IMG/VR virus record: IMGVR_UViG_2974671799_000001
Coordinates: 1-64,000 of that record
DNA from: a virus
Lineage: Duplodnaviria > Caudoviricetes
Direction: 5' to 3' (one strand)
Length of the DNA: 64,000 nucleotides
Both the position numbers and the translations under genes were made by a program. Below the pieces are notes generated by a model. It saw only the letters and a program-made list of their open reading frames with translations, did not search any database and was not told where the DNA came from. This document shows positions 1 to 64,000 of this stretch, piece by piece (the first letter of the stretch is position 1; every line of letters begins with the position of its first letter).

Positions 1-40
1 AAATTTTCATTTTATTTTCAGCTTGTATGTTGATTTTATT

Positions 41-445
41 TTATCTTCTATTGTTTTGTACAGTTTTCTTGTTATTCACAAAACGTTTTCTTATCCGTTC
101 CAAAGATTCATTTGTCAAATCATCTATGAATTGTTGACCAAAATCATCAATAATTTTCTTATTAACGACACTATCTATATACTTTCTGATACGTTCTCTA
201 ATCTTATATGGTGAAACATCTTCGCCAAAATAAAACCTCTTAGAATCGCTATAATTATGATTTTGGAACTCAAACTTAAACTCGATTAGAATACTTCTAG
301 AATTTACCTCTATTTTAGTAAAGTGAGCTTCTGTTTTAAGTTTAAATTTTTGAATCTTGCATGGTAACGACTTATCGTTTGTTTTAAGGTAAACATCTTG
401 TTTATCCCTTTTTAACGTTGTGTAAATAAAATCTGTATATCTCAA
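41..445 (-). CDS. hypothetical protein
   Basis: ORF in the minus-strand gene run; no motif recognised; TTG start uncertain. Confidence 0.6.
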   Translation of the reverse strand: MRYTDFIYTTLKRDKQDVYLKTNDKSLPCKIQKFKLKTEAHFTKIEVNSRSILIEFKFEFQNHNYSDSKRFYFGEDVSPYKIRERIRKYIDSVVNKKIIDDFGQQFIDDLTNESLERIRKRFVNNKKTVQNNRR

Positions 446-458
446 TAGTTATTATGTT

Positions 459-1865
459 TTAAAATGGTTGTTTTAACTTTAATTTATGGAATCCATCAGA
501 GAAAGCCTTTGCAGACATTTCAGATGTACTAGATGGTAAATTTAATACAGAATTACTTCTAATAACCCTCTCTAATACTATGAATAGATTCACAATAAGC
601 AATAATTCACTTTTACTAAGGTCTGATTTATAGTCACTAAATACATTATTCATATATTCTAAACGTACCTTAAAGAAGTTGATATCATCATCTGTTAGTT
701 TTTGTGCAAACCAACTATACGTCAAGTAATCAGAAATATCATATTTTACATCAGGTATATTCCCGTCACTTAAATACATTGTGAACCACTCCCAAACTTT
801 ATAATCCCTGTCACTCATGAAATCCTTTCTAGATGATAATTGGGTGTTGTATTGTTCAGTTATTGAATTAAATTGAACACCTAGAGTTTCTAAATTCCAA
901 TATGGTATAAAATCTCTATCAGAAATCTCAATTATTTTATTTGCTAAAGTGATATCTAATGAAAGTATATCATTTAACTTAAATCCTTTATCAAACTCTT
1001 TATTCCAATTAATAGCACTATCTAAATTTTGCATATAAAATTCGGTATCAATCTTTTCGAATGTTACAGTATAGTTTGTGATATTATTATCAGATAAAAA
1101 TGTTTCTAAATCTGATTGAGAGTATAAATCTTCAACATCATCTTTAATACCCTCATAAGCAGGTATAAATGTTCCATTAATCCATAAACCAATCATGTTT
1201 TGATAAACATCTTCTGTAGGCACAACAACTGGTGCAGTATCTAAAATAGAAGGTTTTTCAATAATCCTAAAATATGTAAACTTTGTATGGTCTGTTCCAC
1301 CTGCATCAATATTTCGAAACACTTTAAGATATTTATCAGAACCATTATAAAGTTGGTCTAATTCAATTGCTGAAAAATCTGATGAATTTTCCAAAAATAC
1401 AGCATCACCTTCTTGAACATCCCATGTATCTATTACATCAGAACTTGGTTTCGCTAAAGTGCCAACATACAATGAACTAATTAAAGGGCTTATATGAGTA
1501 GGTTCACTAACAATAGCACATTCACCAACAGAGTTTGACGCGCTATTCAAAATAGGTTTACCAACTGAGTAATCCAATGACTCAATCTCATAAACATACG
1601 TTTGTATATCACCACTTTCTGCTGTTACAACTATTGAACCACTTGTTGAATCTGTTGGAATACCTTCTACTTTTGATGTACTAACAACATCAAAAACAAC
1701 ATCATTAATATCTTCGAAACTATAAAGTCCTATAACAATAACATCTGTTGATAAATCAATGAATGATTTGATTCCATTATGTTGTGTATAAGCATTATAA
1801 ATCTTTGTATCAATATTTAATGGTGCTTGTGAAATCTCTTTTTGTTGTTTTATTTTAACTAACAT
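459..1865 (-). CDS. hypothetical protein, possibly virion-associated
   Basis: 468-aa acidic, beta-rich ORF; TATAAATA on the minus strand at 1881-1888 just upstream. Confidence 0.6.
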   Translation of the reverse strand: MLVKIKQQKEISQAPLNIDTKIYNAYTQHNGIKSFIDLSTDVIVIGLYSFEDINDVVFDVVSTSKVEGIPTDSTSGSIVVTAESGDIQTYVYEIESLDYSVGKPILNSASNSVGECAIVSEPTHISPLISSLYVGTLAKPSSDVIDTWDVQEGDAVFLENSSDFSAIELDQLYNGSDKYLKVFRNIDAGGTDHTKFTYFRIIEKPSILDTAPVVVPTEDVYQNMIGLWINGTFIPAYEGIKDDVEDLYSQSDLETFLSDNNITNYTVTFEKIDTEFYMQNLDSAINWNKEFDKGFKLNDILSLDITLANKIIEISDRDFIPYWNLETLGVQFNSITEQYNTQLSSRKDFMSDRDYKVWEWFTMYLSDGNIPDVKYDISDYLTYSWFAQKLTDDDINFFKVRLEYMNNVFSDYKSDLSKSELLLIVNLFIVLERVIRSNSVLNLPSSTSEMSAKAFSDGFHKLKLKQPF

Positions 1866-2373
1866 ATTTATAAACGTTTTTATTTATATATCCTTGTAGC
1901 ATACAAATTATATTCAAAATACCTAATGACAATGATTTTTTATCACTAGATGATAAAGTCCATGATTTCCTGAAAATTAGCAAAATTAATAAATACAAAA
2001 CACCTATTGATTTACTATATAGGAACATAAGGTTAATAATAAAAAACTGTGCTAATAACGGTGCTATAGAGACTAAATATCTACCAATATTATTATGAAT
2101 AGGACTCTTTAAATAAAAGTGATGTGATGCAAATGCGTGATATCCATATAAATCAAATTCTCTTTTATTTGGATTATATACAACTCTAACTATATGATTC
2201 CATGTAATTATATAATCTCCGAAAATAGCATAAGCCATTAAAGCGTGTGCATTCTCATGAATAAAAACAAATGGTAATGATATAAAATTTTCAAGAATCC
2301 ACAACCTCAAACTATTTGAAGTTGTAGGATTCTTGAAAATACTATAAACTCTTAAAAGTTGATATTTATTCAT
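1855..2373 (-). CDS. putative membrane zinc metalloprotease (M50/zincin-like)
   Basis: HExxH motif (FIHENAH) in a hydrophobic segment, followed by SIAP and S-S-D motifs typical of small membrane zincins. Confidence 0.55.
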   Translation of the reverse strand: MNKYQLLRVYSIFKNPTTSNSLRLWILENFISLPFVFIHENAHALMAYAIFGDYIITWNHIVRVVYNPNKREFDLYGYHAFASHHFYLKSPIHNNIGRYLVSIAPLLAQFFIINLMFLYSKSIGVLYLLILLIFRKSWTLSSSDKKSLSLGILNIICMLQGYINKNVYKYVS

Positions 2374-3116
2374 TATTTAGAATATCTTTTGAAAACATAT
2401 CCACAACCTTCCGTATCTTCTTTCTTAAATGTCTCAACTATTTTCATTGAACCGTTTAAAATAGTTTCTTTACGACCTTTATTCGCGGTATCTACTTTTT
2501 GTTGTCTTTCATTTTCTTTATCAGAAACATCAGTTCCAAAAGTTTCAATACGATGTTTGTAGAAACCATCAACTGTTGATTCAATATTTGATAAAACATT
2601 ACCGTTTGATTTTCTATCAGATACACACAATTCTAATGTATCATAGATATAACGACTTTTAATACCTAAGAATCTATCTTGTGTATCTTGCGAAAGAATG
2701 AAATAAAGAGGTGTTTTACGTCTAATTTCATGGTCAATGATATAACTTAAAATACTTCTCTTGTTAATGAATGTGATATATCTTGCAACAGTTCTACTTT
2801 GATTTTCGACAACCTCATCTTTAAATGTTGATGGATTATCACAAAGAACAATTGTTGTTTTTTGTGTTGGTGGTAAAAAGTTATTAGAACGGATAAAGTT
2901 TTCATCAACTATAATTTCACATCCATAAGCCATCATACCAACACGTTCAATAAACTCAGGAATATTAAATGGAAATTTAGCACCGTTTTCTGAACATTTT
3001 AAATATTGTGTATTTCCACTATCAGTAATCGACATGAAAATAAAAGGATTCTTTTTAACAGATTTTAATCGTCTAATTATTTTTTCTGTTTCTAGGTTGT
3101 TATTACTGCGCATCAT
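2373..3116 (-). CDS. hypothetical protein
   Basis: 247-aa ORF overlapping both neighbours. Confidence 0.7.
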   Translation of the reverse strand: MMRSNNNLETEKIIRRLKSVKKNPFIFMSITDSGNTQYLKCSENGAKFPFNIPEFIERVGMMAYGCEIIVDENFIRSNNFLPPTQKTTIVLCDNPSTFKDEVVENQSRTVARYITFINKRSILSYIIDHEIRRKTPLYFILSQDTQDRFLGIKSRYIYDTLELCVSDRKSNGNVLSNIESTVDGFYKHRIETFGTDVSDKENERQQKVDTANKGRKETILNGSMKIVETFKKEDTEGCGYVFKRYSK

Positions 3117-3765
3117 AAGTATTAATTATTGTTTTAAATTTACTAATATATTCTCTAAATTGAATTTCACTTTCAAAATCTAATGTTAATGTATAAGATT
3201 CATCATCATTAAAAATTATTTCATAAAATACCTCACTAAAACTGTCTTCACAAACTTTTTGTATGAATTGTTTTAAACTATCCTTTTCGTAATCTGTCAT
3301 ATCTTCTACAATGATATTTACATTACAATTATTCGGATATATCATTTCACTAAGTTGACTCAATACCTCAGAAGCGTTTACATCATTAAGATATGAATCA
3401 CCATCAACAAAATCTCTAAAATAGTCAGGTATTCTAACCAAAAATGCTTTATAAGTATAAACTTGGTGTATGATAAAGAGTGTTAATGTAATCAAAAATG
3501 TAGTATTGATAAGATAAACAAATGCGATTGAAATAACACTCGCGACACCAAATAAAAGTGAACCTATCTTATACATTTTAATTCTTTCTGTAAGCTTTCG
3601 ACCAACTATTAATGAACCATTAAACAAAGATAATATAAAACCAATTGTTCCGAAAATAATTAGATTCAAATTAGTAGTATTACTATCTAATGCATAAAGA
3701 ATTGAATTAAATGATGCAACCATCATTATAATTATTAAAATTGTGTAAATAATATTTTTCTTCAT
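3103..3765 (-). CDS. hypothetical multi-pass membrane protein
   Basis: About 4 hydrophobic segments at the N-terminus; start moved to MKKNII, downstream of the promoter at 3787-3817. Confidence 0.7.
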   Translation of the reverse strand: MKKNIIYTILIIIMMVASFNSILYALDSNTTNLNLIIFGTIGFILSLFNGSLIVGRKLTERIKMYKIGSLLFGVASVISIAFVYLINTTFLITLTLFIIHQVYTYKAFLVRIPDYFRDFVDGDSYLNDVNASEVLSQLSEMIYPNNCNVNIIVEDMTDYEKDSLKQFIQKVCEDSFSEVFYEIIFNDDESYTLTLDFESEIQFREYISKFKTIINTYDAQ

Positions 3766-3786
3766 ATAAATGAGTTTTTGTTTTGA

Positions 3787-3835
3787 CAAAGCTAATGAAA
3801 AAATCCGATTCAACAAAATTTTGAATCGGATTTTT
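3787..3835 (-). promoter_or_regulatory. Bacteroidota-type promoter overlapping a terminator hairpin
   Basis: Minus strand TTTG(3814-3817)-N19-TAGCTTTG(3787-3794); 15-bp stem 3799-3813/3821-3835 lies just after the ligase stop. Confidence 0.75.
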
Positions 3836-3856
3836 GGAATAATTATAAACAATAAT

Positions 3857-5761
3857 CTAGAATTGGTCGTATGATTTAATATCAATTCCCATACTAGTAG
3901 CCTTTTTCATCTTAGAACTTGTACCCTCTAAGTTATCTGTAACCAACAACGTAGCATCTTTAATGTTCTTTACAACGGTATAGTTATCAGGTAATGTCTT
4001 TTGGAACTCTGCCTTTGTAGCAAATCCAAAATTCTTTGGTGAACCAGTCATGATATACTTAACCTCTTCACCACCACTTGTAATTTGTTTTTTCTCACGA
4101 GCAGGTAAAATAACCAATGATGTATCTACACCTTCTTCACTATACTTTTCATAGATGTTCATGATTTTCTCTTTAAGCTCACCTTCTGTACATGATTTAA
4201 CTGTTTCTTTATGTTTTCTAGAAAAATCATAATCAACATCATACTTTTCTGAATCTACACCAATAACCTCTTTTGCTAAATACTTTGCAACTTGTTCACT
4301 TGTACCATCACCACAATTAGGAATAGCCATTGCATGAATAGCTTTATCCAAATCCATAGTTTTCTTTTCATTAACCCTTTGAACAAATTTTTCTGCTGTT
4401 TTCTTACCTAACCCAAGTTCAATAAGACCATCTTTACAAGTAATATGTCTAATGAAAATATTAAAAGGGTCATAATTATAATAAGAAGCTACTTTTCTAT
4501 AGAATGCATCACCGAAATCTTTTAATTCAAATTTCATTGCACCATAAACAAAACGCTCTAATTTAACAGCATCAGCATCATTTGTATAAAGGTGACAACC
4601 TTCAATAAATGAATCTTCGGGTAAATTCCAATCAGTTAATTCACTTCTTTCAATAGTTTCTTGTAAATAAGGAATAATATCACCTGCGATATCTACACGA
4701 ACTTTAGCACCTTTATTAATACCGTTTGTCGTTACAAAACCATGATTGAAACCGTGTGTTTTTGTAATCATTCTACCATCAATTTCAACTGGTTCTAACA
4801 TGATTACTGGTACATATTCACCTGCTTTCTTTAAATTCCAAACAACATCTTTAACAATTGTTTCAGCACCTTTTGGTGGGAACTTAATAGAAATTGAATG
4901 ATAAGGGTATTTTTTACCATCAGTATCATTTACATCAACATTATCAACACAAGATAAAACTAAACCATCATTCGGAACATCTAAGCCTTCACGCATTCTT
5001 AGCATTGATTCATAAATACCTGTGAATTTTTCTATATCTAATAGGTCTTCATATGCAAGTAAGTGTGTTGTTAAACTCATATCTGTTTCTTTTAAAACTG
5101 GGATATGAACACCTGCTAAGAATTTACCATTCTGAACACCATTTAATGGAACTAATCTAAGGTCATATTTTCTTTTATCCATGATATCTTCATCATTTAA
5201 AATACCACCTGCTAAGTTTCTTGGGTGTGAATACTCTTCTGAATACTTTTCATTGAAAACAGACCATAACATTACACACTCATAACGAACCTCTGTGATA
5301 TCACTAGGAATTACTTCGGGAATTAAATGTCTTACCTTATCTGTAACATCACGACCCTCAAAATAATTACCACGAGTAACTGCCTTTGTAAATTCTCCGT
5401 TTTCGAACATTGCATTAATTGCTACTCCATCCGATTTGAAATCCATAGCTAAAGTTTGCCCACTTTTGAATGCTTTTGATTTATTTAAGAATGTAATGAT
5501 TTTATCTAAAAATGTTTGGTTGAAATCACCTTTTATATTCACTTTTTTAAGTGATGGCATTAAAGTTTTATGCTTTGTTGTTTCACCATACTGTGCATTT
5601 TTTAATGTTTTGGTATCAATACCTCTTGATTCCATTTCTTTTTCTAATGCATCAAATTCAGGGTCGGTCATAATTGGTTCACCGATATGATAATACTGAA
5701 TGTTTGCATTTTCATGAAGCGCGATAAGTGCTTCATTTGACATTGATTTGAATTTTTCCAT
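3857..5761 (-). CDS. ligA: NAD-dependent DNA ligase
   Basis: Ia domain YY..GEP.MTD.EFD, motif I KSDG, TRG, PRNLAGG, DGLV, OB fold, HhH repeats, C-terminal BRCT (TG...SSKMKKA..MGI). Confidence 0.95.
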   Translation of the reverse strand: MEKFKSMSNEALIALHENANIQYYHIGEPIMTDPEFDALEKEMESRGIDTKTLKNAQYGETTKHKTLMPSLKKVNIKGDFNQTFLDKIITFLNKSKAFKSGQTLAMDFKSDGVAINAMFENGEFTKAVTRGNYFEGRDVTDKVRHLIPEVIPSDITEVRYECVMLWSVFNEKYSEEYSHPRNLAGGILNDEDIMDKRKYDLRLVPLNGVQNGKFLAGVHIPVLKETDMSLTTHLLAYEDLLDIEKFTGIYESMLRMREGLDVPNDGLVLSCVDNVDVNDTDGKKYPYHSISIKFPPKGAETIVKDVVWNLKKAGEYVPVIMLEPVEIDGRMITKTHGFNHGFVTTNGINKGAKVRVDIAGDIIPYLQETIERSELTDWNLPEDSFIEGCHLYTNDADAVKLERFVYGAMKFELKDFGDAFYRKVASYYNYDPFNIFIRHITCKDGLIELGLGKKTAEKFVQRVNEKKTMDLDKAIHAMAIPNCGDGTSEQVAKYLAKEVIGVDSEKYDVDYDFSRKHKETVKSCTEGELKEKIMNIYEKYSEEGVDTSLVILPAREKKQITSGGEEVKYIMTGSPKNFGFATKAEFQKTLPDNYTVVKNIKDATLLVTDNLEGTSSKMKKATSMGIDIKSYDQF

Positions 5762-6023
5762 TTATATTTGTTTGTTAAAAGTTTTTGATATTTTACTAAT
5801 TGAATCATACTCGACAAATACAATCTCTCCATTAATATTGTCTAAGTTATTTTTTTTCTTTAAAATCATCAGTTACATTAATGACTTTAATTACATCATC
5901 ACCAAATTTAATAGGTTCAATGATTAAGACATCATCATCAGAAACATATTTAATGGCTTTAGTCAACCCTACATGATGTTTTTTACTTTCGGAAGCAGTT
6001 TGTTGTGATAAAAAACCACTCAT
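5762..6023 (-). pseudogene. small ORF split by a frameshift in an A8 run
   Basis: MSGFLSQQ... stops at GAA AAA AAA TAA; removing one A extends the frame to a TAA directly abutting the ligA start. Confidence 0.5.
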
Positions 6024-6248
6024 TTAATCCAACTTTTTAACTTGGGCTTTTGGTATTACACCACCTAACATTGTGATTTCTACTTCATCACCCTCATTTA
6101 ACCCACTTGGATATTCAGAAATGTAACTAACATTTGCCACAGTTCTTTCATCTACTTGAACTTGTACCTTTTCTACTTGAAGGATTTTCTTACCTTTCTT
6201 TTTAGGGTGAGGTACTTCACCGATTACTTTTGTTGTTACTTTATTCAT
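6024..6248 (-). CDS. hypothetical protein
   Basis: 74-aa ORF downstream of the promoter at 6269-6300. Confidence 0.7.
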   Translation of the reverse strand: MNKVTTKVIGEVPHPKKKGKKILQVEKVQVQVDERTVANVSYISEYPSGLNEGDEVEITMLGGVIPKAQVKKLD

Positions 6249-6268
6249 AATTTAATATTTTGTTTACA

Positions 6269-6316
6269 CAAAAGTATAGAAAAAAATCCATTTCACCAAA
6301 TGTGAAATGGATTTTT
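6269..6316 (-). promoter_or_regulatory. Bacteroidota-type promoter overlapping a terminator hairpin
   Basis: TTTG(6297-6300, hairpin loop)-N20-TACTTTTG(6269-6276); 15-bp perfect stem. Confidence 0.8.
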
Positions 6317-6591
6317 TACTTAATATCCAATATTTTTAATATAAGGTCTTTCTTAGAATATTCTCTTATAATCCTATGTGGTAAATAATTAGGAATTTCT
6401 ATAACATCACCTTTATTTATCTTAAAAGGTAATTCATTATCATATTGGAAATACCACCCATCACAACAATCTAAAACCTTAACTATCCTATCATATTCGT
6501 CTGTATGCCAATTAAATAGATATTTAGGACAATTTCGATAAACTATTCTAATTATGTATTTACCAACGATTTCTTGTGTGAAAGCTACCAT
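6316..6591 (-). CDS. small cupin-fold protein
   Basis: WHTD..DR and GDVIEIP...PHR cupin-like His motifs. Confidence 0.6.
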   Translation of the reverse strand: MVAFTQEIVGKYIIRIVYRNCPKYLFNWHTDEYDRIVKVLDCCDGWYFQYDNELPFKINKGDVIEIPNYLPHRIIREYSKKDLILKILDIK

Positions 6592-7178
6592 TTTGCTTTA
6601 CCACCTGATAATTTAAGAACATCACCAAATAACTCAGGTGCTTTACAAGCCCACCATTTAGGTGTATTTCTATCAGAAACTGTTGAACATTTATGTCTTG
6701 CATAGAATGATTTTGAACGCTCTTTATCATCATTTTTAACCATAGTTCTACCATTATCATCATTAAGACCCCAACGAATTATTTTAACAATTGGTAATCC
6801 ATTTTCATGTTTTCGTTCTGTCGGTCTATAAACTTTAAATGATTTTTCTTTTGGTTTTGTTGAATTTCTTGAAGGTAAGTCCATTTTAACCTTTTTATAG
6901 TTACCATCACCAACAGATAACATACCATCATCACCAGTTCTTAGATTTTCCATAATATAAACACATGATTCTGAAACTGGTATGTAAGTTCCGTTGTTAT
7001 AAGATTCTCTAATAAAAGATACAAATTCTGTAAAAGAATCCGAATCTAATCTAAGAAATGATTGTGTAATTTCAATACCTTCTTTTATATGAGTTTCTAT
7101 AATTTGTTTATAACTATAATCTGATTCTTTTAAGTTTTCTAAAATAATTTTCTCGTTTAAGTATTTTGATACCTCCAT
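6585..7178 (-). CDS. conserved phage protein with SFxARHxC...WxC motif
   Basis: C-terminal RSKSFYARHKC...PKWWAC motif recalled from many large phages; TATAAATA at 7197-7204 upstream. Confidence 0.65.
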   Translation of the reverse strand: MEVSKYLNEKIILENLKESDYSYKQIIETHIKEGIEITQSFLRLDSDSFTEFVSFIRESYNNGTYIPVSESCVYIMENLRTGDDGMLSVGDGNYKKVKMDLPSRNSTKPKEKSFKVYRPTERKHENGLPIVKIIRWGLNDDNGRTMVKNDDKERSKSFYARHKCSTVSDRNTPKWWACKAPELFGDVLKLSGGKAKW

Positions 7179-7195
7179 AATTCTTTTATTTTATT

Positions 7196-7585
7196 TTATT
7201 TATACATATCATCATTATAAAACGATAATTTATAGTTGTTATCTAACTCTTTAGGTTCTAAAAATCCAATTTCATTATATAACCGTTCGGATTCATCATG
7301 TATAAAGTTATTTTCCATAGCACCTAAATAACTTAATTGTGATGTCAACTGGTCTGATAAACCATCAATATTTGAAAGGTATTTTTGACATATGTTAATA
7401 ACACAATCCAAATCAACTACGTACCTATCCATAAATTCAGGATTCATGATTATTTCATAATAACAACTATATTCCATAACCTTATCGAATAGTTCAATAA
7501 GTCTATCAGAAAGTTCATAACTGATTGATTTTATACTTTTTGGGTTTCTTTTTATTTGTCTTATAAGTAATTCTAATTTTGTCAT
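7196..7585 (-). CDS. hypothetical protein
   Basis: 129-aa ORF. Confidence 0.7.
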   Translation of the reverse strand: MTKLELLIRQIKRNPKSIKSISYELSDRLIELFDKVMEYSCYYEIIMNPEFMDRYVVDLDCVINICQKYLSNIDGLSDQLTSQLSYLGAMENNFIHDESERLYNEIGFLEPKELDNNYKLSFYNDDMYK

Positions 7586-7634
7586 ATTTTATTTTGTAAA
7601 GTTAGTGAAAAGAAATGACTTATTTAAGTCATTT

Positions 7635-10600
7635 CTAAATTATATCATATTGGAAGTCAGAGAAACTACCACTTTTATTATTTGAAATAGTTTTACTCAT
7701 ATCTTCACCTTTACGGTTTGTTACTTCATCTAAATCAATTTCATCTTCATTATATTCTTTATTAGTGTATGTATCACCCATTAGAAATTTTTCCAACTCT
7801 TCATTTCCTAGGAAACCGTTACTATTATCTTTTTTAATAGGTGGTATCATTCTTCTTGTTAATTTAAAATCCTCACTACCTTTAACTTTTCGCATTTCGA
7901 AAAGTGTTTTTAAAGTTTCTTTAGCATTTTCGTATATCTCAGTTATTTTCTTATTTGATTGGAATGATAATCCATCACCAAGTTTAGAAATAAAGCTATT
8001 ACCATAATTATTGATTTTATTAATAATACCTGAAACAGCAAATTCATTAAATATAAAATTATGCTCATCAATATATTGAATATCATTCATACCATCATTT
8101 AAAAACTCTTCTACTATTTTGAAAATATCATAGTTAGCAACCAGTAATTTATCATCATAAATAAGTCTCTTCAAGAAACCAAATAGTGCCATATCTCTTT
8201 TTGTTTCGGCTTTTTTAACTTTACCATTACTTGAAATACGCTTTTTAAGGAACTCACTAGCAACTTCGGGTGTATATACCCTTAATAACTTTTTCATCCT
8301 TGTATAAGCCTCTTTAAACTGTTTTTCGTATAAAGATGAGTATTTTATTTCATAGTCAAAACCTAATGGATTTTCCTTACCTTTTTTCAATGGGATAATA
8401 TCTATTCTAAATTCTCGTTCATCATATAATTGATAATCAATTTTAGAATCTAATATTTTATCCTTATTTTCTACACAAAAATCAATTACATCTTCATATG
8501 CTTTTGTTCTTTTTAACTCAGTTTCTTTTGATGATTCTTTAGAAATAATTCCTAATCTTTTTGTTACATCTTCATCATCCAAAACGGTGAAATTATATCC
8601 TACCGTGTAATTATAGTATGTTTGTAACATATATTTTGTATAACAGGCACTTGTCGCTATTTGTTCAAAGTCTTTAGCAAAAGATTTAATTAAAAAAGAT
8701 TCCTCATTAAACTCAACACCTTCGGCTGTATTTATATGATATGCTTCATTATGTGTTAAAACCTCTTGTAGTTTATATCTAGCTTTTTCATCATTTCTAG
8801 AAATGTTTCTATTAGCTGTAGCTACTCTTTTATCATCTGATATTTCTTTTTGATAATTATTCTTATCTCTTAAAGAAATCTCATTAGGTGTTGAAAAAAT
8901 CTTTGGTTTAATCTCAACAACACCACTTGAATTTTCTTCTAAAGCACAATAGAAAATAGAACATTCAATAAAAGCTCTTCGAATACGATTATTATACTGC
9001 TCAATATCTTGTGCTGTTGTTTCATCACCATTAATAAATACTTCAAATTTTCTTTCGTTTATGATATCAACACCAACACCTAAATAACGTGTACAGAAAA
9101 TCAATTTAATTTTCTCAGGAACTAACGACTTATCATTAATCATTTTACACATTTCGTCATTATTAGTTTTCTTAGAATAATATCCCCAGTTTTCATCAGT
9201 AAACTCTGTCTTAGTTAAATACTTCAATTGCTCTACCAACGCATTAATATAAGTATCGCCATTATTCGTAGGAACTAATAAAGTCTTTCCCTCATCCAAG
9301 CTTTGAGCCATTTTAATAGCCATAGTTTCCTTTAATGATTTTGATGTCTCACATAAATAAAAATTAGCGTGTTTACCGTATTTATGGTCTGAATTAATTT
9401 TTATGTAATTCAATCTATCTTTACTAGAAAAATATAACAACTCACCAGTAATTGTACCAGTCATTAAAACAACCTTAGTTTTATTAGCATTTTCTAATTT
9501 GTTTAATAAAGGTTCATTATCTATAAAATAATTACTATTATAAAGTGTATTTGAATCAAAATCCAAATCCCTCTTTAATACCTCATCAATCACAAATCTA
9601 TCAACACCACGAACTAAAGCAGATGATGTTTTACCACGGAATCCTTCTGTAAATAATAAATGAGATTCATCAATTGCGATAATATCAAACTTCTTATAAT
9701 CTTCCTCAGTTAAAGTGTTAAATGTATCAAATGTTGTTGCTACAGATTTATTACCCAACTTACTAAAATCAATCTTTTTACCACCATAAAATGTATCAAA
9801 ATATTGACTCGCATCAATATCACCTTCAACCTTATTCTTTAATACAGATTGATAAGGACAAACTAAACAAATACGATACTTTTTAGCCAATTTATTAAAT
9901 AATGTTGTCTTACCAGTACCAGGCGCGGCTTCTATAACATTTATCTTGCTATATGTCAGAGAATCAACTATTTGATTACCAATTTGACCCAAATAAGGGG
10001 TTGCTTTTGGTAACCTAAATGAGTAGTGTGGAATTATTTCTTTTAGTGATACTGTCGAATTTTTAAGACCTTCAATTGAAGCACCCATTTTAGAGTTTTT
10101 AATCTCTTCTATTTTTGAATCATCCAATTCAATCTTAAAACCTGCTTTATTCAAAAATGGTAGAACATTATTAAAAACAGTTGGTTTTTTAACAGCATAA
10201 TTCCATTTACCGTGAAATTCTTTTTCATCACCCCATGTATCTTTACCGTAAACATCAACTTTTAAATAGTGTCTTACTAACTTTCTAGTGTTTTCAGAAC
10301 CATCATATAATGCAACAATAGTACGCATTGCTTTATGTCTAATGAAATCTCTTTGACCCTTATCGATATTAGCATAATCTATAGGTTTTATTTCACTTAT
10401 ACTCGGTAAATTACCAACTTTGAAATCATATTTAACAACATTATCTACACGCTCAACTTTAAATGTATGTTGACTAGAATTTTTACGTCTTCTACTCCTA
10501 GCATCATCTAATGTTTCATTACCTAAAGCCTTCATACTAACAGATGTTAGCATACGTTTAAGGTTGTTTGGTTCTAGAATCCATTCATCTAATTCCATAC

Positions 10601-12074
10601 CCTCTTTTGGTGGAATGTGTAAACCATATGTTAAAGGTAATTCCATGTAAGTATCATTCCATGTTGCTGTAAGGTCTGTATTTAAAACAATACCTTGTGA
10701 AATCTTAGCCATAGATGAATCTATAACTTTATTGATATGCTTTTCAGGAATACCCAATTCATTCAAAAGAATCCATTTTATAATTGTGTATTTATGATAA
10801 TAATTCATCATAAACCAAAACTTATTTATGTTTTTGTTATCTGAATCATCCTTGAAAATATGGTGCATTGGTTTTACCTTAGTAATAACGTGTAAACCTT
10901 TTTCAGAAATAGATGTTTTAGCACATAAATACCAATTATACTTCGATAAAGCCTTATGTAACTTAACTTTCATTTTAGCTACATCTTCTTCATCAAACAT
11001 TTGATTTTCGTAACCGATAACTTTATTTGATTTAGGGTCTTTTATTTCATCAGCACAGAATTTAATATCTAAATCGAACGCTTGTAAACCATTCCAATGT
11101 TCATAATCACCATAATCTTCTGATGGTCTAATACCAGTATATGTAGAGTAAGCAACAGGAATCAAACGAGACTTTAAACCTTTTAGAGTTTTATCTAATT
11201 TTGCTTGATATGCTACGGGGTCTATTTCTTTTAAATCAGCGTTATCACCCCAATTAATAAAGTCATTTTTAGTCTTTTCAAAACGCTCTTTATAAATCTG
11301 TGTAACTAATGGGTTGTTGATAGACTTATAAATATCAAACATCATTTTACGGTTAATACTAGATGTTTCCGATACAATAAAAGTCTTTTCAGTATTTTGT
11401 TGGTTGTTGTCTAATATTGTTACGTTATTTTGTACAGTTGTATCAATAGATAGTAACCTTAAATATAAGTCATTAATATTCTTAGTATAGGCAAATCTAA
11501 AGTTTCTGATGTTTAAAACAGATTTTTCAATCTCTTTTTCAATAATAACTTTTTTAGAAATATCATCATCATTAAGTAAACCTTCCCAATCCTTACGCAA
11601 TGTATAAAGTAGAGTTAAACAATGTTCTTCAACCATTTCATACTTTGTTTTAGAATCTGTAACCCTCTTTAATTCTCGCTCGAATCTAGTCTCATCATTA
11701 ATAAATTCATGGATATTAATACGTTCATAGGTTGCATTAAAATTATCCTTTGGAAATTCGTTAAGCGATGCGTTTAGATTTTTGAAAACACTAGTTATAA
11801 AATCAATGTATTTTTTCTTTGATTTTTCGAAACGTTCACCTTCTTGTTCCGAAAATTGAAGTAACTTTTCTAAAGATAAATCAGAAATATCTTCACTATG
11901 ACCATATTCCTCGCATAAAAGGTCAATATCAATATTCTTATCTAAGTTAATTAAAATATCATTACGCTGTTTGCGTTCTATGAAAAGTTCATCGTTGGTA
12001 TCATAATCTAAATAATATGATGATGTCGGAGAGTATTTTACGGCTTTAGCCTTTTTTGCGAGTTGTTTTAACAT
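7635..12074 (-). CDS. AEP-type primase-polymerase (VirE-N/BT4734-like) fused to an SF2 helicase
   Basis: AEP motifs FDLD and SISEKGLH; helicase motifs APGTGKTT, DESH, MTGT, GVGVDI, QYNNRIR. Confidence 0.8.
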   Translation of the reverse strand: MLKQLAKKAKAVKYSPTSSYYLDYDTNDELFIERKQRNDILINLDKNIDIDLLCEEYGHSEDISDLSLEKLLQFSEQEGERFEKSKKKYIDFITSVFKNLNASLNEFPKDNFNATYERINIHEFINDETRFERELKRVTDSKTKYEMVEEHCLTLLYTLRKDWEGLLNDDDISKKVIIEKEIEKSVLNIRNFRFAYTKNINDLYLRLLSIDTTVQNNVTILDNNQQNTEKTFIVSETSSINRKMMFDIYKSINNPLVTQIYKERFEKTKNDFINWGDNADLKEIDPVAYQAKLDKTLKGLKSRLIPVAYSTYTGIRPSEDYGDYEHWNGLQAFDLDIKFCADEIKDPKSNKVIGYENQMFDEEDVAKMKVKLHKALSKYNWYLCAKTSISEKGLHVITKVKPMHHIFKDDSDNKNINKFWFMMNYYHKYTIIKWILLNELGIPEKHINKVIDSSMAKISQGIVLNTDLTATWNDTYMELPLTYGLHIPPKEGMELDEWILEPNNLKRMLTSVSMKALGNETLDDARSRRRKNSSQHTFKVERVDNVVKYDFKVGNLPSISEIKPIDYANIDKGQRDFIRHKAMRTIVALYDGSENTRKLVRHYLKVDVYGKDTWGDEKEFHGKWNYAVKKPTVFNNVLPFLNKAGFKIELDDSKIEEIKNSKMGASIEGLKNSTVSLKEIIPHYSFRLPKATPYLGQIGNQIVDSLTYSKINVIEAAPGTGKTTLFNKLAKKYRICLVCPYQSVLKNKVEGDIDASQYFDTFYGGKKIDFSKLGNKSVATTFDTFNTLTEEDYKKFDIIAIDESHLLFTEGFRGKTSSALVRGVDRFVIDEVLKRDLDFDSNTLYNSNYFIDNEPLLNKLENANKTKVVLMTGTITGELLYFSSKDRLNYIKINSDHKYGKHANFYLCETSKSLKETMAIKMAQSLDEGKTLLVPTNNGDTYINALVEQLKYLTKTEFTDENWGYYSKKTNNDEMCKMINDKSLVPEKIKLIFCTRYLGVGVDIINERKFEVFINGDETTAQDIEQYNNRIRRAFIECSIFYCALEENSSGVVEIKPKIFSTPNEISLRDKNNYQKEISDDKRVATANRNISRNDEKARYKLQEVLTHNEAYHINTAEGVEFNEESFLIKSFAKDFEQIATSACYTKYMLQTYYNYTVGYNFTVLDDEDVTKRLGIISKESSKETELKRTKAYEDVIDFCVENKDKILDSKIDYQLYDEREFRIDIIPLKKGKENPLGFDYEIKYSSLYEKQFKEAYTRMKKLLRVYTPEVASEFLKKRISSNGKVKKAETKRDMALFGFLKRLIYDDKLLVANYDIFKIVEEFLNDGMNDIQYIDEHNFIFNEFAVSGIINKINNYGNSFISKLGDGLSFQSNKKITEIYENAKETLKTLFEMRKVKGSEDFKLTRRMIPPIKKDNSNGFLGNEELEKFLMGDTYTNKEYNEDEIDLDEVTNRKGEDMSKTISNNKSGSFSDFQYDII

Positions 12075-12247
12075 AGTATGATTAGTATTAAAAATAATAA
12101 AAAGTCGTGGAAATCAAATTTTTCAAGAAAGATAAAAGGAACAGTTTTCAGAAATTTTAGTCATTCCACGACAAATAAATCAAACCGCAATTATAATATA
12201 TATGTTTTGAACAATAAACAAAATTAGTTTATTCTACAAAAATTATA

Positions 12248-12595
12248 CTATAATTGTATTTTTTCCATTTCTTTTTTGAATAAATTAGAGAATTTCTTAG
12301 CTGAATTGCCTGATTTAGAATCAGTTGATACACCATCAAAGAATAATGTTTCACATAATCTATAAAGTTCATTTAATGGTAAACATATCGAAATATCTTC
12401 CATTTTAGTAACTTTTAGTTGTTTTTCTACATCTTCTCTAAGGGTTTCCCCTATTTGAATTGATTTGAAATTTGGTGTTTCAATATCCACATATTCATCA
12501 TATGATAAACCATTCAAACCATTTAATGCAATATCATTACAATTATCAATGTTTTCTGATTGTTTATCATTTATGTAAATTATTTTTTCGCTCAT
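12248..12595 (-). CDS. hypothetical protein
   Basis: 115-aa ORF; promoter element TACCTTTG at 12609-12616. Confidence 0.7.
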   Translation of the reverse strand: MSEKIIYINDKQSENIDNCNDIALNGLNGLSYDEYVDIETPNFKSIQIGETLREDVEKQLKVTKMEDISICLPLNELYRLCETLFFDGVSTDSKSGNSAKKFSNLFKKEMEKIQL

Positions 12596-12681
12596 ACTTT
12601 ATTTTTTGCAAAGGTAATTATTTATTTTTAATTATCCAAGGCAGAAATTAATCTACCTTGGATTTTAATATAACAATATTT

Positions 12682-13095
12682 TTATTCAAATAACTTACCA
12701 ATTTTGTCTAATGCTCCCGTTAACCCACCTGTGAATGCTAAATTTAAGATATCGGGATTCTTAGAACTTCCATATCTAGTTTCATACAATGACCAGTTTT
12801 TAAAATCTGTACTAGAACCTTTTAAACCATCGCTTTCTAATGATTTAGCATGACCCCAAAGATTCTCATGTTTGAAAATTACTTTTATATCATTGATATT
12901 GATACGCAAATCTGAAATTTTGTTGTTGTTTTTGTTGTTAATTTCTACTTTATTAACATCAGGCAAATTCATCATATGTAATTTAAAACCTTGTAGCATA
13001 GCCTGAACTCGATTTGAATCGATTTCGAATTGTGTTTGGTCTGCTTCATCATAAATTACGATTATTTTACTGATTTCTGAAATGTTTTGCTTCAT
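12682..13095 (-). CDS. hypothetical protein
   Basis: 137-aa ORF followed by a hairpin at about 12634-12663. Confidence 0.7.
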   Translation of the reverse strand: MKQNISEISKIIVIYDEADQTQFEIDSNRVQAMLQGFKLHMMNLPDVNKVEINNKNNNKISDLRININDIKVIFKHENLWGHAKSLESDGLKGSSTDFKNWSLYETRYGSSKNPDILNLAFTGGLTGALDKIGKLFE

Positions 13096-13137
13096 AGTAT
13101 AAATATTTTAAGTTTAATGTTTATTATTTTTATTGTT

Positions 13138-13725
13138 ATGCAAAATTTAATTACCAAAACTCATATCGAGCTAGGTAAAACCCCCGAATCTTTCGATGAG
13201 AGAAAAAGAATTATTCTATCATTCCAAGTATTTAACATCCCTGAATCTATTCAAACAGATATTCTAAATGCTTATGATTATTTCAAACTACATCCTGAAC
13301 AATTTGATGGTTCTACAGGTTCACCCGAATCATGGGTGTCACTTTATGAACCACCATCAATGGTTCATGATTTAGACTATATCACATACGGTGGAACGTA
13401 TGAAGGTCGTCTATATGCTGATTTGAAATTTCTTAACTATAAGAAAAGATATATGACTTCTTCTATTTGGCGAAATATTCAATATTTTGCTGTTCGTTGG
13501 GGTGGTTTTTATTACCAAATAAAGAACCGTAGAAAGGGGAATACTAAAAAAGCTCCTAGCGTAAATCTACCTTTTAGAAATAAAAGAACTTTTGTTCAGT
13601 TACTTGTTGAAAGTCTAGGTATAATTACCATAATTCCTTTCTTAATATTCTTTATTGGTGCTTGGATAATTGATTTGAATACCAAACCAACAAAAGAAAT
13701 TAAGAAATTAATGAGAAAGATGTAA
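13138..13725 (+). CDS. DUF1353-like protein with C-terminal transmembrane helix
   Basis: FDG...P.MVHD.DY...AD..F...Y.AVR.GG pattern of DUF1353/phospholipase-A2-like proteins; only convincing plus-strand gene. Confidence 0.65.
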   Translation: MQNLITKTHIELGKTPESFDERKRIILSFQVFNIPESIQTDILNAYDYFKLHPEQFDGSTGSPESWVSLYEPPSMVHDLDYITYGGTYEGRLYADLKFLNYKKRYMTSSIWRNIQYFAVRWGGFYYQIKNRRKGNTKKAPSVNLPFRNKRTFVQLLVESLGIITIIPFLIFFIGAWIIDLNTKPTKEIKKLMRKM

Positions 13726-13739
13726 GAGGAACATTTTTG

Positions 13740-13762
13740 AACCCACCCATTCGGTGGGTTTT
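13740..13762. terminator. intrinsic terminator between convergent genes
   Basis: AACCCACC-CATTC-GGTGGGTT stem followed by a T run. Confidence 0.75.
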
Positions 13763-14004
13763 TATTTTGTTAAAGAATATGCCTTTCTATGTCTTATTAA
13801 GTTAACATCAATATAACCGCTACTCTTTAACCCTGAAATCATTTTAGGTAAATCATTTTCGAAACCTCTATTAGTTTCCGAAAAAACACTCATCTGTTTT
13901 TCAATACCCTCACTAATCTCTTTTATATTAGAGTTTGGGTTCTCTCTTAAAAAGTCAATAATCAATGCTTGTTGGATTGATACTGGTTGTAAATTGTTAT
14001 TCAT
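13762..14004 (-). CDS. putative winged-helix DNA-binding protein
   Basis: IIDFLRENP...IKEISE...L...GYI pattern; promoter element TAACTTTG near 14039. Confidence 0.5.
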   Translation of the reverse strand: MNNNLQPVSIQQALIIDFLRENPNSNIKEISEGIEKQMSVFSETNRGFENDLPKMISGLKSSGYIDVNLIRHRKAYSLTK

Positions 14005-14085
14005 ATTTATATTGTTTTGTTTTGTTGTTTTACACTTACAAAGTTACGAATTAATATAACTTATACAAGAACTTTTTTAAACTTT

Positions 14086-14646
14086 TTACGGAAAACCGTA
14101 AATATTTTCACTAACTATCTCTAAACTAGACCAAAAAAAATTATTATAATTTATTAAATAGTATATTACAATACCAAATTGTAATATAACCCATAATCTA
14201 TTCGGTGATTCTAAACCATATCTCTTGAAAAAGTTAGATAATAACAATGTTAAAGGGATATAAACCCAAAAAGCTATATCAATAATACTAAAACAACCAA
14301 GTATTAACCATAATAAACGAGAAAAAGTTATAAGAATCAAAAGAATACCAAATAAAACTGTATATAAACCCTTAATCATTAATTTCTTTGCTATCTTATT
14401 TTTAAACATAGCCTCTTTCCTAATTTCATCAATATCATCAACACTATAATCTTCACTTTTTAATAATTCATTTAACTTTTCAGATGTATTATCAATTTCT
14501 ACCTTTATAGTAGATGATTCTTCACTACATTCCTTAGAATTAATACCGAATCTCTCAAAAGCATATTTAAAAACATTAGGGTAAAATAATTGAATAATTA
14601 ATGAACCTAATGTGAATAGTGTTAAGTAATAAAAAAATGTTTCCAT
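14086..14646 (-). CDS. hypothetical membrane protein
   Basis: About 4 hydrophobic segments. Confidence 0.7.
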   Translation of the reverse strand: METFFYYLTLFTLGSLIIQLFYPNVFKYAFERFGINSKECSEESSTIKVEIDNTSEKLNELLKSEDYSVDDIDEIRKEAMFKNKIAKKLMIKGLYTVLFGILLILITFSRLLWLILGCFSIIDIAFWVYIPLTLLLSNFFKRYGLESPNRLWVILQFGIVIYYLINYNNFFWSSLEIVSENIYGFP

Positions 14647-14674
14647 AATAAAAATTAGAACCCATTGTTATAAG

Positions 14675-14707
14675 GGTCGTTTACTGGATTCTTTTATAAA
14701 CGACCCT
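14675..14707 (-). terminator. hairpin downstream of the Mre11-Rad50 gene
   Basis: AGGGTCGTTTA...TAAACGACCCT 11-bp inverted repeat. Confidence 0.6.
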
Positions 14708-14712
14708 GTTAA

Positions 14713-17700
14713 TTAAATTTTCTCTACAATCTTACTACCATCATTAGTTGGTATAACCTCTAAAACTCTAGTCTCACCTATATCTTCAATATCATGGTCA
14801 ACAACATATAAGGAAATATCTTGCTTCATCCTAGACATCAAATCAACAAAAACTTTTTCATAGTTATCAGCCTTGTAACTCAAACCTTCACCATTATTCA
14901 ATTGACCCGAAATCTCATCAATAAATAAGAAGTTAGTTTTTAATAACCTATTTAGTGATTTAAGCGATTTTAAGAGACTTAAACCTAAAATAGATGTTTC
15001 CATACCACTAGTTAATAAAACACCACTTATAGCCTCTTTTTTAAGGTCTATCATACGTAATTCTAAAGATTCTTTATCAAAGAATAATCTTAAAGGAACA
15101 TCAGATAATAATTCCGATAAATTCTTATTCAGTAAATCTATAATAGAAATGAAAATGTACTTCTGCAAACCTTTATTACCCAACATGATTTTGTATTGCT
15201 TCAAAATAGAAGTAATCAAATTATATTTCTTTAATGAAACAATATCCTTCTCAATATTAACAATACCTTCTCTTAAAGTAACATTCTTTGTCTTTAAAAT
15301 ACTCTGCTCACTAGTTAATTGAATAACCACCTCATCCTTCTTCTTTAATAATCCCTCGTTAAACTCTATATCCTTGAAAACATCAGATAATCCATTCGAA
15401 ACCAACTTCTCATTTTCTAAAATTGTTAACTGTCCTTTAACAATTTCGATATCCTTTTCAATCAAATCAATAGAACCCTTAGTCGATGTGATAGCATTTT
15501 CAATCCTATTCTTTAAATCTATATTTGACCTTAGTTTAGTAATATCACCATCAATAACATCAATCTCATCTTGTAAAGTTTTGATTGTTAAATCAATAGT
15601 GTTTTTACTTTGAATCTTTTCAACAATTTGATTCTTTCGAGTTTTAATATAATCAACATCTAAATAAGTTTCATCATCTTCAAGTTCTGTTTTCTTTGTT
15701 TCAAGCTCTTTAATCTCTATATCAATAGTCTTGAAGAAAGTACTTATTTCCTTAACTTCTTTGGTTAATTCAGCATCTTCTGTAATCTTATATGTAATTT
15801 CCTTAGATTTTAAAGCGTCATACTCTTTTTGTAATTTGTCCTTTTCTGATAATAAAACTAAAGCCTCATTCGATAACTTAATAACCAACTCATTGTATTT
15901 AGAAATATCTTTAGATTTTTCAATCATTTCATTCTTAGTCAATTGAATAGAACCTTCAATATCCTTATCAACATACGCATTACACTTATGACACTTTGTA
16001 GAATCTTCTAGCGAATGTAATCGCTCTTCCAAAGTATTATATGAACTTTTAGATGATTCTAAATTATTCTTTGCAGTAGAAGATTCTGTACTTTTATTAT
16101 TATACTCAACACTTTTATCATTCAAAAGTTTAGACGATTTTGATAATTCATTGTTATGCAATTCTTTTCGTTCATTTAAACGAGTCTGAACAATATTACC
16201 TATCTCTTTTAAACGCGTGTTTTTAACAGCTTTTTTGGATTTCTTATCGATAATTTTAGCTTCGATATCAGTAATCTTTTTATTATGCTCATTTCGTAAC
16301 ATAGTTTCATGATTCCTAATCTCTGTTTCTATAGTATCAATTACTGGCTGAATGTTATTCTTTTCTGAAACCTTATTTGACTTTTCCTGAATCTTCAATA
16401 ACTTTTCAGCCTCTTTTTCAGTAATTGATTTATTAATACTATCCAAATTCAAATTTTCATTTGCTGTATTAAGCTTATCCAATTCAGTATTCTTTTTAGC
16501 CAAATCATCACTATGTGATTGCATCTTGGTATTTGATTCTGTTATAGACTTCTCAATTTCCGATACTGGTTTAACATTACCAACCTTTTCATTAAGTTCT
16601 TTTAATTTACTATTAAGCTCTTCCTTTTCAATATCAATAGATTTGAAATCCAACTTAATCTCTTCTAAACGTGATTCGTTTTTCTTAATATCATCATCAT
16701 TCTCTGCAATCTTATTGAATAAACCATCGATTGTTCCTTCGGGTTTAGTTAAAGAATTTAATGTTTTGTCCTTGAAATCATCATACCTTTCATTCATTGG
16801 CTCAAAGAAATCTAAACCAACAATTCTAAGAATCTCAAAAATCAGCTTATCTGACTTCATTTTTAATAATTGTGATAATGATGATTGATTAACGAACATT
16901 TGACCAAAGAACTCATTTTGGTTTATTAAACCTGTCATAAATTCATGAACAGATTCATAGTTATCAACAACCTCGCCTGTAGGTTTTGTTAATGTAACTT
17001 CTAATGAAGGAACACCAGTAATAGAATTTTTCCAATCTGCTTTTCTCCAATTTGAAACACCACGTTTCCAATTTCTTGAAATGGTTTTTGTCAATTTATA
17101 AGGCTGACCATTAACTGTAAATGAAAGTACTAAATTAACGACATCATTTGGTCTAGTATAATTGAAAAGTGATAATCTATTATCCTTTTTAGTAGTAACC
17201 TTCATGTTTTGGTCTAAAACATCAGTAAACATATAACCAACCAATGTATATAGCTTTGTTTTTCCAACAGCATTAGAACCCAATACACGAACTATTGAAC
17301 ACTCATCAGAAAATTTAACATTAACACCATCACCGAAAGTTAAAGCATTATCAATATCAAAAGATACTAATCTAATATCTTTTAATTCATTAATGATATC
17401 ACCTTTTTCAGCAAATTCTTTTCTAAACATTCGCATTAAAAGTTCCTTACCTTTTTCCTTCTCGTCAGCAGAAACTGTTGAAGTTTTATCGATAGCGACA
17501 TTAATATACTCTTGTGCTTTTTCTAAAATACTTTCAGTTGTAAATAATTCATCCATGTTCTCAACAGTTGTTTCAACATCATTGAAATCAATACCAACAG
17601 TCTTACCAAAAACAGGGTCTTCAATAATACAATTACACCTTCCTTTTAAGTACTCATAAATCTTATCTTGATGCTCATAAAATAAATCCACATTATCCAA

Positions 17701-18645
17701 TACCTTGAAACGAATCATATTCAATGGTGATGATTGGATATCCAATAATGAATAATCATCATACTTAAACTTCTCATCTAATTCAATAGTATGCCTTGTA
17801 ACTATAGGATTAACACGAATAAATTCAATTTCACTATAACGTGTTCCGTTATAATTCACCATATTGAATCCATGCTTACTATTACCTTTTTGGCGACATA
17901 TACCATTTCTATAATAATTACCCTCACCAAAATTTCTCATAATCGTTGATGAACAATATGTGAATGTGGTTGTTGAGGTTCTTATAATATCAGGATTATG
18001 TATATCTCCCGCTAAAACTAAAGGTGAACGAAAATGTGAAAGTTTTATCTTATATGACGAAAATTGCTCCATTGGTTTATCATCAAACCCCTTACAATTA
18101 GCAATTGGGTCATGGAATAACTCAATATAATCCATAGGATTTTTGTCTTTCGCATCATCCAAATCCCAAGGAGAATATGGTAATCTATCAACTTTATTAT
18201 ACTTTTCATAATGACCCCAGTTTGCAAATTTAACACCATCAACCTCATAGAAACCAGTTCTTTTTAGCAAATGAATGTTAGGTAAATTAATCATTTTGAT
18301 TACATTCTCAACATCATCCGATATAACTTGCATATCATTATTCATTAGAATAGTGTTATTAGTACTCGCTAAATCGTGATTACCTAATGAAATAACTGTT
18401 GTGGCTATATTAGATAATTCTTTTAGAAAATAAGATAATAACATTCTTTCTGCCGATGTTGTCCTACAGAACTCAATCAAGTCACCTGTAATAACATTCA
18501 TTTCGGGTTTTTGTTCTCTAATCCTTTCGAGAATCAAATCAATGGTTTTTATCATTTCATCATAACGATTTCCAGTAGGAGTACTCCTAGCCTCTAATTG
18601 GAAATCAGCTAAATGACAAATCCGTTTAATTGTTTTTAACTCCAT
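14713..18645 (-). CDS. sbcCD: fused Mre11/SbcD nuclease-Rad50/SbcC ATPase (gp47-gp46-like)
   Basis: Phosphoesterase motifs HLAD, GDL, GNHD, FH, GDIH; Walker A GSNAVGKT; long coiled coil with CHKC zinc hook; signature TSGME; Walker B FIDE; H-loop VDH. Confidence 0.92.
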   Translation of the reverse strand: MELKTIKRICHLADFQLEARSTPTGNRYDEMIKTIDLILERIREQKPEMNVITGDLIEFCRTTSAERMLLSYFLKELSNIATTVISLGNHDLASTNNTILMNNDMQVISDDVENVIKMINLPNIHLLKRTGFYEVDGVKFANWGHYEKYNKVDRLPYSPWDLDDAKDKNPMDYIELFHDPIANCKGFDDKPMEQFSSYKIKLSHFRSPLVLAGDIHNPDIIRTSTTTFTYCSSTIMRNFGEGNYYRNGICRQKGNSKHGFNMVNYNGTRYSEIEFIRVNPIVTRHTIELDEKFKYDDYSLLDIQSSPLNMIRFKVLDNVDLFYEHQDKIYEYLKGRCNCIIEDPVFGKTVGIDFNDVETTVENMDELFTTESILEKAQEYINVAIDKTSTVSADEKEKGKELLMRMFRKEFAEKGDIINELKDIRLVSFDIDNALTFGDGVNVKFSDECSIVRVLGSNAVGKTKLYTLVGYMFTDVLDQNMKVTTKKDNRLSLFNYTRPNDVVNLVLSFTVNGQPYKLTKTISRNWKRGVSNWRKADWKNSITGVPSLEVTLTKPTGEVVDNYESVHEFMTGLINQNEFFGQMFVNQSSLSQLLKMKSDKLIFEILRIVGLDFFEPMNERYDDFKDKTLNSLTKPEGTIDGLFNKIAENDDDIKKNESRLEEIKLDFKSIDIEKEELNSKLKELNEKVGNVKPVSEIEKSITESNTKMQSHSDDLAKKNTELDKLNTANENLNLDSINKSITEKEAEKLLKIQEKSNKVSEKNNIQPVIDTIETEIRNHETMLRNEHNKKITDIEAKIIDKKSKKAVKNTRLKEIGNIVQTRLNERKELHNNELSKSSKLLNDKSVEYNNKSTESSTAKNNLESSKSSYNTLEERLHSLEDSTKCHKCNAYVDKDIEGSIQLTKNEMIEKSKDISKYNELVIKLSNEALVLLSEKDKLQKEYDALKSKEITYKITEDAELTKEVKEISTFFKTIDIEIKELETKKTELEDDETYLDVDYIKTRKNQIVEKIQSKNTIDLTIKTLQDEIDVIDGDITKLRSNIDLKNRIENAITSTKGSIDLIEKDIEIVKGQLTILENEKLVSNGLSDVFKDIEFNEGLLKKKDEVVIQLTSEQSILKTKNVTLREGIVNIEKDIVSLKKYNLITSILKQYKIMLGNKGLQKYIFISIIDLLNKNLSELLSDVPLRLFFDKESLELRMIDLKKEAISGVLLTSGMETSILGLSLLKSLKSLNRLLKTNFLFIDEISGQLNNGEGLSYKADNYEKVFVDLMSRMKQDISLYVVDHDIEDIGETRVLEVIPTNDGSKIVEKI

Positions 18646-18655
18646 ATATTAAAAA

Positions 18656-18791
18656 TTAATTTAGTTTACTTAATTCATCTTCATATTTTGAGATTTCAGC
18701 ATTTAGTTCACGCCTTCTTGAAATTTCAAAAAGACTGCAACTTGATAATGCTATTTTCAAGTCTGTAATATTTTGCATAATTGCAACTCTC
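18656..18791 (-). CDS. small hypothetical protein
   Basis: Likely start MTNNYS, downstream of TATATTTG near 18833. Confidence 0.5.
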
Positions 18792-19099
18792 TTGCTATAA
18801 TTATTTGTCATGTTTTTAAAATTTAGATAGCGCAAATATATAATTTTTATTACTAAAAACAAAAAATATCTTAAATAATTTTTGAAATCAAAATAATGCG
18901 TTTTAAGACATTTTAGAGAGTTTTAATAAACTTTTGGTATCAACATATAGATTTGTTATAAAAGTTGCTTAAATATATCTTAAAATACGTTATATTTGAT
19001 ATAGGAGTCTCTTTATTACACATAGATGAAGTTAAAAACAATTGGCTTTTAAAAACCAATTTCATAAAAATGGCTTAAATAAGTCATTTTTAAACATGA

Positions 19100-19278
19100 T
19101 TTTATTTATGTTATTTGTATTTATAATATATAAAAGAAAATGCACCTAGGTACATTTTCACTGATTTTCTTTTAATGAAAAATTTGTTTTATTGAGAATC
19201 TTTCAAAGAATTTGTTAAAATATTATAACTACAATAATGTTTGTATATGTCAAAAATTTTTCGGGTGTAAATGTTTAA
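19100..19278. repeat. dispersed 179-bp repeat, copy 1
   Basis: Aligns without gaps to 60365-60543 with 11 mismatches; contains a 24-bp palindrome at 19136-19159. Confidence 0.95.
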
Positions 19279-19621
19279 TTTTAAACAATTTGTTATAAAA
19301 TATAAATTTTATTACTTAAAAATCTTATTATTAGGTATTTAACTAGAATTTTTAGATAAGACTAAAAATATTATTAGGTATGTCTAAAAATTCAATTTTT
19401 CAATTATTAATTAAAACTTACAGATTGTAATCAAATTATGTTAAAATACTTACATATTATAAGCAAAATCATACATTAAATTAAACATTAAAATAGTTTT
19501 TGTTGTATAGTTTCGATAACTAATTTATAATCATGTATTTAAAAATGTTAAAATTTTAATAAGTTTCCTTAAAAATGTTAGAAAGTTACAATTTATAACT
19601 TGAAATAACACATTTAATTGC

Positions 19622-19659
19622 AACAAAAAATCCCGCTATTTTTAGCGGGATTTTTTGTT
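19622..19659 (-). terminator. intrinsic terminator
   Basis: AACAAAAAATCCCGCTA-TTTT-TAGCGGGATTTTTTGTT perfect stem. Confidence 0.85.
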
Positions 19660-19823
19660 TAAATTTCTTCTGAAATTGATTCAACTTTTTTCTTAATTTT
19701 TGCTAATTTTTTATCCTTTTTAGCAAGCTCTTTTTCCAAAAATAATGTATAATTATTCTTATTATATGGATTGAATTTAGACAATCCTTCTTCTTCTAAA
19801 TACTTCTTTCTATACTTTGACAT
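19659..19823 (-). CDS. small basic hypothetical protein (54 aa, not in the ORF track)
   Basis: MSKYRKKYLEEEGLSKFNPY...SEEI*, directly after the upstream stop and ending at the terminator. Confidence 0.65.
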   Translation of the reverse strand: MSKYRKKYLEEEGLSKFNPYNKNNYTLFLEKELAKKDKKLAKIKKKVESISEEI

Positions 19824-19824
19824 A

Positions 19825-20577
19825 CTAATTATATTTACGTATTCTTAATATTTCATTATGTTCAGATATATCGATAGAGTGTTCAAACCAATCCAAATAC
19901 TCTTCCTCTGAATACATTTCAAATGCATCTTTTTGTGTAACTAAATCATTGGAAATCATACCCATACGCTTATACAATTTACGATGTGTATTTATTTCTT
20001 TTTGATTCTTACGCATAGATTTATAGAACTGGTCAACCTCATCTTTTTCAATCTTTAAATCAAGAATATCCTTACATAATTTAGTATGGAAATCATCGAT
20101 AAAGTTATGATAATCAACACCTTTAAACATATAAAGTGGGTGTAATTTTTCAATATATCTAGATGTCATTCTACCAAAGATTTGTAAATCCATATCAATA
20201 CCTTCATTAACACCTTTTGCATTAAACTCCCAGTTTTCATCAGTAAAATGATAATCATAACCTAAACGATTTTCTTTAATAAAATCATAATCTTGGTTAA
20301 TATACACGTAGAAGTTTCTTTTTGAACAACCTTTATATGCTTCTTCATAGAAAATATCAATAGATTCAATAACTATTTCTTTACGTTCTTCTCCTAAAAT
20401 ATCAGAAACATTATTATTTTTAAAAACAAATCTATTAATAATATCACCTATCCTAACATACTGATTAAGAAGGAATAATTCATAAGTATCTAAAGTTTCA
20501 GGAATATGACCATAAAACCATCTTGGCGAAACAGTAACTCTTAGTTTTGTTTCAGAATTATTTAGTTGTAACTTCAT
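19825..20577 (-). CDS. hypothetical protein
   Basis: 250-aa ORF in operon. Confidence 0.7.
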   Translation of the reverse strand: MKLQLNNSETKLRVTVSPRWFYGHIPETLDTYELFLLNQYVRIGDIINRFVFKNNNVSDILGEERKEIVIESIDIFYEEAYKGCSKRNFYVYINQDYDFIKENRLGYDYHFTDENWEFNAKGVNEGIDMDLQIFGRMTSRYIEKLHPLYMFKGVDYHNFIDDFHTKLCKDILDLKIEKDEVDQFYKSMRKNQKEINTHRKLYKRMGMISNDLVTQKDAFEMYSEEEYLDWFEHSIDISEHNEILRIRKYN

Positions 20578-20857
20578 CTAATGTAGTTTTAAGTTTAGCT
20601 AAAACACAAATATCTGTGATTTCAATAATGTATTCATTGTTAACCTTTTCAACATAACCAACGATTTCACCTTCGACTATGTTACCAGTTTCCTCACTTA
20701 CGTATTTGTAACGATATGTTGTTTTACCAAAAAGATTAAATTCTAAATGCATTATAGTTTTTGGTGTTGTTACATTACTATTTGAAAGTGTTTTTGGTGA
20801 GGTTTGTGTAAATCCAACCCAAACTTCACCTATATTTAATAATACTGTTTTACTCAT
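20558..20857 (-). CDS. hypothetical protein
   Basis: 99-aa ORF overlapping its neighbours. Confidence 0.65.
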   Translation of the reverse strand: MSKTVLLNIGEVWVGFTQTSPKTLSNSNVTTPKTIMHLEFNLFGKTTYRYKYVSEETGNIVEGEIVGYVEKVNNEYIIEITDICVLAKLKTTLDEVTTK

Positions 20858-21521
20858 TTGTTTTTAAATTTTTAATTTGTTCTTTATTTAATTCACATAT
20901 CTTACTTACAGTTCTAAACATAATTAGTAATTCTATATAACAATCTAAACTAGATGTATCAATATAGTTTAAATCTGTAAGATATGCCTTTTCGCTTAAA
21001 TCAAATTTGGTGAACTCTTTCAAAGTGTCATGTAAATTCAACTTTTGGTTATTAATTGAAAGTCTATTTTTTATTTCAATTAACAACTTTAAGTATTTGT
21101 TTGCATACTTTTTTAAATCTATTGTTTTATAGTTTCGTAGAATCTCTTTGAAAGCTCCTGTTTTCTCATCAACTTTAAAAGGTTGTGATAAGTTATTAGC
21201 CACACTAAGTACTTCAACAAAATATTCAAGTTCATTTAAGTTATAATTTGAAACAAAATTATCACATTCTACTTTCCAATTTAAACCATCTATACAATAA
21301 CACATTACGTTTTTACTACTATCTTCAACATCCTCATATAAGAACATTAACTTTGGTTTCAAGTTTTTAGATATACCAACCGTTACATTATTCTTTTGAT
21401 ATGTTAATGGGAAATCACCAGTATTATTATCTAAATGGATAAGAAATTTTAAAGCATCTTGTAAATCAACTTCGTAATTCTCATGTTTAAATATATCTGA
21501 GTATTTTTGTATTCTTTGCAT
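20850..21521 (-). CDS. hypothetical protein
   Basis: 223-aa ORF after the promoter at 21537-21568. Confidence 0.7.
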   Translation of the reverse strand: MQRIQKYSDIFKHENYEVDLQDALKFLIHLDNNTGDFPLTYQKNNVTVGISKNLKPKLMFLYEDVEDSSKNVMCYCIDGLNWKVECDNFVSNYNLNELEYFVEVLSVANNLSQPFKVDEKTGAFKEILRNYKTIDLKKYANKYLKLLIEIKNRLSINNQKLNLHDTLKEFTKFDLSEKAYLTDLNYIDTSSLDCYIELLIMFRTVSKICELNKEQIKNLKTNE

Positions 21522-21536
21522 AAATAATATTTTTAG

Positions 21537-21584
21537 TAAATATATACAAAAAAATCGGAACTCCCAAAGGAAATTCCGATTTTT
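21537..21584 (-). promoter_or_regulatory. promoter overlapping a terminator hairpin
   Basis: TTTG(21565-21568, exactly the loop)-N20-TATATTTA; AAAAATCGGAA/TTCCGATTTTT stem. Confidence 0.7.
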
Positions 21585-21588
21585 ATTT

Positions 21589-22758
21589 TTAAGGATTATT
21601 TCTACAATAATTCACTTCACAAATTTGTTTCAAGCAATCATCATATGCTTTATGTGTTAATAAAGGGTAATGAACTCCATTTGATAAGATTTCACTTACT
21701 ACGCTTTTATCGTTTCTTAACTCCCATTCATCAATGATAGTTCTTATACATCTTGATTTGTTATAAACCATGAAAATATCATAATCAAATGCTGTTAACC
21801 ATTCATTTATAATACGAGTATCAAAATCAGGTGATTTACAATAAATGAAAACATTATATTTTTTACTAAGGTTTTCATAGAACATTTTAAATTCCATTAA
21901 AGCAACTAATAATTCAACATCTGAATCATTATTATCAAGGAATGTCATTGAGTCTTTGTTTTGTTTCATCCACCACATAATAGTGTTCATTTGTGGATAA
22001 ACATCTAAGCCTCTACGCTTATACTTATCATAGCACTCAATATCAATATGTGTTTCGAATATCAAATCATCATCAATTCTAATACCAAAATTATCAAATC
22101 CAATTGCTGAAATAGATGTTATTGGAACTAAACCTTCATGTTCTTTTCCTAAAGTTTCAATATCTAACATTAAATCCAATCTAGGTTTTGATTTATTATC
22201 AATTCCCAAAATATTGTTTATTTGTTCTGTTACAAAATATATATCATCTTCACCATTTATAACATGAGCATTTTGTATATTATTTAAAATAGGTAATGTA
22301 CTTTCTTCATATACTTCCAAACGTTTTTTAATAATACCAACTTCTGAATCTTCAATACGACCGCTTGTTTTACCCCTTTCTAATGAACGTGATATAACAG
22401 TATCATCATTAACATGAATGTATATAACTTCAAATTCTATATTTAATTCGCGACAAATTGTGTTTTTTAGATATTCAAATTGCTCTATCGTTCTACAAAC
22501 ACCATCGAAAATAAAAGGTTTATTATATTGTCGAAGTCTAGTAATCTCATCACGCATGATTTTAAGTATAACATCATTCGGCATTAACTTACCTTCTTTA
22601 TCCAATTCGATTGCTTGTAATCCAATTTCTGTTTTATCCTTTTTATGTCTTCTTAGGATATCACCCATTCCAATATGGATATAACCTATTTTTTTTAGTT
22701 TTTCGGATTGTGTACCCTTTCCGCAAGCAGGTTTACCTATTAAAAGTACTGATTTCAT
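21589..22758 (-). CDS. adk: adenylate kinase fused to a DEDDh 3'-5' exonuclease (DexA/RNase AS-like)
   Basis: GKPACGKGTQ P-loop, GDILR, FDG..R, GRIED; C-terminal LDIETLG, DFD, HKAYDD. Confidence 0.85.
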   Translation of the reverse strand: MKSVLLIGKPACGKGTQSEKLKKIGYIHIGMGDILRRHKKDKTEIGLQAIELDKEGKLMPNDVILKIMRDEITRLRQYNKPFIFDGVCRTIEQFEYLKNTICRELNIEFEVIYIHVNDDTVISRSLERGKTSGRIEDSEVGIIKKRLEVYEESTLPILNNIQNAHVINGEDDIYFVTEQINNILGIDNKSKPRLDLMLDIETLGKEHEGLVPITSISAIGFDNFGIRIDDDLIFETHIDIECYDKYKRRGLDVYPQMNTIMWWMKQNKDSMTFLDNNDSDVELLVALMEFKMFYENLSKKYNVFIYCKSPDFDTRIINEWLTAFDYDIFMVYNKSRCIRTIIDEWELRNDKSVVSEILSNGVHYPLLTHKAYDDCLKQICEVNYCRNNP

Positions 22759-22771
22759 ATATTTGTTTTGT

Positions 22772-23095
22772 TTATGATTTTGCTGATAAATTAAAATAAT
22801 AGTTCCCAGTTATGCTACCGTCTGTATAGCTTAATCTGAACTTATAAATTCCACCACCTTTTTTATTAGCTACCTTATTACCTTCTGCTTTGAAAAATAG
22901 TGAATGTGGTGCTTTTTCGATTAGTGTTATTTCGAAGTTCTCATCCAAATACTCAATATGGTTGAAAACTTTTTTATTGTCGTGTCTTACTTTACCAATT
23001 CTCAAATGTCTGAACTCGTTGAATAGATTATTCAAACCTATTTGAACGAGTTCAGAATTTGTTTTAATTTGGTTTATATCTAACCCATTAAGCAT
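22772..23095 (-). CDS. hypothetical protein
   Basis: 107-aa ORF. Confidence 0.65.
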   Translation of the reverse strand: MLNGLDINQIKTNSELVQIGLNNLFNEFRHLRIGKVRHDNKKVFNHIEYLDENFEITLIEKAPHSLFFKAEGNKVANKKGGGIYKFRLSYTDGSITGNYYFNLSAKS

Positions 23096-23216
23096 TACTC
23101 TTTGATGTCTTCTGTAATCGTTTGCTCTTCATTAACGATTCCATCTTCAACTTGTTTAGTTTGTTCAACATCTTGGCTATCTGTAATCATCTTGTTTTCA
23201 TCTTTAATCATCGTTT

Positions 23217-23843
23217 TTAAATTTTAGTTATAGACTTTATTCTACCATATATTTTATAATCTCTTGCGTATGGTTCGCCATTATTCTTTACTTTATTGAA
23301 AGTGTATTTGAAACAATTAGCTTCATTTTGACCTTTATACATATCTCCTGATGGATAATGAATTGACTTTATAAAAAGAATTTCTTCTCTGTTTGGGTCT
23401 TTACCCACACCCATAAATTGAGAATAACAAACTTTAACTTTATCACCAACTTTTAGTTTCGAATTGTTAGTATATTCCATTTTTATGTTACGTAATTCAA
23501 TCTGCATTTCTGTAATCTTACTTTCAATATCAATTATATTTTTCATATCATATAATGATTTCAAGTAATTTGAGTAATTTTCTGATAAGAATAACTTAAA
23601 CTCATCAATCAATCCGATAACATCAAATTCAAATCCTTTTATATTTTTCACATAAACCTTTTTGAAAATACCACTTATCTCAATAACTATTGTTTTATCA
23701 CCTGATGTTACATTAGTCATGCAATGACGTAGGATTTTATATTCTTCATTTAATTCGAATATTTTACCCAACTTATTCGATGTAGCACCTTTTTGATTGT
23801 AAATAAGCAGGTTTCTACCCATTTCAGTTAAAATTTTACTCAT
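23217..23843 (-). CDS. hypothetical protein
   Basis: 208-aa ORF. Confidence 0.7.
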   Translation of the reverse strand: MSKILTEMGRNLLIYNQKGATSNKLGKIFELNEEYKILRHCMTNVTSGDKTIVIEISGIFKKVYVKNIKGFEFDVIGLIDEFKLFLSENYSNYLKSLYDMKNIIDIESKITEMQIELRNIKMEYTNNSKLKVGDKVKVCYSQFMGVGKDPNREEILFIKSIHYPSGDMYKGQNEANCFKYTFNKVKNNGEPYARDYKIYGRIKSITKI

Positions 23844-23844
23844 A

Positions 23845-24543
23845 CTATACAGATAGGTTTAAAAGTGCGTTGATTGTCTCAATATTGTTTGAAAGACGAT
23901 TCTTTTCCTTTTTAATAGAATCTAATATTATATATCTAAATTCAGGATTTTCAGAAGTCTCTAAATAATAACCTTCCAAACTATTTAAAATTTCAACATT
24001 GTTATTTTCTATATTTTTAACAAAATCAAATAATGAATCACTTATTAAATCAAAACAGTTGTTTGAACTATGATTATTTAATTTCGAAAAACGAACCATT
24101 ATATCATTTAGTACTTTCTTGTAAAATGTAAGTTGCTCCAAACGCTCATCCTCATACATGATATAATCCTTTACTTTTTGGTATATCTCTATATTTGTGA
24201 GGTCAAAAGGATTTTCACCATCCAAATTATAATTTTTGAACTTACCTCCCAATTTATACTTTTGGATATTATCAACTTTGTTATACTCTTGATACAAACG
24301 ATAAACAACACTTTTTAAAGCTCTTAAATCTGATTCACTTTCACCTTTGAAATATGTATCTAATTCATTATATACTAAATCTTTGATATCGAAAATTTCA
24401 TCATCAACATCATCAATCATAATAGATAAATCATTTATAAATTCCATTGATTTTTCAAAATTAATACTTCTTTCAGATTCCTTATCTTTATCAAAATCTA
24501 GTAGTTCCTTATATGAAACCAAACCTAATATTCGTCTTAACAT
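23845..24543 (-). CDS. hypothetical protein
   Basis: 232-aa helical ORF. Confidence 0.7.
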   Translation of the reverse strand: MLRRILGLVSYKELLDFDKDKESERSINFEKSMEFINDLSIMIDDVDDEIFDIKDLVYNELDTYFKGESESDLRALKSVVYRLYQEYNKVDNIQKYKLGGKFKNYNLDGENPFDLTNIEIYQKVKDYIMYEDERLEQLTFYKKVLNDIMVRFSKLNNHSSNNCFDLISDSLFDFVKNIENNNVEILNSLEGYYLETSENPEFRYIILDSIKKEKNRLSNNIETINALLNLSV

Positions 24544-24546
24544 ATC

Positions 24547-25485
24547 TTAATTTATTTTAGTTAAAAATTCGTTTGCTAATGTATGTGATTTGAACTTTAT
24601 TTTTATCTTTCCGTTCTTAGAAAGTTGATAGTATTCTATAATATCAGTTCCAGTCATTTTCTTATCATAAATACATTTTTCATCATCTAAACTATAATTA
24701 TGATTTATACAGAACTCCTTAATAAAACCTTTATAAGTCAAAACATCTGATACACTAGAATCATACTCTTTGTATAATTCATTTATTACAGTTGATAATG
24801 ATTTTATAAGTTTCAAATTATAGTCTCTAGCATGGTGACTCTTTGGATTATTCAAAATACTAGGAAATGATAAAGAACCATTTTTAGCAATTATCACATC
24901 ACCTCTGTGTGTATCTTCATTATACAATTCGTAAAGGAACTTTTTAGATTCTAAAATTTGATGTTCATTCAAATCTAATCCACCTATTTGTTCAAAAATA
25001 TAATCAATAATAGTATCATAATGTAATTCTAAATCAGAAATAGCACTATATTTTACCTTATCACTCATACCCCAATATGTCGGATAACGAGAGTGATTAT
25101 ACAATTGTTTAACAGCATAACCATCTGAAAATTCCCACTTCTCAATATCTATTTCGATATTGTATTTCTTGCAAATATATTCTGATACAGATTTTATGAA
25201 TCTATGGTGACAGTTTCCTGCATCTTTTTGAGCGACTAATAAAGATTCTTTTGAATCGAAAGACATATACTCAAAAGTGTTATTAAAACTAGTTCCGTTT
25301 ATAACTCTTTGTTTTAATTCAGGTTTTATATTTCTAAGTTGTTCTAAAGATTTAATACACTCTTTATTGTATTGTAATGCTTCTTTATAATCATTTAAAA
25401 GAGCATCTAAATATGATATATCTTCATGCGGTAATCTATTGGTGTTGTCAACTTTTACGTTGCTAAATTTTCCTAGTAAATCCAT
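24547..25485 (-). CDS. hypothetical protein, DUF4942-like methylase-associated domain
   Basis: C-terminal KNGKIKIKF..ANEF resembles methylase-associated domains; start MDLLGK after the promoter at 25506-25537. Confidence 0.5.
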   Translation of the reverse strand: MDLLGKFSNVKVDNTNRLPHEDISYLDALLNDYKEALQYNKECIKSLEQLRNIKPELKQRVINGTSFNNTFEYMSFDSKESLLVAQKDAGNCHHRFIKSVSEYICKKYNIEIDIEKWEFSDGYAVKQLYNHSRYPTYWGMSDKVKYSAISDLELHYDTIIDYIFEQIGGLDLNEHQILESKKFLYELYNEDTHRGDVIIAKNGSLSFPSILNNPKSHHARDYNLKLIKSLSTVINELYKEYDSSVSDVLTYKGFIKEFCINHNYSLDDEKCIYDKKMTGTDIIEYYQLSKNGKIKIKFKSHTLANEFLTKIN

Positions 25486-25505
25486 TATTAAATTGTTTTG
25501 TTGAG

Positions 25506-25544
25506 CAAAAATAAAAAATCCTTTGGAAGTAACCAAAGGATTTT
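25506..25544 (-). promoter_or_regulatory. promoter overlapping a terminator hairpin
   Basis: TTTG(25534-25537)-N20-TATTTTTG; AAAATCCTTTGG/CCAAAGGATTTT stem; near-identical to 45209-45248. Confidence 0.75.
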
Positions 25545-25548
25545 GTAA

Positions 25549-26070
25549 TTATTTTACTTCAATAAGTAAATCATATTCCAATTTATATCTTGCAACATCA
25601 CCTTCTGAATTAATTAACTCAAATCTAGCATTACTGAAAACATATTTTGTAGAACCTTTAATGTTTAAAGTGTATGATTCCTGTCTAAAAGACCTAAATT
25701 CACCATGCTTCCACGGATATGATGTTGTTTTAACAACAACATGAACTTCGCGCAATTTTTTATCAAAGAAATAATCTAAAGTTTTTGTTTTTGAAACAGC
25801 CCTATAAGAATCAAATGGAATTTCAGGATATGTGTAGATAGTATTGAATGATGTTAAATACAATCTAGTACTAGTCCTATGACTATTTAGTGTTGGTGTA
25901 CTACAATTAATAAACTCACCTTTTGAGTTCTTTTTAATATTCTTTGATGATACTCTATTTGTATGAGCATTATAAACTGTTACATACTTATCGTCTTTAG
26001 AAAGAATGAAAACACCTCTATAGTAAGGACATTTCATTAACATTTCAGTTAAATTATTGAAATTTTTCAT
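25549..26070 (-). CDS. hypothetical protein
   Basis: 173-aa ORF. Confidence 0.7.
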   Translation of the reverse strand: MKNFNNLTEMLMKCPYYRGVFILSKDDKYVTVYNAHTNRVSSKNIKKNSKGEFINCSTPTLNSHRTSTRLYLTSFNTIYTYPEIPFDSYRAVSKTKTLDYFFDKKLREVHVVVKTTSYPWKHGEFRSFRQESYTLNIKGSTKYVFSNARFELINSEGDVARYKLEYDLLIEVK

Positions 26071-26072
26071 AT

Positions 26073-26909
26073 TTATAAATTTATTGATTTTACATATTCA
26101 ATGTGTTCACTTGACATAGGTGTTCCATGAAAGTTAACACCTAAAAATACATTTTTAACATCTTGGTCTGTAGCCAAGTCACCTAATTCACCATAAGATA
26201 ATCTACGATAGTCTAAAAACATTCTCTTAGCAACTAAAGATAAATCCTTCCAGTAAATACCATCTTTAGTACAAAATTCATTTCTGAACCATCTAATCAA
26301 AGTAGTTAATCTTTGTTTACCGTCCACAACCTCACACATAGATGCATCACTTGGTTGTTTATGATACATTTCTTTACACCACTCATATGAACGAGTTCTT
26401 AAAATAATCTTACCAATATCAACATTATTGAAAATAGACTCTATTAACAATTGTTGTTGCTCTAAAGTCCAAACAAAATCACGTTGATAACGCTCAATCT
26501 CACCATCTTTGTTAACCATAAAAGGATTGAAATTACAAGCAACTAAATCATAGGTGTATTCAGGTTCTTCACGAAACTTTCCTGACATTGCATCAAATCC
26601 CATGACACTAAAAATACTAGATAAACCATAACTAATATTTCTAAGCTTAGAATCCCAACGGAACTTCGGGAATGGGTTGATACCAATATTTCCAATATAA
26701 ATTTTATATTCGCCATCAGCAACAAATACAGGTTCTTTATATCCAAATTGTTTATAATAAACACCACCATCAGAAATTGAATGAACTTTAGCAGTATTAA
26801 TATATGCATTCTTATTCTTAGTTCCAAGACCTTTAGGTAATATAGTATCACCAACTTGAACTGGTCTTTCTAAATGTTCTTGAATTTTTTGTTCTAAAGA
26901 TTTTTTCAT
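26073..26909 (-). CDS. DUF262 (GmrS/ParB-like NTPase) domain protein
   Basis: YQRDFVW, LIESI, VVDGKQRLTT and F..VN..G motifs. Confidence 0.85.
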   Translation of the reverse strand: MKKSLEQKIQEHLERPVQVGDTILPKGLGTKNKNAYINTAKVHSISDGGVYYKQFGYKEPVFVADGEYKIYIGNIGINPFPKFRWDSKLRNISYGLSSIFSVMGFDAMSGKFREEPEYTYDLVACNFNPFMVNKDGEIERYQRDFVWTLEQQQLLIESIFNNVDIGKIILRTRSYEWCKEMYHKQPSDASMCEVVDGKQRLTTLIRWFRNEFCTKDGIYWKDLSLVAKRMFLDYRRLSYGELGDLATDQDVKNVFLGVNFHGTPMSSEHIEYVKSINL

Positions 26910-26913
26910 TTTT

Positions 26914-27804
26914 TTAAATTTTATTTTCTATATAATAATCTTCTAGGAACAAATATAACAATTTTTCTTGTAAACTAACAACTTCTAAGCAAAAATAATT
27001 TTCACTTTTTGGGTTTATATTCAAACTAAGGCTTGGTAAAAACGCATGACCCGTTGTATTGTTGAACTCCCTAATAAGAATATCTACTTGATGTCTATTT
27101 GATTTTAAATAGTCTAAACCTTCCATTTCATCAATTTCCGAACGCATTTTCTTATAAGCTATAATACAATCTCTCATTTTAGGTTCTAAAAGAACTTTAT
27201 ATAAATCCATATTAGAATTTACCTTAAATGTATCTTTTGGGTCTGTTGAATTAAGCATTTTATTATAATATTCTACAGATAAATCCCAAAGAAAAATTTG
27301 AGAATTTGATTTAGAAGTAACAACATAACACCCACCATCATGATTATAACGGTTTACTTTAATATTTTCAAATATTTGGAAATAGTTTTGATTAAAATTC
27401 CAAATCAAATTATCGGTATGTTTAATATGATATGAATCATTACTTTTAGCACAGCTTTTAAAAGCATCATAGAATTTAATAAACTTATCAATATACTCAG
27501 TTAACATCATTGATGATGGTACTTGCTCAATCAAATGCATTGAAACCAACAAATGAAATATTAAATCATTTCTTTTCCTGTTGCCAAAATCTTTATATAC
27601 ACTAGTATCATGATTTATAGATATTATCCCTTGATTTTGATATAAATCTAGATGAAGACCTTCTAAAATACCACATGAATTTTTGAATTTTAATAACTCA
27701 AAATCACACGATAACATAAATTCTTTATCAATAACATTACCTCTTTTACTTTCAAGGAATAGTGTTAATTCCTTGAAAGATTTTCTTAATTTTTTACCGT
27801 TCAT
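26914..27804 (-). CDS. hypothetical protein
   Basis: 296-aa ORF between the methylase-helicase and DUF262 genes. Confidence 0.7.
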   Translation of the reverse strand: MNGKKLRKSFKELTLFLESKRGNVIDKEFMLSCDFELLKFKNSCGILEGLHLDLYQNQGIISINHDTSVYKDFGNRKRNDLIFHLLVSMHLIEQVPSSMMLTEYIDKFIKFYDAFKSCAKSNDSYHIKHTDNLIWNFNQNYFQIFENIKVNRYNHDGGCYVVTSKSNSQIFLWDLSVEYYNKMLNSTDPKDTFKVNSNMDLYKVLLEPKMRDCIIAYKKMRSEIDEMEGLDYLKSNRHQVDILIREFNNTTGHAFLPSLSLNINPKSENYFCLEVVSLQEKLLYLFLEDYYIENKI

Positions 27805-27815
27805 AATTTATTATT

Positions 27816-30800
27816 TTATTCTACTCTTTTACTTTTTTCACCCCAACTTAAACGCATACCACCTTCTTCATCATAGTGTTTCTGAATCAATGAACCTAAT
27901 ATATCACCATCAACACCAAACTCTTCATTTACATCTTCCTCTGTAGAAACCTCAGTTGTTTTAACAAAATTATTAACCTTTTCTTTGTTCAAAATCAAGT
28001 TTAAAATGTTTAAATCGATTGATTCCGAATAACAGATTAAATGTACTTGTGTTTTATTTTTAGAATCAAACCTAATAGTTCTACAATAAAATTGAGCTAA
28101 TGAACTATTATTCCAAGGAAGACTAGGTATAATAACAGTATTACATTCAGGTATGTTAACAGATGATTTTAAAGATGCTTGATTCGCTACAATAATAGCA
28201 TTATCAGTATTATTGAAATGCTCTATTATTTGACCCCTCTTTTTAAATGAAATTGTGCCATCAACATAAATAACTTCTCTATTCGGGAATGTCTTTTTAA
28301 TGTGATTAAAATAACTCTCTGTAGATTCTATACCTACACAACCAACTAAAATTTGCTCGTTTGGTCTTTCCTCTATCATCTTTATAACTTTAGCATACTT
28401 TGTCGGCAAACCTTCACCAATCCACTCTTTCATTAAATGAGGTGATGTAGTCGATTTAATCAATAAATTAATCATACGTATAATACGTAAATAAGACTCT
28501 TTACGACTATTTCCTGTTGATTGGAAGTAGTTATAACACATTTCATGGAAACGCTCTAAAATATCCTGTTGTAACACCTTTTCGGCATAATTTGGTTGAA
28601 CAAAGTGTGATATCATTTCTTTTTTATCACCCATCAATTCTTCCATTGTTCTAGTGATGATACTTGAATTAATAATATCCGTTAAATCGCTTAAATTATA
28701 TAAATCCTGTAACTCTTTTTGTATTCCAAATACACTAGCTTTTGATGGTGCGAAACAGCTTTTAAAAGTACCGAATCCGTAATAAGCATCGAATGGTTGA
28801 AATCTCTTTTTATTAATATGTGATTTAATTTCCTTTGTCTTTTTATCCTGCTTATAAATTAACTGTACATTACACATCATGTTATATGAATTGTTGTACA
28901 TCAATTCAATATTTGGATAAATCTCGTTTAAGTTATTTCTAGTTGGTGTACCTGTCATTAAAATTGTACGGTGACATCTTCTAAATGCATTCAAAACAGC
29001 TCTAGACCTTTTAGATAAACGGTTCTTAACTTCATCACTTTCATCAAATATTAGAGAAACTTTGTTACTTCTAGACTTAACAAATTCTTTTACCTCATCC
29101 TTTAAGTTTCTCAAACGACCTAATGTAATTAATACAACTTGACCTTCTTTAATCTTGTTTAAATCATCAGCTTTTAAAATCTCAATATAATTAACACCGT
29201 TCGTTTTTAAAGTATTTTTTAAAGTCAAATCTAATGCGATAGCAGGTGCAGTAATAAATACATTCTTTGTTAGATTGTTTTTAGTCAAGTATTTAGATGC
29301 GCATAATAAAGCAACTGATTTACCACCACCCATAACCCAACTTAAAAGGGTATGTTTTCTAGTTAATACCTTCTTAACATCTTCTTTTTGAATTTCATTA
29401 AGTTTATGACGTTGACCTTTTGAAATAAATGAGAATCTGTTAACATATGAGTTTACTTTTTTATCAATTTGTAAATCTGTAAGTTTACAATTATGTAATA
29501 AATAATCCTTAATTTTTCTATTTACAACTTTTTTTAACTCTGTAGTATCTAAGTTTAAAGACTTACAAACATTCAAATACTTTTCATATTCACCCGACAT
29601 TGTTACAAGTTGATAAATAGAAACAATAGTTGAGTCGTTAACTTTTTTAGAAAGTAATTGTTTAGACTTGTTAGAATATGCCTTAATCTCGAAGCTATGA
29701 CCTTTTTTAATGACTCTAATAACATCTTTTTGAACTTTGGCTGAATTACTCATAACTCTTTTAAAAGTGGCTAAAACCTTATTTTTTGTAAGTTTAATTT
29801 TATCCCACTCTTCCCATTCCATACCATCAGGACGCTTTTGAGTATTAAATTTTTCAATCAATGCTTGCGCCTTTGCATAATAGTATTGTAAGTTTTTATG
29901 TGTTCTAAACTCATATAGATACTTTCGAACTTTATATTCAAATTCACTATCATCAGACTTAATCTCTGTCATAGTTTTAGCTCTTAAAGATGATTTAATC
30001 TTTCTAAGAACTTCTATTTTATTTTTTATATCATCCTTTGTTGTAAATTCGTTAACAAAAGAAACATCCGATACGTGTTCACTTTTACGTTGGAAAAACA
30101 TAACTTTAGTAGCGAAATTATCAACACCCATTTGTTTAAATTCATTATTAGATAACGGATATTGACCAATGAAGTTAAAAAACTCATTCATTCTCTCGAT
30201 ATCCTGCTTATTCATCATTTCATCATTTAAGAATGACTTAGGAACAATTAAAGCCATGATTGCTAAAGGCTTCATTAATTCTGCTGACTTTTGACAAACA
30301 TACATCTGTGAAGACATACCACCAAAATCTAAATTAAAAGGTGGATTCAATACCAATGTATCAAACTTTAATTTAGGTTCATATGCTCTAATATCACAAT
30401 TCTTAATACTTGCTTCGGGATATAAGAAACGAGCAACACGAGTCGCTTTAGAATCAATATCACAACCATATGCATTATGTAAATTTGGTAAGAAGTTGAA
30501 AAATGAACCTGAACCACAAGTAAGGTCTGCAACTAAATCATTTTTATCAATGTTTAAAATATCAACAACATCAATAGACGTACTATGTGGTGTGAAAAAT
30601 TGACCCGCTTCTAAATCCTTCTTTGCTTCTGTATAACTATGGAATGACGAAAAATCTTTGAAGTTAAGACCATGCAAACCACCATCACCAGTATATGCAT
30701 TATAAATATCTTCATGACTAAGACCCTGTAAATCACCAGTTTCAATAAGATGTAGGATTTTATTGTTTATATCTTTTCTTGCTTCTTGTGGTATTGCTTG

Positions 30801-30821
30801 ATTTTTATAATGATATTTCAT
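27816..30821 (-). CDS. N6-adenine DNA methyltransferase fused to a SNF2-like helicase (DarB-like architecture)
   Basis: GQFFTP, DLTCGSG, NPPF; helicase GGGKS, DESD, TGTP, SVNIP, QFYCRTIR; start MKYHYK after the promoter at 30846-30876. Confidence 0.88.
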   Translation of the reverse strand: MKYHYKNQAIPQEARKDINNKILHLIETGDLQGLSHEDIYNAYTGDGGLHGLNFKDFSSFHSYTEAKKDLEAGQFFTPHSTSIDVVDILNIDKNDLVADLTCGSGSFFNFLPNLHNAYGCDIDSKATRVARFLYPEASIKNCDIRAYEPKLKFDTLVLNPPFNLDFGGMSSQMYVCQKSAELMKPLAIMALIVPKSFLNDEMMNKQDIERMNEFFNFIGQYPLSNNEFKQMGVDNFATKVMFFQRKSEHVSDVSFVNEFTTKDDIKNKIEVLRKIKSSLRAKTMTEIKSDDSEFEYKVRKYLYEFRTHKNLQYYYAKAQALIEKFNTQKRPDGMEWEEWDKIKLTKNKVLATFKRVMSNSAKVQKDVIRVIKKGHSFEIKAYSNKSKQLLSKKVNDSTIVSIYQLVTMSGEYEKYLNVCKSLNLDTTELKKVVNRKIKDYLLHNCKLTDLQIDKKVNSYVNRFSFISKGQRHKLNEIQKEDVKKVLTRKHTLLSWVMGGGKSVALLCASKYLTKNNLTKNVFITAPAIALDLTLKNTLKTNGVNYIEILKADDLNKIKEGQVVLITLGRLRNLKDEVKEFVKSRSNKVSLIFDESDEVKNRLSKRSRAVLNAFRRCHRTILMTGTPTRNNLNEIYPNIELMYNNSYNMMCNVQLIYKQDKKTKEIKSHINKKRFQPFDAYYGFGTFKSCFAPSKASVFGIQKELQDLYNLSDLTDIINSSIITRTMEELMGDKKEMISHFVQPNYAEKVLQQDILERFHEMCYNYFQSTGNSRKESYLRIIRMINLLIKSTTSPHLMKEWIGEGLPTKYAKVIKMIEERPNEQILVGCVGIESTESYFNHIKKTFPNREVIYVDGTISFKKRGQIIEHFNNTDNAIIVANQASLKSSVNIPECNTVIIPSLPWNNSSLAQFYCRTIRFDSKNKTQVHLICYSESIDLNILNLILNKEKVNNFVKTTEVSTEEDVNEEFGVDGDILGSLIQKHYDEEGGMRLSWGEKSKRVE

Positions 30822-30845
30822 TTCTTTAAGTTGATTTTGATAATA

Positions 30846-30909
30846 CAAATATATCACTTTTTCCGTTTATACCAAAAGAAAAAACGGAAATTTTTAAAAA
30901 TTTCCGTTT
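30846..30909 (-). promoter_or_regulatory. promoter within alternative hairpins
   Basis: TTTG(30873-30876)-N19-TATATTTG; TTTCCGTTT/AAACGGAAA/TTTCCGTTT triplet allows two alternative stems. Confidence 0.7.
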
Positions 30910-31068
30910 AATTTCCGAATAAAAAATAAAAAGGTTACTTTATTACACACACGGGCGCGCACCGCGCTACTGATTGGTCTTTTCACATATGATATATGAT
31001 ATGCTTTTGGATTTCGATTTAATAGTTAGCTATTCTATAAACCATCACAATCATTTCACTTTTTATTT

Positions 31069-31509
31069 CTATTTTCTTTCAGGCATACCGTATTTCATAC
31101 CCATTTTAATACAAATTGCACCAACCTTTCTTATATAGTTCATTGCACTTTTATAAGGCTCGTGTTCGTTATACCATTCTCTATTTGCTTTATCCAAGTT
31201 GTAACGAATAGCTTCCATACCTGATGATAAAGGGAAATTTTCAACAATATGTGAATCATTTTTAGGTTCATGATTTTTAATATAGTCTAATTCAGTATTT
31301 ACAACATCATAAATCTTTTGTCTTTGAGCATTTTCAATACTGAAAATTTCACTTTCTTTAACTACGCCAGTTTTACTCTCATCAATCGCTTGAATCATTG
31401 CTCTAATATATACATCATCAGGTATATCACAACAATCAACATTAGGATTTTCATTTAAAAATCCACTAATATGAGACGTTAAAATCTCCTTTAATCTAGT
31501 TTGTTTCAT
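31069..31509 (-). CDS. hypothetical protein, possible all-alpha NTP-PPase-like C-terminus
   Basis: E..Y....IRKVGAICIK.G..YG.P.R pattern. Confidence 0.55.
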   Translation of the reverse strand: MKQTRLKEILTSHISGFLNENPNVDCCDIPDDVYIRAMIQAIDESKTGVVKESEIFSIENAQRQKIYDVVNTELDYIKNHEPKNDSHIVENFPLSSGMEAIRYNLDKANREWYNEHEPYKSAMNYIRKVGAICIKMGMKYGMPERK

Positions 31510-31867
31510 CTATTTTAGTTTTAGTTGTTTCAATATTTTCACATTCATCTTTATATACAAAATCCATTGACATACTATCAATATTATTAACATCAGGTGG
31601 TGATAATGGTTTAATTACAATAAGTTCAGAATCAATACTTTTCAAACTTTCTTTTATAATCTCGTTTGAATCCATAGCTTTAGCAAAAGGACATTCTTTC
31701 ATATTTTCAATGAACTTATTATCAACAACACTCCATGTTATGTTTGGATTTACATCATGTGTAATAAATCTTAAAGGTTCTTGTGATTCATTTATATATG
31801 AATCTAATATTTGTAAACCCTTTTTACCTTCTTCTGTTATCTTTTCTGACTTTTCTTTTGAGAACAT
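31496..31867 (-). CDS. hypothetical protein
   Basis: 123-aa ORF. Confidence 0.65.
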   Translation of the reverse strand: MFSKEKSEKITEEGKKGLQILDSYINESQEPLRFITHDVNPNITWSVVDNKFIENMKECPFAKAMDSNEIIKESLKSIDSELIVIKPLSPPDVNNIDSMSMDFVYKDECENIETTKTKIDETN

Positions 31868-32065
31868 ATATTTTATATTTTTGTATTAAATTCTATGTAA
31901 AGATAACACTTTTTTCTGATATACAAAAAATATTTTTACAAAAAAGACCCACCGATGTCCGAAGTCGTGGGTCTTATTGTAGTTACTATGAATAACTTTG
32001 TCAAAAATGACTAAAAAGAAAAATTTGTTTCTATGCAAATATATAACTTTAAATCTATACCACAA

Positions 32066-33238
32066 CTATTTTTGTAATTTTTCTCGATTTTTCTTATCCT
32101 TTCTCATTTCACTAATAGGTTTTATAAGCTCTCCATAGCCATGAACCTCTTTACCAATATACTCATGACAATAAGAAATTCTAGAATTATGCGCCCAATG
32201 ACTCTCATAAGGTCTTGGTGCGTTTCTCTTTTTACGAACCTTACCATTATCTCCTGTAGGTTTCCAATCATCAACATTTTTGTTTCTAGATTCACCCAAA
32301 GCAGGATGTACTGTTTTTGTATAGTAGCGTCTTCCATCTGCTTTATAAATAGCACCTGTAAAGTTACTAATCTGATATCCTAAACCTAAACCTTGAAAAT
32401 CAGGCAAAACAACTATTCTACTTTCACGGAATGCTCTTTTAATAAACGGTGATGGTAGTGGTGATATTACATTAATTCAAACAGGAACACCATTCCAAGT
32501 AAATAGGTAATGCGCATATGATTTATTGTTTAGTTCGGTTAGATAATGATGTTTTTTGAACAAATCCCAAGTACCATACTCGACTCTACTAACTTGTAAT
32601 TCGATTTTTGGTCTGCTTCCGAGCCGATGTTCGCCTATCTCTAGTGCGCCCCCTTTTTGTGGTGAACACGTCCAATCAGGTGTTAACCATTCCATTATAT
32701 CATAGTGACAACAAGCCAAAATGATTTTCTTATTATATTTTCTGATATACTTTTGAAGTGCGAAACTCATCGATTTAGCAACATTTCTATCTACTACAGA
32801 TGTGTACTCATCAACTAATATAATTTCACCTTCATTAGAATTTGCAACTAAATAAGCTAATTTTGCTCTATATTGTTCACCATTGCTAAGTGTTTTATAT
32901 GGTCTTAACCATGACGGTACAGAAGAAAGACCCATAGATGAAAGTAGTTTACAGGCTTCTCTAGGTTCTATGAAGTCAAAGTTTTGGATTAAAGGTTTAT
33001 TCTCATCGAAATTTACATCTTTAAGAGTTCCATAATCTTTAAGTATTGATGTTTTACCCGAACCACTTGCTCCATAAATTACACCAATATTCCAATTGAA
33101 GTTTTCGTCTTCAAGTTTAGAAAGGTCGTAATTAATTTCAGTTACTGTTTGTTCTCTATTTTGGATATCATAAGTTTCATAAATATAATCTGTATATTCA
33201 CTATTAATGATATCGTGTTTAAGTTCTATTTTATTCAT
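32066..33238 (-). pseudogene. ABC-ATPase-GNAT acetyltransferase fusion interrupted by one in-frame TGA (32477-32479)
   Basis: GASGSGKT, LSNGEQYR, VDEYTSVVDR, CH; FKKHHYL; after the TGA the same frame continues INVISPLP...RESRIVVLPDFQGLGLG (acetyl-CoA motif A). Confidence 0.8.
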
Positions 33239-33998
33239 TCTTTAAAATTTGAAAATTTTCTACACTAATTAATCCACAAGATTCTTTCATTTCACCAATC
33301 TTTATACGTAATGTCTTGTTTTTTATTCTTTTTGGTTTTGAATTTAACATTGGTAATGCATATTCGAATCCTTTATAATCATATACCTTATAATCACTAA
33401 ATTCAAAACGTATTTTAGTACCTTTTATATCGAACCATTGATACGCAATCTCTTCACTATTCAAAAAGCTAGTATCTATTTTTAGATTCCTGTCAATCTC
33501 TACATCTATGTAATCACCAACTGTTAAAGTTCTGAAAGGTGATAATTCCTTTAAATCCATTATCTCCTTGGCTTTTTCTTTATGAATATAAACACCATCC
33601 ATTTCAACATAACCATTTGATTCAAGTACTTTAGATGCCACTATTGAACCAGTTTTTTCGAAATACCAACATAAGTATTCCATATCGAGACATTCGAATA
33701 TATTTTTGTCGCGATACTTCCCGAACATGAAAAATGGTGAAATTTTATCAGGTAATTCACACCACCCTTTTTTGCGCTCAGTCCATGAATTAAATTTACC
33801 TTTTAGATGAAAGTCAACATCTAATTTTGTACAACCCATTTCTTTAGCCTTCTGCTTTGCTTTGTTTTCACACATTGAAAGGTTTTGTATAAACGCATAA
33901 TGAGTAACTATATATGGTAAATTAATTCTACTAAATTCTGTTGTTGTTTTCACATCCCAAAGAGTGTAATAAACGCTTGTAAATCCTATATGTAACAT
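33231..33998 (-). CDS. hypothetical protein with FGKY (exonuclease X C-terminal-like) module
   Basis: FMFGKYRDKNI....YLCW motif. Confidence 0.6.
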   Translation of the reverse strand: MLHIGFTSVYYTLWDVKTTTEFSRINLPYIVTHYAFIQNLSMCENKAKQKAKEMGCTKLDVDFHLKGKFNSWTERKKGWCELPDKISPFFMFGKYRDKNIFECLDMEYLCWYFEKTGSIVASKVLESNGYVEMDGVYIHKEKAKEIMDLKELSPFRTLTVGDYIDVEIDRNLKIDTSFLNSEEIAYQWFDIKGTKIRFEFSDYKVYDYKGFEYALPMLNSKPKRIKNKTLRIKIGEMKESCGLISVENFQILKNE

Positions 33999-34000
33999 TG

Positions 34001-34246
34001 TTATATGAATTTAATTTCTTTAGTTTTACTTCTCTCAATATCGTTTTCAATCTTACAAACTTTATTTGCAAACATTAAAACTAATAAACCACGGTTTTCA
34101 TTCCATTGTTTAGGAGTTATACCAACTTCTTTAGCGATTTCAGCACATTTTTTGACAAACTCTTTATCATTAACCAACTCTTCACGTCTTTTTAGCTCGT
34201 TAGATATCATTTGTTGTGCTTTATTTATTTCTATTGCAGTATTCAT
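34001..34246 (-). CDS. hypothetical protein
   Basis: 81-aa ORF after TATATTTG at 34265. Confidence 0.7.
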   Translation of the reverse strand: MNTAIEINKAQQMISNELKRREELVNDKEFVKKCAEIAKEVGITPKQWNENRGLLVLMFANKVCKIENDIERSKTKEIKFI

Positions 34247-34284
34247 TTTTAATTATTTATACAACAAATATAAAATATTTAAAG

Positions 34285-34710
34285 TTATTGACCAAGAACA
34301 TTTTTAGATTTTTCGAAAATGTCATTAAAAAGAAACTCTTTTGTTATTATAATAGGTTCTAACGAATATACTTTTTCATGACTTATAGACACGCTAGTAT
34401 TGATGTTATTCAACGATGATAGCTTTTTAAAAAGTTCTTTAGGTTTTATACAAAGCTTTGCGGGAATATTAGAACCATAAGAATTTGTATATTGTTCAAC
34501 AATCGCATAATTTGAATTTGGTCTAGTTAATATTTTTGTTTTAGAAAAGTTACCTTCACCACCACTAAGATGGTAAAGATATGACATCTTATCTTTTTCT
34601 AACATTTCTAAAAACTTTATACTTTCGATATCATTATCAAATGGTATCAATGCTTCTAAAATAACATTATTGAAGTATTTTAAAATAATCTTTATAACTA
34701 TAGCTTCCAT
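34285..34710 (-). CDS. hypothetical protein
   Basis: 141-aa ORF. Confidence 0.65.
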   Translation of the reverse strand: MEAIVIKIILKYFNNVILEALIPFDNDIESIKFLEMLEKDKMSYLYHLSGGEGNFSKTKILTRPNSNYAIVEQYTNSYGSNIPAKLCIKPKELFKKLSSLNNINTSVSISHEKVYSLEPIIITKEFLFNDIFEKSKNVLGQ

Positions 34711-34713
34711 ATT

Positions 34714-35226
34714 TTATAATTTTTCGATTAATTTAATGTTTGATTGCTTCTTAGATATTTTGATATGACGAACCCATTCAGCATCAGAACAACCATAAGT
34801 AACTTCTAAACCTAATTTTTCACAAGCTTTACCAACAGACTCCATTAATTCGAAGTTATCTTTTCTAGAACCGAAAATAGTCTCAACACCTAAACCATAA
34901 TTACAAGCTCTAACATTAGGTAATGATTTATCAGCGTTTATAATATCAGCAACCTTTTTAAAATCACTAGTATAATTTCTGTAAGTAACGTTTTGTTTCT
35001 TAGATATACGCTCTAAAACGTACTCTGTTGTATAAGCCTTAACCTTTGGTATTTTAATAGTGAAATTTTCGAAAAATGAATCAGGAGTATATACTATTAA
35101 TTCAATAACGTCTTTTGTTAAAGTATCTTTGCAAAATTCTTTTTCAGAAGTGAATCTAGTTGTATATCCTAAAGAGTTTAATTCCTTAACTGTTTCTTTT
35201 ACGTTTTTTAATTGAGTATTTGTCAT
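34714..35226 (-). CDS. hypothetical protein
   Basis: 170-aa ORF after the promoter at 35250-35281. Confidence 0.7.
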   Translation of the reverse strand: MTNTQLKNVKETVKELNSLGYTTRFTSEKEFCKDTLTKDVIELIVYTPDSFFENFTIKIPKVKAYTTEYVLERISKKQNVTYRNYTSDFKKVADIINADKSLPNVRACNYGLGVETIFGSRKDNFELMESVGKACEKLGLEVTYGCSDAEWVRHIKISKKQSNIKLIEKL

Positions 35227-35249
35227 TTTATCTATTATTAAATTCTATA

Positions 35250-35289
35250 CAAATATAAAAAACCTTTTGGAAACTACCAAAAGGTTTTT
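35250..35289 (-). promoter_or_regulatory. promoter overlapping a terminator hairpin
   Basis: TTTG(35278-35281)-N20-TATATTTG; 13-bp stem. Confidence 0.8.
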
Positions 35290-35292
35290 CAA

Positions 35293-35529
35293 TTATTTTA
35301 TTCCACTATATATTAAAACTATGATAATCATATAAATGAATGCTAGAAAAAATGTACACAAGAAGTGAAATATAAATAACGGAATGTTATCTAAATACGA
35401 TTTTTTAAGTTCATCATAACCACCAACAAACCAACTACCAGTTAAAATCATAGTAGCTAATGAAAGTATTATACTAATTATCAGGAATACAATTCCCAAT
35501 AAGATATTATTATTTAAAAGTGATTCCAT
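35293..35529 (-). CDS. small two-TM membrane protein
   Basis: Two long hydrophobic segments; overlaps the end of the beta-barrel gene. Confidence 0.65.
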   Translation of the reverse strand: MESLLNNNILLGIVFLIISIILSLATMILTGSWFVGGYDELKKSYLDNIPLFIFHFLCTFFLAFIYMIIIVLIYSGIK

Positions 35530-36086
35530 GACACACCGATACTATAACTTAACATATTAGGATTGTATTTGATAGTAGGTGAAAAAATCCAGTTATTATC
35601 CAATTTCCAGTAATACTTTATACCAAAATCTATCAATGTTTCTCTAAACTTTGAAGCTTCATTATTATTTATATTAAGCACATTTAGATATGATGTTACA
35701 CCAGTTAAAAGAAAAAAGTTATCAGTAACCTCAACACCAAAATTTAATGAAACGCCTCGAACCCAATTCCTAGTTACATAATTACCTTCATTGAAACCTA
35801 TTTCATCATAGGTACAATCATCACAAGCTGATGAGGTTGGATTACCATTCTTAAAATATTGCTTATCAGAGACAAATCCCGAATGCTCCATGCCTAATAT
35901 AATACGATTTGCCCAAACCCTTGTTGAATCTCTTTGATTCATATCAAATATAAAGTTAAATCCTGCATTATAACCAAACGTGTACTTACTATCTTTATGG
36001 TCGGCATAACCTGCATAAAGTTCATATCTTTGAGCATAAGCTCCTAAAGATAAAACTAGTATTAAAATTGTTAAAAGTTTTTTCAT
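35514..36086 (-). CDS. putative outer-membrane beta-barrel protein
   Basis: Sec signal MKKLLTILILVLSLGAYA-Q, about 8 amphipathic strands, C-terminal SIGVSWNHF aromatic beta-signal-like end. Confidence 0.7.
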   Translation of the reverse strand: MKKLLTILILVLSLGAYAQRYELYAGYADHKDSKYTFGYNAGFNFIFDMNQRDSTRVWANRIILGMEHSGFVSDKQYFKNGNPTSSACDDCTYDEIGFNEGNYVTRNWVRGVSLNFGVEVTDNFFLLTGVTSYLNVLNINNNEASKFRETLIDFGIKYYWKLDNNWIFSPTIKYNPNMLSYSIGVSWNHF

Positions 36087-36110
36087 AATATTTAATTTAG
36101 TTTTTATTAA

Positions 36111-36136
36111 AAAAGCCGTAACAATGTCACGGCTTT
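36111..36136 (-). terminator. intrinsic terminator
   Basis: AAAAGCCGT...ACGGCTTTT stem with a U run on the minus strand. Confidence 0.7.
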
Positions 36137-36164
36137 TGTCTTATTTTCTATTCTTTATTCTTTA

Positions 36165-37058
36165 TTAGTTTCCACCTAAATCAGTAGGACAATCAGGACA
36201 GTAAGTTTCAATCCAATCTTGGAAATTTAAAGTAATTCCTTGGATATCTTCGAACAAACCCGTATCTGTAACCTCATAAACACAAGTGATTGATGTAGAA
36301 GCTGTAATCTCTAATACCTTGTTATACACTTTAATGATTTGACCAGTAGATTTACTATAAATATTGAATCTTAATGTAATAGTGTTTCCAACTAATGCTG
36401 TCTCATCAGACCAATAAGAAATTAATGATTCATTTTTCTTTAATTCTTTTGTATCTACTACAACACCGTCCTGTAAAACATCCACAATACATAATGTATT
36501 ATTTTTCACCCAAGAACCCGATTTATAACGTAATACTGATAATCTACGACCATGTTGAGTACGCATATCTAAGTTTACAACATTTGTTCCTTGTACAATT
36601 TCTTTAGTTTGTGGTGTAGCTTCATATAAAACGTATGGTAAAACCGACTTATAACTATTGATATTACCATTGAATTTAGTTAAATTATTGTAACCTATTG
36701 CTGATGTTGTAGTCCATGCTGTAATTTCATTTGAACCAATTGCAACATCGTCCATTTCAAAGTTATCTAATGCACCAGTTGTAGAGTTAGGAACTAAAGT
36801 AAATGTTTCTTGTGCTGTGTGATTTAAACCAGTATTATCAAAATTAATTGTCACATCTTTAACCCAGTCATAAATTCCATTTCTCTTAACGTCTTTTGAT
36901 GCCTTTGTTTCTTCTGAACTTTTTGCTGACGATTGTTGATTGAAAATTGATACTACTTTTGTGGTTTGAATACCATCATTTGGTAATTCGTCATGGGATG
37001 AGCATGATGTAAATCCGATTGTTAACACCGCTACTAATAAATAAATGATTTTTTTCAT
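36165..37058 (-). CDS. Bacteroidota-type lipoprotein, type V pilin/fimbrillin-like
   Basis: Lipobox GFTSC followed by SSHDE; beta-rich; C-terminal ITLNFQDW strand. Confidence 0.65.
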   Translation of the reverse strand: MKKIIYLLVAVLTIGFTSCSSHDELPNDGIQTTKVVSIFNQQSSAKSSEETKASKDVKRNGIYDWVKDVTINFDNTGLNHTAQETFTLVPNSTTGALDNFEMDDVAIGSNEITAWTTTSAIGYNNLTKFNGNINSYKSVLPYVLYEATPQTKEIVQGTNVVNLDMRTQHGRRLSVLRYKSGSWVKNNTLCIVDVLQDGVVVDTKELKKNESLISYWSDETALVGNTITLRFNIYSKSTGQIIKVYNKVLEITASTSITCVYEVTDTGLFEDIQGITLNFQDWIETYCPDCPTDLGGN

Positions 37059-37200
37059 AAAATTTAAAATTTAAAATTAATAATTATTTTTATTTTTAAT
37101 GTTACCCCCGTAACACGTTGCAAATATAAAACCTTTTTCTAATATAATCCAAATATTTTTTGAATTTTTGAAATTATTTTTTAAAGTGTTGACTTTCAAC

Positions 37201-37683
37201 CTAATGTTTACAAAATAATTCATACTTGAAAGATGTTAATATTTCGCTTTGTTCGATAAAGTTTGCTATAAATACAACCGTAGATGATTCCTTATCATTT
37301 TTAACAACATCTACCATCGATGTAAAGTTTTCTTCATTAATGATATATGTATTTATATTACGACCATAATACCCACTCAAATCAATTTCATTAACTTGTA
37401 TATCACCAAAAATTAAAACTTGAACATCATTACCTTTTGTTTCGAATGGGTGACAAAATGTGTACTCCTGTGTAAAGTAATTAACTTTACCAACAATAGG
37501 AATCATTGGTGTTTGTGGTATAATATCTTGTGCTATTGTTATACATCTTTGTTCTATCACCGAACCAGTTAAGAAAAGTTTTTCTTTAATTTCTTCCATA
37601 GAATTTTTTGAGTTTTTGATTTCTTCTTCTGATGGAATATTTATCGGGTCTATACTAGCATTAGATAATTTTACTTCTTTCAT
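37201..37683 (-). CDS. hypothetical protein
   Basis: 160-aa ORF, ATGA overlap with the upstream gene. Confidence 0.7.
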   Translation of the reverse strand: MKEVKLSNASIDPINIPSEEEIKNSKNSMEEIKEKLFLTGSVIEQRCITIAQDIIPQTPMIPIVGKVNYFTQEYTFCHPFETKGNDVQVLIFGDIQVNEIDLSGYYGRNINTYIINEENFTSMVDVVKNDKESSTVVFIANFIEQSEILTSFKYELFCKH

Positions 37684-38102
37684 AAATCTTTCAGTTTTGT
37701 TATATTGTGTGTTTTACATAGTACTTTTAGAAAAGGCTTAACCAGTAAATTTTGGTCGTCTTTCAAAAGTATCGTTTTATCCTTAGACCATATCTCGAAA
37801 ATTCTACAGTCTTTCAATAAAACTGGTTCATCAACAGGCGTATCATGCTCCGCATATATAATCCAAGCAAGACCACCATCACGAACCCACTTAACAGCAA
37901 TTCTTTCGAGTGCTAATTTTTGTCCGAATGGTGGTCTATTTCCTTTAACCTTTAACTCAAAGATAAACAGATACTTACCTTCAATTTCTATGAGTGCGTC
38001 GATATCTGTAGGGTGTATCTTTTTAGATTTAATACCAACAAAGTCGATAGGTTGTTTTGCTCGATTAATAGAGTGTATAAGACCTTTAGGTTTTTGCTCC
38101 AC
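37680..38102 (-). CDS. PD-(D/E)XK nuclease-like protein
   Basis: PTDID....FELK...GQ motif. Confidence 0.6.
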   Translation of the reverse strand: MEQKPKGLIHSINRAKQPIDFVGIKSKKIHPTDIDALIEIEGKYLFIFELKVKGNRPPFGQKLALERIAVKWVRDGGLAWIIYAEHDTPVDEPVLLKDCRIFEIWSKDKTILLKDDQNLLVKPFLKVLCKTHNITKLKDL

Positions 38103-38406
38103 CTTTTATAATTTTTGGCTTTCCGATAGTATTTTCATCTTCACTTACTAAAGGAACTATTGCTTCTTCTGAACTAGCTATAGTTTCTAATTCAGCACTT
38201 TTAGCTTGTTGTTCTGCTTGTCTTTGTTCAGCCCTTTCATCTAAGATTTCTTGAATTTCTTCTTCATATCTTTGTTGAAATTCTTTTTCAAGTCTTTCAA
38301 TTTGCTTTTTTTGTTTCAAATCTGATGAAAAACGTTGTTGTTTGATTTGTCTTCTGTTGTGTGCTGATTTTCTTTTTTGGTTCTTTCTGTGTTTACTCTT
38401 TGGCAT
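38086..38406 (-). CDS. basic-N-terminus coiled-coil protein (MPKSKHRK)
   Basis: Strongly basic first 35 aa followed by an acidic coiled coil. Confidence 0.75.
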   Translation of the reverse strand: MPKSKHRKNQKRKSAHNRRQIKQQRFSSDLKQKKQIERLEKEFQQRYEEEIQEILDERAEQRQAEQQAKSAELETIASSEEAIVPLVSEDENTIGKPKIIKGGAKT

Positions 38407-38444
38407 ACTTATTTAAAAATTAAAATTGTTAAAAAATAAAATAG

Positions 38445-38515
38445 TGGCGAATATCACCATTTGAAGGACGAATCCTAAAGAAGCCCAAAAACCCTCACGA
38501 GTTTTATATGGGCTT
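38445..38515 (-). ncRNA. candidate structured RNA or leader (three hairpins)
   Basis: Minus strand AAGCCCA..AAAACUC-GUGA-GGGUUUU-UGGGCUU, AGGA-UUCG-UCCU, UGGUGA-UAU-UCGCCA; mismatches read as G-U only on the minus strand. Confidence 0.5.
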
Positions 38516-38545
38516 TTAACTAGAGAATATAATACTTTATGTAAG

Positions 38546-38707
38546 TTATTCATCTTTTATACGTTTAAGTTCCGAAATAAATGTTTTATAACATGATTTC
38601 TTTGTCTCCAACCTATTTTTTTGACTATTACTATCTGTTGAATCCAAAAGTTTATTACAATTTTCAATTCTTCTTTCGTAATCTTCAATTAATTGCTCTA
38701 CTGTCAT
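38546..38707 (-). CDS. small hypothetical protein (53 aa, not in the ORF track)
   Basis: MTVEQLIEDYERRI...RLETKKSCYKTFISELKRIKDE*. Confidence 0.65.
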   Translation of the reverse strand: MTVEQLIEDYERRIENCNKLLDSTDSNSQKNRLETKKSCYKTFISELKRIKDE

Positions 38708-38709
38708 GA

Positions 38710-39252
38710 TTATAAATTTGGCATATATTCTTCAATAAATCTAATCACTCGTTTTGTATATTTCAACTTATCCTTTGTGCTTTCAAAAGATAGGTCGTAA
38801 TCATACTTTTCTACATTTTCATCAGCATGGTTTGAAACACTTTCATCAAAATCTCGCCAATCCGAATCAACCAAAACAGTAAGAACATTGATAGAATCTT
38901 TTTTACATATATTTACCAACCATTCAATGTTTTCAGGCTCTCTACTATGTAAGAAACCATAATTAACACCTAAACGTTCCATTTCTTCATTAACGTGCTT
39001 GTAAGCACTTCTTAATGTGATATTATCAAGGTGTTTATCCAATGAATCCTTTGAGTCTGATAAAACAGGTCTAAAAGCATCTTTTATTTCAGGTACATCT
39101 TCTTTATAACCAAAAACTTCAAATGCTTTTTTAACCAATGTTACTGTCGAAACATTTGGAATCTCAATGTCTTTTAAATCACAAATCGTGTCTATTAAAT
39201 AATCCTTCCCAACTCTAGGATAACCATTTAAAATTATAATTGTTTTTTCCAT
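38710..39252 (-). CDS. deoxynucleoside monophosphate kinase-like P-loop protein
   Basis: LNGYPRVGKD P-loop, HSREPE, NHAD..V..YDYD. Confidence 0.65.
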   Translation of the reverse strand: MEKTIIILNGYPRVGKDYLIDTICDLKDIEIPNVSTVTLVKKAFEVFGYKEDVPEIKDAFRPVLSDSKDSLDKHLDNITLRSAYKHVNEEMERLGVNYGFLHSREPENIEWLVNICKKDSINVLTVLVDSDWRDFDESVSNHADENVEKYDYDLSFESTKDKLKYTKRVIRFIEEYMPNL

Positions 39253-39290
39253 ATTTATTATTGTTTTTTGCAAAGATAGTTAATTATTAT

Positions 39291-39401
39291 TTAATCTACA
39301 AACAACTTTCGACCAAAAGGAAAATCACGTTTAATACGAACCTTTTCTTTATATTGATTAACTTTCTTTTTATGTTTCTTTCTATGTTTACTTTTTGGCA
39401 T
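39291..39401 (-). CDS. 36-aa highly basic peptide (MPKSKHRK, not in the ORF track)
   Basis: MPKSKHRKKHKKKVNQYKEKVRIKRDFPFGRKLFVD*, starting 1 nt after the upstream stop. Confidence 0.65.
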   Translation of the reverse strand: MPKSKHRKKHKKKVNQYKEKVRIKRDFPFGRKLFVD

Positions 39402-39402
39402 T

Positions 39403-40518
39403 TTATCTATTAATTATGTTACCATTTTCATCATTCTCAAACTCATTAACAACACCGTAAATCAATAATCCAAATGAAACAATGAAAACAATAATCGCTA
39501 TTATGAATAAGTGTTTTGTTTTCAATGGAACTATGATATAATCGAAGTCTGAAAAATGCTTTCTTTTCCAATTTTTCTCAACTTCTTTTATCATCAAATC
39601 AATCTTTGATTTCATGTCAATATCTCTCATGAAAATGTTATCAACATTTACTTCAATATGTTTATCATCACACCATGAGAATGTTTTTACCCAACGACCA
39701 TTTTTATCAACACATACAACCAATTCGTTCTTATTACCACCTTTCCAATACTCTTGTTGAAGTTCACCTAAGTTACCATCATTATCATCAAAAACAAGTA
39801 TAAACATTTTAATTTCATACTTATATCCATAGTAAGCATTCCAAATATTTAGTAATTTATTATCTTCATCAGAACATCCTAAACATGATTCCTGCTCATA
39901 GTTATCAACATCGGGATAATCGTATAAACCTTTAACATCTAATGAATCTAATTCACGGAACTTCATAACTGAGTTAACTGATTGAACTTTATTTTCATAA
40001 GAGTGTTTTGTAACATACGGTTGAATGTCTTCAAATTTCTTATTCCAAACAGATTTATACATATCACCATCATTATAATGATAATCACGATGCATATTAA
40101 CAAATGTTTTACCAGTTCCCCATAATTTCAAGAGGAAATTGTAATATGTTTTAGAAATATATTTTGTACTACCATCATTCATAATCATAACCCAATACTC
40201 AGGGTGGTAATCAACATAAGAACAATCATAAGTTTGTGTTGTTGTACAACCTTTACCACATGAAACGGTTCTTGTACAAGTTTGTTTAATATACTCATCC
40301 CAATCCTCGTAGTATCTAGCTTCTATAGGAAAATTAGTCCAATACTCTGTATCATTTGTTAATCCATTAATCATAATACTTTTACAAACAAATATGATAA
40401 TAAGACCAACAATTGTAGGCGCAATAAGTTCTACCCAAACTAATTTATGCTTATAAATTAGAAATGCTAACACCGACATAAAAATCGGTATTAGCAATAA
40501 AAACCATTCTATACCCAT
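39403..40518 (-). CDS. membrane protein, partner of the LemA-like protein
   Basis: Two N-terminal TMs and one C-terminal TM; YYEDWDE, W.GGNKNE motifs; Cys-rich loop. Confidence 0.7.
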   Translation of the reverse strand: MGIEWFLLLIPIFMSVLAFLIYKHKLVWVELIAPTIVGLIIIFVCKSIMINGLTNDTEYWTNFPIEARYYEDWDEYIKQTCTRTVSCGKGCTTTQTYDCSYVDYHPEYWVMIMNDGSTKYISKTYYNFLLKLWGTGKTFVNMHRDYHYNDGDMYKSVWNKKFEDIQPYVTKHSYENKVQSVNSVMKFRELDSLDVKGLYDYPDVDNYEQESCLGCSDEDNKLLNIWNAYYGYKYEIKMFILVFDDNDGNLGELQQEYWKGGNKNELVVCVDKNGRWVKTFSWCDDKHIEVNVDNIFMRDIDMKSKIDLMIKEVEKNWKRKHFSDFDYIIVPLKTKHLFIIAIIVFIVSFGLLIYGVVNEFENDENGNIINR

Positions 40519-41054
40519 TAGAATAACTTTTCTCTTTTCTCAACACCAGTTTTGAAAGTCTCTTCTGCATTTTCATTTAAAATTACAGGTAAATCAATCT
40601 TAGTGTTATTTGAAATAAACCACTTACTAGGAATAGTTGTAATAAGGTTATCATGTTGTCTTCCTAAATCAATCAATTGCTTTTGTTGTGTTAAGAATGT
40701 TCTACGTTCTGATTTGATATCAGCTTGAACTTGCTTCAATAATTCAGGAGAGTAATTAGGATTTGATTCTTTAACCCATTGCATGATTTGACCTTGATTT
40801 TCAGAATAACGACCCGCGATTAACTTCGGATATATTTCTTTAAAATCATCAGCATACTTTTTAGCTACAGACGCTGAACCAAATATAATTTCCTGCATTG
40901 TTGAAAATGAAGCCTTGTTAGCATCAACTTTTGAATTGATTGAATTTCGTAACTCTACCTCAGTATTGTTGTAATCAACATACATAAAACCACAAATTGA
41001 TACGCTTATTAAAAGTGTGAATAGTAATAAAATTGAAATAATTTTTGTTCTCAT
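40518..41054 (-). CDS. LemA-like membrane-anchored protein
   Basis: N-terminal TM, YN....L, helical bundle, R..F...Q..L.D....HDNL...IPSKWF. Confidence 0.6.
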   Translation of the reverse strand: MRTKIISILLLFTLLISVSICGFMYVDYNNTEVELRNSINSKVDANKASFSTMQEIIFGSASVAKKYADDFKEIYPKLIAGRYSENQGQIMQWVKESNPNYSPELLKQVQADIKSERRTFLTQQKQLIDLGRQHDNLITTIPSKWFISNNTKIDLPVILNENAEETFKTGVEKREKLF

Positions 41055-41128
41055 TGAATATAAAATTTAAGTTAATAATTTTTTACAAATATAATGATTA
41101 TTATAGAATAACCAAAACTTTTTATGTT

Positions 41129-41473
41129 TTATTTAAAAACTCCTTTAGCTTCTTGCTTTTCCAACTGTTCCATGATTAAATCATATCTACATTCGAACTT
41201 ATCAACCATTGAATGCTTTATTCTAATTTGAATCTTATGCTTGAATCCAAATCTAATTAAAAAAGCTTTATCTTCTCCTATAATAGACGAAACAACATTA
41301 GAATAACCACACTTCATATTATCGAATGAGAATATGTACATGAATTTTCTGAACTCAATACCACTACCTAACTTATGAATCTCGACACCTAAAAGGCTTG
41401 ATTCATCATTTAAAAGCTCTTCATACTTTTTATAGAACTCTTCTCTTAATTCTAAATATCTAGATTTTTCCAT
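41129..41473 (-). CDS. hypothetical protein
   Basis: 114-aa ORF. Confidence 0.65.
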   Translation of the reverse strand: MEKSRYLELREEFYKKYEELLNDESSLLGVEIHKLGSGIEFRKFMYIFSFDNMKCGYSNVVSSIIGEDKAFLIRFGFKHKIQIRIKHSMVDKFECRYDLIMEQLEKQEAKGVFK

Positions 41474-41858
41474 ATATTCGTTTTTTGTGAAATCTATACA
41501 AATGGTTTATTGGATAAGGCATATATGTGATATATTGTTTATGTTTTCTATGCATTTTATTATTGTTCATTTCATGTGTATTTACCAATTTGCGTAAATC
41601 TAAATCGATTGTAACACCATCCATAAATAATAAAGTCCAAAGAACATTATTTTTTACATCAATAGATATCAAGTGTGAATCTTTTGTATAAAATTTAAAA
41701 TCTTTTCTGCTATCCATTTCAGAAATATCAACATATCTAGTTTCATTAGGAATTGATGTTTCATATATAACAAAAATTCGACCTGTATTCCAAACAATAC
41801 TAACACCATTAACGTGTACAAATTTATTGTTTTTACTGAAAATTATCCTGTCTTTCAT
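41460..41858 (-). CDS. hypothetical protein
   Basis: 132-aa ORF. Confidence 0.65.
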   Translation of the reverse strand: MKDRIIFSKNNKFVHVNGVSIVWNTGRIFVIYETSIPNETRYVDISEMDSRKDFKFYTKDSHLISIDVKNNVLWTLLFMDGVTIDLDLRKLVNTHEMNNNKMHRKHKQYITYMPYPINHLYRFHKKRIYGKI

Positions 41859-42330
41859 AAATATGTTTTAATGTTTGTAAATCAACCTCAAAAAATATTT
41901 TAACCATATTCATTGAATGTTCAGACCAACGAATTTTATTATGCTCCGTATGTAAATCCAAATCAGCTAAAAGAACATTATTTGCTTGATGGAACAACAT
42001 AACATCATACCAACCCTTATTATCATTGTATGTGATAACATAATTCATCAATTCATCTAAGGCATCAACTAAATTTGATGTTTGACTAAACCAATAGAAT
42101 ACATCACCATCCTTATTATACATAGTGTGTACAAAATCATTTTCATCAAATCCGATAGCATTTGCTTTTGCCTCTATTGTATAAAAATTATCACTCAAAT
42201 ATGAATCTTTCGCAAATTCTTCTATTTGATTGTGATATTGTTCACGTTGTTCATCATATTCATCAACACGCATTACTGTGAATCGTGTGTTTTCATTATT
42301 CCTAACTAAATCTAAAATATTACTTTCCAT
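41833..42330 (-). CDS. hypothetical protein
   Basis: 165-aa ORF. Confidence 0.7.
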   Translation of the reverse strand: MESNILDLVRNNENTRFTVMRVDEYDEQREQYHNQIEEFAKDSYLSDNFYTIEAKANAIGFDENDFVHTMYNKDGDVFYWFSQTSNLVDALDELMNYVITYNDNKGWYDVMLFHQANNVLLADLDLHTEHNKIRWSEHSMNMVKIFFEVDLQTLKHIYERQDNFQ

Positions 42331-42436
42331 TGTTTAATTTTTTAATACTGGTAATTTTGAAAGTGGAATGTATAAAAGAATTGCTGTGATAGCTATTACA
42401 ATTAAAGCTTCAATAATTAATTTTTTCTTATTTTCT

Positions 42437-42994
42437 TTAAAGTAGCTCATTACTAGCGTGTATATTATTAATAACTTCACTAATATCACTATGTCTATGG
42501 TCTTGATTTGTTTCATATCTGAAATAAGGCATCCCAGTAGCTAAGAAAGCATTATCCAACTCATCATAATTAAGAACATCATCATTACCACCAATATAAA
42601 CATAAGTATTTGTATTACTAGGTTTAACTATTTTGTTTTTGAAACCATCGGCATACTCTTTTGTAACTTCTAACTTAACACCAGTAACAAAATTTTCATA
42701 TGTGTTACCGATTCTTTTAACCATGTTAGTATATGGGTTATAACTTGGATTTATTAAATGAAAATCAACATCTTTATTTTTATCAGCAATTTGAAGACAG
42801 AACCAACCACCTAAACTACAACCAACAACTACTTCAATATCGAATTTATCAATGAATTTTTGCAATCTATCTAAATCAGAATCAACATCATTACTATAAT
42901 TGAAATGATAAACTGTATTGAAAGTATTTCTCAAAGTTCCATATTTAGAACCTTTACCACCATTGAATCCGTTTAAAAATAGTATATTCTTCAT
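42437..42994 (-). CDS. YqiA/YcfP-like alpha/beta hydrolase (esterase)
   Basis: LNGF, nucleophile elbow GCSLGG, LINPS, DDVL, DH. Confidence 0.8.
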   Translation of the reverse strand: MKNILFLNGFNGGKGSKYGTLRNTFNTVYHFNYSNDVDSDLDRLQKFIDKFDIEVVVGCSLGGWFCLQIADKNKDVDFHLINPSYNPYTNMVKRIGNTYENFVTGVKLEVTKEYADGFKNKIVKPSNTNTYVYIGGNDDVLNYDELDNAFLATGMPYFRYETNQDHRHSDISEVINNIHASNELL

Positions 42995-43074
42995 AATTGT
43001 TATTGTTTTTAACACTACAAATATAGTGAATTATATTTATATAAAACAAAAAATCGAGATAAAAAATCTCGATT

Positions 43075-43623
43075 TTATTTCTTAGGATTTCCTAAGATAA
43101 TTTTTTCATGAGGTTCACCACCGATTTCTCGTGTATAATGAAAACCATCATCATTATAAGATAAAATTTCCTTTCCTAAAATATCTTTTGCATACTTTGA
43201 TGGTATTGGAACAGCTCCTTTCTTTATTTGATATCCCGCAGAAGCACCACTAAATTCACCCCATGCTCTACCTAATTTAATATCTTCCATGTAAATATCC
43301 TTAACACCCTTCTTCCCCAAATCTGTTCCATCAGAACCTTTAGCTATAGCTTTACGACCTTTTTTATCTTTATATAGCGCGACTGCTACTATTCTACCTT
43401 CTCTTCTTACCATTTTTATAAAATCGGTTTTGTTGATGAGGTCTTCTTTTGTCTTTGCTGTAAGAAAACCACCAATAGGTGCATAAGTTCTTTGCAAAAT
43501 ATCCCAAATAACATCGATATTTTCTCTCATTTGCTCCTTTGATGTCAAATTAACATAACGCTCATTTATAATCGTTTCCTGTTCATTGATTTTTTCTTCT
43601 AAATATTCACTTATATTAACCAT
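43075..43623 (-). CDS. conserved phage protein, possible virion internal protein
   Basis: N-terminal ISEYLEE..INE repeats; CATAAATA upstream; hairpin at 43050-43076 downstream. Confidence 0.65.
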   Translation of the reverse strand: MVNISEYLEEKINEQETIINERYVNLTSKEQMRENIDVIWDILQRTYAPIGGFLTAKTKEDLINKTDFIKMVRREGRIVAVALYKDKKGRKAIAKGSDGTDLGKKGVKDIYMEDIKLGRAWGEFSGASAGYQIKKGAVPIPSKYAKDILGKEILSYNDDGFHYTREIGGEPHEKIILGNPKK

Positions 43624-43648
43624 AATTTCTTGTTTAAAATATTTATGG

Positions 43649-44020
43649 TTAAGATGTTAATATTTGCATCCAAGTGTCATACTCTTTATCATAATACCAA
43701 TTAGTGTTATCTTCAAAAATATGAACAATATAACCATGATGTAATAATGATTTATCTAAATTTATTCTATCATCATGAGTATAAAGATTATAAGTGTATT
43801 TTGGTAACTCATTCTTTTCAAACAAAATTGTTAAAAATAAACTGAAACACACTATAAATATCGATGTCGAAATTATTAAAATAATGAATAATAAGTCTTT
43901 ATACAACATCATTTCATCAACTTTAATCATAAAAAATATATTTAAAGCTGATACAAAACCGCTTACAATTGAAATTAAAGCTGATAAAATTAAGAATTGT
44001 TTTCTGTGTTTTCTAAACAT
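43649..44020 (-). CDS. hypothetical membrane protein
   Basis: Two TM segments. Confidence 0.65.
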   Translation of the reverse strand: MFRKHRKQFLILSALISIVSGFVSALNIFFMIKVDEMMLYKDLLFIILIISTSIFIVCFSLFLTILFEKNELPKYTYNLYTHDDRINLDKSLLHHGYIVHIFEDNTNWYYDKEYDTWMQILTS

Positions 44021-44313
44021 AATCTATAGTCCTTTAAAATATTCATCAAATTTTTCTTTACCCCAACAATCACTACCACCTAGATTGTCCTTAATCCAAA
44101 TACAATCATCATCTTTTTCCCACCTATAAACTGAATAGGTTTCCCCTTTATCATAGTGTTCTAAATCATCTGTTATACAAGTTACTTCAATCATAATATT
44201 AATAAGGTCTATTTAATAATATGATTGCGAATAATCCAGTAAATAACATTGTTAACAAAATCATTAAACCTATCCAAAGTTTAAAATCTTCTTTATTATA
44301 TTTCTGTTTAATA

Positions 44314-45192
44314 CTATTTTTCATTTTGTAAAACTGTTAATATCTCTTTTTTCCAATCGTTTTTAGTGCTATAATGTATAGCTATCACTTTTGGATTATA
44401 CTTCGGAAAAAGCACTATTTCATGCTCACAATCATCTAAAAGACATTTAACATTCACTTTGTTTTTCAATAAGAAGTGTGCCTTATCTTCATGCTCTGTA
44501 AAATAAATATCTTTAGTTGGTATTCCTAATCTTTTTGAAACAACGAATAAATCATTATTACCTGTAAATTCAACATTACGAACTTGAACAGGATTTTTAC
44601 TCCTAGTTGTACAAATACCGATTTTAAAACCCGATTTCTGCAATTCTTTTGCAAATTCTTCAACTAAGCTCACGTTTAATGTAGAATCAAAGTCGAAAAG
44701 CACATCATATTGAGTTTTTAAACTTTTATTTTTTGGCATTTCACATGGGTATAACTTACCGTCTCGTCTAAGTGTCATTAGTCTATGGCAAAATTCTTGT
44801 TCTGTGAGAACTGTTTCGTTTATATTTCTACGACCCATTGAATGAGTTAGCTTTCCCGATGTACTATGCAAAGCTTTTCTGAACTTTTCCGATTGTTCAT
44901 ACATTGCATTATAAGCACGATTTAAAAGAACTTGATATTCTTTAGAATCTCTTTTCATTGGTTTACCTTGCCAATATAATGTTTGTGTTCTATACCACTT
45001 CTTTTTCTTACCTTTGAACTTAGCTTTCTTACCAAAATATGTACATACTTCCTTCTGTATTTCGATACCTGAAAACTTCAATGACTGTAAAAAACCTTCC
45101 ATGAAGCAATCATAACCATCCAATTTAAAGGCGTTTGCTGAGAAGTTAGATAAAACATTTGATGGATAATTCCCATTACTACCTATATCCAT
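44314..45192 (-). CDS. T4 gp30.3-like NADAR domain fused to a HAD-superfamily domain
   Basis: YPSNVLSNF..F.LDG...EGFLQSLK...TLYWQG...L.HSM...TVLTE.EF matches the gp30.3 pattern; C-terminal FDFDSTL, T.R, K, LDD HAD motifs. Confidence 0.8.
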   Translation of the reverse strand: MDIGSNGNYPSNVLSNFSANAFKLDGYDCFMEGFLQSLKFSGIEIQKEVCTYFGKKAKFKGKKKKWYRTQTLYWQGKPMKRDSKEYQVLLNRAYNAMYEQSEKFRKALHSTSGKLTHSMGRRNINETVLTEQEFCHRLMTLRRDGKLYPCEMPKNKSLKTQYDVLFDFDSTLNVSLVEEFAKELQKSGFKIGICTTRSKNPVQVRNVEFTGNNDLFVVSKRLGIPTKDIYFTEHEDKAHFLLKNKVNVKCLLDDCEHEIVLFPKYNPKVIAIHYSTKNDWKKEILTVLQNEK

Positions 45193-45208
45193 AATATAAA
45201 AATTTTGG

Positions 45209-45248
45209 TAAAAATAAAAAATCCTTTGGAAAACACCAAAGGATTTTT
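45209..45248 (-). promoter_or_regulatory. promoter overlapping a terminator hairpin
   Basis: TTTG(45237-45240)-N20-TATTTTTA; AAAAATCCTTTGG/CCAAAGGATTTTT stem. Confidence 0.7.
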
Positions 45249-45257
45249 GTAATTAAT

Positions 45258-45971
45258 TTAACAATTGTATTTTGCTCTAACTCTATCAACTTCTGCTATA
45301 AGTTTTTTAGTCTCTTCAAAACAGAAATATAAGTACCCCAAACAATCACCTTTCTTATCGATAGAAATAGAACAAGTTAATTCACGAACATCATCAGCAC
45401 TTAACTTAGCCAAGTGTTCATAAATTTCTTTAACCGAAACGTTACTCATATCTAACTCTTTACTTCTTGAATCGTAATCATCTGATATCCTTTCAATATT
45501 ACTTTTAGTCTTATAAATATAAGTTGTGTTAATTATTTTTGCTTTTTCTACGATTTCTAAAATTTCATCATTGTAATATTTTGATAAAATAGTTTCTTTA
45601 ATATCCTGTAACTCTTTTTCCCATGTATTGAATAACCTAGAAATTTTATTAATGTATTTTAATTCCAAATTTTTATTACTGTTTTCAGAATCATAATAAT
45701 ACCAATCTTCGATAACATCTAAGTCCTCATTTAATCTCATTCCGAAATATGAAGTTTCACCTAATTCAAATTTAACAAATAATTCGGTTTTACCACTAAT
45801 TGATGTAAATACAGACATTTTTGCATCATGTTGTAAATCAATTATATTATTCAAGTACTTGAATGAATTTTTTGATTCATCGATGAACTTATAAACTTCA
45901 CTTACTTTATTATAATCTAATACAATATCCTCTGCTTTTCTTAACTGTGATAATTTTGTAATTCTAGTCAT
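45258..45971 (-). CDS. hypothetical protein
   Basis: 237-aa ORF after the promoter at 46008-46039. Confidence 0.7.
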   Translation of the reverse strand: MTRITKLSQLRKAEDIVLDYNKVSEVYKFIDESKNSFKYLNNIIDLQHDAKMSVFTSISGKTELFVKFELGETSYFGMRLNEDLDVIEDWYYYDSENSNKNLELKYINKISRLFNTWEKELQDIKETILSKYYNDEILEIVEKAKIINTTYIYKTKSNIERISDDYDSRSKELDMSNVSVKEIYEHLAKLSADDVRELTCSISIDKKGDCLGYLYFCFEETKKLIAEVDRVRAKYNC

Positions 45972-46036
45972 TTTGTTTTATTTTTTAATTATTAAATATC
46001 TACACGTCAAATATACAACATTATCTTTTAACCACC

Positions 46037-46101
46037 AAATTTTTAACACATTTTTGTCACAAATATATACTAAATTTGTGACAAAAACGTGTTAAAAATT
46101 T
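46037..46101. repeat. 28-bp-arm inverted repeat
   Basis: AAATTTTTAACACATTTTTGTCACAAAT-N9-ATTTGTGACAAAAACGTGTTAAAAATTT, one mismatch. Confidence 0.85.
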
Positions 46102-46220
46102 TCTTTAACTATCTGATTTTTAATTTCTTATATAAAAAAATCACTTTCTATAAAAATTTTTTTATACTACATAATATATAAGTGCTATTTTGGTATTAAA
46201 AATAATAATAATTAATAGTA

Positions 46221-47180
46221 CTAAATATTAGCTCCATTTTTCATTCTATATTCTAAAGATTCTTCCAAACCTGTTGTTAATAATTCAACTAATTCATTAA
46301 GTTTGTTCATGAAACCTTTAAATGCAAATTCTGTTTGGAACTCTAGGACACCGATTTCACCTTCTTCATCTTGGTATAAGTCAATTGATAACCAAGGGTA
46401 ATTGAATTTATTTAAAACTTCTTGTACTTTAATAATAGTATCATTTATTTTTACCAATAATTTTTCTTCCAATTCAGGTAAAGAATTTACATCAAAATCT
46501 TCTTGAATATTTGACTTTTTAAGACCATTCTTTGATGTTGATGAAGAAACCCTTTCATAAATCATGAAACCACTATTTGTTACGATTGCTCTAAATTCCC
46601 TCTTTATATTAACCTTTTCCTGAATAGCAAAATCAAAATCTCTTAAAACCTGTTGAGAATATGAAATCTCTTCCCTAATCATTGGGTCTTGCTTTTCAGA
46701 TATACTTTCTAATTCACTAATGAATGATGTATTATACGAGTTATCTAATGCTTTTTGTAATGATAAATTGTCATACAATTCAACACCCCAACCTTTAGCA
46801 CCGTTTAAAGGTTTTATGACAAATTCATCCATATCTTTCGTACCTGATAGAATCTCACCAAATGTCTTGTATGGTTTATTAGTTTTTTCATTATAGAATG
46901 TATTTGGAGTTTTGATATTGAATGAATTTAAAACAATATGTTGTTGAATCTTATTCAAACGCGCCTGTCTTCCAACAATAGGTGCATTGTGTATAAACTC
47001 TATTATGTCATTCTCTAGTGAACCACCATCTTTAGATTCTAAATCATGAAAACAGTTTTCAGGAATGTATAAAATACCATCCAAATCATCACTAAATTCA
47101 TGTACGAAATCGAAATTACTACTAATCAATCCAATCATCGGATATTTCTTAACCTGTTCTGTTATATAAATTTTCTTCAT
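46221..47180 (-). CDS. RimK-like ATP-grasp ligase
   Basis: TPNT, FVIKP..G..G.GV, IQEKV..EFR, SIDL, VLEF. Confidence 0.75.
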   Translation of the reverse strand: MKKIYITEQVKKYPMIGLISSNFDFVHEFSDDLDGILYIPENCFHDLESKDGGSLENDIIEFIHNAPIVGRQARLNKIQQHIVLNSFNIKTPNTFYNEKTNKPYKTFGEILSGTKDMDEFVIKPLNGAKGWGVELYDNLSLQKALDNSYNTSFISELESISEKQDPMIREEISYSQQVLRDFDFAIQEKVNIKREFRAIVTNSGFMIYERVSSSTSKNGLKKSNIQEDFDVNSLPELEEKLLVKINDTIIKVQEVLNKFNYPWLSIDLYQDEEGEIGVLEFQTEFAFKGFMNKLNELVELLTTGLEESLEYRMKNGANI

Positions 47181-47292
47181 AATAATTAAAAATAGAACCT
47201 CTAAAAACATTACTGTGAAACTTGGCTCTAATTAGTTTACTTTAATCGTGTTTCCACCCATTTAAGGGAATTGTACTGATTTCTTTTATTAC

Positions 47293-47577
47293 TTATGTTC
47301 TTAGTGGAAAACCACTATCATTTACTTCAATTTTTGTTTTTAAACCTAAAGGTTTTGAACCTCTTCTTATAACATAATCCGCACAAGCAATATACTTATT
47401 ACCTTTGTAAATAACAATATACTCTTTTGGAACTTTTGTATGACCTATAAGTTTTATTTCATCAACCTTACCACTCATTAAAACACCATTTAATGAAACG
47501 AATGTTATTAAATCACCTTCCTTAATGTCTGTGATTTCACCTTGATTATAAAAATCTATCGATAATGCGTATCTCAT
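47293..47577 (-). CDS. hypothetical protein
   Basis: 94-aa ORF. Confidence 0.6.
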   Translation of the reverse strand: MRYALSIDFYNQGEITDIKEGDLITFVSLNGVLMSGKVDEIKLIGHTKVPKEYIVIYKGNKYIACADYVIRRGSKPLGLKTKIEVNDSGFPLRT

Positions 47578-47579
47578 AA

Positions 47580-47909
47580 TTATTCTTTATAAAACGATTT
47601 ATTATTATTTGGGTTTATTAACTCCACTTTGTATTTTCCATCTGTACACTCAATTTCCATAATATCTTCGGGAACATCTTCACCAAAGAAAATACTCCTA
47701 TTACAGTCACAAGCATAATTTCCATCAGACCATTGATATGTAGAAACTCCACCATCATTTAGAAAACATGACATATCATGTTCTATAGTTTTAGTCTTTC
47801 CGTCAAATACTCTTGTTATAATAACAGTTGATTCAACACGTTCGTTATTATTTATATTGAAATCTTTATGTTCTAATTTAGAACCGTCTAAGTATTTTTT
47901 AACTACCAT
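47580..47909 (-). CDS. hypothetical protein with W.DGNY.CDCNR motif
   Basis: Cys motif suggests metal binding. Confidence 0.65.
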   Translation of the reverse strand: MVVKKYLDGSKLEHKDFNINNNERVESTVIITRVFDGKTKTIEHDMSCFLNDGGVSTYQWSDGNYACDCNRSIFFGEDVPEDIMEIECTDGKYKVELINPNNNKSFYKE

Positions 47910-47912
47910 AAT

Positions 47913-48239
47913 TTAAAAGCATTTAAAATTATTACAATCATCATTCGAGCATTTAATACCACTCATTTTTTCAACCATGTAATGACCACATTCATTACAT
48001 TTCTCTGCATCATTTATTGGCTCTTTTTCAATATACTCATCCCAATGGTCGTTTTCAGTATTATCCCATTCCTCAACTAAAGCAGAATTACCAGTAGCAA
48101 CTTTTACATCACCATTTTTCAAATCTTCTAGAGATTTCAAAGAAGCGTCTTTCATGAAGTCTAAAGTTTCATCAGGAATACTTTGATTATTTTTTCTTAG
48201 GAAAACATATGCTTCCATAATTGATTCTTTTGTTACCAT
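47913..48239 (-). CDS. hypothetical protein with C-terminal zinc ribbon
   Basis: CNEC...CSNDDC; likely start MVTKES. Confidence 0.6.
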   Translation of the reverse strand: MVTKESIMEAYVFLRKNNQSIPDETLDFMKDASLKSLEDLKNGDVKVATGNSALVEEWDNTENDHWDEYIEKEPINDAEKCNECGHYMVEKMSGIKCSNDDCNNFKCF

Positions 48240-48415
48240 AATCACAATATTATATTTCAACATCCCACATATTAGGATAGTTTTTATTATTTGAAAATTC
48301 AATTTCATTACCACACTTAGGACATTTAAAGCCTAAATTTATCAAGTCTTTCCATTTACCATCTATTAAAACAAACGGTTCTGCTATACCATCGGTAGCA
48401 ACTATATGTTTACAT

Positions 48416-48637
48416 TCACAATTCATATTCTTTAAATTTACCATTTGTGTAAACTTTAACTTTTTTGAATCCCTTTGATTTTAGATATGATTTTGCCTGT
48501 CTTAATGGACTTTTAAATTCATTATTACCTTCCCAAAAAACAGGACAATCATTAGGTATTCTAAAATCTTTAGGGTATTCATATAAATAATACCTTGTGT
48601 AATTAACACTACTATCTTTTAAAATAGAACACTCCAT
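48416..48637 (-). CDS. hypothetical protein
   Basis: 73-aa ORF. Confidence 0.6.
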   Translation of the reverse strand: MECSILKDSSVNYTRYYLYEYPKDFRIPNDCPVFWEGNNEFKSPLRQAKSYLKSKGFKKVKVYTNGKFKEYEL

Positions 48638-48640
48638 ATC

Positions 48641-48910
48641 TTATGCGTGTAAATATTCATCATTATTGAAAAACCCAGTAGTACTAGTTCTATAAGTATC
48701 GAAATCCTTTTCATTAGCTAATCTATAATTTATTTTATGAATATCAATGTCGTAGAATCCAACATTCTCACACATTGTAGAACCTCTCAAAACACTTGCA
48801 CTTAATACATTAAAAATATTAGGTTTTTGTGGGAAAATATACCCTAAAGTATTTTCATTTCCTACTACTAATAATATTTTGTTATCAGGGTTTTGAATTT
48901 GATTTTTCAT
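48641..48910 (-). CDS. hypothetical protein
   Basis: 89-aa ORF after TATATTTG at 48935. Confidence 0.65.
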   Translation of the reverse strand: MKNQIQNPDNKILLVVGNENTLGYIFPQKPNIFNVLSASVLRGSTMCENVGFYDIDIHKINYRLANEKDFDTYRTSTTGFFNNDEYLHA

Positions 48911-49003
48911 GTTTATTTGTTTTTAAATATATAACAAATATAAAACTATTTTTTAGTTACACAATGAAAAAATCCAAAAACTTTAAAAGTTTTTGGATTT
49001 TTA

Positions 49004-49351
49004 TTACTTTTTATCTGAAAAATAAGGATTTTCTAAAAACCTAGGGTCTTCAAAAAGTTCATTAAACTTTTCACCTAATTCACCTCTAAATTTTAAAAGA
49101 TGTTCAATAATGGTATCAACTTTACCAACAAACTCTTTTCTTTCATCTTCTGTATCACAGAAGTTCCAAAGTCTCATAGCTACGTTACAATCTGTTATTC
49201 TCAATTGACATTTAGGACGGTCTTTTTGTTGCTTATACATCTTTGAATGAATCGCGGCAGTTGAGTTAACAGATTCGGGTGCGATAAATTCTTTAGCGTT
49301 TATAAAAGTTGCTGTTCCTAATTCTAATGTGTTGATTAAATTGTTTGACAT
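49004..49351 (-). CDS. hypothetical protein
   Basis: 115-aa ORF; hairpin at about 48967-49001 downstream. Confidence 0.7.
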   Translation of the reverse strand: MSNNLINTLELGTATFINAKEFIAPESVNSTAAIHSKMYKQQKDRPKCQLRITDCNVAMRLWNFCDTEDERKEFVGKVDTIIEHLLKFRGELGEKFNELFEDPRFLENPYFSDKK

Positions 49352-49426
49352 AATTATAAATTTTTGTTATTAAATTGATTTCTGACACAAATATAAATTG
49401 TTATTTTTTATTACGCAATAAAAATT

Positions 49427-50305
49427 TTAAATTTTTTCATAATAAACCGTACTAGTCAAACCTTGGAATAAAATAGGTCTTTTATCTTCAATACGAATAA
49501 CATTAGTTAACCAAGTCCAATCACCTGATGCTTTTAAAGGAAACCAAGCATAAAAAACACTTCTATGTATAAAATCCCTATCAATTGCTTTAGGATTTAA
49601 CTTCTTTAGTGAATCGATAATCTCTAAAATAGAAGGATAAAATAAGTTTCTATGTGGCTCAGTATTTCTAACAGAGTAAACATCTAAACTCTTATAAGAA
49701 TCTATATTATCAGCCAAATATCTAAATGATTCGTTGTACAATTCCTTTTCAAGCTCTTCATAGTTAATAAAAACATCTTTTGTGTGTTTATCTATAATAG
49801 ATTTGAAATCAAAGCCATCCATTAAACCCATACCCAAAAACAATATTTTAAAATCTTTCTTAAAATCATACTCATAAACGCGTAAGCTCAACTTATATCT
49901 TGCATCATCATTTTCAGTATCGAAACCATAATCTGAATTTATCCTTTCATTAGAATTTGGAAGTAATACTGAAATACAATAATTAACGAATTTAACAATT
50001 TCTGTATTCAATGGATTCTTATATGGTGTTGTTTCAATAACTTGTAATAGCATTCTACCACCATCAATTCTCTCACCACCATTAAGAACATGAGTTAAAA
50101 TCCATAAATCATGATAAAACTCTTCATGATTGAATGTGATGTTATTTTCTTCTTTATTAACTAATTGGACTCTATTATTTAACATTTTCTCAATGTCTTC
50201 TTTTGATGGGAATTTAAGTCCACTTTTATTTGATGGTATCACAAATTCTAATTCCCTACCATGTATTTTTAATTTCATACTAGTTGATATTATTTTAATG
50301 TTCAT
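49427..50305 (-). CDS. hypothetical protein
   Basis: 292-aa ORF; C-terminal FYAWFP.....WL motif. Confidence 0.7.
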   Translation of the reverse strand: MNIKIISTSMKLKIHGRELEFVIPSNKSGLKFPSKEDIEKMLNNRVQLVNKEENNITFNHEEFYHDLWILTHVLNGGERIDGGRMLLQVIETTPYKNPLNTEIVKFVNYCISVLLPNSNERINSDYGFDTENDDARYKLSLRVYEYDFKKDFKILFLGMGLMDGFDFKSIIDKHTKDVFINYEELEKELYNESFRYLADNIDSYKSLDVYSVRNTEPHRNLFYPSILEIIDSLKKLNPKAIDRDFIHRSVFYAWFPLKASGDWTWLTNVIRIEDKRPILFQGLTSTVYYEKI

Positions 50306-50307
50306 GA

Positions 50308-50658
50308 TTAATTATAAATTAAATAACAAAAGTAAATGAAAGTACCCGATGTTAGTTTATCAACATCCTCTTCACTATCATAACCTTTTGAAATCAACGA
50401 TTTCTTAAACGTTTCTAAATTAGCAGTATCGCTTTTTGTGAATGAAAACTTTTCTGATATAATAAATGCCTCCATTCTTTTTTTAGCACTATTAACACAC
50501 TTCAAATACTTAACTGTTTGTGTTTCAGCACATGATTGACAAACTGGTGAGTTTGTTGGTTCATGCCAATATTGTGTTTCTTTAGAGCATAAAGTACAAC
50601 GTTCATTAACCCCGAAGTTTTCAAATAATTCAGGGTCTTCTTTAACTACCTTAATCAT
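50308..50658 (-). CDS. zinc-finger hypothetical protein
   Basis: CTLC...CQSC. Confidence 0.65.
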   Translation of the reverse strand: MIKVVKEDPELFENFGVNERCTLCSKETQYWHEPTNSPVCQSCAETQTVKYLKCVNSAKKRMEAFIISEKFSFTKSDTANLETFKKSLISKGYDSEEDVDKLTSGTFIYFCYLIYN

Positions 50659-50878
50659 CTTTTGGCTTCTTTTTATATAACCTTACAAGTCTATCATAGT
50701 AAGCCTCATCAACCTCTAAAATCTCGCCTTTATATTCAACCCAAAACTTGAAACCATTATGTGTTCTCCAAAATTTACGACCGTCTTTTAACTCACGTTC
50801 GTTAATTCGTCTTTCACTAACAGGTGTTTCAACATTAACTTCTTCCTCTTTATTAATAAATTTAAAAAATACTCCCAT
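50651..50878 (-). CDS. hypothetical protein
   Basis: 75-aa ORF. Confidence 0.6.
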   Translation of the reverse strand: MGVFFKFINKEEEVNVETPVSERRINERELKDGRKFWRTHNGFKFWVEYKGEILEVDEAYYDRLVRLYKKKPKDD

Positions 50879-50914
50879 AATTTATAATTTTTTGTTTCAC
50901 CAAATATAGTGAAA

Positions 50915-51505
50915 TTATTTTAATTTATCCAATTCTTCTAAGAATTTTTTACTACCACCAACAAATGTTTGTAGTTCTGAAATTCTTTTATTGGTATTTT
51001 CTATAGACTTAATAATTCTTTTCTTCTCAGATTCCAAATAACGCTCTAAAACGTCTTGCTCATCATACCCAACAGTCATAGATGAATGCGAAGACCATGA
51101 AGCAAATTCGTTTAATAAGAATGTATATAAATGTTGAGAATCAGGTCTATAAGTGTCTCTAAATGTTTTGATAGTTCTATCTACTTGCTTTGTGTAACAA
51201 AAGTAAACATCTTTAGTAATAAGAGCTTTAAGAATTGAAATATCGAAAGCTTTTTCATCATATCTTTCGCCAATTTCTAAAGGAATCCCACTTTCAGGAA
51301 TTTTCTCATCATCGAATAAAATGTGAAATTCTAAAACCAAACCATCAAATTTTAAATCCTTCCTGAACTGATAAGGTATCGAATAACTACAAGTTTGAAA
51401 AACCCTTTTAGAAACCTTTTTAGCAGATTTCTTTTTGATTATGTTTACTAGCTTGTTCATCGAATCCGCTTTTGCTCTTGGTATTTGTGTATAAAATATT
51501 TTCAT
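50915..51505 (-). CDS. hypothetical protein
   Basis: 196-aa ORF. Confidence 0.7.
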   Translation of the reverse strand: MKIFYTQIPRAKADSMNKLVNIIKKKSAKKVSKRVFQTCSYSIPYQFRKDLKFDGLVLEFHILFDDEKIPESGIPLEIGERYDEKAFDISILKALITKDVYFCYTKQVDRTIKTFRDTYRPDSQHLYTFLLNEFASWSSHSSMTVGYDEQDVLERYLESEKKRIIKSIENTNKRISELQTFVGGSKKFLEELDKLK

Positions 51506-51506
51506 A

Positions 51507-52076
51507 TTAATATTTTTTTAAATGTTGAAGTTGTAAATAATTAACATTCATTACTTTACAATATTTCTTTAAATAGTATTCCATATCATAATCGTTATCT
51601 TCAATTAAATCGAAACTCTTAATCATTTCAGCATCATCGCCTTTTCTATATACTCTTAAAAAGTAAATACTTCCATCAATGTGATTTAAATCATGTTTCC
51701 TTGAACATATCGAAAGTAAAAGATTATTAATTGGGTCATAGAATGTTGTATATGAATATCTATCAACCAAAGATGTATCTATCCTGAAAACTGGTTGTTT
51801 CCAAAATATATAATCATACCATGTTTTCCAGTAGTAATTATATCCATCTTCTAAACCCCTAGCATAACCACTTATTAAAAATTCTTTAAAAACGAAATTT
51901 GAATTTTGTGGAAACTCTCCATCATTAATAATTAATTTATAAGCTTTCTTTGGATTTAAGTACCACAATGTTAAAATAGTAAATGTGATAACCCATAAAA
52001 TACTAATACTTAAAAGTACAAACATCGACTTTAGGAAAAATAAAGCTTTAATAATTGGTAAAATAATATATCTCAT
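51507..52076 (-). CDS. membrane-anchored protein, probable paralog of the next gene
   Basis: N-terminal TM ending WY, Y.Y.WK motif. Confidence 0.65.
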   Translation of the reverse strand: MRYIILPIIKALFFLKSMFVLLSISILWVITFTILTLWYLNPKKAYKLIINDGEFPQNSNFVFKEFLISGYARGLEDGYNYYWKTWYDYIFWKQPVFRIDTSLVDRYSYTTFYDPINNLLLSICSRKHDLNHIDGSIYFLRVYRKGDDAEMIKSFDLIEDNDYDMEYYLKKYCKVMNVNYLQLQHLKKY

Positions 52077-52077
52077 T

Positions 52078-52671
52078 TTAGTTAGTTTTAATATGTTTTG
52101 ATTTAATTTTTATAATACGTTTAATCGACTCTTCCCACCATTGACCATAAAGGTCTTTACAAAAAAGTTCAATATAATACTTTGAAGGATTTATTCTACA
52201 TTCATCATTATCATGTGTGGTTATCAAACCTTTTTTAAATTCATAACTAACAGGAACATAAACCTGCATTGATTTACTAAATCCAGTATCTGATTTATAT
52301 GGTAAATTATCAAAAACACTTATGAAATAATTTGACTTATAATCGTAGTATAAATAATTTTCTTTCAATAAGTGATTTTCTATAATATAATCATGCCTTA
52401 ATCCCAAATAATATCTAAGGTTATTTTTCCAAATATAGGTATAATCATCATTATAATTCTTTATACTAGAGATATATGAATTAGTAAAGTTTCTCAAATA
52501 TGGTGGAGATAAAAATACATCTTCGAAAAAAATTCGTCCTCTTCCTAAATCAAAATACCAAATCATTATTAAAATAGAAGATAAGCCGAAAATAAATAAC
52601 GAAAGTAGTGCAATTAATAAGTTTACTGCTTTGGTTAAATTGTAGTAAATGAATAAAAATAAGTATTTCAT
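52078..52671 (-). CDS. membrane-anchored protein, probable paralog of the previous gene
   Basis: N-terminal TM ending WY, Y.Y.WK motif. Confidence 0.65.
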   Translation of the reverse strand: MKYLFLFIYYNLTKAVNLLIALLSLFIFGLSSILIMIWYFDLGRGRIFFEDVFLSPPYLRNFTNSYISSIKNYNDDYTYIWKNNLRYYLGLRHDYIIENHLLKENYLYYDYKSNYFISVFDNLPYKSDTGFSKSMQVYVPVSYEFKKGLITTHDNDECRINPSKYYIELFCKDLYGQWWEESIKRIIKIKSKHIKTN

Positions 52672-52675
52672 AGTT

Positions 52676-52974
52676 TTATATGTTAAAGATTATATACAAG
52701 ACCAACAATAGGAACAAAAATAAATATTTACCAATATAAATTATTCCAACTAAAGCCAAAATCAAACCAATCCATGTATTTGATAGCTTAACTAATAAGT
52801 TTTTAATTAATTTAATTATCGTAAAAATATCATAAAAATTAATGCAAAAATACAAACAACAACGAATATAAACTTGAATAATTTATCAAGTAACCATTTA
52901 AATAAATATACGAAACCTATAAGTGATATAGCTAGTATAAAAAATTTAGCAATATAATTAAAAATTTTTTTCAT
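52676..52974 (-). pseudogene. hydrophobic ORF apparently split by a 1-nt deletion in a T5 run
   Basis: MKKIFNY...ALIF stops early; adding one T restores a frame (YDIFTIIK...YIIFNI*) that ends just before the next gene. Confidence 0.45.
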
Positions 52975-52999
52975 TTTTGTTTATATTTAATTTATGAAG

Positions 53000-53044
53000 C
53001 AAATCTACAAACAAAAAATGGATTTCCAAAGGAAAATCCATTTT
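53000..53044 (-). promoter_or_regulatory. promoter overlapping a terminator hairpin
   Basis: TTTG(53027-53030)-N19-TAGATTTG; AAAATGGATTT/AAATCCATTTT stem. Confidence 0.75.
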
Positions 53045-53048
53045 ATTT

Positions 53049-53351
53049 TTATTTACGACACTTATCATGCCACTTTTTCAATTTTTCATACTGTATTTGA
53101 TTCAACTCGTCTGCCGTTATGTCAGGTTTGTTTAACAAAATTATGTCTAAAAGACAGTTTATTGCATCAATAGCCTCACCAACCACGCCATCTTTACCCG
53201 CTTCTTTATAACTCATACCTAAATCAATAGCTATTTCTGTTGAAAGTTCACCAACTTCCTCATTAAGTTTTAAAGCAACTCCTGCTATATGTCGGTCTTT
53301 AATATCATTACTAAATGATTTAAAGTTTTCTAAAATATCACCTATCATCAT
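53049..53351 (-). CDS. mazG: MazG-like NTP pyrophosphohydrolase
   Basis: KLNEEVGEL...GEAID. Confidence 0.8.
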   Translation of the reverse strand: MMIGDILENFKSFSNDIKDRHIAGVALKLNEEVGELSTEIAIDLGMSYKEAGKDGVVGEAIDAINCLLDIILLNKPDITADELNQIQYEKLKKWHDKCRK

Positions 53352-53352
53352 A

Positions 53353-53901
53353 TTAATTTGATTTTATATTTAGTGTTAAAAACCTAAGATATGCTATTGA
53401 CCAAAGTGGGTCAACAACCTCTGTTAAAGCGTTAATATCAAATGTACTAACCCAACGATTTGATGAAATGTTTTCGTTCATATCATTTTCATTATCGGGT
53501 TTAGGTTTTGTTTGAATAGCATTTGTACAATCTACAGCAAATAAGTGATAAATAGTATCTGTGCTTTTTGTACCATAACAAGTTCCTAATGGTGAAATAT
53601 CTGAGTATTTTATTAAATAACCAGTCTCTTCCATCATTTCCTGTTTTACTGTCTCTTTCGGATGTTGACCTTTTTCAACACCACCAGTAACTGATGAAGG
53701 ATTTTTGCCCATATTCCAACATGGTGTATATTCGTCACGTATCATGACTTCCAATTCACCATCCACAAATCTAAAAGGTATAATTGCAACAATATTACCA
53801 TCACATCTAACCTCGCGCGTGTATGTGTACTTTCCTGTAGGAAACTCTTCTTCAATAAGCTCTATCCATTTGTTAGAGCCTAAAATTGTCTTTTTATTCA
53901 T
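53353..53901 (-). CDS. NUDIX hydrolase
   Basis: GGVEKGQHPKETVKQEMMEETG Nudix box. Confidence 0.85.
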   Translation of the reverse strand: MNKKTILGSNKWIELIEEEFPTGKYTYTREVRCDGNIVAIIPFRFVDGELEVMIRDEYTPCWNMGKNPSSVTGGVEKGQHPKETVKQEMMEETGYLIKYSDISPLGTCYGTKSTDTIYHLFAVDCTNAIQTKPKPDNENDMNENISSNRWVSTFDINALTEVVDPLWSIAYLRFLTLNIKSN

Positions 53902-53902
53902 T

Positions 53903-54190
53903 TTAATAAGTTGTTGATGTTACCCAACTTTGTCTAGGATGATTCGACATCCTAGATTCATCTTTTTCGGTAACGGTTAATACTTCTTTTTCTACGGTCA
54001 TTATTTTTTCATCAACAATAATATTATCAATACTATGCCTTGAACATACTTTATAATTCTGATATAATTCTAATACCTCACTAAATACAAATTGTGGAAT
54101 TTCACCTGCCACTAGTGTTATTGTTTTAGAATGATTATCAATCTGAATTATATAGTCTTTGGTTTTAATTAATGATTTTATTTCTTTCAT
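53903..54190 (-). CDS. hypothetical protein
   Basis: 95-aa ORF. Confidence 0.6.
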   Translation of the reverse strand: MKEIKSLIKTKDYIIQIDNHSKTITLVAGEIPQFVFSEVLELYQNYKVCSRHSIDNIIVDEKIMTVEKEVLTVTEKDESRMSNHPRQSWVTSTTY

Positions 54191-54204
54191 AATATCTATA
54201 TTTT

Positions 54205-54927
54205 TTAACCAAAAATTAAGAAACCAGTCAAAACAGTAATAACAACACCCATTAAGAATATAATACCTCTTTTACGTTGGTTTGATTTAACAGAATCTTT
54301 AATAATATTTTCCTTAATCACAATAGATGTTTTGTGAGATTCTTTATGTTCTTTCAACTCTTTTTCCAACTCATAGTTTCTATTACGCAAATAACCTAGT
54401 TCAGAATCAACATCACCTTTCAATGATATAACACCATTTGAATGTAAATTACCATTTTCAAAAATAAAACCTAATAATTTTATTTTCAAAAATATATCCA
54501 CTAAAAACCTTTCATCTTCGTTTGTCGCAGTATAAAATCCGTGATGTCTTTGTATAAATTCTACAAATCTACTATAGTTTTCTGTTTTATAAACTTTTGA
54601 AAATTGTAATATTTTATCAAACTTATAAAAAGATAAATTAGAATCATCAAGACATAATACGTTATAACCACCTTTCAATAATTCAAACTCATCAAGTTTA
54701 TTGAAAAGTTCGTTATTTTTCAAGTCGTCTAACATTTCTTTTCTTAGTTCTAATGACATTTCAGCATTTAACATTTCATTCCTAAGACTATCAATAGATT
54801 TTGCTAATTTATACTTCTCACAAATATTTTCTATTTCATCAACCTTCTGCATTTTCTCATATGCATCTTTTAGAATTTCGTATTCTTTATTAGGTACAAT
54901 CCTATCGTGTTTAATTATCAAATCCAT
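54205..54927 (-). CDS. coiled-coil protein with C-terminal TM
   Basis: Start MDLIIK overlaps the upstream stop (TAATG); tail anchor. Confidence 0.7.
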   Translation of the reverse strand: MDLIIKHDRIVPNKEYEILKDAYEKMQKVDEIENICEKYKLAKSIDSLRNEMLNAEMSLELRKEMLDDLKNNELFNKLDEFELLKGGYNVLCLDDSNLSFYKFDKILQFSKVYKTENYSRFVEFIQRHHGFYTATNEDERFLVDIFLKIKLLGFIFENGNLHSNGVISLKGDVDSELGYLRNRNYELEKELKEHKESHKTSIVIKENIIKDSVKSNQRKRGIIFLMGVVITVLTGFLIFG

Positions 54928-55691
54928 TACATAAAAATATTTAAAGCGATTGAACCAATTGTAATACCTAATCCTAAGTAAAACATCCATCTATTAGCAT
55001 AGTATTTACCATAGTATTTTTGAAGCTCTTTTTGACTATCTTCATAATTTGATGTAATACCTTTAATACTATCTTCTAAAGTTTTATTTGTATTTTTAGT
55101 ATCAACACTATTATAAATTATTGTATAAATAGCTGATTCTAAATCAATTCTATCAGATTTTGTTAATCCTGACAAATCGAATGATTTCATTAGTGATTTG
55201 AACGCATCACAAACATAAGAAGTCTCATCTTCAATACTATTACCGAAGTATGGGTTATTTTTATTTTTAACACCCATATCATATATTTTTACATTATCAC
55301 CTAAAAACATACTTAAAAACTTAGTCAAACCTTTAATATTAAACTCAGATTCATCAGGCATATTTTCAAAATAACCATTGAATGTTTTATACAAATTAAC
55401 CGATAATACATTACCTTTTTGAATCTCTTTTTTCAAAAAATCAAAATGTTCTTTAGTAAGATTCTTAACTTGCTCCAATTCTTCTTCTGCAACAATTTTA
55501 TCATGTTCCAATGCTGTGATTTCACATTGAATTTCATGAGAATAAGCCATCGAATTTATAATTGGTTGTGAATAATTTTCACATAAATTATTTTTTAAAA
55601 CCGTCTCACAGTTTAAAAGTTGTTGTAATCGGTCACCTTTTACAATAACCGATTCAACATTGTTTTCATTAGTAATATCTAATCTCTTCAT
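54927..55691 (-). CDS. coiled-coil protein with C-terminal TM
   Basis: Same architecture as the downstream neighbour. Confidence 0.7.
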   Translation of the reverse strand: MKRLDITNENNVESVIVKGDRLQQLLNCETVLKNNLCENYSQPIINSMAYSHEIQCEITALEHDKIVAEEELEQVKNLTKEHFDFLKKEIQKGNVLSVNLYKTFNGYFENMPDESEFNIKGLTKFLSMFLGDNVKIYDMGVKNKNNPYFGNSIEDETSYVCDAFKSLMKSFDLSGLTKSDRIDLESAIYTIIYNSVDTKNTNKTLEDSIKGITSNYEDSQKELQKYYGKYYANRWMFYLGLGITIGSIALNIFM

Positions 55692-55692
55692 A

Positions 55693-56709
55693 TTATTGTT
55701 GTTTTTGTTTCTTAACTAAGAACTGAACCTCGGAACACATAGCCATTAAACTAGTTAATTGGTCGGGTTTATTCAAAGATTCGTTTTTATACTTATGAGC
55801 CATTACATACAAATACTCTAAAATATTCGTGTTAATATTATTCTCATACATCCATGTAATCATTTTATCACCCATAGCAATAATTAGGTTATAATATTGA
55901 TTAGGGAAATTCTCTAAAATATACTTCTTAATTGTTGTTATAGATGTAGGTTTAGTAAATAACTTAAAATAATCAACAAAATCAGCAGACATTTCACGTA
56001 AAATAAGTTCCTTTGTAATCGTTCTTTCACCCTTCTCATAACACGTTTGTAAAGCCTCAATAATATCTCTAACATCAGAATATGATGATAATAAAGACAT
56101 AACAGCATCCTTCTCTATTGTTAAACCTTCCTCATTACAAATAAACATAATTCTTTTAGCTTTTTGCATAAGAACTTCTCTAGCTCTATCACCACGAAAG
56201 TTGAAATCAATCTTACAACCAAATCTTGATAAAATTGCTTTATTTAAGTTTTCATAGTAGTTACAAGTAGCAATGTAACGAACATTATTTGAATCCTTTT
56301 CCATTACACCACGGAAAGCTAAGTTGGCATCGTTGGTGAAATTATCAATCTCATCAATCATCATTAGCTTAACTTTTGATGATGATGAACTTACATTACC
56401 AAAAGGTTCGATAATATTTCTAACAGTATCTATACCATTTTGTGATGAACCATTTATTAATTTATTGTTGGGGAACAATTTACCCAAAATAAACATAACT
56501 GTTGTTTTACCTAATCCAGTATCACCATACATTAAAATGTTTCTTGTAACACCATTATCAATAAAATACTGAATCTGTGTCCTAACATCGTTTGGTAACG
56601 CAACATCATCAAGATTTTTAGGTCTATACTTTTCAACCCATAGTGATTTTTTACGTGTTTTTTGTTGCTCCTTAGATAAAGGATTCTTTTCTTTACGTAC
56701 TATACTCAT
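55693..56709 (-). CDS. sliding-clamp loader AAA+ subunit (T4 gp44/RFC small subunit-like)
   Basis: LWVEKYRP, GDTGLGKTT, GIDTVR, IDEID, TCNY, ILSR. Confidence 0.92.
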   Translation of the reverse strand: MSIVRKEKNPLSKEQQKTRKKSLWVEKYRPKNLDDVALPNDVRTQIQYFIDNGVTRNILMYGDTGLGKTTVMFILGKLFPNNKLINGSSQNGIDTVRNIIEPFGNVSSSSSKVKLMMIDEIDNFTNDANLAFRGVMEKDSNNVRYIATCNYYENLNKAILSRFGCKIDFNFRGDRAREVLMQKAKRIMFICNEEGLTIEKDAVMSLLSSYSDVRDIIEALQTCYEKGERTITKELILREMSADFVDYFKLFTKPTSITTIKKYILENFPNQYYNLIIAMGDKMITWMYENNINTNILEYLYVMAHKYKNESLNKPDQLTSLMAMCSEVQFLVKKQKQQ

Positions 56710-56730
56710 AAATATATTTTTGTTTTAGTT

Positions 56731-58197
<1,467 letters not shown>

Positions 58198-58212
58198 TAA
58201 AAAATATGTTTT

Positions 58213-59859
58213 TTATTTTAATTCTACAAATCCTTGCTTTCCAAGGGTGTTTATTTTTACTAATTCTACACCTTCTAAATCGAAATCCTTCCCAACACCA
58301 TAAATTGATGGTATATTCAAAGACTTTGAAAGTGCTAATATGTGCGAAAATACAACATTTTCTCTTACTATCAAAATTTCTTTGTCGATTAATTCCTTAG
58401 ATTCACATTCAGAGTCTATTACAAGAACCTTTTCGGGTATAGCCATGTTACTACCTCTACAATGAGAAGTACCTAAAATTGCATCACTAGGCACTTTTAC
58501 ATCCTTAATTGATTGCGTACTCGTAACTCTCAATTGTAAAATATGAATATTAAAACCATCAAAACAAAACTCAATTTGTACATCAGATTCAAAATCCTTA
58601 GATAATTCCATAATCAACCTCTCAATATAATCAGAAACCAACTTGGAAACCTTTATTTCACTAACTTTACCACCAACAATATCATCACGCTTGTCTGATA
58701 TCGCAATATCAAATTTACCATCATAAACATTAGCAACACCAATATAACCTTCAACCTCTCTTTGATAAAAATAATGAAATTCATTTTGTGGTCGCAAATC
58801 TTTATACTTTTCATATTCAGATTCCATAGTTTTTATAGTTTCTTCACATTTTTCAGTAGAAATACCAAAGTATGAAGTTAAAATACCACCCATAGACTTA
58901 TTTGGAGACGTTCTAAGAGCATATTTACCATCTAAAGGTGTCTTACTATACTCAGGAATAGAAACGTCCTTAAAACGGCTTAAAAATGCTAATGAGCCAA
59001 ATTTAGCACCACACTTCTCTTCTTCGATAACATAATCCAATAAAGCCTTTGATGTTGTCCTTCCACAAGCGTAAAATTCATTAAAATGATTTCTCATGTG
59101 ATATAACATCTTTAGTTGCTCTTCTGTTGGTTTATGTTTCTTTTTATCCATCATCCAGTTTCTCTCCAATACATTTCCCAAATAGTTGCATTTAACTTGA
59201 CCACTTGAAATATGTAAAACCTTTCGTTCATTAGAATCGAACCAACTATCCGTACTACTCAAACCAGTTGCGTGTAAAAGTGGGTATAAATCAACATGAC
59301 CTTCAAATCCACATTCAATAAATAAACCACATTGAGTTATTACACCGTTTCTTAATTTTTGCTCTTGTGTTAACGGATATTCATTAACATTATCCATCGA
59401 ATACACACCAAAATTATTATCTATGAAAATAGAATCACGGAATATTGTTCCTAATGTCTCAGCTTTAAAAACTTTTTTCAATGCAGTAACATCCCTATCA
59501 TCGAAATCATTATCTAAAACATATTCAATTTGATATGTCTCATAGGAAACTCTATAATCTCTATTTAAACGACTTAATAAAGTTCTCCAACCAGTATAAA
59601 GCATTTCGTTTGCTGTCTCTAATTCAGATATATCATGTTGAGGTGTTATATAAATACCTTCTTCGGTTCTTGTATCACCTGCTAAAATAAAAGCCTTTCT
59701 AAAGAAGCCCAAAATATAAACCATATGTTTTTCATCATTGATATCCAAACCACCCGATAAAATAATTTCCAATGCTATGTGAAATTCTCCTGATGATATA
59801 TTATCTTGAATCTGTCTTGTTAAATCTTCACCTAATGCGTAAAATGATAAACTTGCCAT
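58213..59859 (-). CDS. PEP-utiliser/PPDK-like kinase (ATP-grasp plus phosphohistidine domain)
   Basis: GAK..SL, LRTS, G..TS, YQREV, IEF, ILQLR, then SH...LSKSLNIP mobile-domain motif. Confidence 0.7.
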   Translation of the reverse strand: MASLSFYALGEDLTRQIQDNISSGEFHIALEIILSGGLDINDEKHMVYILGFFRKAFILAGDTRTEEGIYITPQHDISELETANEMLYTGWRTLLSRLNRDYRVSYETYQIEYVLDNDFDDRDVTALKKVFKAETLGTIFRDSIFIDNNFGVYSMDNVNEYPLTQEQKLRNGVITQCGLFIECGFEGHVDLYPLLHATGLSSTDSWFDSNERKVLHISSGQVKCNYLGNVLERNWMMDKKKHKPTEEQLKMLYHMRNHFNEFYACGRTTSKALLDYVIEEEKCGAKFGSLAFLSRFKDVSIPEYSKTPLDGKYALRTSPNKSMGGILTSYFGISTEKCEETIKTMESEYEKYKDLRPQNEFHYFYQREVEGYIGVANVYDGKFDIAISDKRDDIVGGKVSEIKVSKLVSDYIERLIMELSKDFESDVQIEFCFDGFNIHILQLRVTSTQSIKDVKVPSDAILGTSHCRGSNMAIPEKVLVIDSECESKELIDKEILIVRENVVFSHILALSKSLNIPSIYGVGKDFDLEGVELVKINTLGKQGFVELK

Positions 59860-59861
59860 AA

Positions 59862-60257
59862 TTAAATAAATGTTGCTAATGATAAATCTTTGTTAATACT
59901 AGTACCACAGTTTGTTGCCTTGTTTATTTTAAAAACCTTACCAATACAACCATTTTTAAAATTAATCAAATCTTTGTCATTTTGACCATTGAACTGTTTT
60001 AATTTATTAATCTCACCAAATGGTGTATCAATGAAGTGTGGAAACCAAATATTAATAACTTCCAAACTCAAAAAGTTTTTTGATTCATGTATAACTCTAC
60101 AAGTTCGACCAAATCCAGTAATTCTACTTGGTTTTAGTAAAACCAATTCACCAACTTTTATTTCCGATGAATTTATTTTAAAAATTCTAGTTGCGTCAAT
60201 TGATACAACTTCACCAATCGGAAACGCTTCTTTTAAATTTTGTTGAATAGTATTCAT
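59862..60257 (-). CDS. hypothetical protein
   Basis: Start MNTIQQ after TACATTTG at 60295. Confidence 0.65.
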   Translation of the reverse strand: MNTIQQNLKEAFPIGEVVSIDATRIFKINSSEIKVGELVLLKPSRITGFGRTCRVIHESKNFLSLEVINIWFPHFIDTPFGEINKLKQFNGQNDKDLINFKNGCIGKVFKINKATNCGTSINKDLSLATFI

Positions 60258-60364
60258 AATTTTATGTTTTATTTTTAATGAATTTTTGATACAACAAATG
60301 TAAAAACAATTATCCATTAAAACAAGAATTTTTATAAGAATTTTTTAAACCTCTCTCCGCGCGC

Positions 60365-60543
60365 TTTTATTTATGTTATTTGTATTTATAATATATAAAA
60401 GAAAATGCACCTAGGTGCATTTTCACTGATTTTCTTTCAATGAAAAATTCGTTTTATTAAGAATCTTTCAAAGAATTTGTTAAAATATTATCGCTACAGC
60501 AAGGTTTGTATATGTCGAAAATTTTTCGGGTGTAATTGTTTAA
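60365..60543. repeat. dispersed 179-bp repeat, copy 2
   Basis: 94% identical to 19100-19278; perfect palindrome GAAAATGCACCTAGGTGCATTTTC at 60401-60424. Confidence 0.95.
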
Positions 60544-60773
60544 AATTTAACAAAATTCATAAATTTGTTAAATTCTTATAAAACGTTGTAAATCAGTTAC
60601 TTAAAATTGTAATCGAAAATGTTAAAAATTTTGTCATGTCGAATATTTTAAGTATGTTATTTTAACAATTTTAACAAATTTTTAACATTTATTTTTTTAA
60701 TGACAAAATAAAAAGTGTATAATATTGAAAACTAATACTTTACACTTAAATTTGTAGTGAGTTAAAAATAAAA

Positions 60774-60813
60774 AAATATGGCTCAGAATTAGCTAAATTC
60801 TGAGCCATATTTT
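60774..60813 (-). terminator. intrinsic terminator
   Basis: AAAATATGGCTCAGAATT-AGCTA-AATTCTGAGCCATATTTT stem. Confidence 0.85.
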
Positions 60814-61261
60814 ATAAATCGTTATTATAAATTGTGTTGTTATTATGCTTTATATTTCGATAACCTATTGTTTCCATAATACTTTCTGATTCATCAACTT
60901 CATTAACTTGAAAATCCTTCATCTTACCATTCACCATTCCATTATGAAAAATTCTTAAAGGGTTGTTATACCACCAAAAGTTGTGCATAGCTTCATAAAT
61001 CATTTGTTGACTTATGAATTTAGGTAGTTCATCATCTGATGTTATATTTGTTTTTTGGAATCCGTTTAATGGTCTATAATATTGATGTCCTTTTTGACGA
61101 ACATAAACATCATATTTGAAAATAAGCGTGTGATTAAGTCTCCAATCAACTATTTTATCGTTGTAAACAGCAATCATTAAAATATCACCGCTTTCTAGTT
61201 TGTATTCAGTACAAACCTTTCCTGCCCAATCATAAGGCTTACTTTGTTGTGTATTTCCCAT
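60812..61261 (-). CDS. hypothetical protein
   Basis: 149-aa ORF. Confidence 0.7.
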   Translation of the reverse strand: MGNTQQSKPYDWAGKVCTEYKLESGDILMIAVYNDKIVDWRLNHTLIFKYDVYVRQKGHQYYRPLNGFQKTNITSDDELPKFISQQMIYEAMHNFWWYNNPLRIFHNGMVNGKMKDFQVNEVDESESIMETIGYRNIKHNNNTIYNNDL

Positions 61262-61895
61262 TTATGTAAATTTTGTTTTTGTCAGTAAATTTAATATTAG
61301 AAATTTTTAATAATTTGTTATCATATTCGATATTAACAACCTTTATTATTTCACCTGAACCAAATGTATATTCAGCAACTATTTTTTTATCATCAAATGT
61401 TACTTGAACAGGTCTTAGTTCTGTATGAAAATCAATTTTTATAAGTACTAATTTTGATTGAACAAATTTACAAACATCGAATGATGTTTTATTATCAGCC
61501 AACCTTTTACTGGAAAAGAAATCTTTAAATGCAAATCCAAATTCACTTATCACCTTTATACTTCTAGCTTTTCTTTCCAATAAATATAAATCATCATTAG
61601 AAATTATACAATTATCACCAATTGTCGATTTACCATTTAGGAATAGACTAAGAGTACGCTGTAGCTTCTTTAAATAAAGTTTATTCTCTATATTGAAGTC
61701 TCGTTGGTGACTGAAATACTTTAATTTACCTTGATTCCTTACTATTTTTTGTTGGATTTTTATAACTCTAAGTAATCTAGCCCATTTTATGAATAGTTCT
61801 GATTTACCGAAACTTTTCTCATTTATACTTTTGATTAGCCTTCTAGTTAAAAACTCATCCATATCATTATATTTTTTAAAGTTCTTCATAAACAA
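61239..61895 (-). CDS. hypothetical protein
   Basis: 218-aa basic ORF. Confidence 0.65.
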   Translation of the reverse strand: MFMKNFKKYNDMDEFLTRRLIKSINEKSFGKSELFIKWARLLRVIKIQQKIVRNQGKLKYFSHQRDFNIENKLYLKKLQRTLSLFLNGKSTIGDNCIISNDDLYLLERKARSIKVISEFGFAFKDFFSSKRLADNKTSFDVCKFVQSKLVLIKIDFHTELRPVQVTFDDKKIVAEYTFGSGEIIKVVNIEYDNKLLKISNIKFTDKNKIYINGKYTTK

Positions 61896-62163
61896 TTTCT
61901 TTAGTTACTTTTAAAATTTTAAACACTCCTTCAAAATGTCTTTTACTATTTCTAATAGATATTTTACTATTGAAGTTTTTAATTTCTTCAATATGTTCCT
62001 TTGCTTGTTCTAAACCATATATTTCTTCCTTGGTTATCTCTCCACGCTTAAACATACCGATTCTTTCAACATATTTAGAATAAGACCCCATTTCAAAAGT
62101 AGTCCACTTATTATGTTCAGGGTACTTATACATTACTCTGTATTCAGTATCTTGTTTACTCAT
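61876..62163 (-). CDS. hypothetical protein
   Basis: 95-aa ORF. Confidence 0.65.
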   Translation of the reverse strand: MSKQDTEYRVMYKYPEHNKWTTFEMGSYSKYVERIGMFKRGEITKEEIYGLEQAKEHIEEIKNFNSKISIRNSKRHFEGVFKILKVTKEIVYEEL

Positions 62164-62164
62164 T

Positions 62165-62785
62165 TTAAATCTTTTCTCTAATTGTTAGTATATTCTTATT
62201 TTCATTCAAAGAAAATTCCATATCTTTTTTATGGAATATATTGCTTCTACCACCTTTAAAGTAAAGATAATGGAATAACTTACCACACTTGAATCTGAAA
62301 CCACCAAAACCATCCGTATCATACTCTACATAATCGAATTTTAGACCTCTAAGTTCTAATCTAAGTTCATGTTTACCATTATCACCTCTATATCGTTTAT
62401 TAAATCTAATTAAATCACTATTTATAAGAACACCCATAACACAATCATCACCCATAAAAGAAATATCGAAAAAATCAATAATCTCAATTGAATTTTTAAT
62501 ATTCATTATTGATATAATATATTGTGAATTTGGAATTTCATCTATCAATCTACCATTAAGATAGTCTGTATAAATTCTATTCCATTTCTTTAGGTCTTGT
62601 TTATATATTTTATTGAATTTTTGTGATATCCTATCACCTTGTTTACGACATATATAACTAAGTGTTGATATAGCTTTAGAAAATATACACATTGTGTCAT
62701 AGATACCCCTAACTGGTTTATCATGCGCTTTATGTCTTTCTATTTCATCGAAGAAAAAATCTTCCTTACTTGTGTTTTTTACCAT
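62165..62785 (-). CDS. hypothetical protein
   Basis: 206-aa ORF. Confidence 0.7.
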   Translation of the reverse strand: MVKNTSKEDFFFDEIERHKAHDKPVRGIYDTMCIFSKAISTLSYICRKQGDRISQKFNKIYKQDLKKWNRIYTDYLNGRLIDEIPNSQYIISIMNIKNSIEIIDFFDISFMGDDCVMGVLINSDLIRFNKRYRGDNGKHELRLELRGLKFDYVEYDTDGFGGFRFKCGKLFHYLYFKGGRSNIFHKKDMEFSLNENKNILTIREKI

Positions 62786-62968
62786 GATTTATAAATTTTG
62801 ATTATATGAACCTTTTTCTAATCTTTCTAAGTTTGATGTATCTAATGAAATAACATATTCTATTGACTCTTCCCAACCATTTAATAATACATTTTTTACA
62901 CCTTCATTTTTTAATTGTAGTAATTCTGATTTAATTGATTTCATTTTTAATTATTTTTAAATATTATT

Positions 62969-63017
62969 CAAATATATAACAAAAAATCCGTTCCACAAAA
63001 CGCGGAACGGATTTTTT
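62969..63017 (-). promoter_or_regulatory. promoter overlapping a terminator hairpin
   Basis: TTTG(62996-62999, loop)-N19-TATATTTG; 14-bp stem AAAAAATCCGTTCC/GGAACGGATTTTTT. Confidence 0.8.
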
Positions 63018-63968
63018 TTAAATAAAATATGCCTTTAGGAATTTAGTTGCATCTTCCCTAATACGGTTTTTCTCAACCTTTAGTGTATATTCTAAATATA
63101 AATACTCACCTTTTTGGGCGTATATATTCATATCACAATGCCTTCTATTTTTGTTTACACCATCTAGTTCAATATATCTTTTAAATCCTTTAAAGCTACT
63201 TAAAAAAGTCTTACTAGATGTATTCTGTTTAGATATCTGAGCTTTTAAAAGTTTATCGGTTACAGAATCAACACATTCACCTAAATTTTTTTGTAGTGTT
63301 GTATCATTTGAGTTAACCTTTTCAATCTTTTTAACGAATTTTCTATATTGATTCATAATAGTTATATATCTAGCAACAAAACCACTTTGTGTATTTGCTA
63401 GTTTATATGCTATTTCCATCAATATTGTTCTTGATTTAAGTTCATCACCATGAAGGTCTTTTACAGCGTCTAAATCGAAGCTTATACCTAAATTATGCGA
63501 GAAACAACCATCAATAGTGTGTAACTTTTCCATATCATCAATATACTGAATACTGAAATATGTTCTTTGATTTACTGTATCACCGACACTAATATTTATT
63601 CTAGAATCATCAACATAAGATATTTCGGGTTTTATGTTGTGGATTATGTTTTCATATAAGCTAGAAAGGTTTGCTTTCATAGTACTTATACTTGTTTTGA
63701 TATTATTATGTTCTGATTCTGAAACACTTACACTAATATTAACTTTTGAGTGTAATTGTTTTCTATAAATTATGTAATTAAGGAGTTTATCGATTGAATC
63801 GAATCTCTTTTGGAATTTTACAGCATTTATATATTCGTTAATCGAAACATATCTTTTTGATGTTTTTTCAATCTCTAACACATACCCATTTTTAGAGAAG
63901 TTAACATTTGTTATGAAGTCAATATTGCATGACATACATGACTTAACAACTTCAATTAACTCATCCAT
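63018..63968 (-). CDS. hypothetical protein
   Basis: 316-aa ORF; true start may lie upstream, near or beyond the window edge. Confidence 0.65.
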   Translation of the reverse strand: MDELIEVVKSCMSCNIDFITNVNFSKNGYVLEIEKTSKRYVSINEYINAVKFQKRFDSIDKLLNYIIYRKQLHSKVNISVSVSESEHNNIKTSISTMKANLSSLYENIIHNIKPEISYVDDSRINISVGDTVNQRTYFSIQYIDDMEKLHTIDGCFSHNLGISFDLDAVKDLHGDELKSRTILMEIAYKLANTQSGFVARYITIMNQYRKFVKKIEKVNSNDTTLQKNLGECVDSVTDKLLKAQISKQNTSSKTFLSSFKGFKRYIELDGVNKNRRHCDMNIYAQKGEYLYLEYTLKVEKNRIREDATKFLKAYFI

Positions 63969-64000
63969 TTCAATATTTTTATCGATTGATTCATTTACTG

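Follow-up and report, generated by a model that had tools for sequence, protein, structure and literature searches.

What does a long, palindrome-cored, non-coding sequence do when it recurs in distant gaps of a large phage genome? The window (i.e., the 64,000-nt stretch analyzed here) had been reported, in a sequence-only reading, to carry two copies of such an element, which were likened to baculovirus homologous regions (hrs) or to a duplicated structured RNA. The window belongs to a phage genome of 234,670 bp with an overall G+C content of 27%, in which the genes between 1 and 124 kb are encoded by the minus strand and those between 128 and 234 kb by the plus strand. Judged by its sequence, the phage is a T4-like jumbo myophage, and its predicted promoters mark the host as a member of the Bacteroidota.

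Seven Co-oriented Copies of an Intergenic Element

The 179-bp block shared without gaps and with 11 mismatches by positions 19100-19278 and 60365-60543 is exactly as first described (chance expectation ∼1e-72 per offset pair), and a repeat search stretches the match between these two copies (copies 1 and 2) to 189 nt at 93% identity. Both reported copies are real, but the whole genome, searched by BLAST (a count that the sequence-only reading had proposed) and by nhmmer, holds seven and no more. Similarly, one of the two gaps said to be the largest in the window is indeed the largest, but the other ranks second or third depending on the ORF cut-off; genome-wide, seven of the 11 largest intergenic gaps carry a copy. 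The copies are 190–430 bp long, are spaced 19–43 kb apart, and are without exception co-oriented with the local genes (orientation “+” for the four on the first arm, “-” for the three on the second). When the genes flanking the copies were compared, they were found not to be paralogues. No transposase was detected among 264 ORFs scanned against PHROGs, in keeping with the earlier remark that none was visible, and the homology boundaries show neither terminal inverted repeats nor a target duplication. A miniature transposon (MITE) or IS-derived element was considered and rejected on the lack of these same three features. The palindrome-cored, multi-copy, non-coding element is thus as real as had been claimed, and the suspicion that its minus strand is the meaningful one is supported.

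Long and Short Forms of the Element

Copy 2 is a long form of about 425 bp (60327..60751, minus strand; nhmmer E = 9e-65). In a genome self-BLAST, 60327-60731 matches 182205-181802 at 94.8% over 407 nt, and copy 2 is 90–91% identical to copies 3 and 5. Read in gene direction, with the minus strand as sense, the element presents a layout of TGTTAA(AA) words, then, as its 3′ third, a terminator-like hairpin with a T-run, and then an invariant block of ∼50 nt, a length that matches a promoter footprint. The intrinsic terminator of the preceding gene (60812-61261) lies just upstream of copy 2 (60773..60813, minus strand). Within the copy come three direct TGTTAA(AA) words, 9–11 nt apart (60662..60687, minus strand; at -274, -263, and -254 from the hairpin centre), in an arrangement that is the same in copies 3, 5, and 6 and similar in copies 4 and 7, and then further TTAACA/TGTTAA words (60478..60625, minus strand; at -212, -158, -139, and -70), of which the one at -70 is present in all seven copies. 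The 24-nt palindrome of the earlier description, perfect in copy 2 and with one change in copy 1, forms the hairpin, GAAAATGCAC-CTAG-GTGCATTTTC followed by TTTTATATAT (60401..60424, minus strand), which is terminator-like, has a calculated RNA dG of -13.5 kcal/mol, and is flagged on both strands by the terminator scan. The invariant block runs from CCTAGG to AAATAAA (60366..60415, minus strand), about -39 to +10 around a candidate gp55-type late-promoter box, TATAAATA (60383..60390; minus strand 60390->60383). Only the long form, as defined by an alignment of copies 2, 3, 5, and 6, continues into a tail of GCGCGCGGAGAGAGG and then TTTAAAAAATTCTTATAAAAATT (60327..60364, minus strand), the last part of which in copy 2 recurs at 60570-60583 as a perfect 14-nt inverted repeat. 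Outside the repeat, the next gene block has a host-type -7 box, TACATTTG (60295..60302, minus strand), which scores 19.9, at or above the genome’s 99.99th percentile, with a PWM built from 48 host-type promoters that probably included those scored downstream of the elements.

Copy 1 is a short form that consists of the core only (19100..19288, minus strand) and has lost the direct TGTTAA array; nine of the 11 positions at which it departs from copy 2 have A or T. Its hairpin (19136..19159, minus strand) has one sense-strand U-G wobble, is followed by a T-run, and is again terminator-like, with an RNA dG of -11.5 on the sense strand versus -7.1 on the opposite strand. The box TATAAATA lies at 19118..19125 (minus strand 19125->19118), and a host-type -7 box, TATATTTG, is found 260 nt downstream of the copy (18833..18840, minus strand; PWM score 20.6). 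Upstream, the gene at 19825-20577 is followed by a hairpin terminator (19622..19659, flagged on the + strand) with A-runs and T-runs at both sides of its stem.

Uneven Conservation along the Element

In all seven copies, the hairpin and T-run are followed by the invariant TATAAATA block. The terminator scan picks out the hairpin itself in copies 1, 2, and 4 (the sequence of copy 7 is that of copy 4), and its sense-strand RNA dG lies between -8.1 and -13.5 in six copies; it is weak in copies 3 and 6 (dG -8.1; unflagged by the terminator scan) and broken in copy 5 (dG -1.6). The commonest hairpin change, C to T, is seen in six of the seven copies and creates a U-G wobble that exists only on the sense strand, and both copy 1 changes within palindromes are, as had been pointed out, G-U compatible on the minus strand. 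Variable columns make up 2 of 48 after the hairpin loop versus 23 of 102 in the core before it (Fisher p = 0.004). Every change in the hairpin falls in the 5′ arm. The 3′ arm, which runs straight into the TATAAATA block, shows no variation, as expected if this arm belongs to the promoter. Recent gene conversion is another source from which an invariant stretch may arise.

The copies might be functionless duplicated DNA, relics of a mobile or recombination-spread cassette that now act only as recombination substrates, direct copies allowing deletions and copies on different arms allowing inversions. Over the 150-nt core, the closest pairs are copies 4/7 (100%), 3/5 (96%), and 2/6 (94.7%), each with its members on opposite arms in inverted orientation, which fits gene conversion or inversion. 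The truncation of copy 1 and its drift toward A/T point the same way, as does the fact that no copy was found in the other accessible sequences, including the relative PTm1; moreover, the promoter-early stem-loop (PeSL) cassettes of T4-type phages are known recombination substrates (Arbiol et al. 2010, PMC2839356). Conservation is, however, strongly uneven along the element, and the TGTTAA layout is kept even where the sequence is too diverged for BLAST alignment. In addition, the 3′ boundaries of the copies are nested rather than identical, and there are no terminal inverted repeats, target duplication, or transposase. We therefore give only a slim chance to the copies being functionless. Recombination between them is nonetheless plausible from their sequence, and repeats of this length, as likely substrates for inversion or deletion, may shape genome architecture.

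A Candidate Late-Promoter Box and a Predicted gp55-like Sigma Factor

The element’s most informative feature is TATAAATA, which had been correctly seen on the minus strand but left uninterpreted. It falls inside the block that does not vary, and a gp55-like sigma is predicted among the phage proteins. T4 late promoters carry TATAAATA at about -10 and are served by gp55, gp33, and the gp45 clamp. The exact octamer is present in all seven copies, 47–263 nt before the next ORF, although, the copies being homologous, this counts as one observation and not seven. A 119-aa protein of the phage has a match at E = 5e-7 to PHROG 234 (“late sigma transcription factor”), and the best PDB match of its structural model (pLDDT 79) is 7d7c_F, from the gp55-dependent T4 open complex (E = 6.9e-3, TMq 0.72); searches with the same protein gave no Pfam match and no PDB sequence match. 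By sequence profile and model, the phage encodes a predicted gp55-like sigma factor.

The genome contains 89 TATAAATA sites, 18 of which are intergenic and co-directional (∼4% expected), 11 of these outside the elements, and such sites precede terminase, tail, and other structural genes. Directly before six of 19 non-element sites there is a strong terminator hairpin, that is, the element’s own layout. The element’s TATAAATA is without the AAAC prefix found at several other candidate late promoters. The exact octamer, the encoded gp55-like sigma, and the occurrence of the octamer before structural genes all recall the gp55-dependent late promoters of T4. Those promoters, however, need no conserved flanks, whereas here ∼50 nt are invariant and a further 125–330 nt are conserved upstream; since T4-type late promoters require no upstream sequence, a late-promoter reading leaves these 125–330 nt unexplained.

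Upstream Word Arrays and the Question of Replication Origins

Seven or eight TGTTAA(AA) words are found within the conserved 125–330 nt, and their arrangement is conserved as well. The repeated TGTTAAAA/TTTTAACA words noted earlier are enriched ∼8-fold, with 30 of 103 genome occurrences within 500 nt of the elements (3.5% of the genome). With the PWM described above, no strong host-type promoter was found inside any copy (best internal scores 4–12 versus 18–25 at real sites). A host-type Bacteroidota promoter (TTTG/TAnnTTTG) lies 50–260 nt downstream of six of the seven copies; the gap of copy 4 has only a weak host-type promoter and no other TATAAATA. Away from the elements, at 46037-46101, TGTTAAA borders a palindrome that surrounds a host-type promoter, and at genome position 114385-114418 four tandem copies of the word immediately precede another such promoter.

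Word arrays of this kind could mark the copies as multi-copy origins or origin-enhancers, like baculovirus hrs, T4 oriE with its iterons, or T4 oriF/oriG, which combine a promoter and an unwinding element. The TGTTAA arrays would then be the binding sites of an initiator, the duplex would melt in AT-rich DNA or at the hairpin, the forks would set out the way transcription runs, and clamps that stay on the DNA could turn on the late promoter next to them. T4 uses several origins, and seven copies dispersed 19–43 kb apart over a 235-kb genome would suit such a role, as would the three to four direct TGTTAA words at 9–12 nt spacing (plus inverted ones), the sharing of their layout by two diverged sub-families, and the internal 51-nt sub-repeats of the long form, 124 nt apart. 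The upstream part also lies between two terminator-like hairpins and would so be shielded from transcription. Against this, the cumulative GC skew, a check that had been proposed, traces one V that bottoms out at ∼122–126 kb and shows no inflection where the copies lie; the test is weak, since skew in this genome follows gene strand. Co-orientation with the genes and the promoter-like invariant block are explained more simply by transcription; there is no adjacent initiator gene; and PTm1 has no equivalent at the syntenic sites, its gap before the DNA polymerase gene measuring 45 bp. With a whole genome this poor in G+C, AT-richness is uninformative about an unwinding region. An origin function is thus possible but unlikely, and the hr-like origin of the sequence-only reading in particular is not favoured, given one palindrome per copy instead of tandem palindromes, the absence of a skew inflection, and TGTTAAA at two ordinary promoter sites. 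The protein at 7635-12074, put forward as a primase-helicase that could bind the element, has only a sub-threshold helicase-domain match and no primase domain, and nothing links it to the element.

In baculoviruses, each hr consists of imperfect palindromes repeated in tandem, to which IE-1 binds. The present element is similarly a dispersed, multi-copy, non-coding, palindrome-containing element of a large dsDNA virus genome and a candidate enhancer and origin, but it differs in its single palindrome, its strict gene orientation, and its presence in a bacterial virus that uses the host RNA polymerase. Pressing the analogy, the seven modules might be phage counterparts of the hrs, origin-enhancers of one common sequence that couple a replication origin to a late promoter: a putative phage protein would recognise the TGTTAA arrays and initiate replication, and sliding clamps from the departing forks would switch on the module’s gp55-type late promoter. 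We consider this quite unlikely; if the origin reading were true, this would be, to our knowledge, the first multi-copy, sequence-homologous origin-enhancer system in a phage.

Is the Element a Small RNA Gene?

A multi-copy small RNA gene (a regulator or decoy) would produce a 130–330-nt RNA from the gene strand, starting at a putative promoter in the upstream part and ending at the hairpin and T-run. The terminator-like hairpin with its sense-strand wobble is in line with this, and a second terminator after that of the preceding gene, as in five copies, makes most sense if something starts between the two. The sense strand of copy 2 folds better than shuffled sequences (z = -3.8), but so does the opposite strand (z = -2.6). 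No Rfam family matches any of the seven loci at E <= 1, and the RNAalifold covariation term is +0.88 with one of 49 pairs compensatory, a result of low power with seven near-identical copies. The features TCTTTCAAAGA and CGAAAATTTTTCG are present where they had been placed; the two small palindromes are not kept elsewhere: copies 4 and 7 lack them, and in copies 3 and 5 they are disrupted with no compensating change. Furthermore, the element has no host-type promoter within it, whereas the phage tRNA cluster has one, and its most conserved part comes after the hairpin, not before. A small RNA gene is accordingly very unlikely, and the duplicated structured RNA suggested earlier, for which covariation had been proposed as a check, is not favoured, with no Rfam match, no covariation, and uncompensated palindrome breaks.

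A Proposed Terminator and Late-Promoter Cassette

We propose, with what we judge to be about an even chance of being right, that the element is a cassette resembling an enlarged PeSL, in which a terminator is paired with a late promoter and regulator sites lie upstream. The module’s hairpin would stop transcription arriving from upstream, and late in infection the host RNA polymerase with the phage’s gp55-like sigma would restart transcription at the module, so that late expression of the downstream block would add to that from the block’s host-type early promoter. Copy 4 heads the DNA-end-protector/portal block, for which the module would be the only recognisable strong promoter. The TGTTAA(AA) words may be sites for a putative DNA-binding regulator. 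It should be noted that six of the seven downstream blocks start with replication or nucleotide-metabolism genes, not with classical late genes, and that five copies already lie after the preceding gene’s own terminator, so a second one is not obviously needed.

PeSLs, known from RB49/phi1 and other T4-type phages, are described as small mobile regulatory cassettes that carry sigma70-like early promoters and abound in hyperplastic regions among non-essential genes (Arbiol et al. 2010, PMC2839356; Comeau et al. 2014, PMC4122927). Compared with these descriptions, the element is likewise a dispersed, repeated, non-coding combination of a promoter and a terminator stem-loop (here predicted from sequence) in a T4-type phage, oriented with the genes and a likely recombination substrate. 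It departs from them in its size (190–430 bp), in having only seven copies, 19–43 kb apart and heading core gene blocks, in its late-type TATAAATA box after the hairpin with no strong sigma70-like host-type promoter inside, and in its long upstream part with TGTTAA word arrays. The repeats of Tenacibaculum phage PTm1 are also intergenic hairpin-then-promoter cassettes in a jumbo phage of Bacteroidota, but they are about 50 nt long, have a host-type TTTG/TAnnTTTG promoter, are without upstream word arrays, and share no sequence similarity with the element. By analogy, the module is a longer, rarer relative of the regulatory cassettes already known in T4-type phages.

The analysis provides a concrete map of transcription punctuation in a little-studied jumbo phage of Bacteroidota, in which seven near-identical putative control modules head replication, nucleotide-metabolism, and head gene blocks, and it offers a candidate late-promoter/terminator pair and a candidate operator word (TGTTAAA) for hosts with promoters that are not of the E. 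coli type.

Seven copies of a non-coding element oriented with the local genes

The two 179-nt blocks picked out in the sequence-only reading (19100-19278, copy 1, and 60365-60543, copy 2) do match without gaps and with 11 mismatches (chance probability ~1e-72 per offset pair), and in a repeat search the similarity extends over 189 nt (93%). That reading had also correctly placed the 24-nt palindrome (exact at 60401-60424, a single change at 19136-19159), the pair of smaller palindromes, TATAAATA on the minus strand (the octamer of the T4 gp55-type late-promoter box) and the TGTTAAAA/TTTTAACA words. Across the 234,670-bp virus record, which is rated complete, the copies found by BLAST and a profile search number exactly seven, with no further degenerate ones. 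Numbered by genome position, the copies start at 19100, 60365, 79558 and 118984 in the "+" orientation and at genome positions 139066, 181979 and 211516 in the "-" orientation, with spacings of 41.3, 19.2, 39.4, 20.1, 42.9 and 29.5 kb, and 42.3 kb across the record ends. The first ~124 kb carry minus-strand genes and the stretch from ~128 kb onward plus-strand genes, so all seven copies are oriented alike relative to their local genes, the minus strand being the element's sense strand within the window. The copies occupy 7 of the 11 largest intergenic gaps of the genome, and the genes flanking different copies are mutually unrelated.

Copies 2, 3, 5 and 6 share a long form (~400-430 bp, mutual identity 90-95%), copies 4 and 7 a second form (~393 bp, mutual identity 95%) that can be aligned to the other copies over a 150-nt core only, and copy 1, the short form, keeps ~190 nt. 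Copy 1 looks like a decaying copy, because it is truncated, the next promoter is 260 nt away, and 9 of its 11 differences from copy 2 put A or T where copy 2 has G or C. The closest copy pairs lie on opposite arms of the genome in inverted orientation (core identity of 100% for copies 4/7, 96% for 3/5 and 94.7% for 2/6), a pattern in the sequences that hints at possible exchange between the arms, by gene conversion or by inversion. The most similar pairs are not mirrored about a single axis, as their midpoints (121, 109 and 165 kb) disagree. As for a mobile element, there is no transposase among the 264 ORFs (PHROG scans) and no target duplication, as had been seen before, and the homology boundaries carry no terminal inverted repeats. 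A T5orf172/MUG113-domain gene on the opposite strand directly upstream of copy 7 (genome 210893-211312) may itself be a mobile insertion.

The genome has other repeats and gaps of its own. Its largest gap (~191.5-192.5 kb) is a tRNA region in which ARAGORN finds one tRNA with anticodon CUA (labelled Pyl, amber-suppressor-like) and two 80-nt tRNA-Ile(UAU)-like genes inside an 87-nt repeat (96.5% identical), with a host-type promoter (Bacteroidota TTTG/TAnnTTTG) ahead of the first tRNA. Three near-identical terminator hairpins (AAAATCCTTTGG...CCAAAGGATTTT) lie ~9.7-10 kb apart at 25507-25544, 35251-35288 and 45210-45247; a long (ATC)n trinucleotide run occupies 56943-57081 within the minus-strand ORF 56731-58197; and a 3229-aa ORF with a tail-spike-like segment (genome 100772-110461) contains internal DNA repeats of ~135-160 nt at 76-79% identity (genome 102.2-108.3 kb).

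Anatomy and conservation of the element

Read in the direction of the genes, with the hairpin centre as position 0, the element opens with an array of three to four direct TGTTAA(AA) words, 9-12 nt apart, at -300 to -250, followed by inverted TTAACA words at -230 to -212, near -160 and at -70. The direct array is missing from copy 1 and the -70 word is kept in all seven copies; the word layout is common to the long form and copies 4 and 7, though BLAST no longer aligns those parts. The core common to all copies begins at ~-125 and leads into the hairpin, GAAAATG(Y)AC-CTAG-GTGCATTTTC, then TTTTATATAT. An invariant block of ~50 nt runs from CCTAGG through AAATAAA, with TATAAATA 10 nt past the stem. 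The long form alone adds a tail with a GC-rich box (GCGCGCGGAGAGAGG) and an A/T stretch, the latter forming a 14-nt inverted repeat with a site 226 nt upstream. The GCGCGC box was rejected as an element-specific feature, since only three of its eight genome sites are inside copies, and so was a 14-aa upstream peptide (copies 2, 3 and 6), which has a stop codon in copy 5 and is absent from copies 1, 4 and 7. CCTAGG occurs 9 times in the genome (~12.7 expected), and 7 of the 9 are element hairpin loops (19145 and 60410 in the window); outside the elements, it is strongly avoided.

Among the seven copies, 2 of 48 columns after the hairpin loop are variable, vs 23 of 102 in the preceding core (Fisher p 0.004). 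Changes in the palindrome are confined to the 5' arm, the 3' arm being invariant; the commonest, C to T in six of the seven copies, gives a U-G wobble in the sense RNA and a mismatch on the other strand. In sense RNA, the hairpin of copy 5 reaches -1.6 kcal/mol, against -8.1 to -13.5 kcal/mol for the other six. A terminator rule passes the hairpins of copies 1, 2 and 4 (that of copy 7 is identical in sequence to copy 4) and does not pass those of copies 3 and 6. In T4, the late box TATAAATA lies at about -13 to -6. If it is placed likewise here, the invariant block would span ~-39 to +10, matching an RNA polymerase footprint in size, and the 3' arm of the hairpin would fall in the -35 region of the promoter, which would explain why this arm stays fixed while the 5' arm erodes.

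A gp55-like factor and candidate late-promoter boxes

The 264 ORFs (PHROG scans) include a T4-like replication and morphogenesis set, with a split DNA polymerase, clamp loader, topoisomerase II, RNA ligase, polynucleotide kinase, DNA end protector, portal, prohead protease, tail sheath and baseplate, and no phage RNA polymerase. The PHROG family "late sigma transcription factor" is hit by a 119-aa protein (E 5e-7), which has neither a Pfam nor a PDB sequence hit. Its structural model (pLDDT 79.3) finds as best PDB match 7d7c chain F, from the gp55-dependent T4 open complex (E 6.9e-3, probability 1.00, TMq 0.72), and next sigma region-2 domains.

TATAAATA occurs 89 times in the genome on both strands, and 18 occurrences are intergenic and co-directional with genes, where ~4% would be expected because intergenic DNA makes up 8.2% of the genome. 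Of the 18, 11 do not belong to the elements and stand upstream of structural genes, those for terminase and tail among them, often as AAACTATAAATA. At 6 of the 19 non-element TATAAATA sites near gene starts, a strong terminator hairpin (dG -16 to -28) comes directly before the box, the same order as in the 3' third of the element.

Bacteroidota promoters have a -33 TTTG and a -7 TAnnTTTG box. This host-type promoter emerges de novo from the upstream regions of the phage, with the -7 box peaking 20-50 nt before start codons, from which we conclude that the phage uses the host RNA polymerase. None of the seven copies has a strong host-type promoter inside it. One lies 50-260 nt downstream of six copies, scoring 18-25 (at least the genome's 99.99th percentile, although these sites were probably in the training set); the exception is copy 4, ahead of the DNA-end-protector and portal block, with a weak one that scores 8.2 and no second TATAAATA in its gap.

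Possible regulator sites, and the proposed origin and structured-RNA readings

Thirty of the 103 genome occurrences of TGTTAAA fall within 500 nt of the copies (3.5% of the genome). Outside the copies, the word is found at two ordinary promoter sites. One, at 46037-46101 upstream of ORF 45258-45971, is a palindrome with 31-nt arms, 94% complementary and 3 nt apart, with outer ends TTTTTAACAC / GTGTTAAAAA and a host-type promoter (TTTG ... TATATTTG) at its centre; it is probably an operator with the same word as the element. The other, at genome 114385-114418 upstream of the prohead protease gene, is a fourfold tandem TTTAACATTTA array with an 11-nt period, flanked immediately by a terminator upstream and, downstream, by a host-type promoter leading a ~36-aa ORF. 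Because TGTTAAA occurs at these two sites, the data suggest that it is a putative transcription-regulator site more than an origin iteron.

The sequence-only reading had likened the element to baculovirus homologous regions, i.e., dispersed origins or enhancers. We retain replication origins or origin-enhancers as an improbable reading of the copies, on account of the direct word arrays, the internal sub-repeats and the position of the element between two terminator-like hairpins; the presence of TGTTAAA at ordinary promoters speaks against it, as does the cumulative GC skew, a single V with its minimum at 122-126 kb and no inflection at the copies, which is a weak test, as the skew tracks gene strand. 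The 1479-aa protein at 7635-12074, taken earlier for a primase-helicase that could bind the element, is without a PHROG hit, and its sole Pfam match, to the ResIII helicase, is sub-threshold (E 6.7e-4, 20 bits vs a cut-off of 22.5).

A duplicated structured RNA had also been proposed. Both strands fold somewhat better than shuffled sequences (z -3.8 and -2.6); the element matches nothing in Rfam at E<=1, and RNAalifold gives no covariation (covariation term +0.88, a compensatory change in 1 of 49 pairs), at the low power afforded by seven near-identical copies. The small palindromes do not hold up as conserved RNA structure, since they are disrupted in copies 3 and 5 and copies 4 and 7 lack them. 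That the element is a small RNA gene thus appears very unlikely to us.

The element in related phages

The nearest accessible relatives are Tenacibaculum phages PTm1/PTm5 and phage PAU, whose tail sheaths are ~33% identical to the one here. A closer one is on record, a 232-kb contig encoding P0002 (65%-identical gp55-like protein). A related-locus search by tail sheath, DNA polymerase or P0002 found no close phage relatives, nor did tblastn of P0002 against the phage collection, where all 25 matching records are below 60% identity. Exact patterns from two parts of the invariant block have no match in viral contigs, and the hairpin pattern has none in prokaryote genome contigs. A 19-base pattern hits 23 metagenome loci, which we reject as chance matches because the similarity ends after 20-35 nt in all of them; the only blastn match in the phage collection, 46 nt in a Flavobacterium phage, was also judged to be chance.

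In PTm1, the relative taken for a comparison of repeats and covered in full (5 loci), self-BLAST and nhmmer find no equivalent element. PTm1 has only 45 bp before its DNA polymerase gene, the site of copy 5 in the present phage, and its largest gap resembles an unannotated gene. Going by these searches, the element occurs in this phage lineage alone. What PTm1 has instead are dispersed ~50-nt repeats in which the T-run of a terminator hairpin merges into a TTTG / TATATTTG host-type promoter; these look like PeSLs (promoter/stem-loop cassettes of T4-type phages) for a Bacteroidota host.

A putative transcription-control cassette

Transcription control does not explain the 125-330 nt of upstream conservation, the second terminator after the previous gene's own terminator or the replication-type genes in six of the seven blocks, and on these points an origin-enhancer or a small RNA keeps some plausibility. 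Of what has been described (PMC2839356; PMC4122927), the PeSLs come closest. As characterized there, these carry an early promoter of the host type, are small and occur in many copies; the element has none of these features and is therefore better regarded as a variant akin to the PeSL than as a member. Our preferred reading, to which we give about an even chance, is that the element is a putative transcription-control cassette, joining a terminator-like hairpin, a gp55-type late promoter and an upstream array of regulator sites, and repeated at the heads of seven gene blocks of this phage.
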